From Macrostomum lignano (taxonomy: Eukaryota): 64,000 nucleotides of DNA. Shown here in pieces: positions 1 to 64,000 of the stretch. The position numbers and the translations under genes were made by a program. Positions within the stretch are counted from its first letter, which is position 1, and the number at the start of each line of letters is the position of its first letter. Below the pieces are notes generated by a model. That model was not told the DNA's origin. It saw only the letters and a list, made by a program, of their open reading frames with translations, and made no database searches. Where the stretch lies: contig NIVC01002020.1 in the NCBI GenBank assembly GCA_002269645.1, positions 1 to 64,000 on the forward strand, written 5' to 3'.

Positions 1-500
1 TTCTAAAAAAGATATAAATTTTTATACAAATTATAAAATTAAAAACATTCTTGATAAAGCTATTATCCTTAATGTATATACAACAAATTTAAAAAATATT
101 TTAACTATATACTATAAACTTTTATAATATATGAACCATAGAATACACCAGAATGCCCAATCAATCTCCCTGCGAAAAATTTTTGAGGCAAAAACTATTC
201 ACTAGCTATGCTACTTCTAAGGTGAAGTGATTTGTGAGTAGTGCTGGCTTTTTTCATCAACCCGAGTGTATTGAGATCGATTTTGCCATAGACAATATTT
301 TTCGCTTGTCTTTCCGTCTATCTATCCCATCTATTTAATGCCTGTGAATCTATTTATAGTGCATAATAATCCGCTTAGTTGCCTGCGTTCCTTAGATTTA
401 TACCCCCTTTGGTCGCTCCAAATAAATCGATTTGGATAATAAATAAATCGCTTCAATTGTAAGTTTCCCGTGATCCTCAGTTTCACGCCTCTGTTGCGAC

Positions 501-1183
501 ATGCCAACAGTTTCATGTCAGCAGTGCGCATCATACGGCTGTAAATCCTATGCGTATAGAAATCAACCTGGAGTTTGTTTTCATAAGTTTCCAATCAAGA
601 GTCCTGAAAGGTATGTGACATCAGTATTATGATATCTTACGAGTAGTTATTGTAGTCGCTTTTGACAGGCAGCCATAATAACTGTTTCATGCAGAAATGC
701 GAAGAATGGGCGCACCAACTCTACATAGTCGACCTGCTTGGCAAAGCCAACTGGCACAAGTGGGCATGTGCCATCGTGTGCAGCCTCCACTTCACTGATG
801 AAATGTACAGCTGCCCAAGACTTCGCCAAGAGCCGGGCACGCAACTACTGACTACGGCGTTTCCTGCTAGAAATCTGTACAAAGTGATTCCACCAGTCCT
901 GCAATGAAAATCTCCGACTGTCCAAGGTGAACCTTTAGACATGTCTCCAAGAAAGGACACTCTGCCGATTACTGTGCCCTTACCCAAGCCTACCAGTCGA
1001 AGAGTTGCGACCATGCAGCAGCTAAGGCAAAAACTCAAGGCCGAGAGAAACACTTCAGCACCACTGAAATGCCAAAATGATACTCTAAAACGGCGATGCG
1101 TCACTTCAAGTTTGACTGCAACAGCTGCAGTATTTTCATGTTGCTACAGCTGCAAATATATAATCGGGACCTTCTGTCCATAA
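501..1183 (+). pseudogene. THAP zinc-finger domain plus coiled coil, interrupted by an in-frame stop; possibly a decayed P-element/THAP9-like transposase
   Basis: Exon 501-610 translates MPTVSCQQCASYGCKSYAYRNQPGVCFHKFPIKSPE and ends at a GT donor (611). The downstream frame gives KCEEWAHQL...VCSLHF...RLRQ...TTAFP, the THAP C2CH signature (C-C...FHKFP...W...CSxHF...AxP). TGA at 905-907 splits an otherwise continuous frame that continues into QQLRQKLKAER. The exon 2 acceptor is uncertain (672/673 keeps the frame). Confidence 0.7.
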
Positions 1184-1451
1184 AAATATTCCCCCTCGAA
1201 TGGACGTACAAAAAGGTGACTCTTCTCAAATTTCAGTACTACTTATCTCTTCTTCACCTCAGGAGTAGTGTCTATGGTTTTATATTTCGGCTTTTGATTT
1301 GGAAGCTGATTGAGCATTCTGGTGTATTCTGTGATATGAATTTTTTAAATTATTTTTATTTAATTTAATTGTGATGTTTTTGTGCTTATACAAACAGTAA
1401 TAATATGGTTTAGCCTCTTCTAGGTCTAAAATAAGTGTATTGTATGCCAGC

Positions 1452-2318
1452 TATAGGTCAAAGGGCAACACTCAATAGATCAAAAAGCAACAGTCAAAAG
1501 GTCAATAGTCAAGAGGGCAAAAATCAAAGAGGTGACAATCAACACATGTTGGAATTATAAGTTCACAATATATTGGACTTGTATAATTTGTTAATAGGCC
1601 TTTTAAAGCAATAGATAAATTTGTACTTAAGCATTATAGACATGGTAGACATGCCTATAAGTTCTAACATTATCTGTATCTATAAGTATTCCATTGTTAA
1701 TATGCATTTGTTAAAATGTATAAGTTATTCATTTTAAGGAGATTGTTTTTATTAACTTTTTAACTTTATACAAACCTAAATAATAAATGATTAAGACATA
1801 AGTATAAATTTTTGCCATTGCATTTTAGTCAATTTTTTATAATCATTCATCAAAATAATTTACACTGTTAGTTTGTTTAAAAAATTGTTTAATCATCCAA
1901 TAAATACACTGTGACTGTCTTCAACTTCAACTATACATATGCAACTGCTGGCTGACCTGGTTAATCTGGCCACTATAAATTATGGTAAAACAAGGGTAAG
2001 TTGCAAAAATGCACATCTAGAAGAATATAGATGTGGTACTAATTAGATGATAAGGCATTAAGCCTTAATAAGATAGTCATAGTTACTCTTGCTGTTTACT
2101 CAAAATTGTATTAATTTTTGTTTTAGGGTTTCTAAGTTGCAATACAAGCTAAGTCACTTTTTTTGTCAAAAAGTAAATTGCATGGCTAGTATAAATCAAG
2201 AGAGATTGGAGATATATGCTTTCAACTATTGCCTTTTTGACTATTACCCTTTTGATTGTCATTCTTATTTCCTGGCTGTCACCCTTTTGATTTGTTGCCT
2301 TTTGATCAATTCCCTATA
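1452..2318. mobile_element. Degenerate inverted-repeat (MITE/foldback-like) element
   Basis: 1452-1545 (tcaaaagg/gcaaca/aatagtcaa sub-repeats) resembles the reverse complement of 2221-2318. The interior is AT-rich and non-coding; no TSD was identified. Confidence 0.35.
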
Positions 2319-3105
2319 TATGCTATAGTAAATACATGCTGCATACCAAAAATTAGACAGGTATACTATATGTATTATGAACATCACTACCAATCAAAGA
2401 TTTGTAGTACTAATGGTAGTACCAAAAAAGGTTTCTTTTAAATTGAGATACTCTTGTAATAACAAACAAAAAATTTACATGTAACTTAAAACTTTACTAA
2501 AAAATAAAGCAAAACAAAGAAAAAATACTATATACATACAAAAACCAGCACATTACAGATCAATAAATATCTAAGGTAAGTTTTTATTAACTTTGCAAAT
2601 GTAACTAACAATGTTAACATTATAGCTTAAATCAAATTCTAAATGTACTATTATTATCTTATAAATTATGAAAAACTGTTAAATCATTAAAGTAATATCA
2701 ACAAGGCAATTGTTATTTGCAAAGTGTTATTTACATGGTAAGTAAGATAAATATCTTATAAATAGTTATCTTATCAAGGTAATTATCTTATCAATTCACT
2801 ACTTAATATTGGACCCTATATCTTTTCATTTCTTAATGAGTTTAAACTAACTAAAGGCATTAAATAGAGTTAAGGTATGTTTATATATGTTTATAGCTTA
2901 GCTTTTTTATTAGCTTATACTATTGATAATGCAAAGTACAAAAGGTGTTTCAAAAGAAATAAATAAAAATATGACTCATTTGCCTTTAAAAGGATAGATT
3001 TGTAGTCAAATGTAACTGGACTATAGCTATCAGTACTATATAGTATATATTTTCATTACCATAGAAATAATGTTTAATTCTAGGCCTATTTACATGGGAA
3101 TTCAA

Positions 3106-4512
3106 GTTGTTTTATCCCCAAACCATTTTGGCCATGGACATGTTATGTTACCCCTAGACCATTTCACCTATGTCCGTTTTGCCATAGTCCATTTTGCCCA
3201 TAAACCAGTTTGGTAATGGGCTTTTTGGCCAAAATGATGATTATGTAATTTAGAAATGCAGCCATATATATATCTTTATTTTCTTTTTTCAATACTGATT
3301 TTTAGTTTAAATGTGTAGGCCTAACAAAATATGATTTGAATTGTTTCTACAATAATTGTGTTAGGCCTATTGCATTGTTGCAACTTTGTTTATTACAATT
3401 GTGAATTATTACAAGTTTTTTTAAGTCATTCCTTGCAAAAGTACAATAATTAAACTAGACAACTTACAACTTTTTTATATAGTAGACATAAATCACTACT
3501 AGTTGCATCTAAAATAATCTGCAGAATGCTAAGATCTAGTTTTGTGAAAACTTATAGAAGTCAGCTAGCTACTATGTTAGTTTAAATTGTCTTCAAATCT
3601 ATAGTATATACTTTGCATGTACTATACAAGCTAAGTTTTATAAATATGTATCTACATATATATATATATCTGCAAGGCTAGTAAATGAATAATCAATAAA
3701 TTAAACTGCATTGTACATTTTGGCCTAGAATAAATTGAATTGAATTGAAGTTACAATATACATGTACAATTATTTCTCAGTCAGCCAGTGATGCAATACA
3801 CTATAAAAATGAATAGTATAAAAAATCTATCAACTTTTCTCTAAGTTTGGGCATTTGTTGCCACCTTGGTCCCATACTCTGGATTATGTAGTATATGCCT
3901 GAAAATTCGGGCATGCATTGGCCTTGCATGCCAAAATTAGGCGTGCACAGTTGGCTTGCATCATTCTTGAAAAGATAGTATGTGTGCATACCTGGCATGC
4001 ACTTTATAGAATCACGTGTAAGAGTTATTATGAAGTAGAAAAAAGATGAAATTGTTCATATTTAAGCGCAAATTTCAAGTTTTCCAGTTTTATCAAGCTT
4101 GTAAAAGGGCATTTAAACAAATTTTTGTGTGTAAAAATTTTCCACCATAAATAGTATTGCCAAAAAAGCATAAATAGCAACCAAATTATCTGGTAATAAG
4201 GGTCTATTATGCAATTTAAAAAATTATTTTATTGTGACAATGTAAAAAAGGTCATTTATTGTCGCAACACTGGTGTATTTTTGAGAATGGGCATGCACTA
4301 TATTTTTTCTGGTGTGCATTTGTAATTATTCAATTTTTGTTTAGGCGTGCACCTAGCATGATCCAGACTATGGCCTTGGCTAGACTGGTCCAAATTAGAG
4401 GCAAAATGGTCCATGGCTAAAATAGTCTATAGGTAAAATGGTCTGTTGGCAAAATGGTCTGGTGGCAAAATGTCCATGGCTGAAGCCTGAAATGGTTTAT
4501 AGGCAAAACAAC
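3106..4512. mobile_element. Degenerate inverted-repeat (MITE-like) element
   Basis: Left end gttgtttt..aaaccattt..gccatggacat matches the reverse complement of the right end (4390-4512). Both arms are built from gaccattttgcc-type sub-repeats. Confidence 0.45.
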
Positions 4513-4784
4513 AGGTTAGGCCCTACTTTTACACGGTACTATGCAAATAATGAGTGGCAACAAAGCAAAGTAAAAAACACATCATGCCCATGCCCTAAAT
4601 TATAAAAAAAGAGCTATAATCAATCATAATGCTATTCAGTAAAGTTAGTCTAACCTAGGCTAGGCCAAGGCCCTGCATTTTGTATATCAATCAATATAAT
4701 AGGCATAGGCCTAGTGCCTGTTGCTGTTTCATTGGATTGGCCCTACCTAGCACTAGCAGCCAGCCTAGGCCTAGCCTTGTATGT

Positions 4785-4935
4785 ATGACTACACCGATAG
4801 TTGCTGACTACACCAATGATAAATAAGTATGACTACACCGAAATACCGAAATGTTACCGAAATGGCTGTTACCGACGTGGTTATTTTTTGTTACCGAAGT
4901 GGACTGTTAGTGTTACCGACTAGCGACTACACGCA
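4785..4935. repeat. Cluster of short gactacaccga / gttaccga sub-repeats, possibly a transposon terminal remnant
   Basis: Repeated gactacacc and ttaccga motifs are directly visible. Confidence 0.35.
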
Positions 4936-6117
4936 CTATATACAGGCTTATTAACACAGGATAATTTGAATTTTATATTGCTTTGAGGGTATCAAAGGCA
5001 TCTTGTACAAGATAGGGCCTATAACAGACTCGCACCTGTGACCTGTGCCGGCTATGTGAATCTGTTAAAGTTGGTAGCCTGGTAGGGAGCAACGAGATTT
5101 CCAGATAAAATTGAACAGTCCTTCTTCGAGCAATAAAAACAATACGTTTTCTTGGAAAGTATTCAAACTCAAATGAAGTAATCATAAACAATTTTAGTAA
5201 ATTTCATTGATAAATAATTCAAGCTAGGATAGTTTATATCTAATTTCTAGTAAGTAAAAGCCTTACTAGCATAATACTATTGATTTGTGTATCGTTATTG
5301 CCTAAAAATTTGTTTCAGCGATAACATACAAAAAAGAATTTTTACTTATATTTAATCCACCTTGACTTGACTTAAGGACCCGATTTCAAGCGTAATAGAC
5401 TAGTTAAATCGCCCTTTTCCCTGGTATAATTTTTTAAACTAATTTTTGGCTTAATTTACTTGCAAAAGAAAATTTAAGGCTTTAATTTATTAGAATGCAA
5501 GTTAGTATTTATTTGCATTTGCTAAATTTGTATTATCGAATTAATAGTGTTATAATGGCAGAAAACTATCTCTTAGTTTGTAATAGTAGTTCCTGAATAA
5601 GTTTCAATGATGTGCACTATAGTATAAATTCTATATAATATTAAAAAGTATATTTTTTACTTAACCTAGCTGTTTTTGTATTGTGTTATAAGTGTTACAC
5701 TACATGCTGAAATATTAAATAGGAACTATTTTTATCTTTTATATCCTTCATTCAGTGGGTTTATTATCCTCAGTCTAGATACTATGAGCATTGTTAAATG
5801 CACATGCACTATTTTTTTCTTTACAATGTACAATGTATATCCTAAATGTATTATATATACTTCAATGATAGGTGATAGCATGGATTCTAGTTTTTAAATA
5901 TGACATGTTAGAGCTTTTACTTTTGCATGCATTTTTGCTTTGCATAAAAACCTATTAAATTTGATTTTCGTTTGATATTTTTATCATTGGATGCAATTAT
6001 TTGTAATTATAACTTAGGACCATTAATTATGCTATATTAGCAAAAAATCATTTAGCTATGTATCTACCAATACACAACTCTAGCATATTGAACATCTGAA
6101 CCTACTGACCATGCCGA

Positions 6118-6468
6118 ATGAGCAAGAAGGGGCGGATTAGGCCAGCTTCGCCAGACAGCTTGACAGAGCAGGGCGAAGTGCTGCCAGACTTGCCTGAGGA
6201 AACTCAACAGGAAATCAGAGAGCGGTACAAGGACACGGCGCAGACCGTCTTTCAAGGTCTGTCAACCAGCGCCAAATACATCGGGCTATCAGCCTCGAAG
6301 AGCTACCTACAGCTGGGCAGTTCGTCACGCATCCAGCACTATTCAAGCTTTGGCAACCTGCCAGTGATCGCATCGGCGGCCGCGGTTTCAAAGCTCAACA
6401 AACGGCGCCCCAGCGATCCAGAGTCCACTGCGCCAGCTGATAAATCCAAAGTTTGCGTCCTGATGTGA
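6118..6468 (+). CDS. Unidentified 116-aa ORF directly upstream of RABEPK (possible N-terminal extension exon or separate small gene)
   Basis: GC-rich, non-repetitive ORF in an AT-rich background. It has an in-frame upstream stop at 6106 and a GT donor candidate at 6451. No family recognised. Confidence 0.4.
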   Translation: MSKKGRIRPASPDSLTEQGEVLPDLPEETQQEIRERYKDTAQTVFQGLSTSAKYIGLSASKSYLQLGSSSRIQHYSSFGNLPVIASAAAVSKLNKRRPSDPESTAPADKSKVCVLM

Positions 6469-6515
6469 TTTGCCACTTTTTTATCTCCGTCTCAGATAGT
6501 CACAAGCTCATCGTC

Positions 6516-11006
<4,491 letters not shown>

Positions 11007-11104
11007 AGCCAGCCTGCATGGCTAGAACTCAACGTAGGGTGCATGTTTCAGTGTTAATTTTTAGTTAGGTCATATTCCCCCGAAGCTTATATCTGATGCC
11101 TATT

Positions 11105-12322
11105 GGACACCCCATGAAGCCTATTGGACACCTCTGAAGCCTATTTGACACCCTTTGAGTCTATTTGACATACGTAGAGTCTAGTTGACACCCCATGAAG
11201 TCTATTTGACACCCCATGAAGCCTATTTGACACCCCATGAAGCCTATTTGACATCCCATGAAGCCTATTTGACACCCATGAAGCCTATTTGACACCCCAT
11301 GAAGCCTATTTGACATCCCATGAAGTCTATTTGACACCCCATGAAGCCTATTTGACACCCATGAAGCCTATTTGACACCCCATGAAGCCTATTTGACATC
11401 CCATGAAGCCTATTTGACACCCCATGAAGCCTATTTGACATCCCATGAAGCCTATTTGACACCCATGAAGCCTATTTGACACCCTATGAAGCCTATTTGA
11501 CATCCCATGAAGTCTATTTGACACCCCATGAAGCCTATTTGACACCCCATGAAGCCTATTTGACACCCCATGAAGCCTATTTGACATCCCATGAAGCCTA
11601 TTTGACACCCATGAAGCCTATTTGACACCCCATGACGCCTATTTGACATCCCATGAAGCCTATTTGACACCCCATGAAGCCTATTTGACACCCCATGAAG
11701 CCTATTTGACACCCATGAAGCCTATTTGACATCCCCATGAAGCCTATTTGACAACCCATGAAGCCTATTTGACACCCATGAAGCCTATTTGACATCCCCA
11801 TGAAGCCTATTTGACATCCCATGAAGCCTATTTGACACCCCATGAAGCCTATTTGACATCCCATGAAGCCTATTTGACACCCATGAAGCCTATTTGACAC
11901 CCTATGAAGCCTATTTGACATCCCATGAAGTCTATTTGACACCCCATGAAGCCTATTTGACACCCCATGAAGCCTATTTGACACCCCATGAAGCCTATTT
12001 GACATCCCATGAAGCCTATTTGACACCCATGAAGCCTATTTGACACCCCATGACGCCTATTTGACATCCCATGAAGCCTATTTGACACCCCATGAAGCCT
12101 ATTTGACATCCCATGAAGCCTATTTGACACCCCATGAAGCCTATTTGACACCCATGAAGCCTATTTGACATCCCCATGAAGCCTATTTGACACCCCATGA
12201 AGCCTATTTGACACCCATGAAGCCTATTTGACATCCCCATGAAGCCTATTTGACATCCCATGAAGCCTATTTGATACCCCATGAAGCCTATTTGACATCC
12301 CATGAAGCCTATTTGACACCCT
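11105..12322. repeat. 20/21-bp minisatellite (atgaagcctatttgacacccc)
   Basis: Directly visible; source of the MSNRLHG and CQIGFMG ORFs. Confidence 0.96.
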
Positions 12323-13270
12323 AGCCCGTTTTGCTAGTCCTTCTGGCACCCAAATTAAATGTAACAATTAACTGTCTGACATAAATAGTCGAAGAGTCGA
12401 AGTACATAATGAACTTTTTTACTAAAGAGCTCTAAAATAGTGGCAGGATCTGTTAACTTCAATAGAAAGAGCGAGCAATCGAAGGAACTGCCCATCGTTA
12501 AATTGTATTTCTATTGGCAAGGTTTTGTAGGCCTCTACTTGTTTTGTTGCTTTAATAAGTATACTTTTCAACTTTGGTAACTATGAAAATAAAATGACTT
12601 TATTAGAAAAAGTTTTTCCCAAACTTTATATTGACATGCGTTTTGCTTAAACTTGACTTAGCTTTTAGTTAATGAACTAATTATCTACACTGAGCCACAC
12701 CGAAGCTGCTCAACCTTCATTTGGTTTAGCAATGTTTTTCCCAACAAAATTTTTCGCATGAAAAAACAGTAGCTACTCGAACTGCAACGAAAAACAGCAG
12801 CCATATATGGGAGTTATTTTCCCAAAATCCCATTCGGAAGCCAATATTCATTCTGAGTCACATGATTCTCAAAAAAATTCGCCTTTCCCTTGACATCTTG
12901 TTCGGCAGAGGCTTCTCACTCCAGGTGGAACTTCCTGCAGAATTTTCCATTCAATAGCCAGATGAAGTTGACTGTGCTAAATGCACGATGTACGTTTAGT
13001 TAATAATTAGCTCAGCTTTTAAATATCGTAGAGTATTCGTTCTGGTGACTTGTCGCGGAGGTCAGGGGCAATGAGTGCTGCATGAGAATACCATTATTCC
13101 CACATCCTGCTGGGCTAAGCTCGGCAACTTCACACGAAAGGAGAGAGCAGACACGAGTACATTGCGTGATCTGAGTCAAGAAATCTCAGTCGGGGGACAT
13201 TGTTGTCTGTAAGTTCTGGGTAGCAGAGTTCATTGTGAATTACTGCGAATTGCAATACTGTGCTTCAAGA

Positions 13271-13348
13271 GGGCCGTAGCCCAGTGGTCCAGCACGGCGC
13301 TCTGATGTACCAGCGGCCCAGGCTCGATTCCAAGGGCAGTCACATTAA
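13271..13348 (+). mobile_element. tRNA-derived SINE, 5' head, cut off by the Helitron array
   Basis: A-box-like tagcccagtgg and B-box-like ggctcgattcc. Near-identical to the head of the intact copy at 44885-44959 (minus strand). Confidence 0.8.
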
Positions 13349-13832
13349 TCCTATATCCTAAAAATGAGTTGTCTGTATGTATGTATGTATATGGGTATGC
13401 GATTGATTTCAGAAAAAACGGCTCAACCGATTTTCTTCAAACTTGCACCATTCGATCAGAAATTTTTCTGGGACGGTACATGCATCTTAGCTAAGAAATT
13501 GCTAAATGTGAAAGGGATTAAATATTCGAAAAACATGCTTTTTTGCAAAGGTCAAGCAAAATTTCGACTTGAAATGCATTGTAAGAATGCTAGAGAAAAA
13601 ACTGACTGGCTGAATTTCAATTCTGATAAAGATTGCATCGCAACAAATTGAAAACAGTGTCGAAGAAATGCACACACGACTTGATTTAAATTGCGTAACC
13701 ATATTGCCAACTTAAATTGAGACTGATTCTGGCTGACTGAGAAATTGATTATGTCATAACTTTTTACTCCAATTGACTTGATGTAAGAATTGAATTATAA
13801 GGGCCACAATTCATGTGCTCCAATTGAAAAAA

Positions 13833-13897
13833 GATAGCCTAGATGCGAACAGACTGTACTGCTAATGTAGCAATCTGGGTTCGAATCTAAGTAGCGC
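13833..13897 (+). other. tRNA-like (Pol III box A/B) remnant inside Helitron unit 1
   Basis: gatagcctagatgcg...gtactgctaatg...ggttcgaatc; second copy at 40072-40136. No intact acceptor stem seen. Confidence 0.5.
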
Positions 13898-13959
13898 AAA
13901 ATGATTTTTTATTAAAACAACTTAAAAACAAAAAACTGCTAAACATAAAAGAAGCGCAA

Positions 13960-14436
13960 TGTCAAACATAAAAGAGCCACCATGTCAAAAATAAAAGAGC
14001 CACCATATCGAACATAAAAGAGTTACCATGTAAAACATTAAAGAGCCACCATGTTAAACATAAAACAGACACCATTAACAACATTAAAGAGCCAACCATT
14101 TCGAACATTAAAGAGCCACCATGTCGACCATTAAAAGAGCCACCATGTCGAACATACAAGAGCCACCATGTCAAACATAGAAGAGCCACCATGTCAAACA
14201 TTAAAGAGCCACCATGTCAAACATTAAAGATATACAATTTCAAATGTAAAGGTATAAAGCGCCATGCCAATTTAAAGGAGCCACTATAAAGCTAAGGAAA
14301 TTGTTGCACTAGCTACTTATTGTCTGGTGGATGCTTGCTATTTGGGGATGCTTGCTATCTGGGGGATGCTTGCTATCTGGGGGATGCTTGCTATTTGGGG
14401 ATGCTTGCTATCTGGGGGATGCTTGCTATCTGGGGA
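13960..14436. repeat. Short 23-bp (agagccaccatgtcaaacattaa) and 18-bp (gggggatgcttgctatct) arrays near the 5' end of unit 1
   Basis: Same repeats and same order as the 3' subterminal region of units 1, 3 and 4. Confidence 0.9.
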
Positions 14437-15053
14437 ATGAATGGGAATGCGCCCAGTAAAGTAGTATTTTTGTCGCCAGGCTAGAGAACTATAAATGTAG
14501 ACTGCGAGAAAAGATTGTACATTATAAAATCTCCCCGTGCACAATTGACAAACTAACTTTAAATGCTGGAGAGAGGGATAGTGAGAGAGTGAAATACATG
14601 CACATATATACAGTGTCTAATTGATTCACAATATACGAACCATGTTGAGACTGACCCTCCAAAATGTAATAAAACCGTCTGATTATAAAAAAGTCCAAAA
14701 GTGCCACAGAGAAAGATGTACATTGGCTACTGAGGCTTGCGCCTGCTTCAGAAAATTTATCTGAATCCTTTCACATAGGAGAGTTAGAGTTAGGTGTTTG
14801 AGATAGAGTATTGAATAATAAAAAAGTCCTGACCAATTAGCAGGCGGGTATTGGAGTGAATTTAGGCTTGCTGTACACACTGACAGTCTAACAGTGTACA
14901 AATGGTGTCCAGCTTTTTGGGATTGGGTTGTTGCTGAGTTTAAAACGCGTGACATTATAGACTTCATACCTTTCTCGTTTCTCGCACACAACCCCTACTA
15001 TCCTTTCTTTTCATTATCACTCAAAATTCTTATCTTTCAATTTGAATTCCAAT

Positions 15054-18000
15054 ATGGCTCGACGTGGCACCAGCGCATTGAAGAAGAGCAGAGATGCCAA
15101 GAAGAAGCGTCAGCAAGAGAGTGCCGTTCAGCGAGAGGAGCGGCTGGCTGGACTGCGGCAGCAGAAGAATGAGCGAACGGCCATGGAGACTGACGCGCAG
15201 CGAGAAGAGCGGCTGGCTGGACACCGGCAGCAGGAGGCTGAGCGAAGGGCAACGGAAACCGACGCTCAGCGAGAAGAGCGCCTGACGAGACTCCGGCAGG
15301 AAAATGCTGAGCGAAGGGCAATGGAAACCGACGCTCAGCGAGAAGAGCGCCTGACGAGACTCCGGCAGGAAAATGCTGAGCGAAGGGCAACTGAAACCGA
15401 CGCTCAGCGAGAAGAGCGCCTGACGAGACTCCGGCAGGAAAATGCTGAGCGAAGGGCAACGGAAACCGACGCTCAGCGAGAAGAGCGCCTGACGAGACTC
15501 CGGCAGGAAAATGCTGAGCGAAGGGCAACGGAAACAGACGCTCAGCGAGAAGAGCGTAGATCTGGAGACAGAACTCGTGCGGAGAAGCGACGCGCTTCAG
15601 AAACCGAAGAGCAACGAAGAGCTCGAGTGGAAGCCGAGCAAATTCGCCGTCGAGGAGTGTCGGCTGGCAGGTAGGATGACATTTTAATTGGAGCTATATA
15701 TTTTATAGCTATATAAAATCCAAGTGCCCATTGTGCCTAATTCTGGGTATTTTCTATCTTAGCTGATGTTTTATTGGTACTTGGGCATATAATTAAAAAC
15801 TGGAATCTGTTTCGTGCATTTTTCCTAATCTTTTCAGGTCGATTGCTTTCCAAGAATTTTTATTTAAGAGATCAGTATAGAATAGCATAAAATTTATTCG
15901 TCACTACTTTAATAACCGACAAATGAAGTTGTGTATAATTTTTTCCTATATTCCAGGTTTGATAGTAGTGAGTTGGCCACACCGTCTGTGGTACCTTTTG
16001 ATGCGTTGCGCATAATTCGCATTCCTGGTGATGGGAACTGTTTTTTTTATGCAGTCTGTGATCAGTTGCAGGGCACTCCACTTGAGACCGATGCGGCATC
16101 TTTAAGACACGAGCTGACGAGCCGTGTAGTGCAGATTATGCCAGAATTGATTGAACAAGGCTTTGTTTTGCCAGAAAATGCTGATTTCATTGTTGATTCA
16201 TCTTTTTCTGAAGGCACATATGTGCCTGATGAAGTTGTTCCGCTTTTAAGCCGTTGTTTTAATGTTGATCTGGTGATTTATCAAGAAAATGGCACTGTAT
16301 TGCAGTACTGTATGTCCCCTTTGCAGCCACCGATTGCAATCGTCCGAATTCTTTTGCGTCATGAGCATTATGAGTCATTGCGATTTGCTAATCCGATTCC
16401 AGTTTCTGAGCCCATTGTAGATGCAGAGGAGCCAAGATTAACTCAACAGGGTGCAGGTCATTTTGGCGCAAGACCTGCTCAAGAGAGGTAGGTCATTGGT
16501 GTGACTGGTCATCATAATTTATTTGTCATCGAACTCAAGTTGTTTTATTCTAATAATTTTTTTTGTAAACTGAAAGATTAACTGGGAAAACTGTTTGCCA
16601 TTAATCCTTTCTAATCCTAATCCTTCTAATCACAGGCCAGAACGGATAATCAGGCCTGAAGCGCCAGCCCATAACTGTGGCCCAATGGACAGAGCATGCG
16701 ACCAATGCGGTGCATTACTTTGGTGCTCTGAGACGAGGAATTTCTGCTGCGCCAAAGGCAAGGTAAAGCTGCCCAGCCGCACCGTGCCTCAAGTGCTGGC
16801 GGATCTGTACCTGGGGCGGCACAGACTGAGTGCCAAGTTCCTGACCAACATTCGGAGTTACAACTCGGCGCTGCACCTGACATCGCTGGGTGCCAAACTG
16901 CGGTTGGTGCCAGGCTGGTGTCCCAGCTTCATCATCAGCGGCCAGTTGCATCACAACACGGCGCCGCTGTTTGCAGAAGATTCAGCTGAGCCCCATGGCT
17001 GGCAAGTGTATTTCAATGATCGCGAACTTGAAAGCCGCCAGAGTCTCAGCCAGAAGGTGAAGCCGGAACTACTGGAGCTGTTGCAGACGCTGCTTCACGA
17101 ATGCAACGGCTATGTCCGCAGCCTGAGGGCAGTCGCTCATCGAATCAGTCAAGATCCGGAGTTGGGAGATGCGCGAATCGTGATTCACCCTGACCGTCGA
17201 CCATCTGGGGAACACATTCGGTATGTCTGCAAGACATTCTAATAAGATATTTTGCGTAATAAATTATCCAATTATCCAATTATCCAATTTGTACAAACTC
17301 AGTATCCCACAAACTCCGTTCAAAATAAGGCGCTACAACTTGCCTACGGCGAACGAGGTCGGTATCCTGATTGTGGAGGACAATGAGAACACACCGGCCA
17401 GTCGGGACGTGGTGATTCAACTGCGTGGAGGCGGTTCCCAGAGAATCAGCGAGACGCACCGCTCATATGACCCGCTGGAGTATGTGCTGCTGTTCCCGAA
17501 TGGCGAAGATGGCTGGCACCCGGAGTTGCTGATGAGTAATGGCAAGAAATTGACGCCCATGAAATACTATGCGAGCGAAATCATGGTGCGAGCGGGCCAG
17601 TTCAGTGTGCTGCACTATGGCCGAAGATTATTTCAGCAGTACTTGGTGGACATGTGTGCCAAGATTGAGGCAGAGAGGCTGCTGTATTTGCGGACCCATC
17701 AGCAGGACCTGCGCAGCGAGACGTACAGCGGTCTGCGGGACGCTCTGTTTGCAGCTGATGGCAGGTCTACCGACAGAGATCCGAGTGACATAGGCAAGCC
17801 CGCGCATGTGCTTCTGTCTTCGAGCTTCGTTGGCGGGCCAAGGTACCTGATGGAGAGGCTACAGGACGCTATGACCTATGTTCACAAGTTCGGTAAGCCG
17901 GACCTGTTTGTCACCGCAACGTGCAATCCGAAATGGCCGGAGATCAGCGCTCAGCTTCTGCCTGGACAGCGGGCAGAAGACCGGCCCGACATTGTTAGCC

Positions 18001-21000
18001 GAGTCTTTGAAATGAAGAAGAAAGCTCTGCTGGCCCAGTTGACCAAGCGCTATGGGAAAGAGGCCGCTCACGTTTGCTCACTGGAGTACCAGAAGCGTGG
18101 TGAGTAAAAATTCTGACTTGCAAGAATCAAAGTTTTAAGATTTATTAAAATTTAGATTTACAAAGGTTTTGTGATATTTTTTAATACTTTTTTGACGCTC
18201 CAGGTCTTCCTCATGTGCACTTTCTGCTGTGGCTCGTGAGCGGTCAGCGAGTGACTCCGGACCGATACGATGACATCGTGTCTGCCGAGATTCCGGACCC
18301 AGAGCAGCAGCCTGTGCTGTATGAGCTGGTGAAGACGCACATGATCCATGGCCCCTGCGGCAAGGAGAATCCGGCGTGTCCTTGCATGGAGAATGGCGAA
18401 TGCAGCAAGGGCTTTCCGAAAGAGTTCCAGCAGGTGACGCTGACCAGCGATACTGGCTACCCACTGTACCGCAGACTATCGCCTGAGATGGGCGGATTTA
18501 CAGTGGACAAACTGTTCAAAGGCCGGAGCATTCGCATGGACAACAGGGAAGTTCAAACGCTAATATATTGCTTAGTTGTGCATTGCTGCTTTTGTTTCTG
18601 AAAGTTAATGATATTATTTTTTCATTAAAACAGGTGGGTCGTTCCGTACAGCCCTGAACTGTTGCTCCACTTTGCGTGCCACTTGAACGTCGAAGTTTGC
18701 GCCACTGTGAAGTCGGTCAAGTACGTGATCAAGTACCTGTTAAAGGGTGGCGACATGGCGACGTTCAAAGTCGATGCCAATAGGAATTCTACTGAACCGA
18801 GAGAGCAGGCAGTGGGTAACCAGCAGCCGACGCAAACGACACGAAATGAGCCGCGGCGTGATGAGATTAAGGAGTACCTGTCCGCGCGCTACATTGGTCC
18901 AATGGAAGCCGTGAATACCATCTTGGGCTTTGAAGTAATTCGCATTCTAATTATTATTGGCTCATTTTAACCAGAGCTGTGAAACCTCATCATAGTATAA
19001 ATTGAATTTCCATCGAAACTTAAAGGCTGTATATTTTCCTTTCACTTTCTGATCAGGTGCACAACAGGTTTCCGGCGGTCATCCGACTCTGCGTTCACAA
19101 GTCGGAAGAGCAGCTCGTGTATTTCAACGAGGGGACCGCAAGAGCAAAAGCGAGAACGCCGAAGGATTCGACGTTGACGGCATTTTTCAAGCTGTGCCGT
19201 ATTGACGAATTTGCTGGGTCCTTGCTCTACACGGACGTGCCGTCCTACTTCGTGTGGCACTCCAGTGAAAGAGAGTGGCGGCGGGCCAAGCAGGGTGTGC
19301 GAGTCGATGGCCATCCGGGTGTAGTGCGGAACAAAAACGTTGCACGCATGTATACGGTGAGTCCAAGAGCAGGTGATTTATTTTACGTTCGAATGCTCCT
19401 TTTGAATGTTAGGGGACCGACTAGCTTCGAGGCGCTGCAGACCGTGGACGGCGTTGTGCATCCGAGCGCCAAGGCTGCTTGCATGGCCCTTGGCCTGCTG
19501 CAGCGAGATGATCACTGGCGGCGGTGTCTAGCTGAGGCCGTTCAGTCAAGAATGCCAAGAGCCCTGAGACATCTTCTGGCCGTAATTCTCATATGGGGTG
19601 AGCCTGAGGATGGCAGCGACCTCTGGTGCAGTTTTGCCGAGGATCTCAGCGAGGACCTGCGGTTCCACCACCGAGACTTGAGCACCGAGGAGATTACTGA
19701 CCTGGCGCTGCGTGAGCTTCAGAGCATGCTGATCTCCATGGGCGGGAGAAGCCTGCCAGAGTACGGCCTGCCTGCGGCCTCCGTGACACCTCAAGATGGA
19801 CCAATGCAGTTTGATACGGTTGAGCAAGCACTGATTACTGAGGCGCGCTTACCAATGCTGACAGATGAGCAGAAAGCGGTGTACGAGTCCGTGACTCAGA
19901 ATCTTGTGGACGGCACCAGCGGCTTGCACTTCCTGGACGCACCTGCTGGCACTGGCAAGACCTTCCTGCTGGAGGTTCTGCTAGCCTTCGTGCGCAGCCG
20001 GGGTGAAGTCGCTCTCGCCGTTGCGGCTTCTGGAATCGCAGCGACTCTTTTGCCAGGTGGACAGACGGCGCATTCAACGTGAGTAATTTATTGTCAATAT
20101 TTCAAAAAGCAGTTGTAAATATTTCGTGTGCTGTAAATATGTTCGGCATGGTGAAACTATTTGTCTATGCCAGGTTCAAGATACCAATTCGGGCGATCCG
20201 TTCGAGCAAAGACGTGTGCGCTGTTGGAGCGCAGTCCAAACAGGCCGCTTTATTTCGGACAGTGCGTCTAATTGTCTGGGACGAGATTTCTATGACAAAC
20301 CGGAAGGATTTGGAGGCCGTCGACCGGTGCTTGCGAGACGTGCGGAAGCAGGACGTGCCATTCGGCGGAGTGGTTTTCGTTTGCGCTGGGGACTTTCGCC
20401 AGCTGCTGCCCGTTGTGGTGCATGGGACTCGAGCCAACAGCGTCATGGCGTGTGTCAGCAGATCCCCACTGTGGAAATTTTTCCGGCGGCATCGCCTTAC
20501 AAGAAACATCCGATTGCTGAGCAGTTCCGATTCTGCAACGTATTTGAGATACACCGAGCTACTCAAGCAGGTAAGTTTGTTTTCATCAGTTTATTTATTG
20601 GAAGATTTAAGGATGTTCGGTTTCTTTCGTGTTGAGAGCTCCATTTTAAAAAGTGTGGCTTATTCAAGAATGCCTTGCTTAAAGTCTGTCTAGCGTTTTA
20701 AATATTTGACTTTTAACTCCCCCAGATCGGATCCGGAACAATTGAGCAGGATGCAGAGGAGAAAGTGTCTCTTCCTGCTGAGATCATTATTTCTGCGGAG
20801 GCGCCGCTCAATGATCTGATAAATTTTGTGTACCCATCGTTTGAGGCCTCAGTGGAGAGGGACGGCTACTTTGCAAGCCGAGCGATCCTGGCGCCGTACA
20901 ATGACTCAGTGGATGCCATCAACGAGACGTGCCTGGGCATGTTCCCCGGCAGCCTGCGGGAGTACCGCTCAATAGACAGTGTGGCCGATGAGGATGCCGC

Positions 21001-21490
21001 TACGCACTTCCCGCCTGAGTTGCTCAACCAGCTGGATGCCCCGAACTTTCCGATTCACTTGCTGAGGCTAAAAGTGGGTATGCCAGTAGTTCTTCTCAGG
21101 AACATCAACCCGCCACGATTGTGCAATGGTACGCGGCTGATCATACTCGCAATGGGCGAGAACGTGCTTAGATGCAAGATTGCCGCCGGCCAGTTCACGG
21201 GAGACGAGATTCTTCTGCCGCGAATCCCGCTGATTCCTAGCAATGCGGACCTCCCCGTCAGTTTTAAGCGGCTGCAGTTCCCTGTGAAGCCGAGTTTCTG
21301 CCTGACGATTCACAAGTCGCAGGGACAGTCTCTGGACACAGTTGGCATTGACCTGTCAGTCGGTTGCTTCACGCATGGCCAGCTGTACACGGCGCTGTCA
21401 CGAGCAAAGAACGCGGCAAATGTTCGCGTCCGGATTCCGGGAACAAGGACCAGAAACGTTGTGTTTCCAGAAGTTCTCACTGAAGAGTAA
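15054..21490 (+). CDS. Helitron RepHel protein (STPR-like 23-aa repeats, OTU protease, Zn finger, HUH Rep, PIF1 helicase); exons 15054-15670, 15957-16487, 16636-17220, 17330-18099, 18204-18546, 18634-18934, 19057-20078, 20174-20570, 20726-21490; about 1776 aa
   Basis: Rep motifs PDLFVTATCNP, EYQKRGLPHVH, DNRWVVPY and KYVIKYLLKG. PIF1 motifs DAPAGTGKT, IVWDEISM, GDFRQLLPV, TIHKSQGQSL and FTHGQLYTALSR. OTU GDGNC...HY; Zn finger CDQC...CC. All junctions are phase-consistent, but intron 5 needs a GG donor (18547). Confidence 0.9.
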
Positions 21491-22629
21491 TTTATTTATC
21501 GTAAAAAATGAGGGGTGAGCAATAATTTTCCTTATTATTGCAAAAGGCTAGAAAGTATATTCATTTATTTTTAAGGAAAAATAGAATAATTATTTCCCAT
21601 ATCTCTTAAGTAATAGCTCTCATTCTCTAAAATAATAGCTGTCAATAGCTCTCATTCCTAAAAGAATCGCAGGAAATTTATTGCCCCAACCTCATTTCTA
21701 ACGAAGCGTAGATATTGCGTGGCAGTGAGTACGAGCTAATAGCTGATGAACTTTATGTTGAAGCTCAATTAGGCTTATTTTATTCATTGTATAAATTTTT
21801 ACAGTCAATTTGCACTTTACAGTTAATTTGTATTTTAAGGCAATTTCATATTAGCCGAAAGTAACTTTTGAAACAAACCTTCTTTTGCACTGCTTTTAAT
21901 GAATTCAATCTTTGATGAGCAGTTAATTTTGTCTTTTATTTTTCCCCTGAAATTTCATTATAATTTGTGTAAAAACTTTACTTATTTTATATCGCAAATT
22001 TATGCAAAAGACGAAACAATTTTGTTTTTAGTTTTCCAAGGTTCGCAAAAACTTAACATTAGAGTGAATTTTAGTATATGGATTTTTACGCAAACTACGA
22101 GTGACAGTCTTTTTTCAAAAATCTAAAATATCTCAAGTCACCTGTAACAACTGTGGACTGTAAGCTCATAAAAAACGATTTGCATCAACTTGCGACGGGG
22201 CCTTCGTCTTCCATATATTGAAAGTTGAATAATATACGAAACTCACAAGATGTCAATTTTAACTAAGACGAAGGCCCTGAATGAAGCTTTTGTCTTACTT
22301 CATTTCTTAATCTTTGGCGAAACAAATATGAATAGTCTGTGGCAAAGCGCAAAGGCTAAGGAAATAGAGCCAAACTGATTGTTCTGACTATGGATTTGAG
22401 GGCAGGAATGAGCGAATCCGAGGGCTGCGACTATAGACTAACGTAGAGTATTAAAGGAACTCATCTGGTCACATGCAGCCATTGCACACGCTATGTATAC
22501 GTGACATATCGGTTGTACTTTTAATGCCATGTTCATAAGTTTCACTTTGTACTTTTCAAGTTTATTCGCAAAAAAATACAAAAAATTCTTGCGTTACAAA
22601 CGTCAAAAACGTTTAACAAACGTTAAAAA

Positions 22630-23765
22630 TTAAAGAGCCACCATGTCTAACATTAAAGAGCCACCATGCCAAACATCAAAGAGCCACCATGCCAAACATT
22701 AAAGAGCCACCATGTCAAACATAAAAGGACCAACATGTCAAACATTAAAGAGCCACAATGTCAAGCATAAAAGGACCACCATGTCGAACATTAAAGAGCC
22801 ACCATGTCAAAAATTAAAGAGCCACCATGTCAAGCATAAAAGGACCACCATGTCGAGCATTAAAGAGCCACCATGTCTAACATTAAAGAGCCACCATGTC
22901 GAACATTAAAGAGCTACCATTTCAATCATTAAAGAGCCATCATCACATTGAGGTGCCACCAGGTCAAACATTAAAGAGCCACCATGTCAAAAATAAAAAA
23001 GCCACCATGTAGAACATTAAAGAGCCATTATGTCAAACCTAAAAGAGCCACCATGTCAAACATTAAAGAGCCACCATGTCTAACATTAAAGAGCCACCAT
23101 GTCGAACATTAAAGAGCCACCATGTCGAAGATTATAGAGCCACCATGTCGAACATTAAAGAGCCACCATTTCAATCATTAAAGAGCCATCATCACATTGA
23201 GGTGCCACCAGGTCAAACATTAAAGAGCCACCATGTCAAACATAAAAGAGCCACCATGTCCAACATATATGTGACTCCATGTCAAACATTAAAGAGCCAC
23301 CATGTCAAACATTAAAGAGCCACCATGTCAAACATTAAAGAGCCACCATGTCGAACATTAAAGAGCCACCATGTCAAACATTAAAGAGCCACCATGTCGA
23401 ACATTAAAGAGCCATTATGTCAAACCTAAAAGAGCCACCATGTCAAACATTAAAGAGCCACCATGTCGAACATTAAAGAGCCATCATGTCAAACACTAAA
23501 AAGCCACCATGTCAAACATAAAAGATACACAATTTCAAACGTAAAAGTAAGCGTCATGCCAATTTTAAAGGAGCCACTATAGAGCTAAGGAAATTGTTGC
23601 ACTAGCTACTTATTGTCTGGTGGATGCTTACTATTTGGGGATGCTTGCTATCTGGGGGATGCTTGCTATCTGGGGGATGCTTGCTATCTGGGGGATGCTT
23701 GCTATTTGGGGGATGCTTGCTATCTGGGGGATGCTTGCTATCTGGGGGATGCTTGCTGTCTTGGG
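22630..23765. repeat. Helitron 3' subterminal 23-bp array followed by 18-bp array
   Basis: Directly visible tandem repeats. Confidence 0.93.
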
Positions 23766-23876
23766 ATGATTTCTTTTTGCATTACACTTTATTTGAGCAG
23801 TTTGTCTGTTGTCTTTGTCAAGGCTTTATTTGGCTGTCTTTTTGTTACTTGTAGAGAACAGAGATTCTATACAGAT

Positions 23877-23905
23877 GCCCCCCAACGGGGGGCGAAGATT
23901 GCTAG
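23877..23905 (+). other. Helitron 3' termination signal: GC hairpin plus CTAG
   Basis: gcccccc aac ggggggc, then 8 nt, then CTAG. The same signal, with one stem substitution, ends units 3 (39602) and 4 (43251). Confidence 0.9.
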
Positions 23906-24836
23906 TCCTATATACTAAAAATGAAATGCTTGGTTGCTTGCTTGTAATTGATTTTCTCCCGAACGGCTCAACCGATTTTCTTCAAACTTGCACCATTCGA
24001 TCAGAAATTTTCCCGGGACGGTACATGCATATTGGCTAAGAAATTGCTCAATGTTAAAGGGATTAAATATTCGAAAAACATGATTTTTTGCAAAGGTCAA
24101 GCAGCTCTTTCGACCTGAAATGCATTGTAAGAATGCTAGAGAAAAAACTGACTGACTGAATTCCGATTGTGATAAAGATTGCATCACAACAAGTTGAAAA
24201 CAGTGCCGAACAAATGCACACAAAACTTGAATGAAATTGCGTAACCATATTGCCAACTTAAATTGAGACTGATTCTGGCTGACTGAGAAATTGATTATGT
24301 CATAATTTTTTACTCCAATTGACTTGCTGTAAGAATTGAATTATAAGGGCCACAATTCATGTTCTCCAATTGAATCTCTTTTTTAGAAACCCTCTATTTT
24401 TAGCCACGTTAGCCACACGCCGCACTGGCTTCCCAATTACAGTGTACATTTAAGATCTTTTTTGTGTCCTATTATTGAAGTGTGTCGAAAACAGATTGCA
24501 TAACAAGTCGCACCACACTCGACTCTGACACCCCACACAGTGTACATAAAGAAAGAACGTAAAAGCTAAGGCAATCACCAGCCAATCCACAACAAGTAGC
24601 CCAGTGGGTGGATTAGAACAAAACTCTCTCTGATTGGTTAGCCAGATCTAAATTGATCTTTACATGGCACCCTCTATTGGCATGAGTCATCACAGTTAGG
24701 GTTGTCCGAAACGAAATGCTGCAATATAAACTGGCACAATTGGCCTTGATGCTAAAACTATCAAACCACAAACCGTAAAGACCTTATCAGTGAAATTTTT
24801 ATAATCCATATTTTTGGCAACTATCAATCGAGCAAT

Positions 24837-26245
24837 ATGGAGTCAACCGAAGGAGCCAAGAAAAGCAAAGCGTGTATCTCTGCTCTGCTTCCGGGCCTGA
24901 TGCACGCTGCAATCGTTGGCCTCGTAATGAGGCTGTCCAAAATCACGGACTTTGAAGGCAAAAGAGGACCAGGCCAAGTGTTTTCCTTTATCCTCTGTGA
25001 CGACACCGGCGATATACGTGTAAGCGTGTTCGGAAAGGATCTTAAGCCTTTCCTGGAGGTGTGTCGTGAGGGCGTCGCCGTCCGCATATCCGGCGGCTGG
25101 GTGAAGAAGGCGGATCCCAAATACAGCACTACGGACAATGAGCACGAGCTAACAGTTTCAATTGACCAACGTGGAACCATTGTGAGGACCCTCGAGACCG
25201 TCACTCGACGTGCACCAAGCTATAAGAAGATAAAAGAGATTTCGGACTGTGAAATGAAAATGTAAGTTAACTTGTTGCAATTGTTAAAAATAAAATGGAA
25301 AGGATTTGGAATATATATTCCCACTAAATGTTAGGTTAGCCAATTATTTCTAGGGAAACTTATTTAAATCAGTCAGTGAAGTTGCTTAGTGAATGAGTTA
25401 ATGCATTCTTGTAAGTTCACCCTTTGCCTCACATATCTCAGGAATGTTAACGTCTATGGCACGATTTCTGCTGTCCAGAAACCAACGGAAGTTAAAACCG
25501 GTTCCGGAAAACTTATCAACCTGGCGAAAGTGACGCTTGTTGATCAGTCTGGGTCCTCCGTGTCGTGCACATTTTGGGCCAGCTCTACTGCCCAAGTGAA
25601 TGACTGGTCTGTGGGCGACGTTCTAGCGATTCATGGTGCTCAAGTCCAGGAATATTCCCAGACAATCAGTCTCGGATGTTCGAAAGCGGAAATTCAGCAT
25701 TGGCCAGAAGACTCTGCTGATGTCTCCGACATTACCCAGTGGTACAAGGATGCGCTTTCTAGCCAACAGTGCTTCGAGGAGCTACGGGTGACGCAAAGCT
25801 CCCAGCGGGAGAAATATGCTAACCGTGACGACGAAATGGTATTACAGTACCCAGAGCGAATGTTCGACCAATTCGATGAGGTGCGAAGAATTAAAGTGCG
25901 ATTTGGGGACAAAGAGGTAAGTTGATTTTACGAGTATTACGTGTGGGTTAAATAGAAATATGGTGTCAGAGAACGTACTAAAGAAGCAATAAGTGATTGA
26001 CTGCTTAGATTCATTATTAACTTGTTCAATGAGGCCTCTTATCTCTAAAGATTAGGTTTATTCATTCATTCAAGAGTAATATGAATATAAAAAATTGATT
26101 AAATTCATATATAAATTTCATTTCACAGGTGACATTTTCCCGAGATCATATCAACAGAAGTCAGCAGATCCCCGCTATGTCAACCCCTAAGGCTCCCAAT
26201 GTGTCCGAGAAGCCTGGGCCATCACATGATTTCATGGACGAGTAG
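24837..26245 (+). CDS. RPA70-like ssDNA-binding protein with two OB folds (DBD-A/DBD-B like); exons 24837-25261, 25442-25916, 26129-26245; 338 aa
   Basis: ISALLPG..KRGPGQVFSFILCDDTGDIRVSVFG..KADPKYSTTDNEHEL and VNVYG..LVDQSGSSVSCTFWA..VLAIHGAQV..WY parallel RPA1 ([64 protein letters not shown]..WF). Canonical GT-AG introns, phases consistent, no stops. Confidence 0.85.
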
Positions 26246-26479
26246 GACTTGAAAGACTAATAAAGATGCAATTAACGTGAGTAATGCTTGAGTGCATTTT
26301 TGTCTGCCAGTAGCGCATCTGAGTTCGATAGCCATCACAAGTAGTTTAACCTGATATGTATAATACGGCCCGATGAGACGTATCAGGTAAATCTTGCTTT
26401 ATTCACCTAATAAATTAAAATTAGATGGGATCATAATGGAATTGGGATCAGTGATTAGCTAAGCAAAATGATTAGCTAA

Positions 26480-27720
26480 ATTGTGTTCATTGCATAACAG
26501 AACTGAGATCATTGCTTAGCGAAATTGGGTTCATTGCATAACAGAACTGAGATCATTGCTTAGTTAAATTGGGTTTATGGCATTACAGAACTGAGAGCAT
26601 TGCTTAGCTAAATTGGGTTCATTGCTTGTTCATTGGGTTCACAGAATCTCTTAGATCCCAATCCTAAATTCACAGAATCTCTTAGATCCCAATCCTAAAT
26701 TCATAGAATCTCTTAGATCCCAATCCTAAATTCATGGGATCTCTTAGATCCCAATCCTAAATTCACAGAATCTCTTAGATCCCAATCCTAAATTCATAGA
26801 ATCTCTTAGATCCCAATGCTAAATTCTTATAATCTCTTAGATCCCAATCCTAAATTCACAGAATCTCTTAGATCCCAATGCTAAATTCACAGAATCTATT
26901 AGATTCCAATCCTAAATTCATAGAATCTCTTAAATCCCAATCCTAAATTCATAGAATCTCTTAGATCCCAATCCTAAATTCATAGAATCTCTTAGATCCC
27001 AATCCTAAATTCACAGAATCTTATATATCAATCCTAAATCATTGCTTAGCTAAATTGTGTTTGTGGCATAACGGAAGTGAGATCATTGCTTAGCTAAATT
27101 GTGTTTGTGGCATAACAGAAGTGAGATCATTGCTTAGCCTAATTGGGTTCATTGCATAACAGAACTAAGATCATTGCTTAGCGTAATTGGGATCATTTGG
27201 CATAACTAAGTTGGGATCCTTGCATACTAAATTGGGATCATAGCAAACCAGAATTGGAATTATCGCATAATGAAATTGGGCTCATGGCATGATACGAATG
27301 GGATCATTGAAGAATGGAAAATTGGATTCATAGTTTACCAGAATTATGATTAGTAAGAGGGGCGTCCGTAAGGTAATGAAAATTTTCTGCTACGAGTTGG
27401 GATCAAGGCAAACCAGAATAGGATCGGATTGGGTTCCCAATAGCCAATTGGGTTCCCAACCCAATAGCTAAATTGTGTTTGTGGCATAACAGAAGTGAGA
27501 TCATTGCTTAGCTAAATTGTGTTTGTGGCATAACAGAAGTGAGATCATTGCTTAGCCTAATTGGGTTCATTGCATAACAGAACTAAGATCATTGCTTAGC
27601 GTAATTGGGATCATTTGGCGTAACTAAAATGGGATTATTGCATAACAAAATTGAGATCCTTTCATAACTAGATTGAGATCATTGCATAACTAGATTGGGA
27701 TCAAGGCAAACCAGAATAGG
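26480..27720. repeat. Unit 2 internal repeats: about 37-bp cataacagaactgagatcattgcttagctaaattggg units flanking a 31-bp agaatctcttagatcccaatcctaaattcac array (26643-27030)
   Basis: Directly visible. Confidence 0.88.
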
Positions 27721-27953
27721 ATCGGATACAATCGGATCCCAATTTAGTTGTGCCATGAAAGTTAATAAGTAATAGTGAAATTAATGTAGGTAAATATTAG
27801 GTGAATATATAGCAGGTTGGCTGCATATCAATGGGCCTTGAGATTGTGGTTGAAATAACGTGTTCGCTGCTTTTTCACGATTCAGAGGTTCTTCCACTCT
27901 AAAACTGAGGGTATGCAGCCATGAGAGAGAGGTTTGAAGCAGCTTCAGCAAAC

Positions 27954-28253
27954 CTAGAGACTTGTGATAGCTAAGCTTTTTGTGTGACGTTGAGTGCGTG
28001 AACTTAACTTGCCCCAGTGAATGCCTCTGACCAGCAGTGCAGAGTAAAGCAAGCCAACAAGCAGTAGGATTGACACCATTATTCTTGCAGTCAAATGCAA
28101 TGAACTGTGCAATGATACTGTCTTGTTGGCGGAGCCTTCTGCAAGTGCATCATGTTTACTGTTTGTGGGTAATATTTTTAGGTGCAATGCAATTTTTTCT
28201 TTTTTCATTGAACTGAATCCCATTACTGTCCCATTACTGTCGTTTTCTGACAT
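27954..28253 (-). CDS. Hypothetical 99-aa ORF with one hydrophobic segment, in unit 2 cargo
   Basis: ATG-initiated non-repetitive ORF with the segment IMVSILLLVGLLYSALLV; no family recognised. Confidence 0.25.
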   Translation of the reverse strand: MSENDSNGTVMGFSSMKKEKIALHLKILPTNSKHDALAEGSANKTVSLHSSLHLTARIMVSILLLVGLLYSALLVRGIHWGKLSSRTQRHTKSLAITSL

Positions 28254-29506
28254 TACTCAGTAGTCACAACTTGTTTCTGTCGAAAAAATAATTTAACAAA
28301 CGAAAGAGGAAAATCGCTGAATTCTCTACATTTGGAGTTTGTTTTCTTATAATGTCATAATGATATGTATTTGTATAATAATAATTTTGCCAGATGCTCA
28401 CTCAATTGTTGTTGTTTTGTTGTTTTCAATGTGTTTTGCAATTAAAGAAATACAAAAAATGTTTCAGTGGACAAAGACCAGTCCCATGATTCATGAATCT
28501 GCACACCTGGTACCTGCCTTATTCTATTTTAAAAGATAAATTGTCAGGCTTGCATTTATAATGAAGAATGATACAAAATGGATTACTAAGAAAAGAGGTC
28601 AGATGAGAAATAGGATCTGATCAGAACTGGAATCATTAAGAAAAAGAAAGGAGATTAGAAATTGATCCATTGATATTTAATTAGCCATTGATATGAGCTA
28701 ACCATTTTGAACTATCAAAATGGATCTAATTTGAAATAGACTTTTATGTCATATAGGATTTGATTCAAAATAAGATTTGACAATGTGAATGAGGCATATA
28801 AGAAAAGAGAAGTCTGCTGAGGAGTGTGACTAGAAAAGAAAGGGGGAATTTAGCATGATAATATATATCATATATCATGCCTATATATAGCCAATGTTAG
28901 CTTTATTAAAAGTGTCAAACCAAAGGTCGAAGGATGTAGCTCCAGTTGCTTTTGCAAAGTCCATTCACAATGAGATAGCTGCATTGAACTGACTCTTTAA
29001 GTCATTTATTATAATAAGAGGGGCCTCATTCAAGGGCAATAGTTGCAATGCTGAGCTACTTATTGTTCGGAACATTGCAGTCGCAGTTAGTACGATGAGC
29101 AGGGCTAAGAAATTCACTTACAAATGAAGAAAGTAAAAAATTTCTCGGGATGTGTATAAAACTGTAGTACACATGAGCAATACAAGCAACAAGAAAATCG
29201 GAATAAAGCAAGTCATTTCTCGGAAAGTCGCAATTTCTTGGACTATTATTTAATTTATTTTCAGTAACAACTAAAAAAGTGATCTCAACAGTTTTATAAA
29301 CTAAATAAATAAAATAATTTTTATCAAACACGTTGACATATACAGGGCTCTAAACTAAAAAACTGTAAAAAGTTGATAGTTTTGTTTTACCTAAAATGCG
29401 TTATTAACGATCTCCAAAAATTCCTATTTTAAGCTTAAGCTTAAGAAAGACACTTAAAGTACTCCTGCTAAAAGGTATATTATATTAGACGAATATTAAT
29501 TATTTC

Positions 29507-29538
29507 TGCTCCCCGAAGGGGGGCAAAACTTTAGCTAG
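29507..29538 (+). other. Alternative Helitron 3' termination signal of unit 2
   Basis: tgctcccc gaa ggggggca hairpin, then CTAG at 29535-29538 joined directly to the TC of unit 3. Confidence 0.85.
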
Positions 29539-30819
29539 TCCTATATACTAAAAATGAGTTGTCTGTATGTGGGTAGGTATGCGATAGATTTCAGAAAAAA
29601 TGGCTCAACCGATTTTCTTCAAACTTGCACCATTCGATCAGAAATTTTCCTGGGACGGTACATGCATCTTGGCTAAGAAATTGCTCAATTTTAAAGGGAT
29701 TAAATATTCGAAAAACATGCTTTTTTGCAAAGGTCAAGCAGCTCTTTCGACCTGAAATGCATTGTAAAAATGCTAGAGAAAAAACTGACTGACTGAATTC
29801 TGATTGTGATAAAGATTGCATAACAGCTGAATTGTACCTCCGCCTTGAATTGCGTCACAGTGTTGAAAACACTGTGTAGAAGCATATTACGAGACTTGAT
29901 TTAGACTGCGTAACCATACTGACCGATTGAAAAATTGATTATGTCATAACTGCTTCGTGCTCATCTTATAGTGTAATTTTTGTTAAACATAAAAGAAGCG
30001 TCATGAAAAACCTAAAAAATGCTAGCGTCGAGGCTTACTAATTCAGAACCACAAGTGTCATAAAAATCGTAAAAGAAGTGTCATTTTAAGCATGAAAAGT
30101 TCCTGTAAAGCATAGAAGAAGCGCGAATATTCGAATAACACACATGCCTTTCTGCAAGGGTCAAGCAGAACTTCCTACTGTGAGCCATTCTGATTGGAAT
30201 TAAACTTTGCAGCGCCCAGTAAAGTAGTATTTTTTGTCGCCAGGCTAGAGAACTATAAATGTACACTGCGAGAAAAGATTGTACATTATAAAATCTTCCC
30301 GTGCACAATTGACATACTAACTTTAAATGCTGGAGAGAGGGAGAGTGAGAGAGTGAAATACATGCACATATATACAGTATCTAATTGATTCACAATATAC
30401 GAACCATGTTTGAGACTGACCCTCCAAAATGTAATAAAACCGTCTGATTATAAAAAAGTCCAAAAGTGCCACAGAGATAGATGTACATTGGCTACTGAGG
30501 CTTGCGCCTCCTTCAGAAAATTTATCTGAATCCTTTCACATAGGAGAGTTAGAGTTAGGTGTTTGAGAGAGAGTATTGAATAATAAAAAGAGTCCTGACC
30601 AATTAGCAGGCGGGTATTGGAGAGAATTTAGGCTTGCTGTACACACTGACAGTCTAACAGTGTACAAATGGTGTCCAGCTTTTTGGGATTGGGTGGTTGC
30701 TGAGTTTAAAACGCGTGACATTATAGACTTCATACCTTTCTCTTTTCTCGCACACAACCCCTACTATCCTTTCTTTTCATTATAACTCAAAATTCTTATC
30801 TTTCAATTTGAATTCCAAT

Positions 30820-33800
30820 ATGGCTCGACGTGGCACCAGCGCATTGAAGAAGAGCAGAGATGCCAAGAAGAAGCGTCAGCAAGAGAGTGCCGTTGAGCGA
30901 GAGGAGCGGCTGGCTGGACTGCGGCAGCAGAAGAATGAGCGAACGGCCATGGAGACTGACGCGCAGCGAGAAGAGCGGTTGGCTGGACTGCGGCAGCAGA
31001 AGGCTGAGCGAACGGCCATGGAGACTGACGCGCAGCGAGAAGAGCGGCTGGCTGGACACCGGCAGCAGGAGGCTGAGCGAAGGGCAACTGAAACCGACGC
31101 TCAGCGAGAAGAGCGCCTGACGAGACTCCGGCAGGAAAATGCTGAGCGAAGGGCAACGGAAACAGACGCTCAGCGAGAAGAGCGTAGATCTGGAGACAGA
31201 ACTCGTGCGGAGAAGCGACGCGCTTCAGAAACCGAAGAGCAACGAAGAGCTCGAGTGGAAGCCGAGCAAATTCGCCGTCGAGGAGTGTCGGCTGGCAGGT
31301 AGGATGACATTTTAATTGGAGCTATATATTTTATAGCTATATAAAATCCAAGTGCCCTTTGTGCCTAATTCGGGGTATTTTCTATCTTAGCTGATGTTTT
31401 ATTGGTACTTGGGCATATAATTAAAAACTGGAATCTGTTTCGTGCATTTTTTCTCCTCTTTTCAAGTCGATTGCTTTCCAAGAGTTTTATTTAAGAGATC
31501 AGTATAGAATAGCATAAAATTTATTCGTCACTACTTTAATTACCGGCAAATGAAGTTGTGTATAATTTTTTTCCTATATTCCAGGTTTGATAGTAGTGAG
31601 TTGGCCACACCGTCTGTGGTACCTTTTGATGCGTTGCGCATAATTCGCATTCCTGGTGATGGGAACTGTTTTTTTTATGCAGTCTGTGATCAGTTGCAGG
31701 GCACTCCACTTGAGACCGATGCGGCATCTTTAAGACACGAGCTGACGAGCCGTGTAGTGCAGATTATGCCAGAATTGATTGAACAAGGCTTTGTTTTGCC
31801 AGAAAATGCTGATTTCATTGTTGATTCCTCTTTTTCTGAAGGCACATATGTGCCTGATGAAGTTGTTCCGCTTTTAAGCCGTTGTTTTAATGTTGATCTG
31901 GTGATTTATCAAGAAAACGGCACTGTACTGCAGTACTGTATGTCCCCTTTGCAGCCACCGATTGCAATCGTCCGAATTCTTTTGCGTCATGAGCATTATG
32001 AGTCATTGCGATTTGCTAATCCGATTCCAGTTTCTGAGCCCATTGTAGATGCAGAGGAGCCAAGATTAACTCAGCAGAGTGCATGTCATTTTGGCGCAAG
32101 ACCTGCTCAAGAGAGGTAGGTCATTGGTGTGACTGGTCATCATAATTTATTTGTCATCGAACTCAAGTTGTTTTATTCCAATAAATTTTTTTGTAAGCTG
32201 AAAGATTAACTGGGAAAACTGTTTGCCATTAATCCTTCCTAATCCTAATCCTTCTAATCACAGGCCAGAACGGATTATCAGGCCTGAAGCGCCAGCCCAT
32301 AACTGTGGCCCAATGGACAGAGCATGCGACCAATGCGGTGCATTACTTTGGTGCTCTGAGACGAGGAATTTCTGCTGCGCCAAAGGCAAGGTGAAGCTGC
32401 CCAGCCGCACCGTGCCTCAAGTGCTGGCAGATCTGTACCTGGGGCGGCACAGAATGAGTGCCGAGTTCCTGACCAACATTCGGAGTTACAACTCGGCGCT
32501 GCACCTGACATCGCTGGGTGCCAAACTGCGGTTGGTGCCAGGCTGGTGTCCCAGCTTCATCATCAGCGGCCAGTTGCATCACAACACGGCGCCGCTGTTT
32601 GCAGAAGATTCAGCTGAGCCCCATGGCTGGCAGGTGTATTTCAATGATCGCGAACTTGAAAGCCGCCAGAGTCTCAGCCAGAAGGTGAAGCCGGAGCTAC
32701 TGGAGCTATTGCAGACGCTGCTTCACGAGTGCAACGGCTATGTCCGCAGCCTGAGGGCAGTCGCTCATCGAATCAGTCAAGATCCGGAGTTGGGAGATGC
32801 GCGAATCGTAATTCACCCTGACCGTCGACCATCTGGGGAACACATTCGGTATGTCTGCAAGACATTCTAATAAGATATTTTGCGTAATAAATTATCCAAT
32901 TATCCAATTATCCAATTTGTACAAACTCAGTATCCCACAAACTCCGTTCAAAATAAGGCGCTACAACTTGCCTACGGCGAACGAGGTCGGTATCCTGATT
33001 GTGGAGGACAATGAGAACACACCGGCCAGTCGGGACGTGGTGATTCAACTGCGTGGAGGCGGTTCCCAGAGAATCAGCGAGACGCACCGCTCATATGACC
33101 CGCTGGAGTATGTGCTGCTGTTCCCGAATGGCGAAGATGGCTGGCACCCGGAGTTGCTGATGAGTAATGGCAAGAAATTAACGCCCATGAAATACTATGC
33201 GAGCGAAATCATGGTGCGAGCGGGCCAGTTCAGTGTACTGCACTATGGCCGAAGATTATTTCAGCAGTACTTGGTGGACATGTGTGCCAAGATTGAGGCA
33301 GAGAGGCTGCTGTATTTGCGGACCCATCAGCAGGACCTGCGCAGCGAGACATACAGCGGTCTGCGGGACGCTCTGTTTGCAGCTGATGGCAGGTCTACCG
33401 ACAGAGATCCGAGTGACATAGGCAAGCCCGCGCATGTGCTTCTGTCTTCGAGCTTCGTTGGCGGGCCAAGGTACCTGATGGAGAGGCTACAGGACGCTAT
33501 GACCTATGTTCACAAGTTCGGTAAGCCGGACCTGTTTGTCACCGCAACGTGCAATCCGAAATGGCCGGAGATCAGCGCTCAGCTGCTGCCTGGACAGCGG
33601 GCAGAAGACCGGCCGGACATTGTTAGCCGAGTCTTTGAAATGAAGAGGAAAGCTCTTCTGGCCCAGTTGACCAAGCGCTATGGGAAAGAGGCCGCTCACG
33701 TTTGCTCACTGGAGTACCAGAAGCGTGGTGAGTAAAAATTCTGACTTGCAAGAATCAAAGTTTTAAGATTTATTAAAATTTAGATTTACAAAGGTTTTGT

Positions 33801-36800
33801 GATATTTTTTAATACTTTTTTGACGCTCCAGGTCTTCCCATGTGCACTTTCTGCTGTGGCTCATGAGCGGTCAGCGAGTGACTCCGGACCGATACGATGA
33901 CATCGTGTCTGCCGAGATTCCGGACCCAGAGCAGCAGCCTGTGCTGTATGAGTTGGTGAAGACGCACATGATCCATGGCCCCTGCGGCAAGGAGAATCCG
34001 GCGTGTCCTTGCATGGAGAATGGCGAATGCAGCAAGGGCTTTCCGAAAGAGTTCCAGCAGGTGACGCTGACCAGCGATACTGGCTACCCACTGTACCGCA
34101 GACTATCGCCTGAGATGGGCGGATTTACAGTGGACAAACTGTTCAAAGGCCGGAGCATTCGCATGGACAACAGGGAAGTTCAAACGCTAATATATTGCTT
34201 AGTTGTGCATTGCAGCTTTTGTTTCTGAAAGTTAATGATATTATTTTTTCATTAAAACAGGTGGGTCGTTCCGTACAGCCCTGACCTGTTGCTCCAGTTT
34301 GCGTGCCACTTGAACGTCGAAGTTTGCGCCACTGTGAAGTCGGTCAAGTACGTGATCAAGTACCTGTTAAAGGGTGGCGACATGGCGACGTTCAAAGTCG
34401 ATGCCAATAGGAATTCTACTGAACCGAGAGAGCAGGCAGTGGGTGACCAGCAGCCGACGCAAACGACAGGAAATAAGCCGCGTGATGAGATTAAAGAGTA
34501 CCTGTCCGCGCGCTACATTGGTCCAATGGAAGCCGTGAATACCATCTTGGGCTTTGAAGTAATTCGCATTCTAATTATTATTGGCTCATTTTAACCAGAG
34601 CTGTGAAACCTCGTCATAGTATAAATTGAATTTCCATCGAAACTTAAAGGCTGTATATTTTCCTTCCACTTTCTGATCAGGTGCACAACAGGTTTCCGGC
34701 GGTCATCCGACTCTGCGTTCACAAGTCGGAAGAGCAGCTCGTGTATTTCAACGAGGGGACCGCAAGAGCAAAAGCGAGAACGCCGAAGGATTCGACGTTG
34801 ACGGCATTTTTCAAGCTGTGCCGTATTGACGAATTTGCTGGGTCCTTGCTCTACACGGAGGTGCCGTCCTACTTTGTGTGGCTCTCCAGCGAAAGAGAGT
34901 GGCGGCGGGCCAAGCAGGGTGTGCGAGTCGATGGCCATCCGGGTGTAGTGCGGAACAAAAACGTTGCACGCATGTATACGGTGAGTCCAAGAGCAGGTGA
35001 TCTATTTTACGTTCGAATGCTCCTTTTGAATGTTAGGGGACCGACTAGCTTCGAGGCGCTGCAGACCGTGGACGGCGTTGTGCATCCGAGCGCCAAGGCT
35101 GCTTGCATGGCCCTTGGCCTGCTGCAGCGAGATGATCACTGGCGGCGGTGTCTAGCTGAGGCCGTTCAGTCAAGAATGCCAAGAGCCCTGAGACATCTTC
35201 TGGCCGTAATTCTCATATGGGGTGAGCCTGAGGATGGCAGCGACCTCTGGTGCAGTTTTGCCGAGGATCTCAGCGAGGACCTGCGGTTCCACCACCGAGA
35301 CTTGAGCACCGAGGAGATTACTGACCTGGCGCTGCGTGAGCTTCAGAGCATGCTGATCTCCATGGGCGGGAGAAGCCTGCCAGAGTACGGCCTGCCTGCG
35401 GCCTCCGTGACACCTCAAGATGGACCAATGCAGTTTGATACGGTTGAGCAAGCACTGATTACTGAGGCGCGCTTACCAATGCTGACAGATGAGCAGAAAG
35501 CGGTGTACGAGTCCGTGACTCGGAATCTTGTGGACGGCACCAGCGGCTTGCACTTCCTGGACGCACCTGCTGGCACTGGCAAGACCTTCCTGCTAGAGGT
35601 TCTGCTAGCCTTCGTGCGCAGCCGGGGTGAAGTCGCCCTCGCCGTTGCGGCTTCTGGAATCGCAGCGACTCTTTTGCCAGGTGGACAGACGGCGCATTCA
35701 ACGTGAGTAATTTATTGTCAATATTTCAAAAAGCAGTTGTAAATATTTCGTGTGCTGTAAATATGTTAGGCATGGTGAAACTATTTTCTATGCCAGGTTC
35801 AAGATACCAATTCGGGCGATCCGTTCGAGCAAAGACGTGTGCGCTGTTGGAGCGCAGTCCAAACAGGCCGCTGTATTTCGGACAGTGCGTCTAATTGTCT
35901 GGGACGAGATTTCTATGACAAACCGGAAGGATTTGGAGGCCGTCGACCGGTGCTTGCGAGACGTGCGGAAGCAGGACGTGCCATTCGGCGGAGTGGTTTT
36001 CGTTTGCGCTGGGGACTTTCGCCAGCTGCTGCCCGTTGTGGTGCATGGGACTCGAGCCAACAGCGTCATGGCGTGTGTCAGCAGATCCCCACTGTGGAAA
36101 TTTTTCCGGCGGCATCGCCTTACAAGAAACATCCGATTGCTGAGCAGTTCCGATTCTGCAACGTATTTGAGATACACCGAGCTACTCAAGCAGGTAAGTT
36201 TGTTTTCATCAGTTTATTTATTGGAAGATTTAAGGATATTCGGTTTCTTTCGTGTTGAGAGCTCCATTTTAAAAATTGTGGCTTATTCAAGAATGCCTTG
36301 CTTAAAGTCTGTCTAGCGTTTTAAATATTTGACTTTTAACTCCCCCAGATCGGATCCGGAACAATTGACCAGGATGCAGAGGAGAAAGTGTCTCTTCCTG
36401 CTGAGATCATCATTTCTGCGGAGGCGCCGCTCAATGATCTGATAAATTTTGTGTACCCATCGTTTGAGGCGTCAGTGGAGAGGGACGGCTACTTTGCAAG
36501 CCGAGCGATCCTGGCGCCGTACAATGACTCAGTGGATGCCATCAACGAGACGTGCCTGGGCATGTTCCCCGGCAGCCTGCGGGAGTACCGCTCAATAGAC
36601 AGTGTGGCCGATGAGGATGCCGCTACGCACTTCCCGCCTGAGTTGCTCAACCAGCTGGATGCCCCGAACTTTCCGATTCACTTGCTGAGGCTAAAAGTGG
36701 GTATGCCAGTAGTTCTTCTCAGGAACATCAACCCGCCACGATTGTGCAATGGTACGCGGCTCATCATACTCGCAATGGGCGAGAACGTGCTTAGATGCAA

Positions 36801-37113
36801 GATTGCCGCCGGCCAGTTCACGGGAGACGAGATTCTTCTGCCGCGAATCCCGCTGATTCCTAGCAATGCGGACCTCCCCGTCAGTTTTAAGCGGCTGCAG
36901 TTCCCTGTGAAGCCGAGTTTCTGCCTGACGATTCACAAGTCGCAGGGACAGTCTCTGGACACAGTTGGCATTGACCTGTCAGTCGGTTGCTTCACGCATG
37001 GCCAGCTGTACACGGCGCTGTCACGAGCAAAGAACGCGGCAAATGTTCGCGTCCGGATTCCGGGAACAAGGACCAGAAACGTTGTGTTTCCAGAAGTTCT
37101 CACTGAAGACTAA
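30820..37113 (+). pseudogene. Second RepHel copy with a 1-bp deletion in the HUH motif; exons 30820-31298, 31585-32115, 32264-32848, 32958-33727, 33832-34173, 34261-34558, 34681-35702, 35797-36193, 36349-37113
   Basis: Exon 5 reads gtcttcccatgtgcac against gtcttcctcatgtgcac in unit 1, which breaks GLPHVH. Otherwise colinear with scattered substitutions. A sequencing error cannot be excluded. Confidence 0.8.
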
Positions 37114-38269
37114 TTTATTTATCGTAAAAAATGAGGGGTGAGCAATAATTTTCCTTATGCAAAAGGCTAGAAAGTATATTCATTTATTTTTAAGGAAAAA
37201 TAGAATAATTATTTCCCCATATCTCTTAAGTAATAGCTCTCATTCTCTAAAGCAATAGCTGTCAATAGCTCTCATTCCTAAAAGAATCGCAGGAAACTTA
37301 TTGCCCCAACCTCATTTCTAACGAAGCGTAGATATTGCATGGCAGTGAGTACGAGCTAATAGCTGATGAACTTTATGTTGAAGCTCAATTAGGCTTATTT
37401 TATTCATTGTATTAATTTTTACAGTCAATTTGCACTTTACAGTTAATTTGTATTTTAAGGCAATTTCATATTAGCCGAAAGTAACTTTTGAAACAAACCT
37501 TCTTTTGCACTGCTTTTAATGAATTCAATCTTTGATGAGCAGTTAATTTTGTCTTTTATTTTTCACCTGAAATTTCATTATAATTCGTGTAAAAACTTTA
37601 CTTATTTTATATCGCAAATTTATGCAAAAGACGAAACAATTTTGTTTTTAGTTTTCCAAGGTTCGCAAAAACTTAACATTAGAGTGAATTTTAGTATATG
37701 GATTTTTACGCAAACTACGAGTGACAGTCCTTTTTTCAAAAATCAAAAATATCTCGATCAAGTCACCTGTGACAACTGTGGACTGTAAGCTCATAAAAAA
37801 CGATTTGCATCAACTTGCGACGGGGCCTTCGTCTTCCATATATTGAAAGTTGAATAATATACGAAACTCGCAAGATGTCAATTTTAACTAAGGCGAAGGC
37901 CCTGAATGAAGCTTTTGTCTTACTTCATTTCTTAATCTTTGGCGAAACAAATATGAATAGTCTGTGGCAAAGCGCAAAGGCTAAGGAAATAGAGCCGAAC
38001 TGATTGTTCTGACTATGGATTTGAGGGCAGGAATGAGCGAATCCGAGGGCTGCGACTATAGACTAACGTAGAGTATTAAAGGAACTCATCTGGTCACATG
38101 CAGCCATTGCACACGCTATGTATACGTGACATATCGGTTGTACTTTTAATGCCATGTTCATAAGTTTTAACTTTGTACTTTTCAAGTTTATTCGCGAAAA
38201 AATACAAAAAATTCTTGCGTTACAAACGTCAAAAACGTTTAACAAAACGTTTAACAAACGTTAAAAATT

Positions 38270-39460
38270 AAAGAGCCACCATGTCTAACATTAAAGAGCC
38301 ACCATGTCAAACATTAAAGAGCCACCATGCCAAACATTAAAGAGCCACCATGTCAAACATAATAGGACCAACATGTCAAACATTAAAGAGCCACAATGTC
38401 AAGCATAAAAGGACCACCATATCGAACATTAAAGAGCCACCATGTCGAAGATTATAGAGCCACCATGTCGAACATTAAAGAGCCACCATTTCAAACATTA
38501 AAGAGCCATCATTACATTGAGGTGCCACCAGGTCAAACATTAAAGAGCCACCATGTCAATCATAAAAGAGCCACCATGTCCAACATATATGTGACTCCAT
38601 GTCAAACATTAAATAGCCACCATGTCAAAAATTAAAGAGCCACCATGTCTAACATTAAAGAGCCACCATGTCGAACATTAAAGAGCCACCATGCCAAACA
38701 TTAAAAAAGAGCCACCATGTCAAAAATAAAAAAGCCACCATGTAGAACATTAAAGAGCCATTATGTCAAACATAAAAGAGCCACCATGTCAAACATTAAA
38801 GAGCCACCATGTCAAACATAAAAGGACCAACATGTCAAACATTTAAGAGCCACCATGTGAAGCATAAAAGGACCACCATGTCGAGCATTAAAGAGCCACC
38901 ATGTCGAAGATTATAGAGCCACCATGTCGAACATTAAAGAGCCACCATTTCAAACATTAAAGAGCCATCATTACATTGAGGTGCCACCAGGTCAAACATT
39001 AAAGAGCCACCATGTCAATCATAAAAGAGCCACCATGTCCAACATATATGTGACTCCATGTCAAACATTAAATAGCCACCATGTCAAAAATTAAAGAGCC
39101 ACCATGTCTAACATTAAAGAGCCACCATGTCGAACATTAAAGAGCCACCATGTCAAACATTAAAGAGCCACCATGTCGAACATTAAAGAGCCATCATGTC
39201 AAACACTAAAGAGCCACTATGTCAAACATAAAAGAGCCACCATGTCAAACATAAAAGATACACAATTTCAAACGTAAAAGTAAGCGTCATGCCAATTTTA
39301 AAGGAGCCACTATAGAGCTATGGAAATTGTGGCACTAGCTACTTATTGTCTGGTGGATGCTTACTATTTGGGGATGCTTGCTATCTGGGGGATGCTTGCT
39401 ATCTGGGGGATGCTTGCTATTTGGGGGATGCTTGCTATCTGGGGGATGCTTGCTGTCTTG
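38270..39460. repeat. Unit 3 3' subterminal 23-bp and 18-bp arrays
   Basis: Directly visible. Confidence 0.93.
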
Positions 39461-40071
39461 GGATGATTTCTTTTTGCATTACACTTTATTTGAGCAGTTT
39501 GTCTGTTGTCTTTGTGAAGGCTTTATTTGGCTGTCTTTTTGTTACTTGTAGAGAACAGAGATTCTATCCAGATGTCCCCCAACGGGGGGCGAAGATTGCT
39601 AGTCCTATATACTAAAAATGAGTTGTCTGTGGGTATGCGATAGATTTCAGAAAAAATGGCTCAACCGATTTTCTTCAAACTTGCACCATTCGATCAGAAA
39701 TTTTCCTGGGACGGTACATGCATCTTGGCTAAGAAATTGCTCAATGTTAAAGGGATTAAATATTCGAAAAACATGCTTTTTTGCAAAGGTCAAGCAGCTC
39801 TTTCGACCTGAAATGCGTTGTAAGAATGCTAGAGAAAAAACTGACTGACTGAATTCCAATTGTGATAAGGATTGCATCACAACCAGTTGAAAACAGTGCC
39901 GAAGAAATGCACACAAAACTTGATTTAAATTGCGTAACCATATTGCTAACTTAAATTGACACTGATAATAGCTGACTGGGAAATTGATTATGTCATAACT
40001 TTTAACTCTAACCGATTTGCAATAAGAATTTAATTATAAGGGCCACAATTCATGATCTCCAATTGAAAAGA

Positions 40072-40136
40072 GATAGCATAGATGCGAAAAGACTGGACTG
40101 CTAATGCAGCGACCTGGGTTCGAATCTTAGTAGTGC
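40072..40136 (+). other. tRNA-like (Pol III box A/B) remnant inside unit 4
   Basis: gatagcatagatgcg..ctggactgctaatgcag..ggttcgaatc; the loop resembles a GCT anticodon arm. Confidence 0.5.
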
Positions 40137-40194
40137 AAAAAGATTTTTTTATTCAAAAACCTTAAAAACACAAAATGCTAAACACAAAAAAGCA

Positions 40195-42895
40195 CAATGT
40201 CAAACATTAAAGAGCCACCATGTCCAACATATATGTGACTTCATGTCAAACATTAAAGAGCCATCATGTCAAACATAAAAGAGCCACCATGTCAAACATA
40301 AAAGAGCCACCATGTCAAACATAAAAGAGCCACCATGTCAAACATAAAAGAGCCACCATGTCAAACATAAAAGAGCCATCATGTCAAACATTAAAGAGCC
40401 ACCATGTCAAACATTAAAGAGCCACCATGTCTAACATTTAAGAGCCACCATGTCTAACATTTAAGAGCCACCATGTCAAATATTAAAGAGCCACCATGTC
40501 AAACATTAAAGAGCCACCATGTCAAACATTAAAGAGCCACCATGTCAAACATTAAAGAGCCACCATGTAGAACATTAAAGAGCCATCATGTCAAACATAA
40601 AAGAGCCACCATGTCAAATATTAAAGAGCCACCATGTCAAAAATTAAAGAGCGACCATGTCTAACATTAAAGAGCCACCATGTCAAACATTAAAGAGCCA
40701 TCATTACGTTAAGCTGCCACCAGGTCAAACATTAACGAGTCACCATGTCAAGTATATTCGTGACTCCATGTCAAACATAAAAGAGCCACCATGAAGAACA
40801 TAATAGAGCCACCATGTCAAACATTAAAGAGCCACCATGTCAAACATAAAAGAGCCACTATGTCACACATAAAAGAGCCACCATGTCAAACATATATGTG
40901 AATCTATGTCAAACAGTAAAGAGCCACCATGTCGAACATTAAAGAGCCACCATGTCGAACATTAAAGAAACACCATGTCCAACATATATGTGATTCCATG
41001 TCAAACATTAAAGAGCCACCATGTCAAACATAAAAGGACTACCATGTCGAACATTAAAGAGGCACCATGTCAAACATTAAAAAGCCACCACGTCTAACAT
41101 TATAGAGCCACCATGTCAAACATTAAAGAGCAACCATGTCAAACATAAAAGAGCCACCATTTTGAACATTAAAGAGCCACCATGTCAAACATTAAAGAGC
41201 CACCATTTCGAACATTAAAGAGCCACCATGTCATCATAAAAGAGCCACCATGTCGAACATAAAAGAGCCACCATGTCGAACATAAAAGAGCCACCATGTC
41301 GAACATAAAAGAACCACAATGTCGAACATAAAAGAGCCACAATGTCAAACATTAAAGAGCCACCATGTCGAACATTAAAGAACCACCATGTCTAACATTA
41401 AAGAGCCACCATGTCGAACATTAAAGAGCCACCATGTCGAACATTAAAGAGCCACCATGTCGAACATTAAAGAAACACCATGTCCAACATATATGTGATT
41501 CCATGTCAAACATTAAAGAGCCACCATGTCCAACATAAAAGGACCACCATGTCGAACATTAAAAAGCCACCATGTCTAACATTATAGAGCCACCATGTCG
41601 AACATTAAAGAGCAACCATGTCAAACATAAAGAGCCACGATTTTGAACATTAAAGAGCCACCATGTCGAATAATAAAGAGCCACCATGTCAAACATTAAA
41701 GAGCCACCATTTCGAACATTAAAGAGACACCATGTCAAACATTTAAGAGCCACCATGTCGAACATAAAAGACCCACCATGTCAAACATAAAAGATCCACC
41801 ATGTCAAACATTTAGAGGCACCATGCAGAGCATAAAAGAAGCACCATGTAAAACATTTTTGTGACTTTATGTCAAACAATAAAGAGCCACCATGTCGAAC
41901 ATTAAAGAGCAACCATGTCAAACATAAAAGAGCCACTATTTCGAACATTAAAGAGCCACCATGTCAAACAATAAAGAGCCACCATGTCAAACATTCAAGA
42001 GCCACCATGTCAAACATATATGTGACTTTATGTCAAACATTAAAGAGCCACCATTTCGAACATTAAAGAGCCACCATGTCGAACATAAAAGAGCCACCAT
42101 GTCGATCATAAAAGAGCCAGCATGTAAAACATTAAAGAGCCACATTGTCAAACATTAAAGAGCCATTATGTCTAACATTAAAGAGCCACCATGTGAAACA
42201 TTAAAAAGCCACCATGTCAAATATTTAAGAGCCACTATGTCGAACATAAAAGAGCCACCATGTCGATCATAAAAGAGCCACCATGTAAAACATTAAAGAG
42301 CCACATTGTCAAACATTAAAGAGCCATTATGTCAAACATTAAAGAGCCACCATGTCTAACATTAAAGAGCCACCATGTGAAACATTAAAAAGCCACCATG
42401 TCAAATATTTAAGAGCCACCATGTCAAACATAAAAGAGCCACTATTTCGAACATTAAAGAGCCACCATGTCAAACAATAAAGAGCCACCATGTCAAACAT
42501 AGAAGCGCCACCATGTCGAACATTCAAGAGCCACCATGTCAAACATATATGTGACTTTATGTCAAACATTAAAGAGCCACCATTTCGAACATTAAAGAGC
42601 CACCATGTCGAACATACAAGAGCCACCATGTCAAACATTAAAGAGCTACCATGTCAAACATAAAAGAGCCACCATTTCGAACATTAAAGAGCCACTATTT
42701 CGAACATTAAAGAACCACCATTTCGAACATTAAAGAGCCACCATGTCAAACATAAAAGAGCCATCATGTCAGACATTGAAAAGCCACCGTATTAAACATA
42801 AAAGAGTTACCATGTAGAACATAAAAAAGCCACCATGTCATCATAAAAGAGCCACCATGTCAAACATAAAAGAGCCACCATGTCAAACATAAAAG
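40195..42895. repeat. Expanded 23-bp minisatellite (agagccaccatgtcaaacattaa), about 2.7 kb
   Basis: Directly visible. Confidence 0.95.
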
Positions 42896-43251
42896 ATACA
42901 CAGTTTCAAACGTAAAAGTAAGCGAATTTTAAAGGAGTCACTATAATGCTAAGGAAATTGTCGCACTAGCTACTTATTGTCTGGTGGATGCTTGCTATCT
43001 GGAGGATGCTTGCTATCTAGGGGATGCTTGCTATCTGGGGATGCTTGCTATTTTGGGGATGCTTGCTATCTGGGGGATGCTTGCTATTTGGGGGATGCTT
43101 GCTGTCTTGGGATGATTTCTTTTTGCATTGCACTTCATTTGAGTATTTTGTCTGTTTTCTTCGTGAAGGCTTTATTTGGCTATCTTTCTGTTACTTGTAG
43201 AGAACAGAGATTCTATACAGATGTCCCCCAACGGGGGGCGAAGATTGCTAG

Positions 43252-43525
43252 TTTGAGACTAAATTGGAATCTCGGCTTGGCTCTGCTCGTGCAATTAACG
43301 CCATTGAGGGCCCTCAACCCTCAAGACACAGTGAAGTGTACATGCCTAACGATAAATAAAGTTAGGGCCGCTGTACACTCCTGTGTGAGTGTGTGCCAAT
43401 GCGTATGACTGCGTACGTATCCGCGCGCTTGTGTGCCTGCTCAGGGGAGTCGGCGGAATGGGCAGCAATGCCCCTCGCCGGTTGTGCGATAATGTCGCTT
43501 AAAGTGCGCCAGGGACACAGCCCTG
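43252..43525 (+). mobile_element. SINE body, continuation of the SINE interrupted at 13348
   Basis: tttgagactaaattggaatctcggcttggctctgctcgtgc... matches the reverse complement of 44605-44883. Confidence 0.85.
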
Positions 43526-43815
43526 CCTGTAAGAATGATGTGTTGCAAATCACGAGAGTCGAATTTAATTTGATTAATTTAAAGTTTTTACCGAAATGTG
43601 AGAACTATTTCTGCCATGGGATTTCTATTTGGTTCACACTGTACGGCTAAAGTGTAAACCCGGTCTAGTTTTTAACTAACAAAAAAACAAATCGCTACGA
43701 GTATCTTTCATACAGCGGTACACTTGGATGATTTTAACATGACAGGACGTAGTAAACTTCCTAACGATAAGAATGCGCTTTTATAGATATGTTGTTCGAA
43801 GGTTGGAAATAACTT

Positions 43816-45345
43816 TCATTGCTTTCGCGGTCCTTCCTCCGGCGTCTTCCAGATTAAGAACACCCGAGAGTCGAACTTGAAGAAGATGCACATCTCCGGC
43901 TCGTGACTGTAGCTGGCGTAGTACTTGCCCTGCACTATCATGATGTGCCACATCGGGCCGAACTCGCGGTCAAGACGCTGCTTCACGTTCAAAGCGATGT
44001 CGCGCTCGTCGTTGAAGTTCGAGCAGGCGTTGCGGACGATTTGCACGACCTGGTACTGGGTCCACTCGCTCATGTGGACCAGGATGATTCGGACGTCGCT
44101 TGGCAGGCCGGAGCGGATGAGGCTCTGGCGTCGGTAGTTGCGTCTGAAAACCCGATTTTGCATTTGATCTATTTTAACTTTTGAATGCCACGGTCTAGCG
44201 GGATTAAACAGTTCAGCTTACGCGCTTTTCGTCTGCAGGCCGAGGACTTCGCAGAACTCGTCAAAGCTGATGACTCCGTCTCCGTCTAGGTCGAACATGG
44301 TGAGCCATTTCTGTGCGGAAATTTGAGTTGTTGCAGTGAATCGTCTGTCTGTAGCTTTTTATCGCTTGGTATCTTAGTGTCCGTCTGTAATATGGCACCC
44401 TGGCGCAATGCCCTCAGCGACATCGTCCCGCCATCAGCACTGACTGAAGCGCGCCAATACTGCACGCAGGCAAAGCACTCATACACAGCTCACCCAGGGT
44501 GTACAGCGGCCCTGACTTTCTAATCGTCAGGCATGTACACTCTCTGTGCCTTGGGGGTTGGCCCTCATGGCTGTGAATGACATGACAATTTTTTTTATTA
44601 GAGGCCGGGGGCTGTGTGCACTCTGGCGCACTTCAAGCGACATTGTCGCACAACCGGCGAGAGGCATTGCTGCCCATTCCGCCGACTCCCCTGAGCAGGC
44701 ACACAAGCGCGCGGATACGTACGCAGTCATACGCACAGGCGCACACTCACACAGGAGTGTACAGCGGCCCTAGCTTTATTTATCGTTAGGCATGTACACT
44801 TCACTGTGCCTTGGGGGGTTGGCTCTCAATGGCGTTAATTGCACGAGCAGAGCCAAGCCGAGATTCCAATTTAGTCTCAAATTAATGTGACTGCACTTGG
44901 AATCGAGCCTGGGCCGCTGGCACACCAGAGCAGCTGTGCTACCGCTGGGCTACGCCCCCCCTTTATGGCATGACAATCCCCTCGGGCCAATTTTATTTTA
45001 CGTGCACACCAGCCCCCCAATGAATGTGGGGCCGCGCACGGAATGGCTGTCTGTCTTAGAGCTCTGGCCTCTCCTTCTTAGTTTCTAAATTCCCATCTGG
45101 AGCAGCCCAGCCCGGTTAGTCGCCAACCGAACCTTGACAAAGGACTCCTGAAAGTTGTTCTTCTTCATGTAGGCCCTCAGCTCATCAACCGTGATGGTCT
45201 CGCTGCCGTCCTCGTCAATGGCAATGAAGGCGTTCAGGAACGGATTGTCGGCGATGTCGCTTTTCTCTTCGGCAGGCGGTGCCCTTGTCTGGTGCGTGGC
45301 CCTATAAGTCTGGGCCAGGTTTGTCGGCTTGCTGCTTGCCTGCAT
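43816..45345 (-). CDS. Tegumental allergen-like (TAL) protein: EF-hand pair plus dynein light chain-like domain; exons 45345-45133, 44310-44222, 44143-43816; 209 aa
   Basis: FLNAFIAIDEDGSETITVDEL (EF1), KWLTMFDLDGDGVISFDEFCEVLGL (EF2) and MSEWTQY..VKQRLDREFGPMWH..GKYYASYSHEP..FKF..LIWKTP (DLC). Same architecture and motifs as Schistosoma Sm22.6/TAL1. GT-AG junctions are phase-consistent. Confidence 0.88.
44605..44959 (-). mobile_element. Intact tRNA-derived SINE in TAL intron 1, with a diverged partial repeat of its body at about 44380-44575
   Basis: Reverse complement reads ggggcgtagcccagcggtagc...ggctcgattccaagtgcagtcacattaatttgagactaaattgg..., i.e. head and body contiguous. Confidence 0.85.
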
Positions 45346-46086
45346 GGCTCTGAGTTTCAGCAGTTTTGAGGCGCTAAGGCTTGAAAACTATAGATGGTGG
45401 CTTCAATCTTCTATCATTTTCGAAAAAGCCCTGGCCGTTTGGTTATTTAAGCAGTACAAGTGCAGGAAAGTTGCTTGTTGTTTACCCCCATCCCCAGCCA
45501 GAGAGAAGCATGAGGGTCTGGCAGGCAGAGCATAGCACAGTGGGGGGGGGGAGGCTGCTGGCACAATGCCACGCATGAACGGGCCCAGCTATCTTTTAAG
45601 CAGCGATTGTCCAGCCTTGAATCTGCAGCGCGCACTCGCCTTGTGATAATGCTGCATTCTTTCTTTCTCTTTCTTTCTTCCCGAGCGGTTGGCAAAGGTG
45701 ACTCGGCTGGCTCACCTGCATTCTAATTAGGCTGCAGCAGTTGATATCGCGTTGAAAAAAAATTGTGAGCTGAGCTCATAATAATGTATTATATGGAAAA
45801 CAAAATTAAAAAAATCATGCAAGCCCCGCGTGATGTTCTCTAAGATAGATGGGTGTTAAATACGCGTAGGTCGGATTAACGTCGCCTAGTCATCGCTGGA
45901 CGTCTGTTTTCGTTTTTTAGCACTAAAATGACAATATGCGGTTTTTATTGATTGACACCTTGAATGAAACTCCAAAATATGAAGCAATCTTTATAATGTG
46001 TTTAAAACAAAACTGAAGCATTTCAATCTTGCTGATGTATTTTTAGAAGCCCAGCCCGATCTGGCCTTGCACGATTTTCAAGGACA

Positions 46087-46905
46087 GTCTAGTAGCACAC
46101 TAGTTGCAGTCTAGTAGCACACTAGTTGCAGTCTAGTAGCACACTAGTTGCAGTCTAGTAGCACACTAGTTGCAGTCTAGTAGCACACTAGTTGCAGTCT
46201 AGTAGCACACTAGTTGCAGTCTAGTAGCACACTAGTTGCAGTCTAGTAGCACACTAGTTGCAGTCTAGTAGCACACTAGTTGCAGTCTAGTAGCACACTA
46301 GTTGCAGTCTAGTAGCACACTAGTTGCAGTCTAGTAGCACACTAGTTGCAGTCTAGTAGCACACTAGTTGCAGTCTAGTAGCACACTAGTTGCAGTCTAG
46401 TAGCACATTAGTTGCAGTCTAGTAGCACACTAGTTGCAGTCTAGTAGCACACTAGTTGCAGTCTAGTAGCACACTAGTTGCAGTCTAGTAGCACACTAGT
46501 TTCAGTCTAGTAGCACACTAGTTGCAGTCTAGTAGCACACTAGTTGCAGTCTAGTAGCACACTAGTTGCAGTCTAGTAGCACATTAGTTGCAGTCTAGTA
46601 GCACACTAGTTGCAGTCTAGTAGCACACTAGTTGCAGTCTAGTAGCACACTAGTTGCAGTCTAGTAGCACACTAGTTGCAGTCTAGTAGCACACTAGTTG
46701 CAGTCTAGTAGCACACTAGTTGCAGTCTAGTAGCACACTAGTAGCAGTCTAGTAGCACACTAGTTGTAGTCTAGTAGCACACTAGTTGCAGTCTAGTAGC
46801 ACACTAGTTGCAGTCTAGTAGCACACTAGTTGCAGTCTAGTAGCACACTAGTTGCAGTCTAGTAGCACACTAGTTGTAGTCTAGTAGCTCACTAGTTGCA
46901 TTCTA
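46087..46905. repeat. 22-bp minisatellite (ctagtagcacactagttgcagt)
   Basis: Directly visible and highly homogeneous. Confidence 0.97.
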
Positions 46906-47014
46906 GTTTAATAACAAAAATAGAACTATTTTAATAGCAAAACCGCTTCAATGTTTTACTTGAAATCATGGGAATTAAAGCGAAAAAATACTTGACTAAA
47001 TCTGACAGAAGAGA

Positions 47015-47572
47015 AAGATCTGGAGTGACAGAATCGATCTGGAGTGACAGAATAGATCTGGAGTGACAATCAATCTGGAGTGACAGAATAGATCTGGAGT
47101 GACAGAATAGATCTGGAGTGACAGAATAGATCTGGAGTGACAGAATAGATCTGGAGTGACAGAATAGATCTGGAGTGACAGAATAGATCTGGAGTGACAG
47201 AATAGATCTGGAGTGACAGAATCAATCTGGAGTGACAGAATAGATCTGGAGTGACAGAATCAATCTGGAGTGACAGAATAGATCTGTAGTGACAGAATCA
47301 ATCTGGAGTGACAGAATAGATCTGGAGTGACAGAATCAATCTGGAGTGACAGAATAGATCTGGAGTGACAGAATCAATCTGGAGTGACAGAATAGATCTG
47401 GAGTGACATAATCAATCTGGAGTGACAGAATAGATCTGGAGTGACAGAATCAATCTGGAGTGACAGAATAGATCTGGAGTGACAGAATCAATCTGGAGTG
47501 ACAGAATAGATCTGGAGTGACAGAATCAATCTGGAGTGACAGAATCAATCTGGAATGACAGAATCAATCCAG
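47015..47572. repeat. 19-bp minisatellite (gatctggagtgacagaata), partly alternating variants
   Basis: Directly visible. Confidence 0.96.
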
Positions 47573-48049
47573 ATAAAGACAGGCAAGAGTGCACAGGGCA
47601 GCCTTTATTCTACTCCGAACTCAGCTATAAATTTTGACAGAAAATATTTCCTAGCAAATCGAGCAGGACCCAGCAACAGACAGTCGCCAGCCAACTGGGA
47701 TTAAAGAATTTGCCAAGAGCTTCGTTCAGCTGGGACAAAATCGATATGCAATCAACTCGGGTGCTTTTTTCTCCCCAGATTTTGCTCTTATCTTGTCCAA
47801 CCCTGTCTCCCGCCCTTAAATAATAATTTCCTGTTTTGCATTGCGGCCGAGATGAAAATTTTGTAATAAATGGTTTTTCAAACAGGGAAAGTGCATAAAT
47901 ATTTTTTGTTGTATGCGTTGTTTGGCCCATGCAATAATAAATTTAACTATATTAAGTTTAACGAAACGTTCAGAGTGACCTTTTTAGCAAAAAGGTTTTA
48001 TTTGCTTTTATCTGAGGATAACTTCTGACAGGTTCGCCGCTATGCTTGT

Positions 48050-48612
48050 ACCATAGACTATGCGAATTGCTTTGTAGGCTGTTATGTCGTAGACAGTTTA
48101 TCCTGAATTCCCTGCTCGGGCCTTTGTGCCATAGACAGTTTATCCTGAATTCCCTGTGCTCTGACGTTTGTGCCATAGACAATTGTCCTGATTTCCGTGG
48201 TCAAGGGTTCGTGCCATAGACAGTTTGTCCTGAAATCCCTGGTCGGGCGTTTGTACTAGAGACAGTTCATCATGAATTCCCTTCTCTGGCGTTTGTGACA
48301 TAGACAGTTTATACTAAATTCCCTGGTCGAGGGTTCGTGCCATAGACAATTTATCCTGAATTCCCTGCTCGGGCCTTTGTGCTATAGGAAGCTCATTCTG
48401 AATCCCTGCTCGGGCGTTTGTGTCATAGACAGTTTATCCTGGAATCACTTGGTCGGGGGTTGTGTCATAGACAGTTTATCCTGAAATCCCTTGGTCGGGG
48501 GGTTGTGCCATAGACAATTTATTATGAATTCTATGCTTGGGGTTTGTGCGTGCCATAGACAGTTTATCCTTAATTCTCGGGTTGGGCGTTTGTGCCATAG
48601 ACAGTTTATCCT
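48050..48612. repeat. Degenerate about 42-bp minisatellite (gccatagacagtttatcctgaattccctgctcgggcctttgt)
   Basis: Directly visible. Confidence 0.88.
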
Positions 48613-49119
48613 CAAAGAGTACACTCCTTCAGATCGGCACCTCGATTCACATGGAATGCTTGTCCTTGACAAAAGTCCAAATTTCGTTCAAGCCCTTAAT
48701 GCGCTCGCCATGAATGAAAGTTCACGAAGCTGGAGCTGGCAGCCGCATTAGTGAATGGAATTTTCCTTCAAGTTGTTGCTAGCCAAGAATTTCCCTTGTA
48801 AAAGCATCGGGGGGTAGCGGAATTAGGGAAAGTTGTGGATGGAGAAATGGGATATGAATAGAGTAAAAAAGATTTCTCTAGCACAGCTGATTGCAGATCT
48901 TGGACTTTGCCGGATTGCTTGATATATTATAGTGTACTCCCACGCATCCGTGTTTCTGCTTCGAAGTTTGGCCTATTTTCATCGGTTTTCATCGATGGGA
49001 GGATTGTTAATACAAGATCTTCGTACAATAGCGATGGAAAACATAGGCCGCATGTTAACCCTTCTTTGGAACCCTAAATATTGAATCCTAACAACTATAA
49101 GAGATAATCTTGCTGAAAA

Positions 49120-50132
49120 AATGACCTCAACCCTTACTCAAAGATGACCTCAACCCTACTCAGAGATGCCCTCAACCCTACTCAGAGATGACCTCAACCC
49201 TACTCAGAGATGACCTCAACCCTACTCAGAGATGACCTCGACCTTACTCAGAGATGACCTCAACCCTACTCAGAGATGACCTCAACCCTTACTCAAAGAT
49301 GACCTCAACCCTACACAGAGATGACCTCAACCCTACTCAGAGATGACCTCAACCCTACTCAGAGATGACCTCAACCCTACTCAGAGATGACCTCAACCCT
49401 ACTCAGAGATGACCTCAACCCTACTCAGAGATGACCTCAACCCTACTCAGAGATGACCTCGACCTTACTCAGAGATGACCTCAACCCTACTCAGAGATGA
49501 CCTCGACCTTACTCAGAGATTACCTCAACCCTACTCAGAGATGACCTCAACCCTTACTCAAAGATGACCTCAACCCTACACAGAGATGACCTCAACCCTA
49601 CTCAGAGATGACCTCAACCCTACTCAGAGATGACCTCAACCCTACTCAGAGATGACCTCAACCCTACTCAGAGATGACCTCAACCCTACTCAGAGATGAC
49701 CTCGACCTTACTCAGAGATGACCTCAACCCTACTCAGAGATGACCTCAACCCTTACTCAGAGAGATGACCTCAACCCTACTCAGAGATGACCTCAACCCT
49801 ACTCAGAGATGACCTCGACCTTACTCAGAGATGACCTCAACCCGACTCAGAGATGACCTCAACCCTTCTCAAAGATGACCTCAACCCTACTCAGAGATGA
49901 CCTCAACCCTACTCAGAGATGACCTCAACCCTACTCAGAGATGACCTCAACCCTACTCAGAGATGACCTCAACCCTACTCAGAGATGACCTCAACCCTAC
50001 TCAGAGATGACCTCAACCCTACTCAGAGATGACCTCAACCCTACTCAGAGATGACCTCAACCCTACTCAGAGATGACCTCAACCCTACTCAGAGATGACC
50101 TCAACCCTACTCAGAGATGACCTCAACCCTTA
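49120..50132. repeat. 22-bp minisatellite (gatgacctcaaccctactcaga)
   Basis: Directly visible. Confidence 0.96.
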
Positions 50133-50397
50133 CTCTTACAAAAAATTATTCTAAACCTTGCGCAATAGGATAAATATTGTCTGGATCAAAACAAGTCTCA
50201 AAACCGATCCAGGAAGACTATCTACACTCCGTGTTGCCCTTTTCGAAATCCAGTTACTATAATTAATTCAGTTTGAATCTCACAATGGTACCTGTTGGTG
50301 CTGCTAAGTGCTTGCTAATGGATTTATGTTGATAAGCTTAATTCGATATAATCCAATATTGCTTAATGAAAGTATTGCAATAGTAGGTGACACTATA

Positions 50398-50960
50398 GTC
50401 AGAAACTGTGATTTGGCCAAAAACTGTGTCAGTTGGTCAGAAACTGAGCCAGTTGGTCAGAAACTGTGTCAGTTGGTCAGAAACTGTGTCAGTTGGTCAG
50501 AAACTGTGCTAGTTGGTCAGAAACTGCGCTAGTTGGTCAGAAACTGTGTCAGTTGGTCAGAAACTGTGTCAGTTGGTCAGAAACTGTGTCAGTTGGTCAG
50601 AAACTGTGTCAGTCGGTCAGAAACTGTGTTAGTTGGTCAGAAACTGTGCTAGTTGGTCAGAAACTGTGCTAGTTGGTCAGAAACTGTGCTAGTTGGTCAG
50701 AAACTGTGCCAGTTGGTCAGAAACTGCGCCAGTTGGTCAGAAACTGTGTCAGTCGGACAGAAACTGTGTTAGTTGGTCAGAAACTGTGTCAGTTGGTCAG
50801 AAACTGTGCCAGTTGGTCAGAAACTGTGTCAGTTGGTCAGAAACTGTGTCAGTCGGTCAGAAACTGTGTTAGTTGGTCAGAAACTGTGCCAGTTGGTCAG
50901 AAACTGTGCCAGTTGGTCAGAAACTGTGTCAGTTGGTCAGAAACTGTGATTTGGTCAGAA
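50398..50960. repeat. 20-bp minisatellite (tcagaaactgtgtcagttgg)
   Basis: Directly visible. Confidence 0.95.
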
Positions 50961-51351
50961 GCTAGCCAACACATCGAGTAAACCAGGCACACGCAGGCAT
51001 GAAATATGACTGACGGGCGATAATTTCCCCCATCTACATCGATTGGAAGTGAACTTGAACCGGCTGGGAAAAAATTCTAAGGTCAACCTCGTGCGATTTT
51101 AAGCTAATCGCAAAATCATCTCTATCCCGAATTCGTCATTTTGATGTAAAAAACTCGCTCCGCGCAGGTGGGTGAAGGGATGGAGGCGAATATTCGAGTG
51201 CAGATTGTTCTTGCCTCGCCACAGATAAGCGGCTAGTGCGGGCATAAAAATCGGTGCTTGTGACCCGCTGTTAAAACGACGCAAGTTTGCGCTTGTTTTT
51301 AGTCTACTTATAGTAGGATCTTCTAACCTGCAAGATCAGTAGTTAAATCTT

Positions 51352-54300
51352 CAGTGACCAGTAAGTGTCTAGGGCCAATCATCAGTGATTAGTAAGTGTC
51401 GAAGGCCAATATTCAGTGACCAGTAAGTGTCTAGGGCCAATCTTCAGTGACCAGTAAGTGTCTAGGGCCAATTTTCAGTGACCAGTAAGTGTCTAGGGCC
51501 AATCTTCAGTGACCAGTAAGTGTCTAGGGCCAATCATCAGTGATTAGTAAGTGTCTAAGGCCAATATTCAGTGACCAGTAAGTGTCTAGGGCCAATCTTC
51601 AGTGACCAGTAAGTGTCTAGGGCCAATTTTCAGTGACCAGTAAGTGTCTAGGGCCAATCTTCAGTGACCAGTAAGTGTCTAGGGCCAATCATCAGTGATT
51701 AGTAAGTGTCTAAGGCCAATATTCAGTGACCAGTAAGTGTCTAGGGCCAATCTTCAGTGACCAGTAAGTGTCTAGGGCCAATTTTCAGTGACCAGTAAGT
51801 GTCTAGGGCCAATCTTCAGTGACCAGTAAGTGTCTAGGGCCAATTTTCAGTGACCAGTAAGTGTCTAGGGCCAACTTTCAGTGACCAGTAAGTGTCTAGA
51901 GGGCCAATCTTCAGTGACCAGTAAGTGTCTAGAGGGCCAATCTTCAGTAACCAGTAAGTGTCTAGAGGGCCAATCTTCAGTGACCAGTAAGTGTCTCGAG
52001 TCTATCTTCAGTGACCAGTAAGTGTCTAGGGCCAATCTTCAGTGACCAGTAAGTGTCTAGGGCCAATCTTCAGTGACCAGTAAGTGTCTCGAGTCTATCT
52101 TCAGTGACCAGTAAGTGTCTCGAGTTTATCTTCAGTGACCAGTAAGTGTCTCGAGTCTATCTTCAGTGACCAGTAAGTGTCTCGAGTCTATCTTCAGTGA
52201 CCAGTAAGTGTCTCGAGTCTATCTTCAGTGACCAGTAAGTGTCTCGAGTCTATCTTCAGTGACCAGTAAGTGTCTCGAGTCTATCTTCAGTGACCAGTAA
52301 GTGTCTCGAGTCTATCTTCAGTGACCAGTAAGTGTCTCGAGTCTATCTTCAGTGACCAGTAAGTGTCTCGAGTCTATCTTCAGTGACCAGTAAGTGTCTC
52401 GAGTCTATCTTCAGTGACCAGTAAGTGTCTCGAGTCTATCTTCAGTGACCAGTAAGTAACTCGAGTCTATCTTCAGTGACCAGTAAGTAACTCGAGTTTA
52501 TCTTCAGTGACCAGTAAGTGTCTCGAGTCTATCTTCAGTGACCAGTAAGTGTCTCGAGTCTATCTTCAGTGACCAGTAAGTGTCTCGAGTCTATCTTCAG
52601 TGACCAGTAAGTGTCTCGAGTTTATCTTCAGTGACCAGTAAGTGTCTCGAGTCTATCTTCAGTGACCAGTAAGTGTCTCGAGTCTATCTTCAGTGACCAG
52701 TAAGTGTCTCGAGTCTATCTTCAGTGACCAGTAAGTAACTCGAGTCTATCTTCAGTGACCAGTAAGTGTCTCGAGTTTATCTTCAGTGACCAGTAAGTGT
52801 CTCGAGTCTATCTTCAGTGACCAGTAAGTGTCTCGAGTCTATCATCAGTGACCAGTAAGTGTCTCGAGTCTATCTTCAGTGACCAGTAAGTGTCTCGAGT
52901 CTATCTTCAGTGACCAGTAAGTGTCTCGAGTCTATCTTCAGTGACCAGTAAGTGTCTCGAGTCTATCATCAGTGACCAGTAAGTGTCTCGAGACAATCTT
53001 CAGTGACCAGTAAGTGTCTCGAGTCTATCTTCAGTGACCAGTAAGTGTCTCGAGTCTATCTTCAGTGACCAGTAAGTGTCTCGAGTCTATCTTCAGTGAC
53101 CAGTAAGTAACTCGAGTCTATCTTCAGTGACCAGTAAGTGTCTCGAGTTTATCTTCAGTGACCAGTAAGTGTCTCGAGTCTATCTTCAGTGACCAGTAAG
53201 TGTCTCGAGTCTATCATCAGTGACCAGTAAGTGTCTCGTATCTTCAGTGACCAGTAAGTGTCTCGAGTCTATCTTCAGTGACCAGTAAGTGTCTCGAGTC
53301 TATCTTCAGTGACCAGTAAGTATCTCGAGTCTATCTTCAGTGACCAGTAGGTGTCTCGAGACAATCTTCAGTGACCAGTAAGTATCTCGAGTCTATCTTC
53401 AGTGACCAGTAAGTGTCTCGAGTCTATCTTCAGTGACCAGTAAGTGTCTCGAGTCTATCTTCAGTGACCAGTAAGTGTCTCGAGTCTATCTTCAGTGACC
53501 AGTAAGTGTCTCGAGTCTATCTTCAGTGACCAGTAAGTGTCTCGAGTCTATCTTCAGTGACCAGTAAGTGTCTCGAGTCTATCTTCAGTGACCAGTAAGT
53601 GTCTCGAGTCTACGGCTCGTATCTTCAGTGACCAGTAAGTGTCTCGAGTCTATCTTCAGTGACCAGTAAGTGTCTCGAGTTTATCTTCAGTGACCAGTAA
53701 GTGTCTCGAGTCTATCTTCAGTGACCAGTAAGTGTCTCGAGTCTATCTTCAGTGACCAGTAAGTGTCTCGAGTCTATCTTCAGTGACCAGTAAGTGTCTC
53801 GAGTCTATCTTCAGTGACCAGTAAGTGTCTCGAGTCTATCTTCAGTGACCAGTAAGTGTCTCGAGTCTATCTTCAGTGACCAGTAAGTGTCTCGAGTCTA
53901 TCATCAGTGACCAGTAAGTGTCTCGAGTCTATCTTCAGTGACCAGTAAGTGTCTCGAGTCTATCTTCAGTGACCAGTAAGTGTCTCGAGTCTATCTTCAG
54001 TGACCAGTAAGTGTCTCGAGTCTATGTTCAGTGACCAGTAAGTGTCTCGAGTCTATCTTCAGTGACCAGTAAGTGTCTCGAGTCTATCTTCAGTGACCAG
54101 TAAGTGTCTCGAGTTTATCTTCAGTGACCAGTAAGTGTCTCGAGTCTATCTTCAGTGACCAGTAAGTGTCTCGAGTCTATCTTCAGTGACCAGTAAGTGT
54201 CTCGAGTCTATCTTCAGTGACCAGTAAGTGTCTCGAGTCTATCTTCAGTGACCAGTAAGTGTCTCGAGTTTATCTTCAGTGACCAGTAAGTGTCTCGAGT

Positions 54301-55986
54301 CTATCTTCAGTGACCAGTAAGTGTCTCGAGTCTATCATCAGTGACCAGTAAGTGTCTCGAGTCTATCTTCAGTGACCAGTAAGTGTCTCGAGTCTATCTT
54401 CAGTGACCAGTAAGTGTCTCGAGTCTATCTTCAGTGACCAGTAAGTGTCTCGAGTCTATCTTCAGTGACCAGTAAGTGTCTCGAGTCTATCTTCAGTGAC
54501 CAGTAAGTAACTCGAGTCTATCTTCAGTGACCAGTAAGTGTCTCGAGTTTATCTTCAGTGACCAGTAAGTGTCTCGAGTCTATCTTCAGTGACCAGTAAG
54601 TGTCTCGAGTCTATCATCAGTGACCAGTAAGTGTCTCGAGTCTATCTTCAGTGACCAGTAAGTGTCTCGAGTCTATCTTCAGTGACCAGTAAGTGTCTCG
54701 AGTTTATCTTCAGTGACCAGTAAGTGTCTCGAGTCTATCTTCAGTGACCAGTAAGTGTCTCGAGTCTATCTTCAGTGACCAGTAAGTGTCTCGAGTCTAT
54801 CTTCAGTGACCATTAAGTGTCTCGAGTCTATCTTCAGTGACCAGTAAGTGTCTCGAGTCTATCTTCAGTGACCAGTAAGTGTCTCGAGTCTATCTTCAGT
54901 GACCAGTAAGTGTCTCGAGTCTATCTTCAGTGACCAGTAAGTGTCTCGAGTCTATCTTCAGTGACCAGTAAGTGTCTCGAGTCTATCTTCAGTGACCAGT
55001 AAGTGTCTCGAGTTTATCTTCAGTGACCAGTAAGTGTCTCGAGTCTATCTTCAGTGACCAGTAAGTGTCTCGAGTCTATCTTCAGTGACCAGTAAGTGTC
55101 TCGAGTCTATCTTCAGTGACCAGTAAGTGTCTCGAGTCTATCTTCAGTGACCAGTAAGTGTCTCGAGTCTATCTTCAGTGACCAGTAAGTGTCTCGAGTC
55201 TATCTTCAGTGACCAGTAAGTGTCTCGAGTCTATCTTCAGTGACCAGTAAGTGTCTCGAGTCTATCTTCAGTGACCAGTAAGTGTCTCGAGTCTATCTTC
55301 AGTGACCAGTAAGTGTCTCGAGTTTATCTTCAGTGACCAGTAAGTGTCTCGAGTCTATCTTCAGTGACCAGTAAGTGTCTCGAGTCTATCTTCAGTGACC
55401 AGTAAGTGTCTCGAGTCTATCTTCAGTGACCAGTAAGTGTCTCGAGTCTATCTTCAGTGACCAGTAAGTGTCTCGAGTCTACCTCAGTGACCAGTAAGTG
55501 TCTCGAGTTTATCTTCAGTGACCAGTAAGTGTCTCGAGTCTATCTTCAGTGACCAGTAAGTGTCTCGAGTCTATCTTCAGTGACCAGTAAGTGTCTCGAG
55601 TCTATCTTCAGTGACCAGTAAGTGTCTCGAGTCTATCTTCAGTGACCAGTAAGTGTCTCGAGTCTATCTTCAGTGACCAGTAAGTGTCTCGAGTCTATCT
55701 TCAGTGACCAGTAAGTGTCTCGAGTTTATCTTCAGTGACCAGTAAGTGTCTCGAGTCTATCTTCAGTGACCAGTAAGTGTCTCGAGTCTATCTTCAGTGA
55801 CCAGTAAGTGTCTCGAGTCTATCTTCAGTGACCAGTAAGTGTCTCGAGTCTATCTTCAGTGACCAGTAAGTGTCTCGAGTCTACCTCAGTGACCAGTAAG
55901 TGTCTCGAGTTTATCTTCAGTGACCAGTAAGTGTCTCGAGTCTATCTTCAGTGACCAGTAAGTGTCTCGAGTCTACCTCAGTGACC
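51352..55986. repeat. 31-bp satellite (cagtgaccagtaagtgtctcgagtctatctt), about 150 units
   Basis: Contiguous units without spacers; the first part uses an agggccaat variant. Confidence 0.97.
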
Positions 55987-56611
55987 TTACAGCCCAACCA
56001 TGCAAACAGTGCAGCAGACATACAGGAGTTGAGCATAGTAAAGTGCAGTTAGCCGAAATTAATCGCAAGATCCCCACCTAGCGAAATCTCAGCTTCATTC
56101 TGACAGCTTCATCCTTGAAATAAAGCAAACAAATTGGAACGTGCCATCCGCAGCGGGACCCCCAGGCCGCCCTCTTCAAACTAGCCTGAGACACTCTCAG
56201 CAGTGGGACACTCCATCCGGCAGTCCACTTCTCCAGGCTCGAAGCAGCTCGACTCGAAACAGCTCAGGCAGATGCACCGGCGCCGCCCCAACCCCCCTCT
56301 CCCCGGAGAAAATTCTGGGCGTGACGTCATTCGCCCAGCAAAGCACCCCTCGATGCACTCTTCAATCGCGAGGAGCTGGCACAAGAAGAAAGCTCTCGGT
56401 TCGTAAGGCTTCCTGAAAACAGCGAGAATGTCGGATGGAGACTCGAGAGCTATACTGGCCGCCTACGCCAGATTATCTTTAATTGCGATGGATAATTAGT
56501 GACTTTAATTATGCATTAATAATTAAATTTGTGACGAAAGTAAAATCTTCAAATTCCATCTTTTAATATTTTTTGTTTCAAAACCTACCGCTCGTCCAAT
56601 TATTCTTCAAT

Positions 56612-57660
56612 CCGCTTCAGCTCACTCTCAGTTCACTCTCCCAAGTTCACTCTTTCAACATTATTCACAGCTCACTCTCAGTTCACTCACCTAAGTTCAC
56701 TCTTCCAACATTATTCACAGCTCACTCTCTGTTCAATCTCCTAAGTTCACTCTTCCAACATTATTCACAGCTCACTCTCTGTTCAATCTCCTAAGTTCAC
56801 TCTTCCAACATTATTCACAGCTCACTCTCAGTTCACTCTCGTCAGTTCACTCTTCCAACATTATTCACAGCTCACTCTCAGTTCACTCTCGTAAGTTCAC
56901 TCTTCCAACATTATTCACAGCTCACTCTCTGTTCAATCTCCTAAGTTCACTCTTCCAACATTATTCACAGCTCACTCTCAGTTCACTCACCTAAGTTCAC
57001 TCTTCCAACATTATTCACAGCTCACTCTCAGTTCACTCTCCTAAGTTCACTCTTCCAACATTATTCACAGCTCACTCTCAGTTCACTCACCTAAGTTCAC
57101 TCTTCCAACATTATTCACAGCTCACTCTCAGTTCACTCTCGAAGTTCACTCTTCCAACATTATTCACAGCTCACTCTCAGTTCACTCTCGTCAGTTCACT
57201 CTTCCAACATTATTCACAGCTCACTCTCAGTTCACTCTCGTCAGTTCACTCTTCCAACATTATTCACAGCTCACTCTCAGTTCACTCTCCTAAGTTCACT
57301 CTTTCAACATTATTCACAGCTCACTCTCAGTTCACTCACCTAAGTTCACTCTTCCAACATTATTCACAGCTTACTCTCAGTTCACTCTCGAAGTTCACTC
57401 TTCCAACATTATTCACAGCTCACTCTCAGTTCACTCTCCTAAGTTCACTCTTTCAACATTATTCACAGCTCACTCTCAGTTCACTCTCCTAAGTTCACTC
57501 TTTCAACATTATTCACAGCTCACTCTCAGTTCACTCTCCTAAGTTCACTCTTCCAACATTGTTCTCAGCTCACTCTCAGTTCACTCTCGTCAGTTCACTC
57601 TTCCAACATTATTCTCAGCTCACTCTCAGCTCACTCTCAGCTCACTCAGCTCACCCTCCC
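56612..57660. repeat. 50-bp minisatellite (ttcactcttccaacattattcacagctcactctcagttcactctcctaag)
   Basis: Directly visible. Confidence 0.95.
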
Positions 57661-58274
57661 CAGTTCATCATTAGCTATTTACTCTTCAAACTTCATATTC
57701 AATCCACTTAAGGTGAAGCACTCGAGACGCTGTTACATGTCAGTGTCTGACTTAAATTCAATTACTCAGAGTTCGCATTTGAATCATTTATTTCACCCAG
57801 GTGAACTCCTCCTTCAACGCCTGCCTTTAACATATAGTATCAAAGGATGTTGCAGTGAATTATTTAGGTATTTAATAGCAATAAAAGCCCCCTAGATGTA
57901 ACTAACTACCTTGCTTTGTGAGTCCCCTTGCCGTGTTCTGACTATCCAGTAATAACCTTCCAGCATCACCCGCCCTACTAATTCATTAGGTAGTCAGATT
58001 CCAAATAAACAGAATTTTTAGTTCCCAAAGACTTCTCTGCTGCTCTCGATTCTAATTGGCTGAGCGGCTGGTCCAATCAGAACCGGCGTTGAGAAGCCCT
58101 GAACAGAGAAAACGGGCGCCCCAGTTCAGCACTGCGTCAGACCCCCGCCATTGGAAAGCATTCAAGATATCTTTTGCCATCTGCAACTCAATCGGTAAGT
58201 CCCAACTGCTCTGATGCTCTAAGACAGGCTCAAGGAAGTCTGACTCTATCTACCTATGGCGTCCGTTTATCTAC

Positions 58275-59365
58275 TATAGTGTCTGTCTATTTGCCTATCT
58301 AGTGTCTGTCTATCTGTCTATCTAGTGTCTGTCTATCTGCCTATCTAGTGTCTGTCTATTTGCCTATCTAGTGTCTGTCTATCTGTCTATCTAGTGTCTG
58401 TCTATCTGCCTATCTAGTGTCTGTCTATTTGCCTATCTAGTGTCTGTCTATCTGTCTATCTAGTGTCTGTCTATCTGCCTATCTAGTGTCTGTCTATCTG
58501 CCTATCTAGTGTCTGTCTATCTGCCTATCTAGTGTCTGTCTATCTGCCTATCTAGTGTCTGTCTATCTGCCTATAGTGCCTGTCTATCTGCCTATCTAGT
58601 GTCTGTCTATCTGCCTATATAGTGTCTGTCTATCTGCCTATCTAGTGTCTGTCTATCTGCCTATAGTGCCTGTCTATCTGCCTATATAGTGTCTGTCTAT
58701 CTGCCTATAGTGCCTGTCTATCTGCCTATCTAGTGTCTGTCTATCTGCCTATCTAGTGTCTGTCTATCTGCCTATCTAGTGTCTGTCTATCTGCCTATCT
58801 AGTGTCTGTCTATCTGCCTATCTAGTGTCTGTCTATCTGCCTATCTAGTGTCTGTCTATCTGCCTATCTAGTGTCTGTCTATCTGCCTATCTAGTGTCTG
58901 TCTATCTGCCTATCTAGTGTCTGTCTATCTGCCTATCTAGTGTCTGTCTATCTGCCTATCTAGTGTCTGTCTATTTGCCTATCTAGTGTCTGTCTATCTG
59001 TCTATCTAGTGTCTGTCTATCTGCCTATCTAGTGTCTGTCTATCTGCCTATATAGTGTCTGTCTATCTGCCTATAGTCCCTGTCTATCTGCCTATATAGT
59101 GCCTGTCTATCTGCCTATAGTGCCTGTCTATCTGCCTATAGTGCCTGTCTATCTGCCTATCTAGTGTCTGTCTATCTGCCTATAGTGCCTGTCTATCTGC
59201 CTATATAGTGCCTGTCTATCTGCCTATAATGCCTGTCTATCTGCCTATAATGCCTGTCTATCTGCCTATAGTGCCTGTCTATCTGCCTATAGTGCCTGTC
59301 TATCTGCCTATAGTGCCTGTCTATCTGCCTATAGTGCCTGTCTATCTGCCTATCTAAGTGCCTGT
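58275..59365. repeat. 23/21-bp minisatellite (gtgtctgtctatctgcctatcta)
   Basis: Directly visible. Confidence 0.95.
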
Positions 59366-60073
59366 TTATCTGCCCATCGTACCTGTCCGATCCACTTAAA
59401 ACAGAGCGGCCAGCATATGAATGATGTAGCCTGCAGCCTCACCAAACTCGAAGTGAGCATCAAGAGCATTTCCTCCAGGTCACATAAGGCGCTGCTCCGG
59501 TGCAATGCAACTCGTTCTCTATTAATAATTCTCCGAAAAGATCACTGAATCGGGGATAGGGGAAACCGGATGGCCAATTTTCCCTGTTAAGCTCGAATTT
59601 CTTATTGAATATCTGAGAGCAGAGAGAGAGAGATTCCAAGAGTTCGAAGGCAAGGATGGCTCTGGGGGGCCAATTGCAGAGAAGATATCATATGCTCATT
59701 GTTGACGGACACCGGAGTGTAGAGAAAAATATCTCGGACACAAGGCTTCTTTAGAAAATACAAGTATCTTAAAGTCGGACAATTATTATAATAATTTTCA
59801 CCTACTACCTCTTCGGGACACGGACCTCGAAAGGGAAAAATATTTTGCAAATCGCTTGGTTTGAAGACAAATATGGAAAGTCGAATATCTTCTGCGAGAC
59901 TAAGTGGGGATATTAATTTCACAGTTGAAAAACTGTCTATCGGCATCAAGAAATAGAGGGATAACAGCTGCTGTGTATCCCTGCGAGCGGTTCACTCGGT
60001 TGCTTTATTTAGACTACAGGCGACGTAAACAAGGAGGCAGAAAGCAGCTGCTGCTATCTTTGTTTCTCTGCTC

Positions 60074-60678
<605 letters not shown>

Positions 60679-61163
60679 TTCAATCTAATTTTTTCTACTC
60701 AAATTGGAAGCCAGTTTTGTTTCTCAGCCTAAAGCAGCAATAATGAGGAGACCATCAGGCAGGTTGATGAAGATAGCGGGCCTCGATGCGTGCAGGTCTG
60801 CAACGGAAGGCGGGCCAAATTTTATTTAATAAATTTATGTAGGAGCGCTGCTTGTATCCGCCCAGTTCCCCTGTCTCCCTGTTTTCTTTGTGCAGTTTAA
60901 ATTGGATTAAGATTGAATTACCGCAAACTGGGAAATTTCCACTGGGATTTTCAGCAGCAGAGGGGCCCAACCCCGGACACCGCCTGATTCCCAATTCACC
61001 TTCAAACTATTCATTGTGATGCTCCCAATTTTCGAATTCGTCACGAACTCCCACTTTCTGCGTTAATAACGTCTTTTCTTTTCGAGGTTCCGCCCCGGTC
61101 TGGACAGATTTTAATTAACTGGCCAAAACCATATTCCGGATTTGCAGACTCCAAGGCAGCCCC

Positions 61164-62642
61164 ATGGCCACCACGCCTGCCGGTCCGCTTGACTTCGGCA
61201 GCCTCCAGCTGGACTTCAACGGGTCCGATTTGCAGCAACTTTGGCGGCAGCGCCTGCAGCAGCTCAGCGAACTCAACCGATGCATATCCTCGGAGGAAAT
61301 GACCCCGGAGACGGCCGAGCACTGCCGCGAGCTCTTTGAGTCCTACCTGCAGGGCCAGAGCATGCACTACAAGATCCCCATGGTGGCTGCCTTCAGCCTG
61401 CTTTTCCTAGTCGGTGTGACTGGCAACGCGCTGGTAATCCTCAGCATTGCCATCTTCCCAACTATGCGCTCGCGAACCAACATCTTCCTGTTGAATCTGG
61501 CGATCAGCGACCTGCTAATCTTCTTCATCTGCCTGCCCATCACGGCCTACAATGTGCTCAGCACTCGCTGGATATTCGGCGTGGCCCTTTGCAAACTGTC
61601 GCCATTCCTGCAGGGCGTCTCCGTCTCGGTGTCGATCGCTTCTCTGGCCTCGATGTCGATCAAGCGTTACGTTATCATTCGATACCCGATGACGGCTAAG
61701 GAGCGGATGAGCAACCGGGCGATGAGCCTCTGGGTGGCGGGCATCTGGCTGGCCTCCGTGCTGCTCTGCAGTCCCATCCCGGCTGCTTACAAGCTGCGTA
61801 GGCACGACTTCCACTGGAAGTCCTCCGTGTACTTCTGCGTCGAGGACTGGCAGGACTCCACAGCTCGCAAGACCGCCTACACTCTATTCCTGTTCGCGGC
61901 TCTATACCTGATCCCCCTGATCGCCATGTCCGTGTTCTACTCCATGCTGGGCCGGACACTCATCTCAACGGTAAAATTTGCGCGCCAGCAGGCCGCCAGC
62001 GAGGCCCAGCAGAGCGGGCTGCGGGCGCTCAGCCAGGGCCGGGTGAAGGTCAGCAAAATCATGATCGCCCTGCTGCTGGCCTTCGCTGTCTGCTGGCTGC
62101 CCTACCACGCGGTCACGATCTTCATCGATTTGCGCGGCTTCGCCCTGCCCGATGCTTTGACCACCGCGACTCCAGCTGCCTCCACCACCGCTGAGACTAC
62201 AACGTCTCTGCCGATGATGGGCGGCAGCACAGCGGCTGACGAAGACCAGGAGGTGAACGTGGTGGTGACCACCGTGCTGCCCATCTGCCTGCTGCTGGGC
62301 TACGCTAACAGCGCCATCAATCCGCTCTGCCTAGCGCTGATCAGTTCAAAGTTTAAGAAGTACTTTCGGCTAATTCTCCGTTGCAATTGCCAGGAGGAGG
62401 GCAGGCAGCAGCGGGAGATGGCGCAGCTGTGCTCGCTGTACTCTCGCGGTCATCCGTCCTCGGCTCGGCACGACGCTGTTGGCGAGTTGCGGCTGCATCA
62501 GCAGCAGAATCTGCATCCGCATCTTGTCCAGCATCAGGTGCAGCTGGAGCGGCTTCCCCATCATCAGAGTCAGCCGTCAGACCAGCTCGACCCGCTGGTG
62601 CTGCCGCCCAGACAGCTTCCGGCCGAAGATTTCATCGAATAG
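61164..62642 (+). CDS. Single-exon class A (rhodopsin-like) neuropeptide-type GPCR, 492 aa, resembling orexin/allatotropin, SIFamide and NPFF receptors
   Basis: Seven hydrophobic segments with GNALV (TM1), TNIFLLNLAISDLL (TM2), WIFG..LCK..QGVSVSVS (TM3), FAVCWLPYH (TM6) and ANSAINP (TM7). Confidence 0.92.
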   Translation: MATTPAGPLDFGSLQLDFNGSDLQQLWRQRLQQLSELNRCISSEEMTPETAEHCRELFESYLQGQSMHYKIPMVAAFSLLFLVGVTGNALVILSIAIFPTMRSRTNIFLLNLAISDLLIFFICLPITAYNVLSTRWIFGVALCKLSPFLQGVSVSVSIASLASMSIKRYVIIRYPMTAKERMSNRAMSLWVAGIWLASVLLCSPIPAAYKLRRHDFHWKSSVYFCVEDWQDSTARKTAYTLFLFAALYLIPLIAMSVFYSMLGRTLISTVKFARQQAASEAQQSGLRALSQGRVKVSKIMIALLLAFAVCWLPYHAVTIFIDLRGFALPDALTTATPAASTTAETTTSLPMMGGSTAADEDQEVNVVVTTVLPICLLLGYANSAINPLCLALISSKFKKYFRLILRCNCQEEGRQQREMAQLCSLYSRGHPSSARHDAVGELRLHQQQNLHPHLVQHQVQLERLPHHQSQPSDQLDPLVLPPRQLPAEDFIE

Positions 62643-63764
62643 CATGCAATTTCCGGCCGGATCCGCAGCCTCTCTATTGATGACTCCATTAACTGATTAA
62701 CAACTACAAGCATAGGCATATAGTCTAGTACAAATGCTAATTTAATCTTGTTCTTATCATAACAAAAAGTTTATTGACGAAGTTTTGTTGTTGCTGTTGA
62801 CGTACAATCGCGTACCGCCGCCCACCCGCCCCTCTCTGCTTTGCTATCGGTTTTATTTTAGTGCAAAAAAGACTTTTGATCGGGAAACGTAATCACCATG
62901 AACTCAATATAGTTGGCATCCTAACGGTAAACGAAGTTTACTTAAATTTCTGTTGGTTTTGAGCTGGCACAGAAGAATGTTATTTCAATCCCGCCGCTCG
63001 CGTGCCTTCCAGTTGCTGCTTTGGCCTCGCATTCTGCCTGTAAGCCGAGCTCACCTTGGCAAATTCGTCAACACGCCAGGCAGGAAGGAAGGCCTCGAGG
63101 AACCTCTTCGAGCAGAGAGTCGGGCGTGACCGCACATGACCTCGGGGCCTTAGAGAGAGGATGGGGGCGCCCACTCTACGAAACTTTCCCCACAGCGTCT
63201 GATACCGATGCGGATAAGCCATATCTCCTCCTCACGGAAGCTCGGGTAGTCTCGACAACTCTCCACAGCTTGGGCAGAAAGTGACAAAACACACTCTACA
63301 CACACACACACACACATCCGCGTGCTCTCGAAAAAACTGTGCCCGTGAGGCGGGAGTGCAGCTGCTGGAAACAAATGTTAACCCCAAACCCGGTAGCAAC
63401 ACGGGGTCAGGCGCTGACCCAGACGCTCGCGCGTGCTTCCACTCTCTCTCTCTCTCTCCCTCCCCACCTTAGCGTCATCTTCTGGGCCGCTTCGTCAGAA
63501 CTACAATTTTCTTCGCCCCCAGTTCCCAGATTCCGTTTGCCGGGACGCTCCTCTTTCTTTTTCTATACTGGTATCTTTAACAAGCATTCTGGTGCTGTAC
63601 TGAGCGCCAATATATTGCTACAGACTATGCGGCAGGTGCCGACGACGGACGATCCCGGTGTAGAATCCCCGCCTTATCACTCGATTTTTTTGGCCAGTCC
63701 TCTTGTAGAAATTGTAACAGACATGCGACTGTGGGTAGCAGGGACCCTCCGTCTCTTCCTCTCT

Positions 63765-64000
63765 GCTTCTCTCCCTATCTCCCTCTCTCCCTCTCTCCCT
63801 CTCTCCCTATCTCCCTCTCTCCCTCTCTCCCTCTCTCCCTATCTCCCTCTCTCCCTCTCTCCCTCTCTCCCTCTCTCCCTCGCTCCCTCTTTCCCTCTTT
63901 CCCTCCCTCTCTCTTTCTCCCTCCCTCTCTCCCTATATCCCTCTCTCCCTCTCTCCCTCTCTCCTGTCTCCCTCTCTTCCTATCTCCCTCTGTCCCTCTC
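63765..64000. repeat. Pyrimidine-rich (ctctctcc)n low-complexity tract
   Basis: Directly visible; runs off the window end. Confidence 0.9.

Follow-up and report, generated by a model that had tools for sequence, protein, structure and literature searches.

A head-to-tail array of four Helitrons at one A/T site in a SINE-like repeat of Macrostomum lignano

Results

The locus and its genes

The window, that is, the whole 64,000-nucleotide stretch analysed here, belongs to contig NIVC01002020.1 of the flatworm Macrostomum lignano; L005 is 100% identical to it. Between a gene for a Kelch-repeat protein and one for a protein with EF-hand and dynein-light-chain-type domains (Table 1), an insert of 29,903 bp (13349-43251) is flanked by one A and one T within a SINE-like repeat. 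The array is intergenic, with the stop codon of the EF-hand/dynein-light-chain gene 564 bp from its right end. Used as a homology query, the 115-aa dynein-light-chain ORF retrieved no candidates. A GPCR ORF is also found among the ORFs of the window.

The insert consists of four plus-strand Helitrons, denoted U1 to U4, which are connected by CTAG/TC joints with zero spacer (here and below, a slash marks a junction or an insertion point). At the left junction, the host sequence ...cagtcacattaa, ending at 13348, is followed by TCCTATATCC from 13349 on; at the right junction, ...gattgCTAG, ending at 43251, abuts tttgagactaaattgg, starting at 43252; and at each of the three internal junctions, CTAG is followed directly by TCCTATATAC. 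The array boundary is ambiguous by 1 nt given that T opens both the insert and the right flank, as in any Helitron. Comparison of the filled site with the empty site on contig L003 (see below) and with a paralogous copy of the repeat reveals no target-site duplication (TSD), so that the junction sequences agree with the preliminary description of this DNA, which placed all 29,903 bp between one A and one T without a TSD.

Table 1. Coordinates of the Helitron array, the interrupted repeat and the flanking genes in the window
Feature	Position	Strand	Remarks
Kelch-repeat protein host gene, Rab9-effector-like	6516..11006	+	P0145, 398 aa
Left 78 bp of interrupted SINE-like repeat	13271..13348	+	putative tRNA-like A-box/B-box head; final base is the target A; contiguous with right part in L003
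U1, composite Helitron, 10,557 bp	13349..23905	+	absent from L004
U1 RepHel gene, short introns	15054..21490	+	introns confirmed against annotated P0005
U2, 5,633 bp	23906..29538	+	common 5' end, own 3' end (ctccccgaaggggggcaaaactttagCTAG), internal 44-bp and 31-bp repeats
U2 RPA-like (REPA_OB_2) gene, two exons	24837..26242	+	matches 338-aa P0143/P0144
U3, RepHel Helitron, 10,064 bp	29539..39602	+	satellite at 38263-39280
U4, non-autonomous Helitron, 3,649 bp	39603..43251	+	5' end, 3' hairpin, CTAG
Right part of interrupted SINE-like repeat	43252..43523	+	first base is the target T
EF-hand and dynein-light-chain-type host gene	43816..45345	-	209-aa model in L003; predicted splice model
Uninterrupted paralogous SINE-like copy	44609..44958	-	within predicted first intron of EF-hand/dynein-light-chain gene

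The interrupted repeat and its empty site

When joined, the two flanks of the array match the uninterrupted copy (44958..44609, minus strand) in a single 354-bp HSP that spans the join (92.1% identity, E=2e-143), and at the join this copy reads ...cagtcacattaa followed directly by tttgagactaaattgg. The copy that the preliminary description took for the exact empty site, 1.6 kb away, is a paralogue rather than an allele. The search for empty alleles elsewhere was successful: contig L003 (NIVC01000202.1) of the same assembly carries the orthologous empty site, ...cagtcacattaa continuing into tttgggactaaattgg with nothing between, so that the flanks meet exactly as the preliminary description predicted, and is collinear with the window over 12322-13349 (97.9%) and 43249-46084 (98.3%). 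This contiguity rules out the scenario, raised along with the original claim, in which the flanks belong to two independent SINE copies.

The repeat is about 350 bp long, with at least 3 copies in the window, four in L003 and further copies in L001 and L013. An A-box-like tagcccagtgg and a B-box-like ggctcgattcc were spotted in it by eye; ARAGORN and Rfam searches of the window gave no match and thus do not formally back its designation as a tRNA-SINE.

The four Helitrons

All four units begin with TCCTATAT, then A or C, then C, and end with CTAG, so that the 5' terminus is TC and the 3' terminus conforms to CTRR. About 290 bp of the 5' end is common to all of them, and about 130 bp of the 3' end is common to U1, U3 and U4. 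In these three, a GC-rich hairpin, CCCCC(C)AACGGGGG(G), lies 12-13 nt ahead of the 3' end, and in U2 the hairpin CTCCCCGAAGGGGGG lies 14 nt ahead of it. The hairpin stem is present in the minimum-free-energy folds, with a z-score that is significant for U1 only (-3.0), as expected for stems so short. A Pfam scan of ten ORF segments detected Helitron_like_N (4.5e-46), PIF1 (2.5e-34 and 1.2e-19), Pif1_2B (1.6e-16) and an RPA-like OB fold but no endonuclease domain, and the RepHel motifs LPHVHFLLW and GTGKT are present. By their termini, hairpin, A/T target and predicted RepHel proteins, the elements of the array are canonical Helitrons (Helitron1 type), and the A/TC...CTRR/T rule invoked in the preliminary description is borne out, the observed arrangement being A/TC...CTAG/T with a 3' subterminal hairpin and no TSD. 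Helentrons, or Helitron2 elements, are characterized by asymmetric terminal inverted repeats, a T/T target and an APE endonuclease; membership in that group was considered and rejected, the TC...CTAG ends and the A/T target being incompatible with it.

The units differ in content. The left part of U1 comprises the 5' end, a 23-bp satellite (13941-14230) and 18-bp repeats up to 14439; a joint at 14440/14449 leads into the RepHel core (14449-22624), and the right part consists of a satellite (22625-23547), 18-bp repeats (23616-23765), the 3' hairpin and CTAG. U1 is thus a composite, with a 5' module of the U4 type attached to a 5'-truncated autonomous core, and resembles a fused dimer. Its RepHel gene encodes STPR-like 23-aa repeats (69-bp DNA repeats, 15128-15556), an OTU-like domain, an HUH Rep domain with the LPHVHFLLW motif and a PIF1 helicase. 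Compared with the sister copies on L001 and L002, this gene shows no frameshift; it is apparently intact and the element potentially autonomous. The core of U3 (31200-38251) aligns with 15572-22624 of U1 at 98.89% identity, and in U3 a 1-bp deletion at window position 33838 shifts the frame just ahead of the HUH motif. The RPA-like protein is the only coding content of U2, which derives by internal deletion from a second family; elsewhere, this family bears RepHel and RPA. U4 is non-coding and contains a 2.7-kb 23-bp satellite (40193-42896) and 18-bp repeats (42980-43111).

Three states of one locus

The contig L004 (NIVC01002384.1) carries a third state of the locus. Here, host ...cacattaa runs directly into TCCTATATACTAAAAATGAAATGC, which is the 5' end of U2 from its first base, and U1 is missing. 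The left flank is identical to that of the window at 1027 of 1027 positions, and the U2-U3 portion shows 1 mismatch in one stretch of 2,735 bp (99.96% identity) and none in another of 4,527 bp (100%); because the L004 contig stops inside U3, this comparison covers the left half of the locus. Thus, a single PacBio assembly, the source of all evidence on the array, contains three states of the locus: empty (L003), A/U2-U3 without U1 (L004) and U1-U2-U3-U4 (the window). These states uphold the claim that four different family members gathered at one site. Taken together with the empty L003, the lack of U1 on an otherwise identical haplotype implies that the array grew stepwise, and the haplotype comparison indicates that U1 (10.6 kb) is the last gain, inserted where the host A met the 5' T of a resident element. 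Stepwise gain is documented for U1 alone, and no intermediate states for U2, U3 or U4 were found among the versions of this site that the assembly contains; these three may have inserted singly or come together as a composite.

Helitrons abut at other loci

Head-to-tail junctions were seen again on 9 other contigs. Across 11 distinct loci (10 fetched plus the window, found via Helitron proteins and including probable allelic duplicates such as L010 and L012), 18 3' ends belonging to the two Helitron families were examined, and 15 of them are followed by another 5' end within 4 bp or less, with varied partners; the near-identical 3' ends of family B (the U2 type) precede at least 5 different partners. 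The pair U2-U3 as it occurs in the window is present at no other sampled locus; on L010 and L012, a U2-type element precedes a RepHel element whose 5' region differs. At 98.89% identity, the U1 and U3 cores are no closer to one another than to copies elsewhere in the assembly (98.75-99.12%); neither is therefore a local duplicate of the other. In the dimers on L001 and L002, the halves are unequally diverged (91% versus 99.96%), and the younger-looking element (autonomous copies 99.96% identical) sits 3' of more diverse partners, an arrangement that would fit insertion on the 3' side (G/T) and on the 5' side equally. P0003, from another M. lignano Helitron lineage (Rep 61% identical), is a degenerate remnant with no recognisable termini. 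With copies up to 99.96% identical, and with U1 polymorphic between haplotypes otherwise identical over more than 8 kb, the Helitron families look recently active.

Discussion

How was the array built?

So what sequence of events could produce four dissimilar Helitrons at a single site? Very probably, the array was built by consecutive insertions of canonical Helitrons into one A/T in the SINE-like repeat. The first arrival would have split the repeat, whereupon the host A, now next to the resident's 5' T, would re-create the A/T target at the site where that element is itself nicked. Any Helitron that subsequently entered this re-created A/T would be joined to the resident by CTAG/TC with no spacer. 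Presumably, RepHel cleaves the 5' junction of the resident, its natural substrate, and uses that junction as the target of strand transfer; with the resident 5' junction as the target, the array would grow at its 5' side.

This scenario could apply to U1 only, with U2-U3-U4, in whole or in part, having come as one composite transposon from a donor array in which the upstream 3' ends were read through. Helitrons are known both to bypass ends and to transpose as composites (PMC4224331), arrays are common in the M. lignano genome so that donors exist, U1 itself resembles a fused dimer mobilised in one piece, and only empty and U2-U3-containing states are seen, with no single-unit state. Nevertheless, we regard composite arrival as unlikely: a donor with the same U2-U3 pair is missing from the sampled loci, the RepHel partner on L010 and L012 having a different 5' region, and the unequal divergence of the L001 and L002 halves favours local assembly over en bloc copying.

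An improbable alternative is that the L004 state is derived, with an ancestral U1 removed either through precise excision or when its 5' end recombined with that of U2. The first 8 nt, TCCTATAT, are shared by these ends, which would allow precise, microhomology-mediated deletion, and the ends are about 92% identical across 280 bp; however, L004 is of the U2 type from base 9 on, with 1 mismatch in 2,735 bp, so a crossover would be confined to those 8 nt. Unequal crossover between the two 5' ends was accordingly rejected as the source of the L004 state, its 5' end being purely of the U2 type. Loss of U1 also sits poorly with the mainly replicative mode of Helitron transposition, even though clean excision was invoked by Du et al. 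2008 for a maize series (PMC2267711).

A chimeric assembly, in which dispersed Helitron copies were linked via their shared ends, is a highly improbable source of the unit order. The genome is extremely repeat-rich, the 290-bp 5' ends are shared, the 7-kb cores are 98.9% identical, and the U3/U4 and U4/host junctions occur in one contig only. Against this, the host/U2 and U2/U3 junctions are repeated on an independent contig (L004) with differing flanks elsewhere, both outer junctions fall at the same A/T of one repeat copy (L003), which is not expected of a chimera, and head-to-tail joints recur on the 9 other contigs. Finally, we reject the classical account of perfect CTAG/TC junctions, in which one element multiplied on the spot, as a rolling-circle concatemer or through tandem duplication, and its copies diverged later. 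This account would explain the perfect junctions, where units follow one another without an intervening host A, an arrangement that Pritham and Feschotte, as reported in PMC2267711 and PMC5876387, read as tandem replication, and it would explain the 7-kb core common to U1 and U3. The units, however, are unlike in content (RepHel, RPA-only, satellite-only) and in length, the 3' end of U2 is its own, U1 and U3 resemble copies on other contigs as closely as they resemble each other, and for U1 the L004 array directly contradicts this account.

Consecutive insertion at the re-created target lends itself to a broader, more tentative proposal, namely, that homing to the 5' nick site of a resident Helitron (host A/TC) may be the dominant mode of insertion in this flatworm, with heterogeneous arrays as the normal state and the family also currently active. 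We consider this proposal possible but hold it with reserve.

Comparison with known systems

Head-to-tail Helitron arrays are already known in maize and bats, and the M. lignano case is a very clean one. In maize, different Helitrons joined CTAG/TC, giving a G/T junction, occur in allelic states with none, one or both of the elements, and Du et al. 2008 put forward the same insertion model (PMC2267711). There, the order of insertion was ambiguous from the intermediate state, which called for either G/T insertion or clean excision (PMC2267711), whereas in M. lignano the intermediate, L004, lacks the 5'-most unit, and the canonical A/T model fits directly; moreover, the flatworm array has four units (five ancestral pieces) and an animal host. 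The tandem arrays of Pritham and Feschotte, in the accounts given in PMC2267711 and PMC5876387, have perfect 3'-to-5' junctions and were read as rolling-circle concatemers of one element; the junctions in M. lignano are alike, but the units are heterogeneous and one was added separately. For Helraiser, a circular intermediate with a CTAG-TC junction and A/T insertion without TSD have been described (Grabundzija et al. 2016 and 2018, PMC5876387). The junction of the circle is the same as that between units in M. lignano, although the flatworm element is known from sequence alone, and a preference for the resident 5' junction as a target, which we infer here, is not a reported Helraiser property.

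The rice Mothra Helitrons include autonomous elements with RepHel (and RPA), 'semi-autonomous' ones with RPA only and non-autonomous ones with blocks of tandem repeats, all with common termini (PMC4683698). The three element types, the TC...CTAG ends and the 3' hairpin are alike in rice and M. lignano (PMC4683698), but the Mothra types are dispersed whereas all three are found in one M. lignano array, and the host, sequences and satellites are unrelated. With its long satellite, U4 is similar to the oyster Helentrons and DINE-type elements in carrying internal tandem repeats. The latter two are Helentrons with terminal inverted repeats and a T/T target, in contrast to the canonical Helitron ends of the M. 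lignano elements. The satellite-carrying non-autonomous Helentrons of the oyster move by the rolling-circle route and both carry and spread their internal repeats (PMC7492417).

Implications

In the literature searched, we found no prior description of these M. lignano Helitron families, which are newly identified here with their RepHel, RPA-only and satellite-carrying partners and which help account for part of the repeat load of M. lignano and for the spread of the 23-bp satellite. Three states of a single locus in one assembly amount to a clean natural record of the formation of a head-to-tail array and together show a 10.6-kb element gained exactly between the host A and the resident 5' T, where the order in maize was ambiguous. 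A strong bias towards insertion at junctions, if true, bears on target choice by RepHel, and should both homing and current activity hold, M. lignano, a model organism ready for transgenesis, would offer an animal Helitron that is natural, active and self-targeting.

Boundaries of the array and the empty site

The four Helitrons, U1 to U4 from left to right, are inserted at one point of a SINE-like host repeat, the left junction reading ...ccaagggcagtcacattaa(13348)|TCCTATATCCTAAAAATGAG and the right junction ...cccccaacggggggcgaagattgCTAG(43251)|tttgagactaaattgg. The insert size of 29,903 bp given in the preliminary description was obtained again here (13349-43251). When the left (149 bp) and right (448 bp) flanks are joined and used as a blastn query, a single HSP of 354 bp (92.1% identity, E=2e-143) crosses the join uninterrupted and aligns with 44958..44609 on the minus strand, where an uninterrupted copy of the repeat reads ...cagtcacattaa|tttgagactaaattgg. 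This relationship is real, far beyond chance, so the claim that the flanks rebuild a SINE copy stands, and comparison of the junctions with that copy bears out the absence of a target-site duplication at the array edges; the boundary can be shifted by one T, as in every Helitron. The description of this copy as the exact empty site, 1.6 kb away, has to be amended: it does match the joined flanks but is a paralogue belonging to a dispersed repeat of ~350 bp, not an allele. This full copy and a partial one lie within the inferred intron 1 of the EF-hand/dynein-light-chain gene, both inverted relative to the interrupted copy, which sits downstream of this gene.

Other copies of the locus are more informative. 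L003 (NIVC01000202.1) matches window positions 12322-13349 (97.9%) collinearly and passes straight on to 43249-46084 (98.3%), reads ...cagtcacattaa|tttgggactaaattgg at the site, and carries no array; it is an orthologous or homeologous empty site. The objection that the flanks belong to two independent SINE copies is ruled out because L003 carries this empty site. L004 (NIVC01002384.1) is identical to the window over the left flank (1027/1027, 12322-13348), continues as ...cacattaa|TCCTATATACTAAAAATGAAATGCTTGG, that is, with U2 starting at its 5'-terminal base, and then matches 23903-26637 at 99.96% and 27040-31566 at 100%; therefore, it contains U2|U3 without U1, in a comparison that covers the left half only, the contig stopping within U3. 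Farther out, its identity to window 1-6748 is 95.7%; L004 is thus a distinct copy of the locus and does not represent one molecule assembled twice. The window spans the initial 64 kb of contig NIVC01002020.1 (assembly GCA_002269645.1); L005, from this contig, is 100% identical to 1-21006. Flanking micro- and minisatellite lengths vary among the three copies of the locus.

Features of the window
Feature	Position	Strand	Remark
U1	13349-23905	+	composite, RepHel core
U2	23906-29538	+	RPA-like protein sole coding content
U3	29539-39602	+	RepHel core, one base missing at 33838
U4	39603-43251	+	non-coding, satellite-bearing
69-bp tandem repeat, U1	15128-15556		6.2 copies
69-bp tandem repeat, U3	30896-31184		4.2 copies
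OTU-like segments	15916-16488 and 31550-32119		weak Pfam match
Kelch/Rab9-effector-like gene	6516-11006	+	
EF-hand + dynein-light-chain-type gene	about 43816-45345	-	
SINE-like repeat, full copy	44609-44958		
SINE-like repeat, partial copy	44447-44571		
(GTCT)n	6777-7153		
18-bp repeat	7784-8540		
(TTAG)n	10027-10651 and 60074-60678		93% alike
21-bp repeat	11094-12321		
22-bp repeat	46085-46907		
19/38-bp repeat	47012-47569		
42-bp repeat	48090-48616		
22-bp repeat	49121-50135		
20-bp repeat	50398-50960		
31-bp array	51347-55986		4.6 kb
50-bp repeat	56618-57638		
23-bp repeat	58277-59378		
7TM receptor-like ORF	61164-62642		492 aa, unbroken

Architecture of the units

All four units share a 5' end of ~290 bp and are joined, with zero spacer, as CTAG|TCCTATATAC. 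U1, U3 and U4 also share a 3' end of ~130 bp, with the hairpin CCCCC(C)AACGGGGG(G) located 12-13 nt before the terminus, whereas U2 has a distinct 3' region that terminates with ctccccgaaggggggcaaaactttagCTAG. Every defining feature of canonical Helitrons that was tested is present; membership in the Helentrons was rejected, their features not being found.

The core of U1 and U3 (~7-8 kb) encodes RepHel, the Helitron protein combining the HUH Rep and PIF1-like helicase, in ORF segments with short GT-AG introns between them; the annotated M. lignano protein P0005, to which the Rep-domain ORF is 100% identical, confirms three exon joins. The Pfam matches comprise Helitron_like_N (4.5e-46), PIF1 (2.5e-34, 1.2e-19), Pif1_2B (1.6e-16), UvrD_C_2 and STPR-like 23-aa repeats (1.6e-20). 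The latter correspond to the 69-bp tandem repeats, which are coding (STPR-type, PF21107) and lie at the N-terminus of the reading frame; we know of no other STPR DNA-binding-type repeat on a Helitron transposase. Upstream of the Rep domain is a segment resembling an OTU-like cysteine protease, with a match below the cut-off (E=0.0075) but with the motif GDGNCFFY. The base missing from U3 shifts the frame directly before LPHVHFLLW (the HUH motif) and is intact in U1 and in the loci L001 and L002; its absence from U3 may be genuine and inactivating, or an error of the long-read assembly.

The first 1.1 kb of U1 consist of a U4-type 5' end, the 23-bp satellite and 18-bp repeats, the U4-type part ending at 14440 and the autonomous core beginning at 14449, a point 673 bp within U3. 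In L001 and L002, a complete U4-type element precedes a complete autonomous element head-to-tail. U1 is a composite and looks like such a dimer minus ~550 bp across the junction; as U1 is missing in its entirety from L004, its arrival as one pre-fused unit would be the simplest explanation. U4 itself is non-coding: behind the 5' end come 2.7 kb of tandem 23-bp units (AAACATTAAAGAGCCACCATGTC), followed by 18-bp repeats and then the 3' end.

The RPA-like protein of U2 (REPA_OB_2, 5.1e-10) is near-identical to the 338-aa proteins P0143 and P0144. Elsewhere, longer elements have U2 modules as their 3' half, some of them carrying a second RepHel that is 78-83% identical at the DNA level to the U1/U3 core, and the 5' 280 bp of U2 are 99.6-100% identical to the longer elements of L007 and L008; hence, U2 can be read as an internally deleted member of this second family. 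In L010 (1-6672) and L011 (1-6423), the RPA-like gene and a U2-type 3' end come after the second RepHel lineage, annotated in L011 as a protein of 1137 aa, within a single element; U2 probably descends from an autonomous element of this type.

Formation of the array

So in what order did the units gather? The site exists in three states, namely empty, with U2 against the host A (13348), and with U1 between the same A and U2, and the haplotypes with and without U1 are otherwise identical over ~8.3 kb bar one mismatch; hence the last event was the gain of U1 on the 5' side. These states support the earlier view that four different family members accumulated at one site. The gain of U1 is an A|T insertion of the canonical kind, the resident Helitron supplying the T as its first base, as modelled for two adjacent maize Helitrons (Du et al. 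2008, PMC2267711). At a resident element, the junction of host A and TC would be what RepHel naturally cleaves, and strand transfer may therefore favour it as a target. The products would be CTAG|TC joins; the circle junction of Helraiser is identical to these joins (PMC5876387).

A survey of the window and 10 other loci located through Helitron proteins, some of them probably allelic (e.g. L010/L012, 99.8% identical over 13.3 kb), found another 5' end within 4 bp downstream for 15 of the 18 3' ends of the two families, which supports a strong bias to junction insertion. The 3' end of the U2-type family (family B), 98.6-100% identical between loci, lies upstream of at least five different partners, so many independent junction-forming events are needed. 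Two more 5' ends are nested about 15-52 bp within a resident 5' end, suggesting that the whole 5' terminal region, beyond the exact junction, is an insertion hot spot. Insertions a few to 52 bp within resident 5' ends, of which short stubs remain, were seen at L008 5099-5151, L002 4860-4876 and L007 14659-14664; at one junction, an additional TCCT separates CTAG from the 5' end that follows. At L001 5227, the left-most element is preceded by G, a non-canonical flank (…gatcgaag|TCC). That a currently active family systematically targets its own resident 5' junctions is a tentative proposition, somewhat short of an even chance.

Insertion on the 3' side (G|T) may be a second route, in line with the position of near-identical autonomous copies in L001 and L002 3' of more divergent partners, and U2, U3 and U4 may have arrived singly, in whichever order, or as a composite via 3'-end bypass. 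L004 may instead have lost U1 by recombination or clean excision, but a crossover would have to be confined to the first 8 common nt, the 5' end of L004 being of pure U2 type. An assembly chimera is unlikely: the two outer junctions coincide with one A|T of a single repeat copy, an independent contig reproduces host|U2 and U2|U3, and head-to-tail junctions are found on nine further contigs. A concatemer or tandem duplication is contradicted by the heterogeneous units, the state of L004 and the core distances: identity is 98.89% for U1-U3, 98.75% for U1-L001, 99.10% for U3-L001 and 99.96% for L001-L002, so U1 and U3 are not mutual closest relatives and hence not local duplicates.

Genomic surroundings

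Two convergent genes flank the array with their 3' ends, the stop codon of the EF-hand/dynein-light-chain gene being 564 bp away from it; 2.6 kb separate the two genes in L003 and 32.8 kb in the window. The Kelch-repeat ORF is 100% identical to BOX15_Mlig002422g1 (P0121), whose 90% cluster includes P0145. The 880-aa P0146 (UniRef A0A1I8JJZ7) joins three pieces into one protein, namely the Kelch gene, an upstream ORF (6118-6468) and U2's RPA-like ORF; it lacks an NCBI source and so probably comes from a different annotation. The Helitron has apparently misled the gene annotation here, and the U1-less arrangement of L004 would yield such a fusion more easily. Both flanks (6777-12321 and 46085-60678) are dense with unrelated micro- and minisatellites. 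The 492-aa ORF resembles a rhodopsin-type 7TM receptor; its exact product was not found in the protein collection searched.

Relation to known systems

For bats and plants (PMC5876387), and for Drosophila Y chromosomes, Helitrons joined head to tail and arrays of them are already established. In maize, heterogeneous adjacent Helitrons show none, one and both allelic states (PMC2267711), as at this locus, and the triad of autonomous, RPA-only and tandem-repeat non-autonomous elements in rice Mothra (PMC4683698) parallels the present array. No description of these M. lignano families was found in the searched literature, the most relevant paper on M. lignano and Helitrons naming the latter in other species only. 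The original reading of the locus is supported, with the refinements described: the array is an unusually clean stepwise series and points to array-forming Helitrons that have been active recently in a model flatworm.

What the first reader, a model, noticed from the sequence alone, without database searches (positions are those of the whole stretch)
23906..29538. Candidate bipartite Helitron system: a separate companion element encoding only an RPA70-like ssDNA-binding protein
Seen: unit 2 has the family 5' end, no Rep or helicase, an intact 3-exon 338-aa gene with two RPA70-like OB folds, and its own 3' terminus. It sits between two RepHel elements that lack any RPA gene. The protein lacks the N-terminal and C-terminal Zn-containing domains of host RPA1 and is very divergent, so it does not look like a recent capture of the host gene. 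Known: some Helitrons, notably in plants, carry RPA70-like genes in cis within the autonomous element, and rolling-circle transposition produces ssDNA. Inferred: the machinery here is split over two co-mobilised segments, the SSB segment depending on RepHel and possibly supplying SSB in return, like a segmented replicon or helper-satellite pair. I do not know of this being described, but cannot check the literature.
Basis: partly seen in the sequence, partly recalled or inferred. Interest (0 to 1): 0.9.

Follow-up and report, generated by a model that had tools for sequence, protein, structure and literature searches.

The report
RPA-only Helitron unit in a flatworm array
This is a real, recently mobile flatworm Helitron that has lost its transposase and kept only a single-strand-DNA-binding gene, a "semi-autonomous" kind already described in rice, so it is a good new example, not a new two-part transposon system.

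Summary
Window 23906-29538 is a discrete 5.6-kb Helitron unit. It has the family 5' end, its own hairpin+CTAG 3' end, no Rep/helicase remnant, and an intact 3-exon, 338-aa gene with RPA70 DBD-A/B folds. It lies head-to-tail between two RepHel units that lack any RPA gene. The DNA is Macrostomum lignano.

The "bipartite system" reading is only partly supported.
- In favour: a second, 99.9%-identical copy of the unit's 3' end abuts a different RepHel unit on another contig. The unit therefore moves on its own and lands exactly at 5' ends of resident elements. The RPA gene family is under purifying selection.
- Against: the same RepHel lineage (98-99% identical) carries an RPA paralog in cis in four other copies. 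Two sister families have RepHel followed by RPA inside one element. RPA-only units arise repeatedly by internal deletion.
- Already published: head-to-tail G|T junctions, and an RPA-only "semi-autonomous" Helitron (rice Mothra, 2015).

Most likely it is a deletion-derived, trans-mobilised Helitron that still supplies an accessory ssDNA-binding protein. No genome-wide census or expression data could be obtained.

The parts
13349..23905 (+). Unit 1: putatively autonomous family-A Helitron. It carries an STPR repeat ORF, an OTU-like ORF, Helitron_like_N/Rep and a PIF1 helicase (15042-21490), then 23-bp and 18-bp satellites and a 3' hairpin CCCCCCAACGGGGGG..CTAG. It has no RPA gene. Host A precedes its 5' TC.
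23906..29538 (+). Unit 2: the RPA-only, RepHel-less Helitron unit (the finding).
23906..24374 (+). 5' terminal region of unit 2 (TC start). It is 93.5% identical to the unit 1 5' region from nt 57 on. Nt 30-60 resemble sister family B.
24837..25261 (+). RPA-like gene exon 1 (ATG; DBD-A; phase-2 donor GTAAGT).
25442..25916 (+). RPA-like gene exon 2 (DBD-B and conserved tail). It is 475 nt, the same length as in paralog P0001.
26129..26245 (+). RPA-like gene exon 3 and TAG stop. AATAAA follows at 26259-26264.
26472..27703 (.). Internal tandem repeats of unit 2 (44-bp and 31-bp units).
29511..29538 (+). 3' terminus of unit 2: hairpin CCCC-GAA-GGGGGG, an 11-nt spacer, then CTAG. This hairpin type is shared with the RPA-proximal 3' ends of sister families B and C, not with units 1, 3 and 4.
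29539..39602 (+). Unit 3: second family-A RepHel unit, 96.5% identical to unit 1. All coding blocks are colinear at 98-99.7% aa identity. It has no RPA gene.
39603..43251 (+). Unit 4: short non-coding family-A derivative with about 118 copies of the 23-bp satellite. Its 3' CTAG is followed by host T.

Best explanation
Unit 2 is a non-autonomous ('semi-autonomous') canonical Helitron (HLE1) of Macrostomum lignano. It descends from an ancestor organised as 5' end - RepHel - RPA - 3' hairpin/CTAG. It lost the RepHel region by internal deletion and kept the accessory RPA70-like gene (DBD-A/B plus a lineage-specific tail) and that gene's 3' terminus.

Inferred mechanism:
1. RepHel supplied in trans by family-A elements such as units 1 and 3 nicks at the unit's 5' TC.
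2. The helicase unwinds 5' to 3' as far as the hairpin/CTAG.
3. The single-stranded or circular copy is integrated.

In this genome, integration very often happens exactly at the 5' T of a resident Helitron. This builds mixed head-to-tail arrays with CTAG|TC junctions. The window array is such a pile-up, most likely built by successive insertions. The RPA-like protein most likely coats the single-stranded intermediate and acts in trans for any element, including RPA-less RepHel units.

Shown here: the anatomy, a second copy in a different context, cis arrangements in relatives, and purifying selection. Inferred: trans-mobilisation by family-A RepHel, ssDNA coating, and targeting of resident 5' ends.
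For: Ends and lack of RepHel.

Intact gene with RPA70 A/B folds. F65, Y96, W187 and Y213 align with aromatic residues of human RPA70 DBD-A/B and are invariant in the family. From memory these are the ssDNA-stacking residues F238, F269, W361 and F386.

Ancestral cis order: family B elements L002, L013 and L014 are single A/T..CTAG-bounded elements with OTU-to-helicase blocks followed by RPA, about 0.6 kb before a CCCCGAAGGGGGG..CTAG end. Family C locus L009 has a helicase C-terminal remnant about 250 bp upstream of its RPA and the same GAA-loop hairpin. Unit 2 shares that hairpin.

Recurrent deletion: L003-5, L010 and L011 have three different deletions of family B that keep RPA. L011 stands alone between host A and T.

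Independent mobility: the unit 2 3' end is 99.9% identical in L001, but the downstream units differ. The same downstream unit type has another left neighbour in L008.

Separate insertions in the array: unit 1 versus unit 3 RepHel shows 27 synonymous and 15 non-synonymous changes, dN/dS 0.17, p=3e-8 against neutrality.

Selection on RPA: dN/dS 0.15-0.28.

Precedents: Mothra mother element; G|T head-to-tail junctions and the 'insert at host A | resident T' model; Helraiser circles and read-through; RPA downstream of RepHel, and OTU and STPR domains, in HLE1.
Against: - No autonomous element carrying the unit-2-type RPA (over 90% identical) in cis was found, so the deletion origin is inferred from sister families only.
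- Only two copies of unit 2 could be seen, and the second only over its last 851 bp. Its upstream neighbour and ORF state are unknown.
- Unit 2 was never seen alone between host A and T.
- There are no expression, splicing or protein data.
- The unit 2 3' hairpin differs from that of the presumed helper family (AAC loop versus GAA loop), so mobilisation by family-A RepHel is an assumption.
- Array shuffling by recombination or gene conversion, instead of transposition, is not excluded.
Confidence: 0.7

Rival explanations
1. One reading: an obligate two-segment Helitron. RepHel-only units and the RPA-only unit depend on each other and are kept together and co-mobilised, like a segmented replicon or a helper-satellite pair.
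For: - In the window both RepHel units lack RPA and unit 2 lacks RepHel.
- In both places where it was seen, unit 2 sits directly next to family-A RepHel units.
- The RPA gene is conserved and intact.
Against: - RepHel 98-99% identical to units 1 and 3 has an RPA paralog in cis in four copies.
- Sister families are cis.
- The downstream partner of unit 2 differs between its two copies, and one of those partners already has its own RPA.
- Units 1 and 3 are separate insertions.
- From general knowledge: many active Helitrons, including Helraiser, have no RPA, so RepHel need not depend on it.
Confidence: 0.1
2. Units 1 and 2 are really one composite element (RepHel followed by RPA, as in the sister families) with an internal 3'|5' junction. 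It is moved as a whole when the first 3' hairpin is read through.
For: - The order RepHel then RPA matches L002, L013 and L014.
- The whole array has a single host A ... T pair of flanks.
- Read-through of the 3' end occurs in about 12% of Helraiser events.
Against: - Unit 2 has a complete 470-bp family 5' region, not just a junction.
- Unit-1-type 3' ends occur next to other units without unit 2 (L008).
- Heterogeneous head-to-tail junctions are everywhere in this genome, which fits serial insertion.
- The upstream side of the second unit 2 copy could not be read, so this is not excluded.
Confidence: 0.13
3. The gene is a captured host RPA1 fragment (ordinary Helitron gene capture) with no role in transposition, or a decaying pseudogene.
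For: Helitrons often capture host gene fragments. The protein has only the A and B domains of RPA70.
Against: - About 20-24% identity to canonical RPA70-like proteins and 21-24% to solved RPA70 structures, with no closer cellular relative among 1.8 billion representatives.
- A monophyletic Macrostomum clade with at least five sublineages, all linked to Helitron termini.
- Conserved intron position and phase, and a conserved private C-terminal tail.
- dN/dS 0.15-0.28.
- ORF intact with canonical splice sites.
- The host RPA1 of M. lignano itself was not identified, so the comparison with it is indirect.
Confidence: 0.03

Closest known systems
Rice DHH_Mothra 'mother element' (Roffler, Menardo & Wicker 2015, Mob DNA, PMC4683698)
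   Same: [quoted passage not shown]
- Proposed to rely on a related RepHel-encoding family.
- Contains tandem-repeat blocks.
- Called 'semi-autonomous' and derived by loss of RepHel from a RepHel+RPA ancestor.
   Different: - Plant versus flatworm.
- Mothra RPA is 472 aa with 8 exons, from the plant-specific PHRPA clade. Here it is 338 aa with 3 exons, from a Macrostomum-specific clade.
- The Mothra helper family always carries RPA too. Here some helper-lineage copies lack it.
- Here the unit sits in precise head-to-tail arrays, and a second near-identical copy shows recent movement.
RPA-like second ORFs of Helitrons and Helentrons (plant Helitrons; mite Helentron-Mo-1A, 358 aa, DBD-A+B only, PMC4067079; HELIANO survey PMC11417382)
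   Same: - A protein limited to RPA70 DBD-A and DBD-B.
- In HLE1 it lies downstream of RepHel, as in sister families B and C here.
- Presumed to bind the single-stranded intermediate.
   Different: In those elements the gene is in cis with RepHel. In unit 2 it is the only gene. The C-terminal tail (about residues 225-307) has no match outside Macrostomum.
Head-to-tail Helitron pairs and arrays (Myotis, Pritham & Feschotte 2007 as cited in PMC2267711; maize AF466202, PMC2267711)
   Same: CTAG of one element is joined directly to TC of the next (a G|T junction) with no host base. In maize the two neighbours are unlike each other, and this was explained by insertion at host A | resident T.
   Different: Here there are four units in one array, and such junctions occur at most sampled loci, between different families and between coding and non-coding units.
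Helper-satellite pairs and multipartite ssDNA replicons
   Same: One unit lacks the initiator/helicase and must be acted on in trans through shared terminal signals. It may contribute a useful protein.
   Different: There is no evidence that the RepHel partner needs the RPA unit, no fixed pairing, and cis versions of the same lineage coexist.

Membership tests
Canonical Helitron (HLE1), non-autonomous element | 5' terminus starting TC and homologous to the 5' end of a RepHel-encoding family | tested here: met
   The first 19 nt are identical to units 3 and 4. 93.5% identity over 413 bp with unit 1.
Canonical Helitron (HLE1), non-autonomous element | 3' terminus CTRR preceded by a short GC-rich hairpin | tested here: met
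   CCCC-GAA-GGGGGG, 11 nt, then CTAG at 29511-29538.
Canonical Helitron (HLE1), non-autonomous element | Insertion between host A and T without target-site duplication | tested here: inconclusive
   Both ends of unit 2 abut other Helitron ends (G|T junctions). Only the four-unit array as a whole lies between host A (13348) and T (43252). A related RPA-only unit (L011) does lie between host A and T.
Canonical Helitron (HLE1), non-autonomous element | No Rep/helicase coding capacity | tested here: met
   tblastn of nine RepHel blocks against unit 2 gives a best E of 0.35.
Canonical Helitron (HLE1), non-autonomous element | More than one copy, with the same termini in different genomic contexts | tested here: met
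   A second copy of the last 851 bp (99.9% identical) ends at the same CTAG in contig NIVC01004209.1, next to a different unit. Only the 3' part of that copy could be read.
Helitron-encoded RPA-like protein | RPA70 DBD-A and DBD-B OB folds with ssDNA-contacting aromatic residues | tested here: met
   Pfam; 1jmc at 2e-13; AF2 plus Foldseek at 1e-18. F65, Y96, W187 and Y213 align with aromatic residues of human RPA70 and are invariant in the family. Their identity as the ssDNA-stacking F238, F269, W361 and F386 is from memory.
Helitron-encoded RPA-like protein | Gene located within an element that also encodes RepHel | tested here: not met
   Not so in unit 2. It is so in relatives L002, L013, L014 (sense) and L001, L006, L008, L012 (antisense).
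'Semi-autonomous' RPA-only Helitron (Mothra mother type) | Intact RPA gene, no RepHel, and termini related to a RepHel family whose members carry a homologous RPA | tested here: met
   Intact ORF. The 5' end is shared with family A. Family-A copies with a cis RPA paralog at 63% aa identity. The 3' hairpin is of the sister-family type.
'Semi-autonomous' RPA-only Helitron (Mothra mother type) | The RPA protein contributes to transposition | not testable with these tools
   The only evidence is indirect: dN/dS 0.15-0.28 between lineages.
   RepHel 98-99% identical to units 1 and 3 has RPA in cis in four copies.
   Unit 2 is next to RepHel units in 2 of 2 copies, but the partners differ. Units 1 and 3 are separate insertions. 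No census was possible.

The most novel reading that the evidence does not exclude
RPA-less RepHel units and the RepHel-less RPA unit form a real division of labour. It would be held together physically because the transposase integrates incoming copies at the 5' TC of resident relatives. Mixed head-to-tail arrays would then act as self-assembling multi-gene Helitron 'operons', whose sub-sets can be re-mobilised by 3'-end read-through.
Probability: 0.12. Interest if true: 0.7.

Novelty: new member of a known kind. Interest (0 to 1): 0.35.

Why it matters
This is a clean animal example of a Helitron that keeps only the accessory single-strand-binding gene. Within one genome there is a full series: RepHel+RPA in cis (sense or antisense), RepHel only, RPA only, and non-coding units. 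That makes M. lignano, a transgenic-tractable flatworm, a good place to test what Helitron RPA proteins do. That question has been open since Helitrons were described.

The precise stacking of unlike units at each other's 5' ends also bears on how Helitron arrays form: by targeted integration at a resident 5' end, or by rolling-circle concatemers. It does not reveal a new class of mobile element.

Tried and rejected
- **RepHel protein search.** Searching the protein database with RepHel ORFs, to sample RepHel loci and reach the rest of contig NIVC01004209.1, timed out twice.
- **642-aa gene model.** I reconstructed the 642-aa gene model of L001 by splice-site enumeration, which gave 70 models. 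The second unit 2 copy could therefore be read only over 851 bp.
- **Exon-1 ORF look-up.** The 142-aa ORF is not on record. The unit-2-type RPA is absent from the protein collection, so no census or transcript evidence could be obtained.
- **First AlphaFold run.** A 3-sequence alignment gave an unusable model (pLDDT 38). It was replaced by a 36-sequence alignment.
- **P0016.** The top hit of the representative search looked like a trematode relative. It is a 26-fold tandem RPA fragment at 22% identity merged into one gene model, and not a close relative.
- **Flank comparison.** I looked for nucleotide similarity between the RPA gene flanks of the four lineages. Only the terminal ~30 bp (hairpin+CTAG) aligns.
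- **Rejected readings.** Host-gene capture and pseudogene. A single rolling-circle concatemer as the origin of the array.

Full report
**What is in the window.**
- The family 5' end, taken with its preceding junction (CTAGTCCTATATACTAAAAATGA), occurs four times on the + strand, with none expected by chance. The 5' ends are at 13349, 23906, 29539 and 39603.
- Hairpin+CTAG 3' ends lie at 23905, 29538, 39602 and 43251.
- These define four head-to-tail units. The three internal junctions read CTAG|TC with no host base. The array as a whole lies between host A (...cacattaA|TC) and host T (CTAG|Tttgag).
- Units 1 (13349-23905) and 3 (29539-39602) are 96.5% identical over 8.3 kb. Both carry an STPR-repeat ORF, a weakly OTU-like ORF, Helitron_like_N and PIF1 helicase blocks. 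All blocks are colinear and 98-99.7% identical in protein.
- Unit 4 (39603-43251) is a non-coding derivative made mostly of a 23-bp satellite.

**Unit 2.**
- Its first 19 nt equal those of units 3 and 4. Positions 57-469 are 93.5% identical to unit 1.
- Its 3' end is CCCC-GAA-GGGGGG, 11 nt, then CTAG.
- It has no trace of Rep or helicase coding sequence (best tblastn E 0.35).
- It holds the only RPA-like sequence in the 64 kb.
- The three-exon model (24837-25261, 25442-25916, 26129-26245) has canonical GT..AG introns and gives 338 aa. AATAAA follows 14 nt after the stop.
- Evidence for the fold: Pfam finds two OB domains; the best solved relative is human RPA70 DBD-A/B (1jmc, 2e-13, residues 14-219); an AlphaFold model from a 36-sequence alignment has pLDDT 84.8 with two OB folds; its best structural matches are RPA70 A/B structures at about 1e-18.
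- F65, Y96, W187 and Y213 align with aromatic residues of human RPA70 and are invariant in the family. From memory these are F238, F269, W361 and F386, which stack on ssDNA.
- There is no N-terminal OB and no DBD-C or zinc domain.

**Source and relatives.**
- The nearest proteins are all from Macrostomum lignano.
- A stretch of contig NIVC01004209.1 (locus L001) is 99.9% identical to the last 851 bp of unit 2. The window is therefore M. lignano DNA.
- An exhaustive profile search of 1.8 billion representatives finds close relatives only in Macrostomum. There are at least five sublineages at 36-66% aa identity to the unit 2 protein. After them come metagenomic proteins at about 27% and ordinary ~600-aa RPA70s.
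- In a neighbour-joining tree the Macrostomum proteins form one clade apart from all the RPA70-like hits that were included.
- The first intron has the same position and phase in three lineages. The second exon is 475 nt in two of them.
- dN/dS is 0.15 against P0001 and 0.28 against P0002, with synonymous sites saturated.
- This is an old, selected, transposon-borne gene family and not a recent host capture. I could not identify the host RPA1 explicitly, so that comparison is indirect.

**How the gene is arranged in related elements** (14 loci).
- *Family B* (5' TCTAATATACTAAAGTTGA; 3' CCCCGAAGGGGGGTCAACTATTGCTAG): L002, L013 and L014 are single 8.3-8.5-kb elements. OTU-to-helicase blocks are followed about 550 bp later by the RPA gene and about 600 bp later by the 3' end.
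- *Family B derivatives*: L003/4/5, L010 and L011 are the same family with three different internal deletions. These remove part or all of RepHel and keep RPA. L011 stands alone between host A and T.
- *Family C* (L009): a helicase C-terminal remnant lies about 250 bp upstream of its RPA, with a GAA-loop hairpin at the 3' end.
- *Family A with cis RPA*: L001, L006, L008 and L012 carry a 14.4-kb unit whose RepHel is 98-99% identical to window units 1 and 3. Its 3' part holds an RPA paralog (P0001 type, 63% aa to unit 2) in antisense orientation.
- RPA in cis is therefore the common state, even for the RepHel lineage present in the window, and RPA-only units arise repeatedly.
- The unit 2 3' hairpin is the type found next to RPA genes in families B and C, not the type of units 1, 3 and 4. 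This fits descent from a RepHel-then-RPA ancestor by loss of RepHel.
- These loci were found through their RPA proteins, so retention of RPA in them is partly an ascertainment effect.

**Is unit 2 mobile by itself, and how did the array form?**
- Across the junction, the last 300 bp of unit 2 differ at one position between the window and L001. The downstream units differ clearly: unit 3 versus the 14.4-kb unit, with indels and about 92% identity.
- That same 14.4-kb unit has a different left neighbour in L008.
- The simplest reading is at least two recent insertions of unit 2, each landing exactly on the 5' T of a resident family-A element.
- Units 1 and 3 differ by 27 synonymous and 15 non-synonymous changes (dN/dS 0.17, p=3e-8 against neutrality). 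They diverged as active lineages and were inserted separately. This argues against one rolling-circle concatemer or an in-place duplication.
- Head-to-tail junctions between unlike units are common in the sampled loci.
- The literature already reports such G|T junctions in bats and maize. It explains them by canonical insertion between host A and the T of a resident 5' TC (PMC2267711).
- Helraiser work shows circle junctions and about 12% read-through of the 3' end (PMC4778049). Composite mobilisation of neighbouring units therefore remains possible.

**Comparison with what is known.**
- An RPA-only, RepHel-less Helitron with proper ends was described in rice as the Mothra 'mother element'. 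It was proposed to be 'semi-autonomous' and to depend on a sister family (PMC4683698).
- RPA proteins limited to DBD-A/B are known from animal Helentrons (PMC4067079).
- HELIANO reports RPA downstream of RepHel in HLE1, and OTU and STPR domains in HLE1 variants (PMC11417382).
- Unit 2 meets the tested features of a non-autonomous HLE1 Helitron and of the Mothra-type semi-autonomous class.
- It fails the key feature of an obligate bipartite system, because cis versions of the same RepHel lineage exist.

**Verdict.**
- Best explanation (about 0.7): a deletion-derived, trans-mobilised Helitron that still expresses an accessory ssDNA-binding protein, stacked with other units by insertion at resident 5' ends.
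- Rivals: a composite unit 1+2 element (about 0.13), an obligate bipartite system (about 0.1), host capture or pseudogene (about 0.03).

**Limits.**
- No genome-wide census was possible.
- The second copy was seen over only 851 bp.
- There are no expression data.
- The RepHel gene models were not verified.

Noticed in passing
window 23905/23906, 29538/29539, 39602/39603; L001 6417/6418, 20797/20798; L008 234/235, 14600/14601; L003 2829, 4957, 6801; L010 1849, 5523, 7656; L009 11768; L014 11713: Precise CTAG|TC head-to-tail junctions between unlike Helitron units (different families, coding and non-coding) occur at most sampled M. lignano loci. This suggests frequent integration exactly at the 5' end of resident elements.
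   Followed up: partly
L007 10001-53241 (Calicophoron daubneyi CAXVIE010000190.1): 26 tandem copies of a ~1.47-kb unit, each containing an RPA70 DBD-A/B fragment, are annotated as one 4022-aa protein (P0016). It is only 22% identical to the unit 2 protein. It may be a satellite built from an RPA gene fragment.
   Followed up: partly
L001 6418-20797 (- strand); also L006, L008, L012: A 14.4-kb family-A unit carries an antisense RPA paralog, a poly-Q-rich ORF region (L001 ~8480-8960) and a 21-bp satellite (12800-13460) between the helicase and the 3' end. L001 and L008 share a ~1.17-kb helicase deletion. Whether the RPA segment is a nested reverse-oriented Helitron was not resolved.
   Followed up: partly
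window 13941-14230, 22625-23547, 38263-39280, 40193-42896: The 23-bp satellite AAACATTAAAGAGCCACCATGTC inside family-A units varies from 12 to 118 copies between units. An 18-bp repeat (TCTGGGGGATGCTTGCTA) always lies just before the 3' end. The 69-bp STPR coding repeat has 6.2 copies in unit 1 and 4.2 in unit 3.
   Followed up: no
L013 3246, L014 3449, L011 11714: Two full-length family B elements have T and not A before their 5' TC. L011 has CCAG in place of CTAG at its 3' end.
   Followed up: no
window 8684-9424 (+) and 61164-62642 (+): Host-type genes flank the repeat-rich region: a Kelch-repeat ORF and a rhodopsin-family GPCR ORF (Pfam 7tm_1, 1.7e-52).
   Followed up: no
window 6773-7153, 7766-8548, 10013-10651, 11092-12321, 49121-50135, 50398-50960, 51346-55986, 56618-57638, 58238-59387, 60074-60678: There are many unrelated satellite arrays outside the Helitron array. 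The 10013-10651 array recurs at 60074-60678 (about 93%). The largest is a 4.6-kb array of a 31-bp unit.
   Followed up: no
unit 2 protein residues ~225-307 (window 25695-25916 and 26129-26150): A C-terminal tail is conserved only among Macrostomum Helitron RPAs (W..A.SSQQ.FE...TQ...MF..F...R..G..E..FSRD). It is modelled as a helix (234-248) and then a helix plus beta-hairpin (280-304, moderate confidence). It is a candidate contact surface for RepHel.
   Followed up: partly
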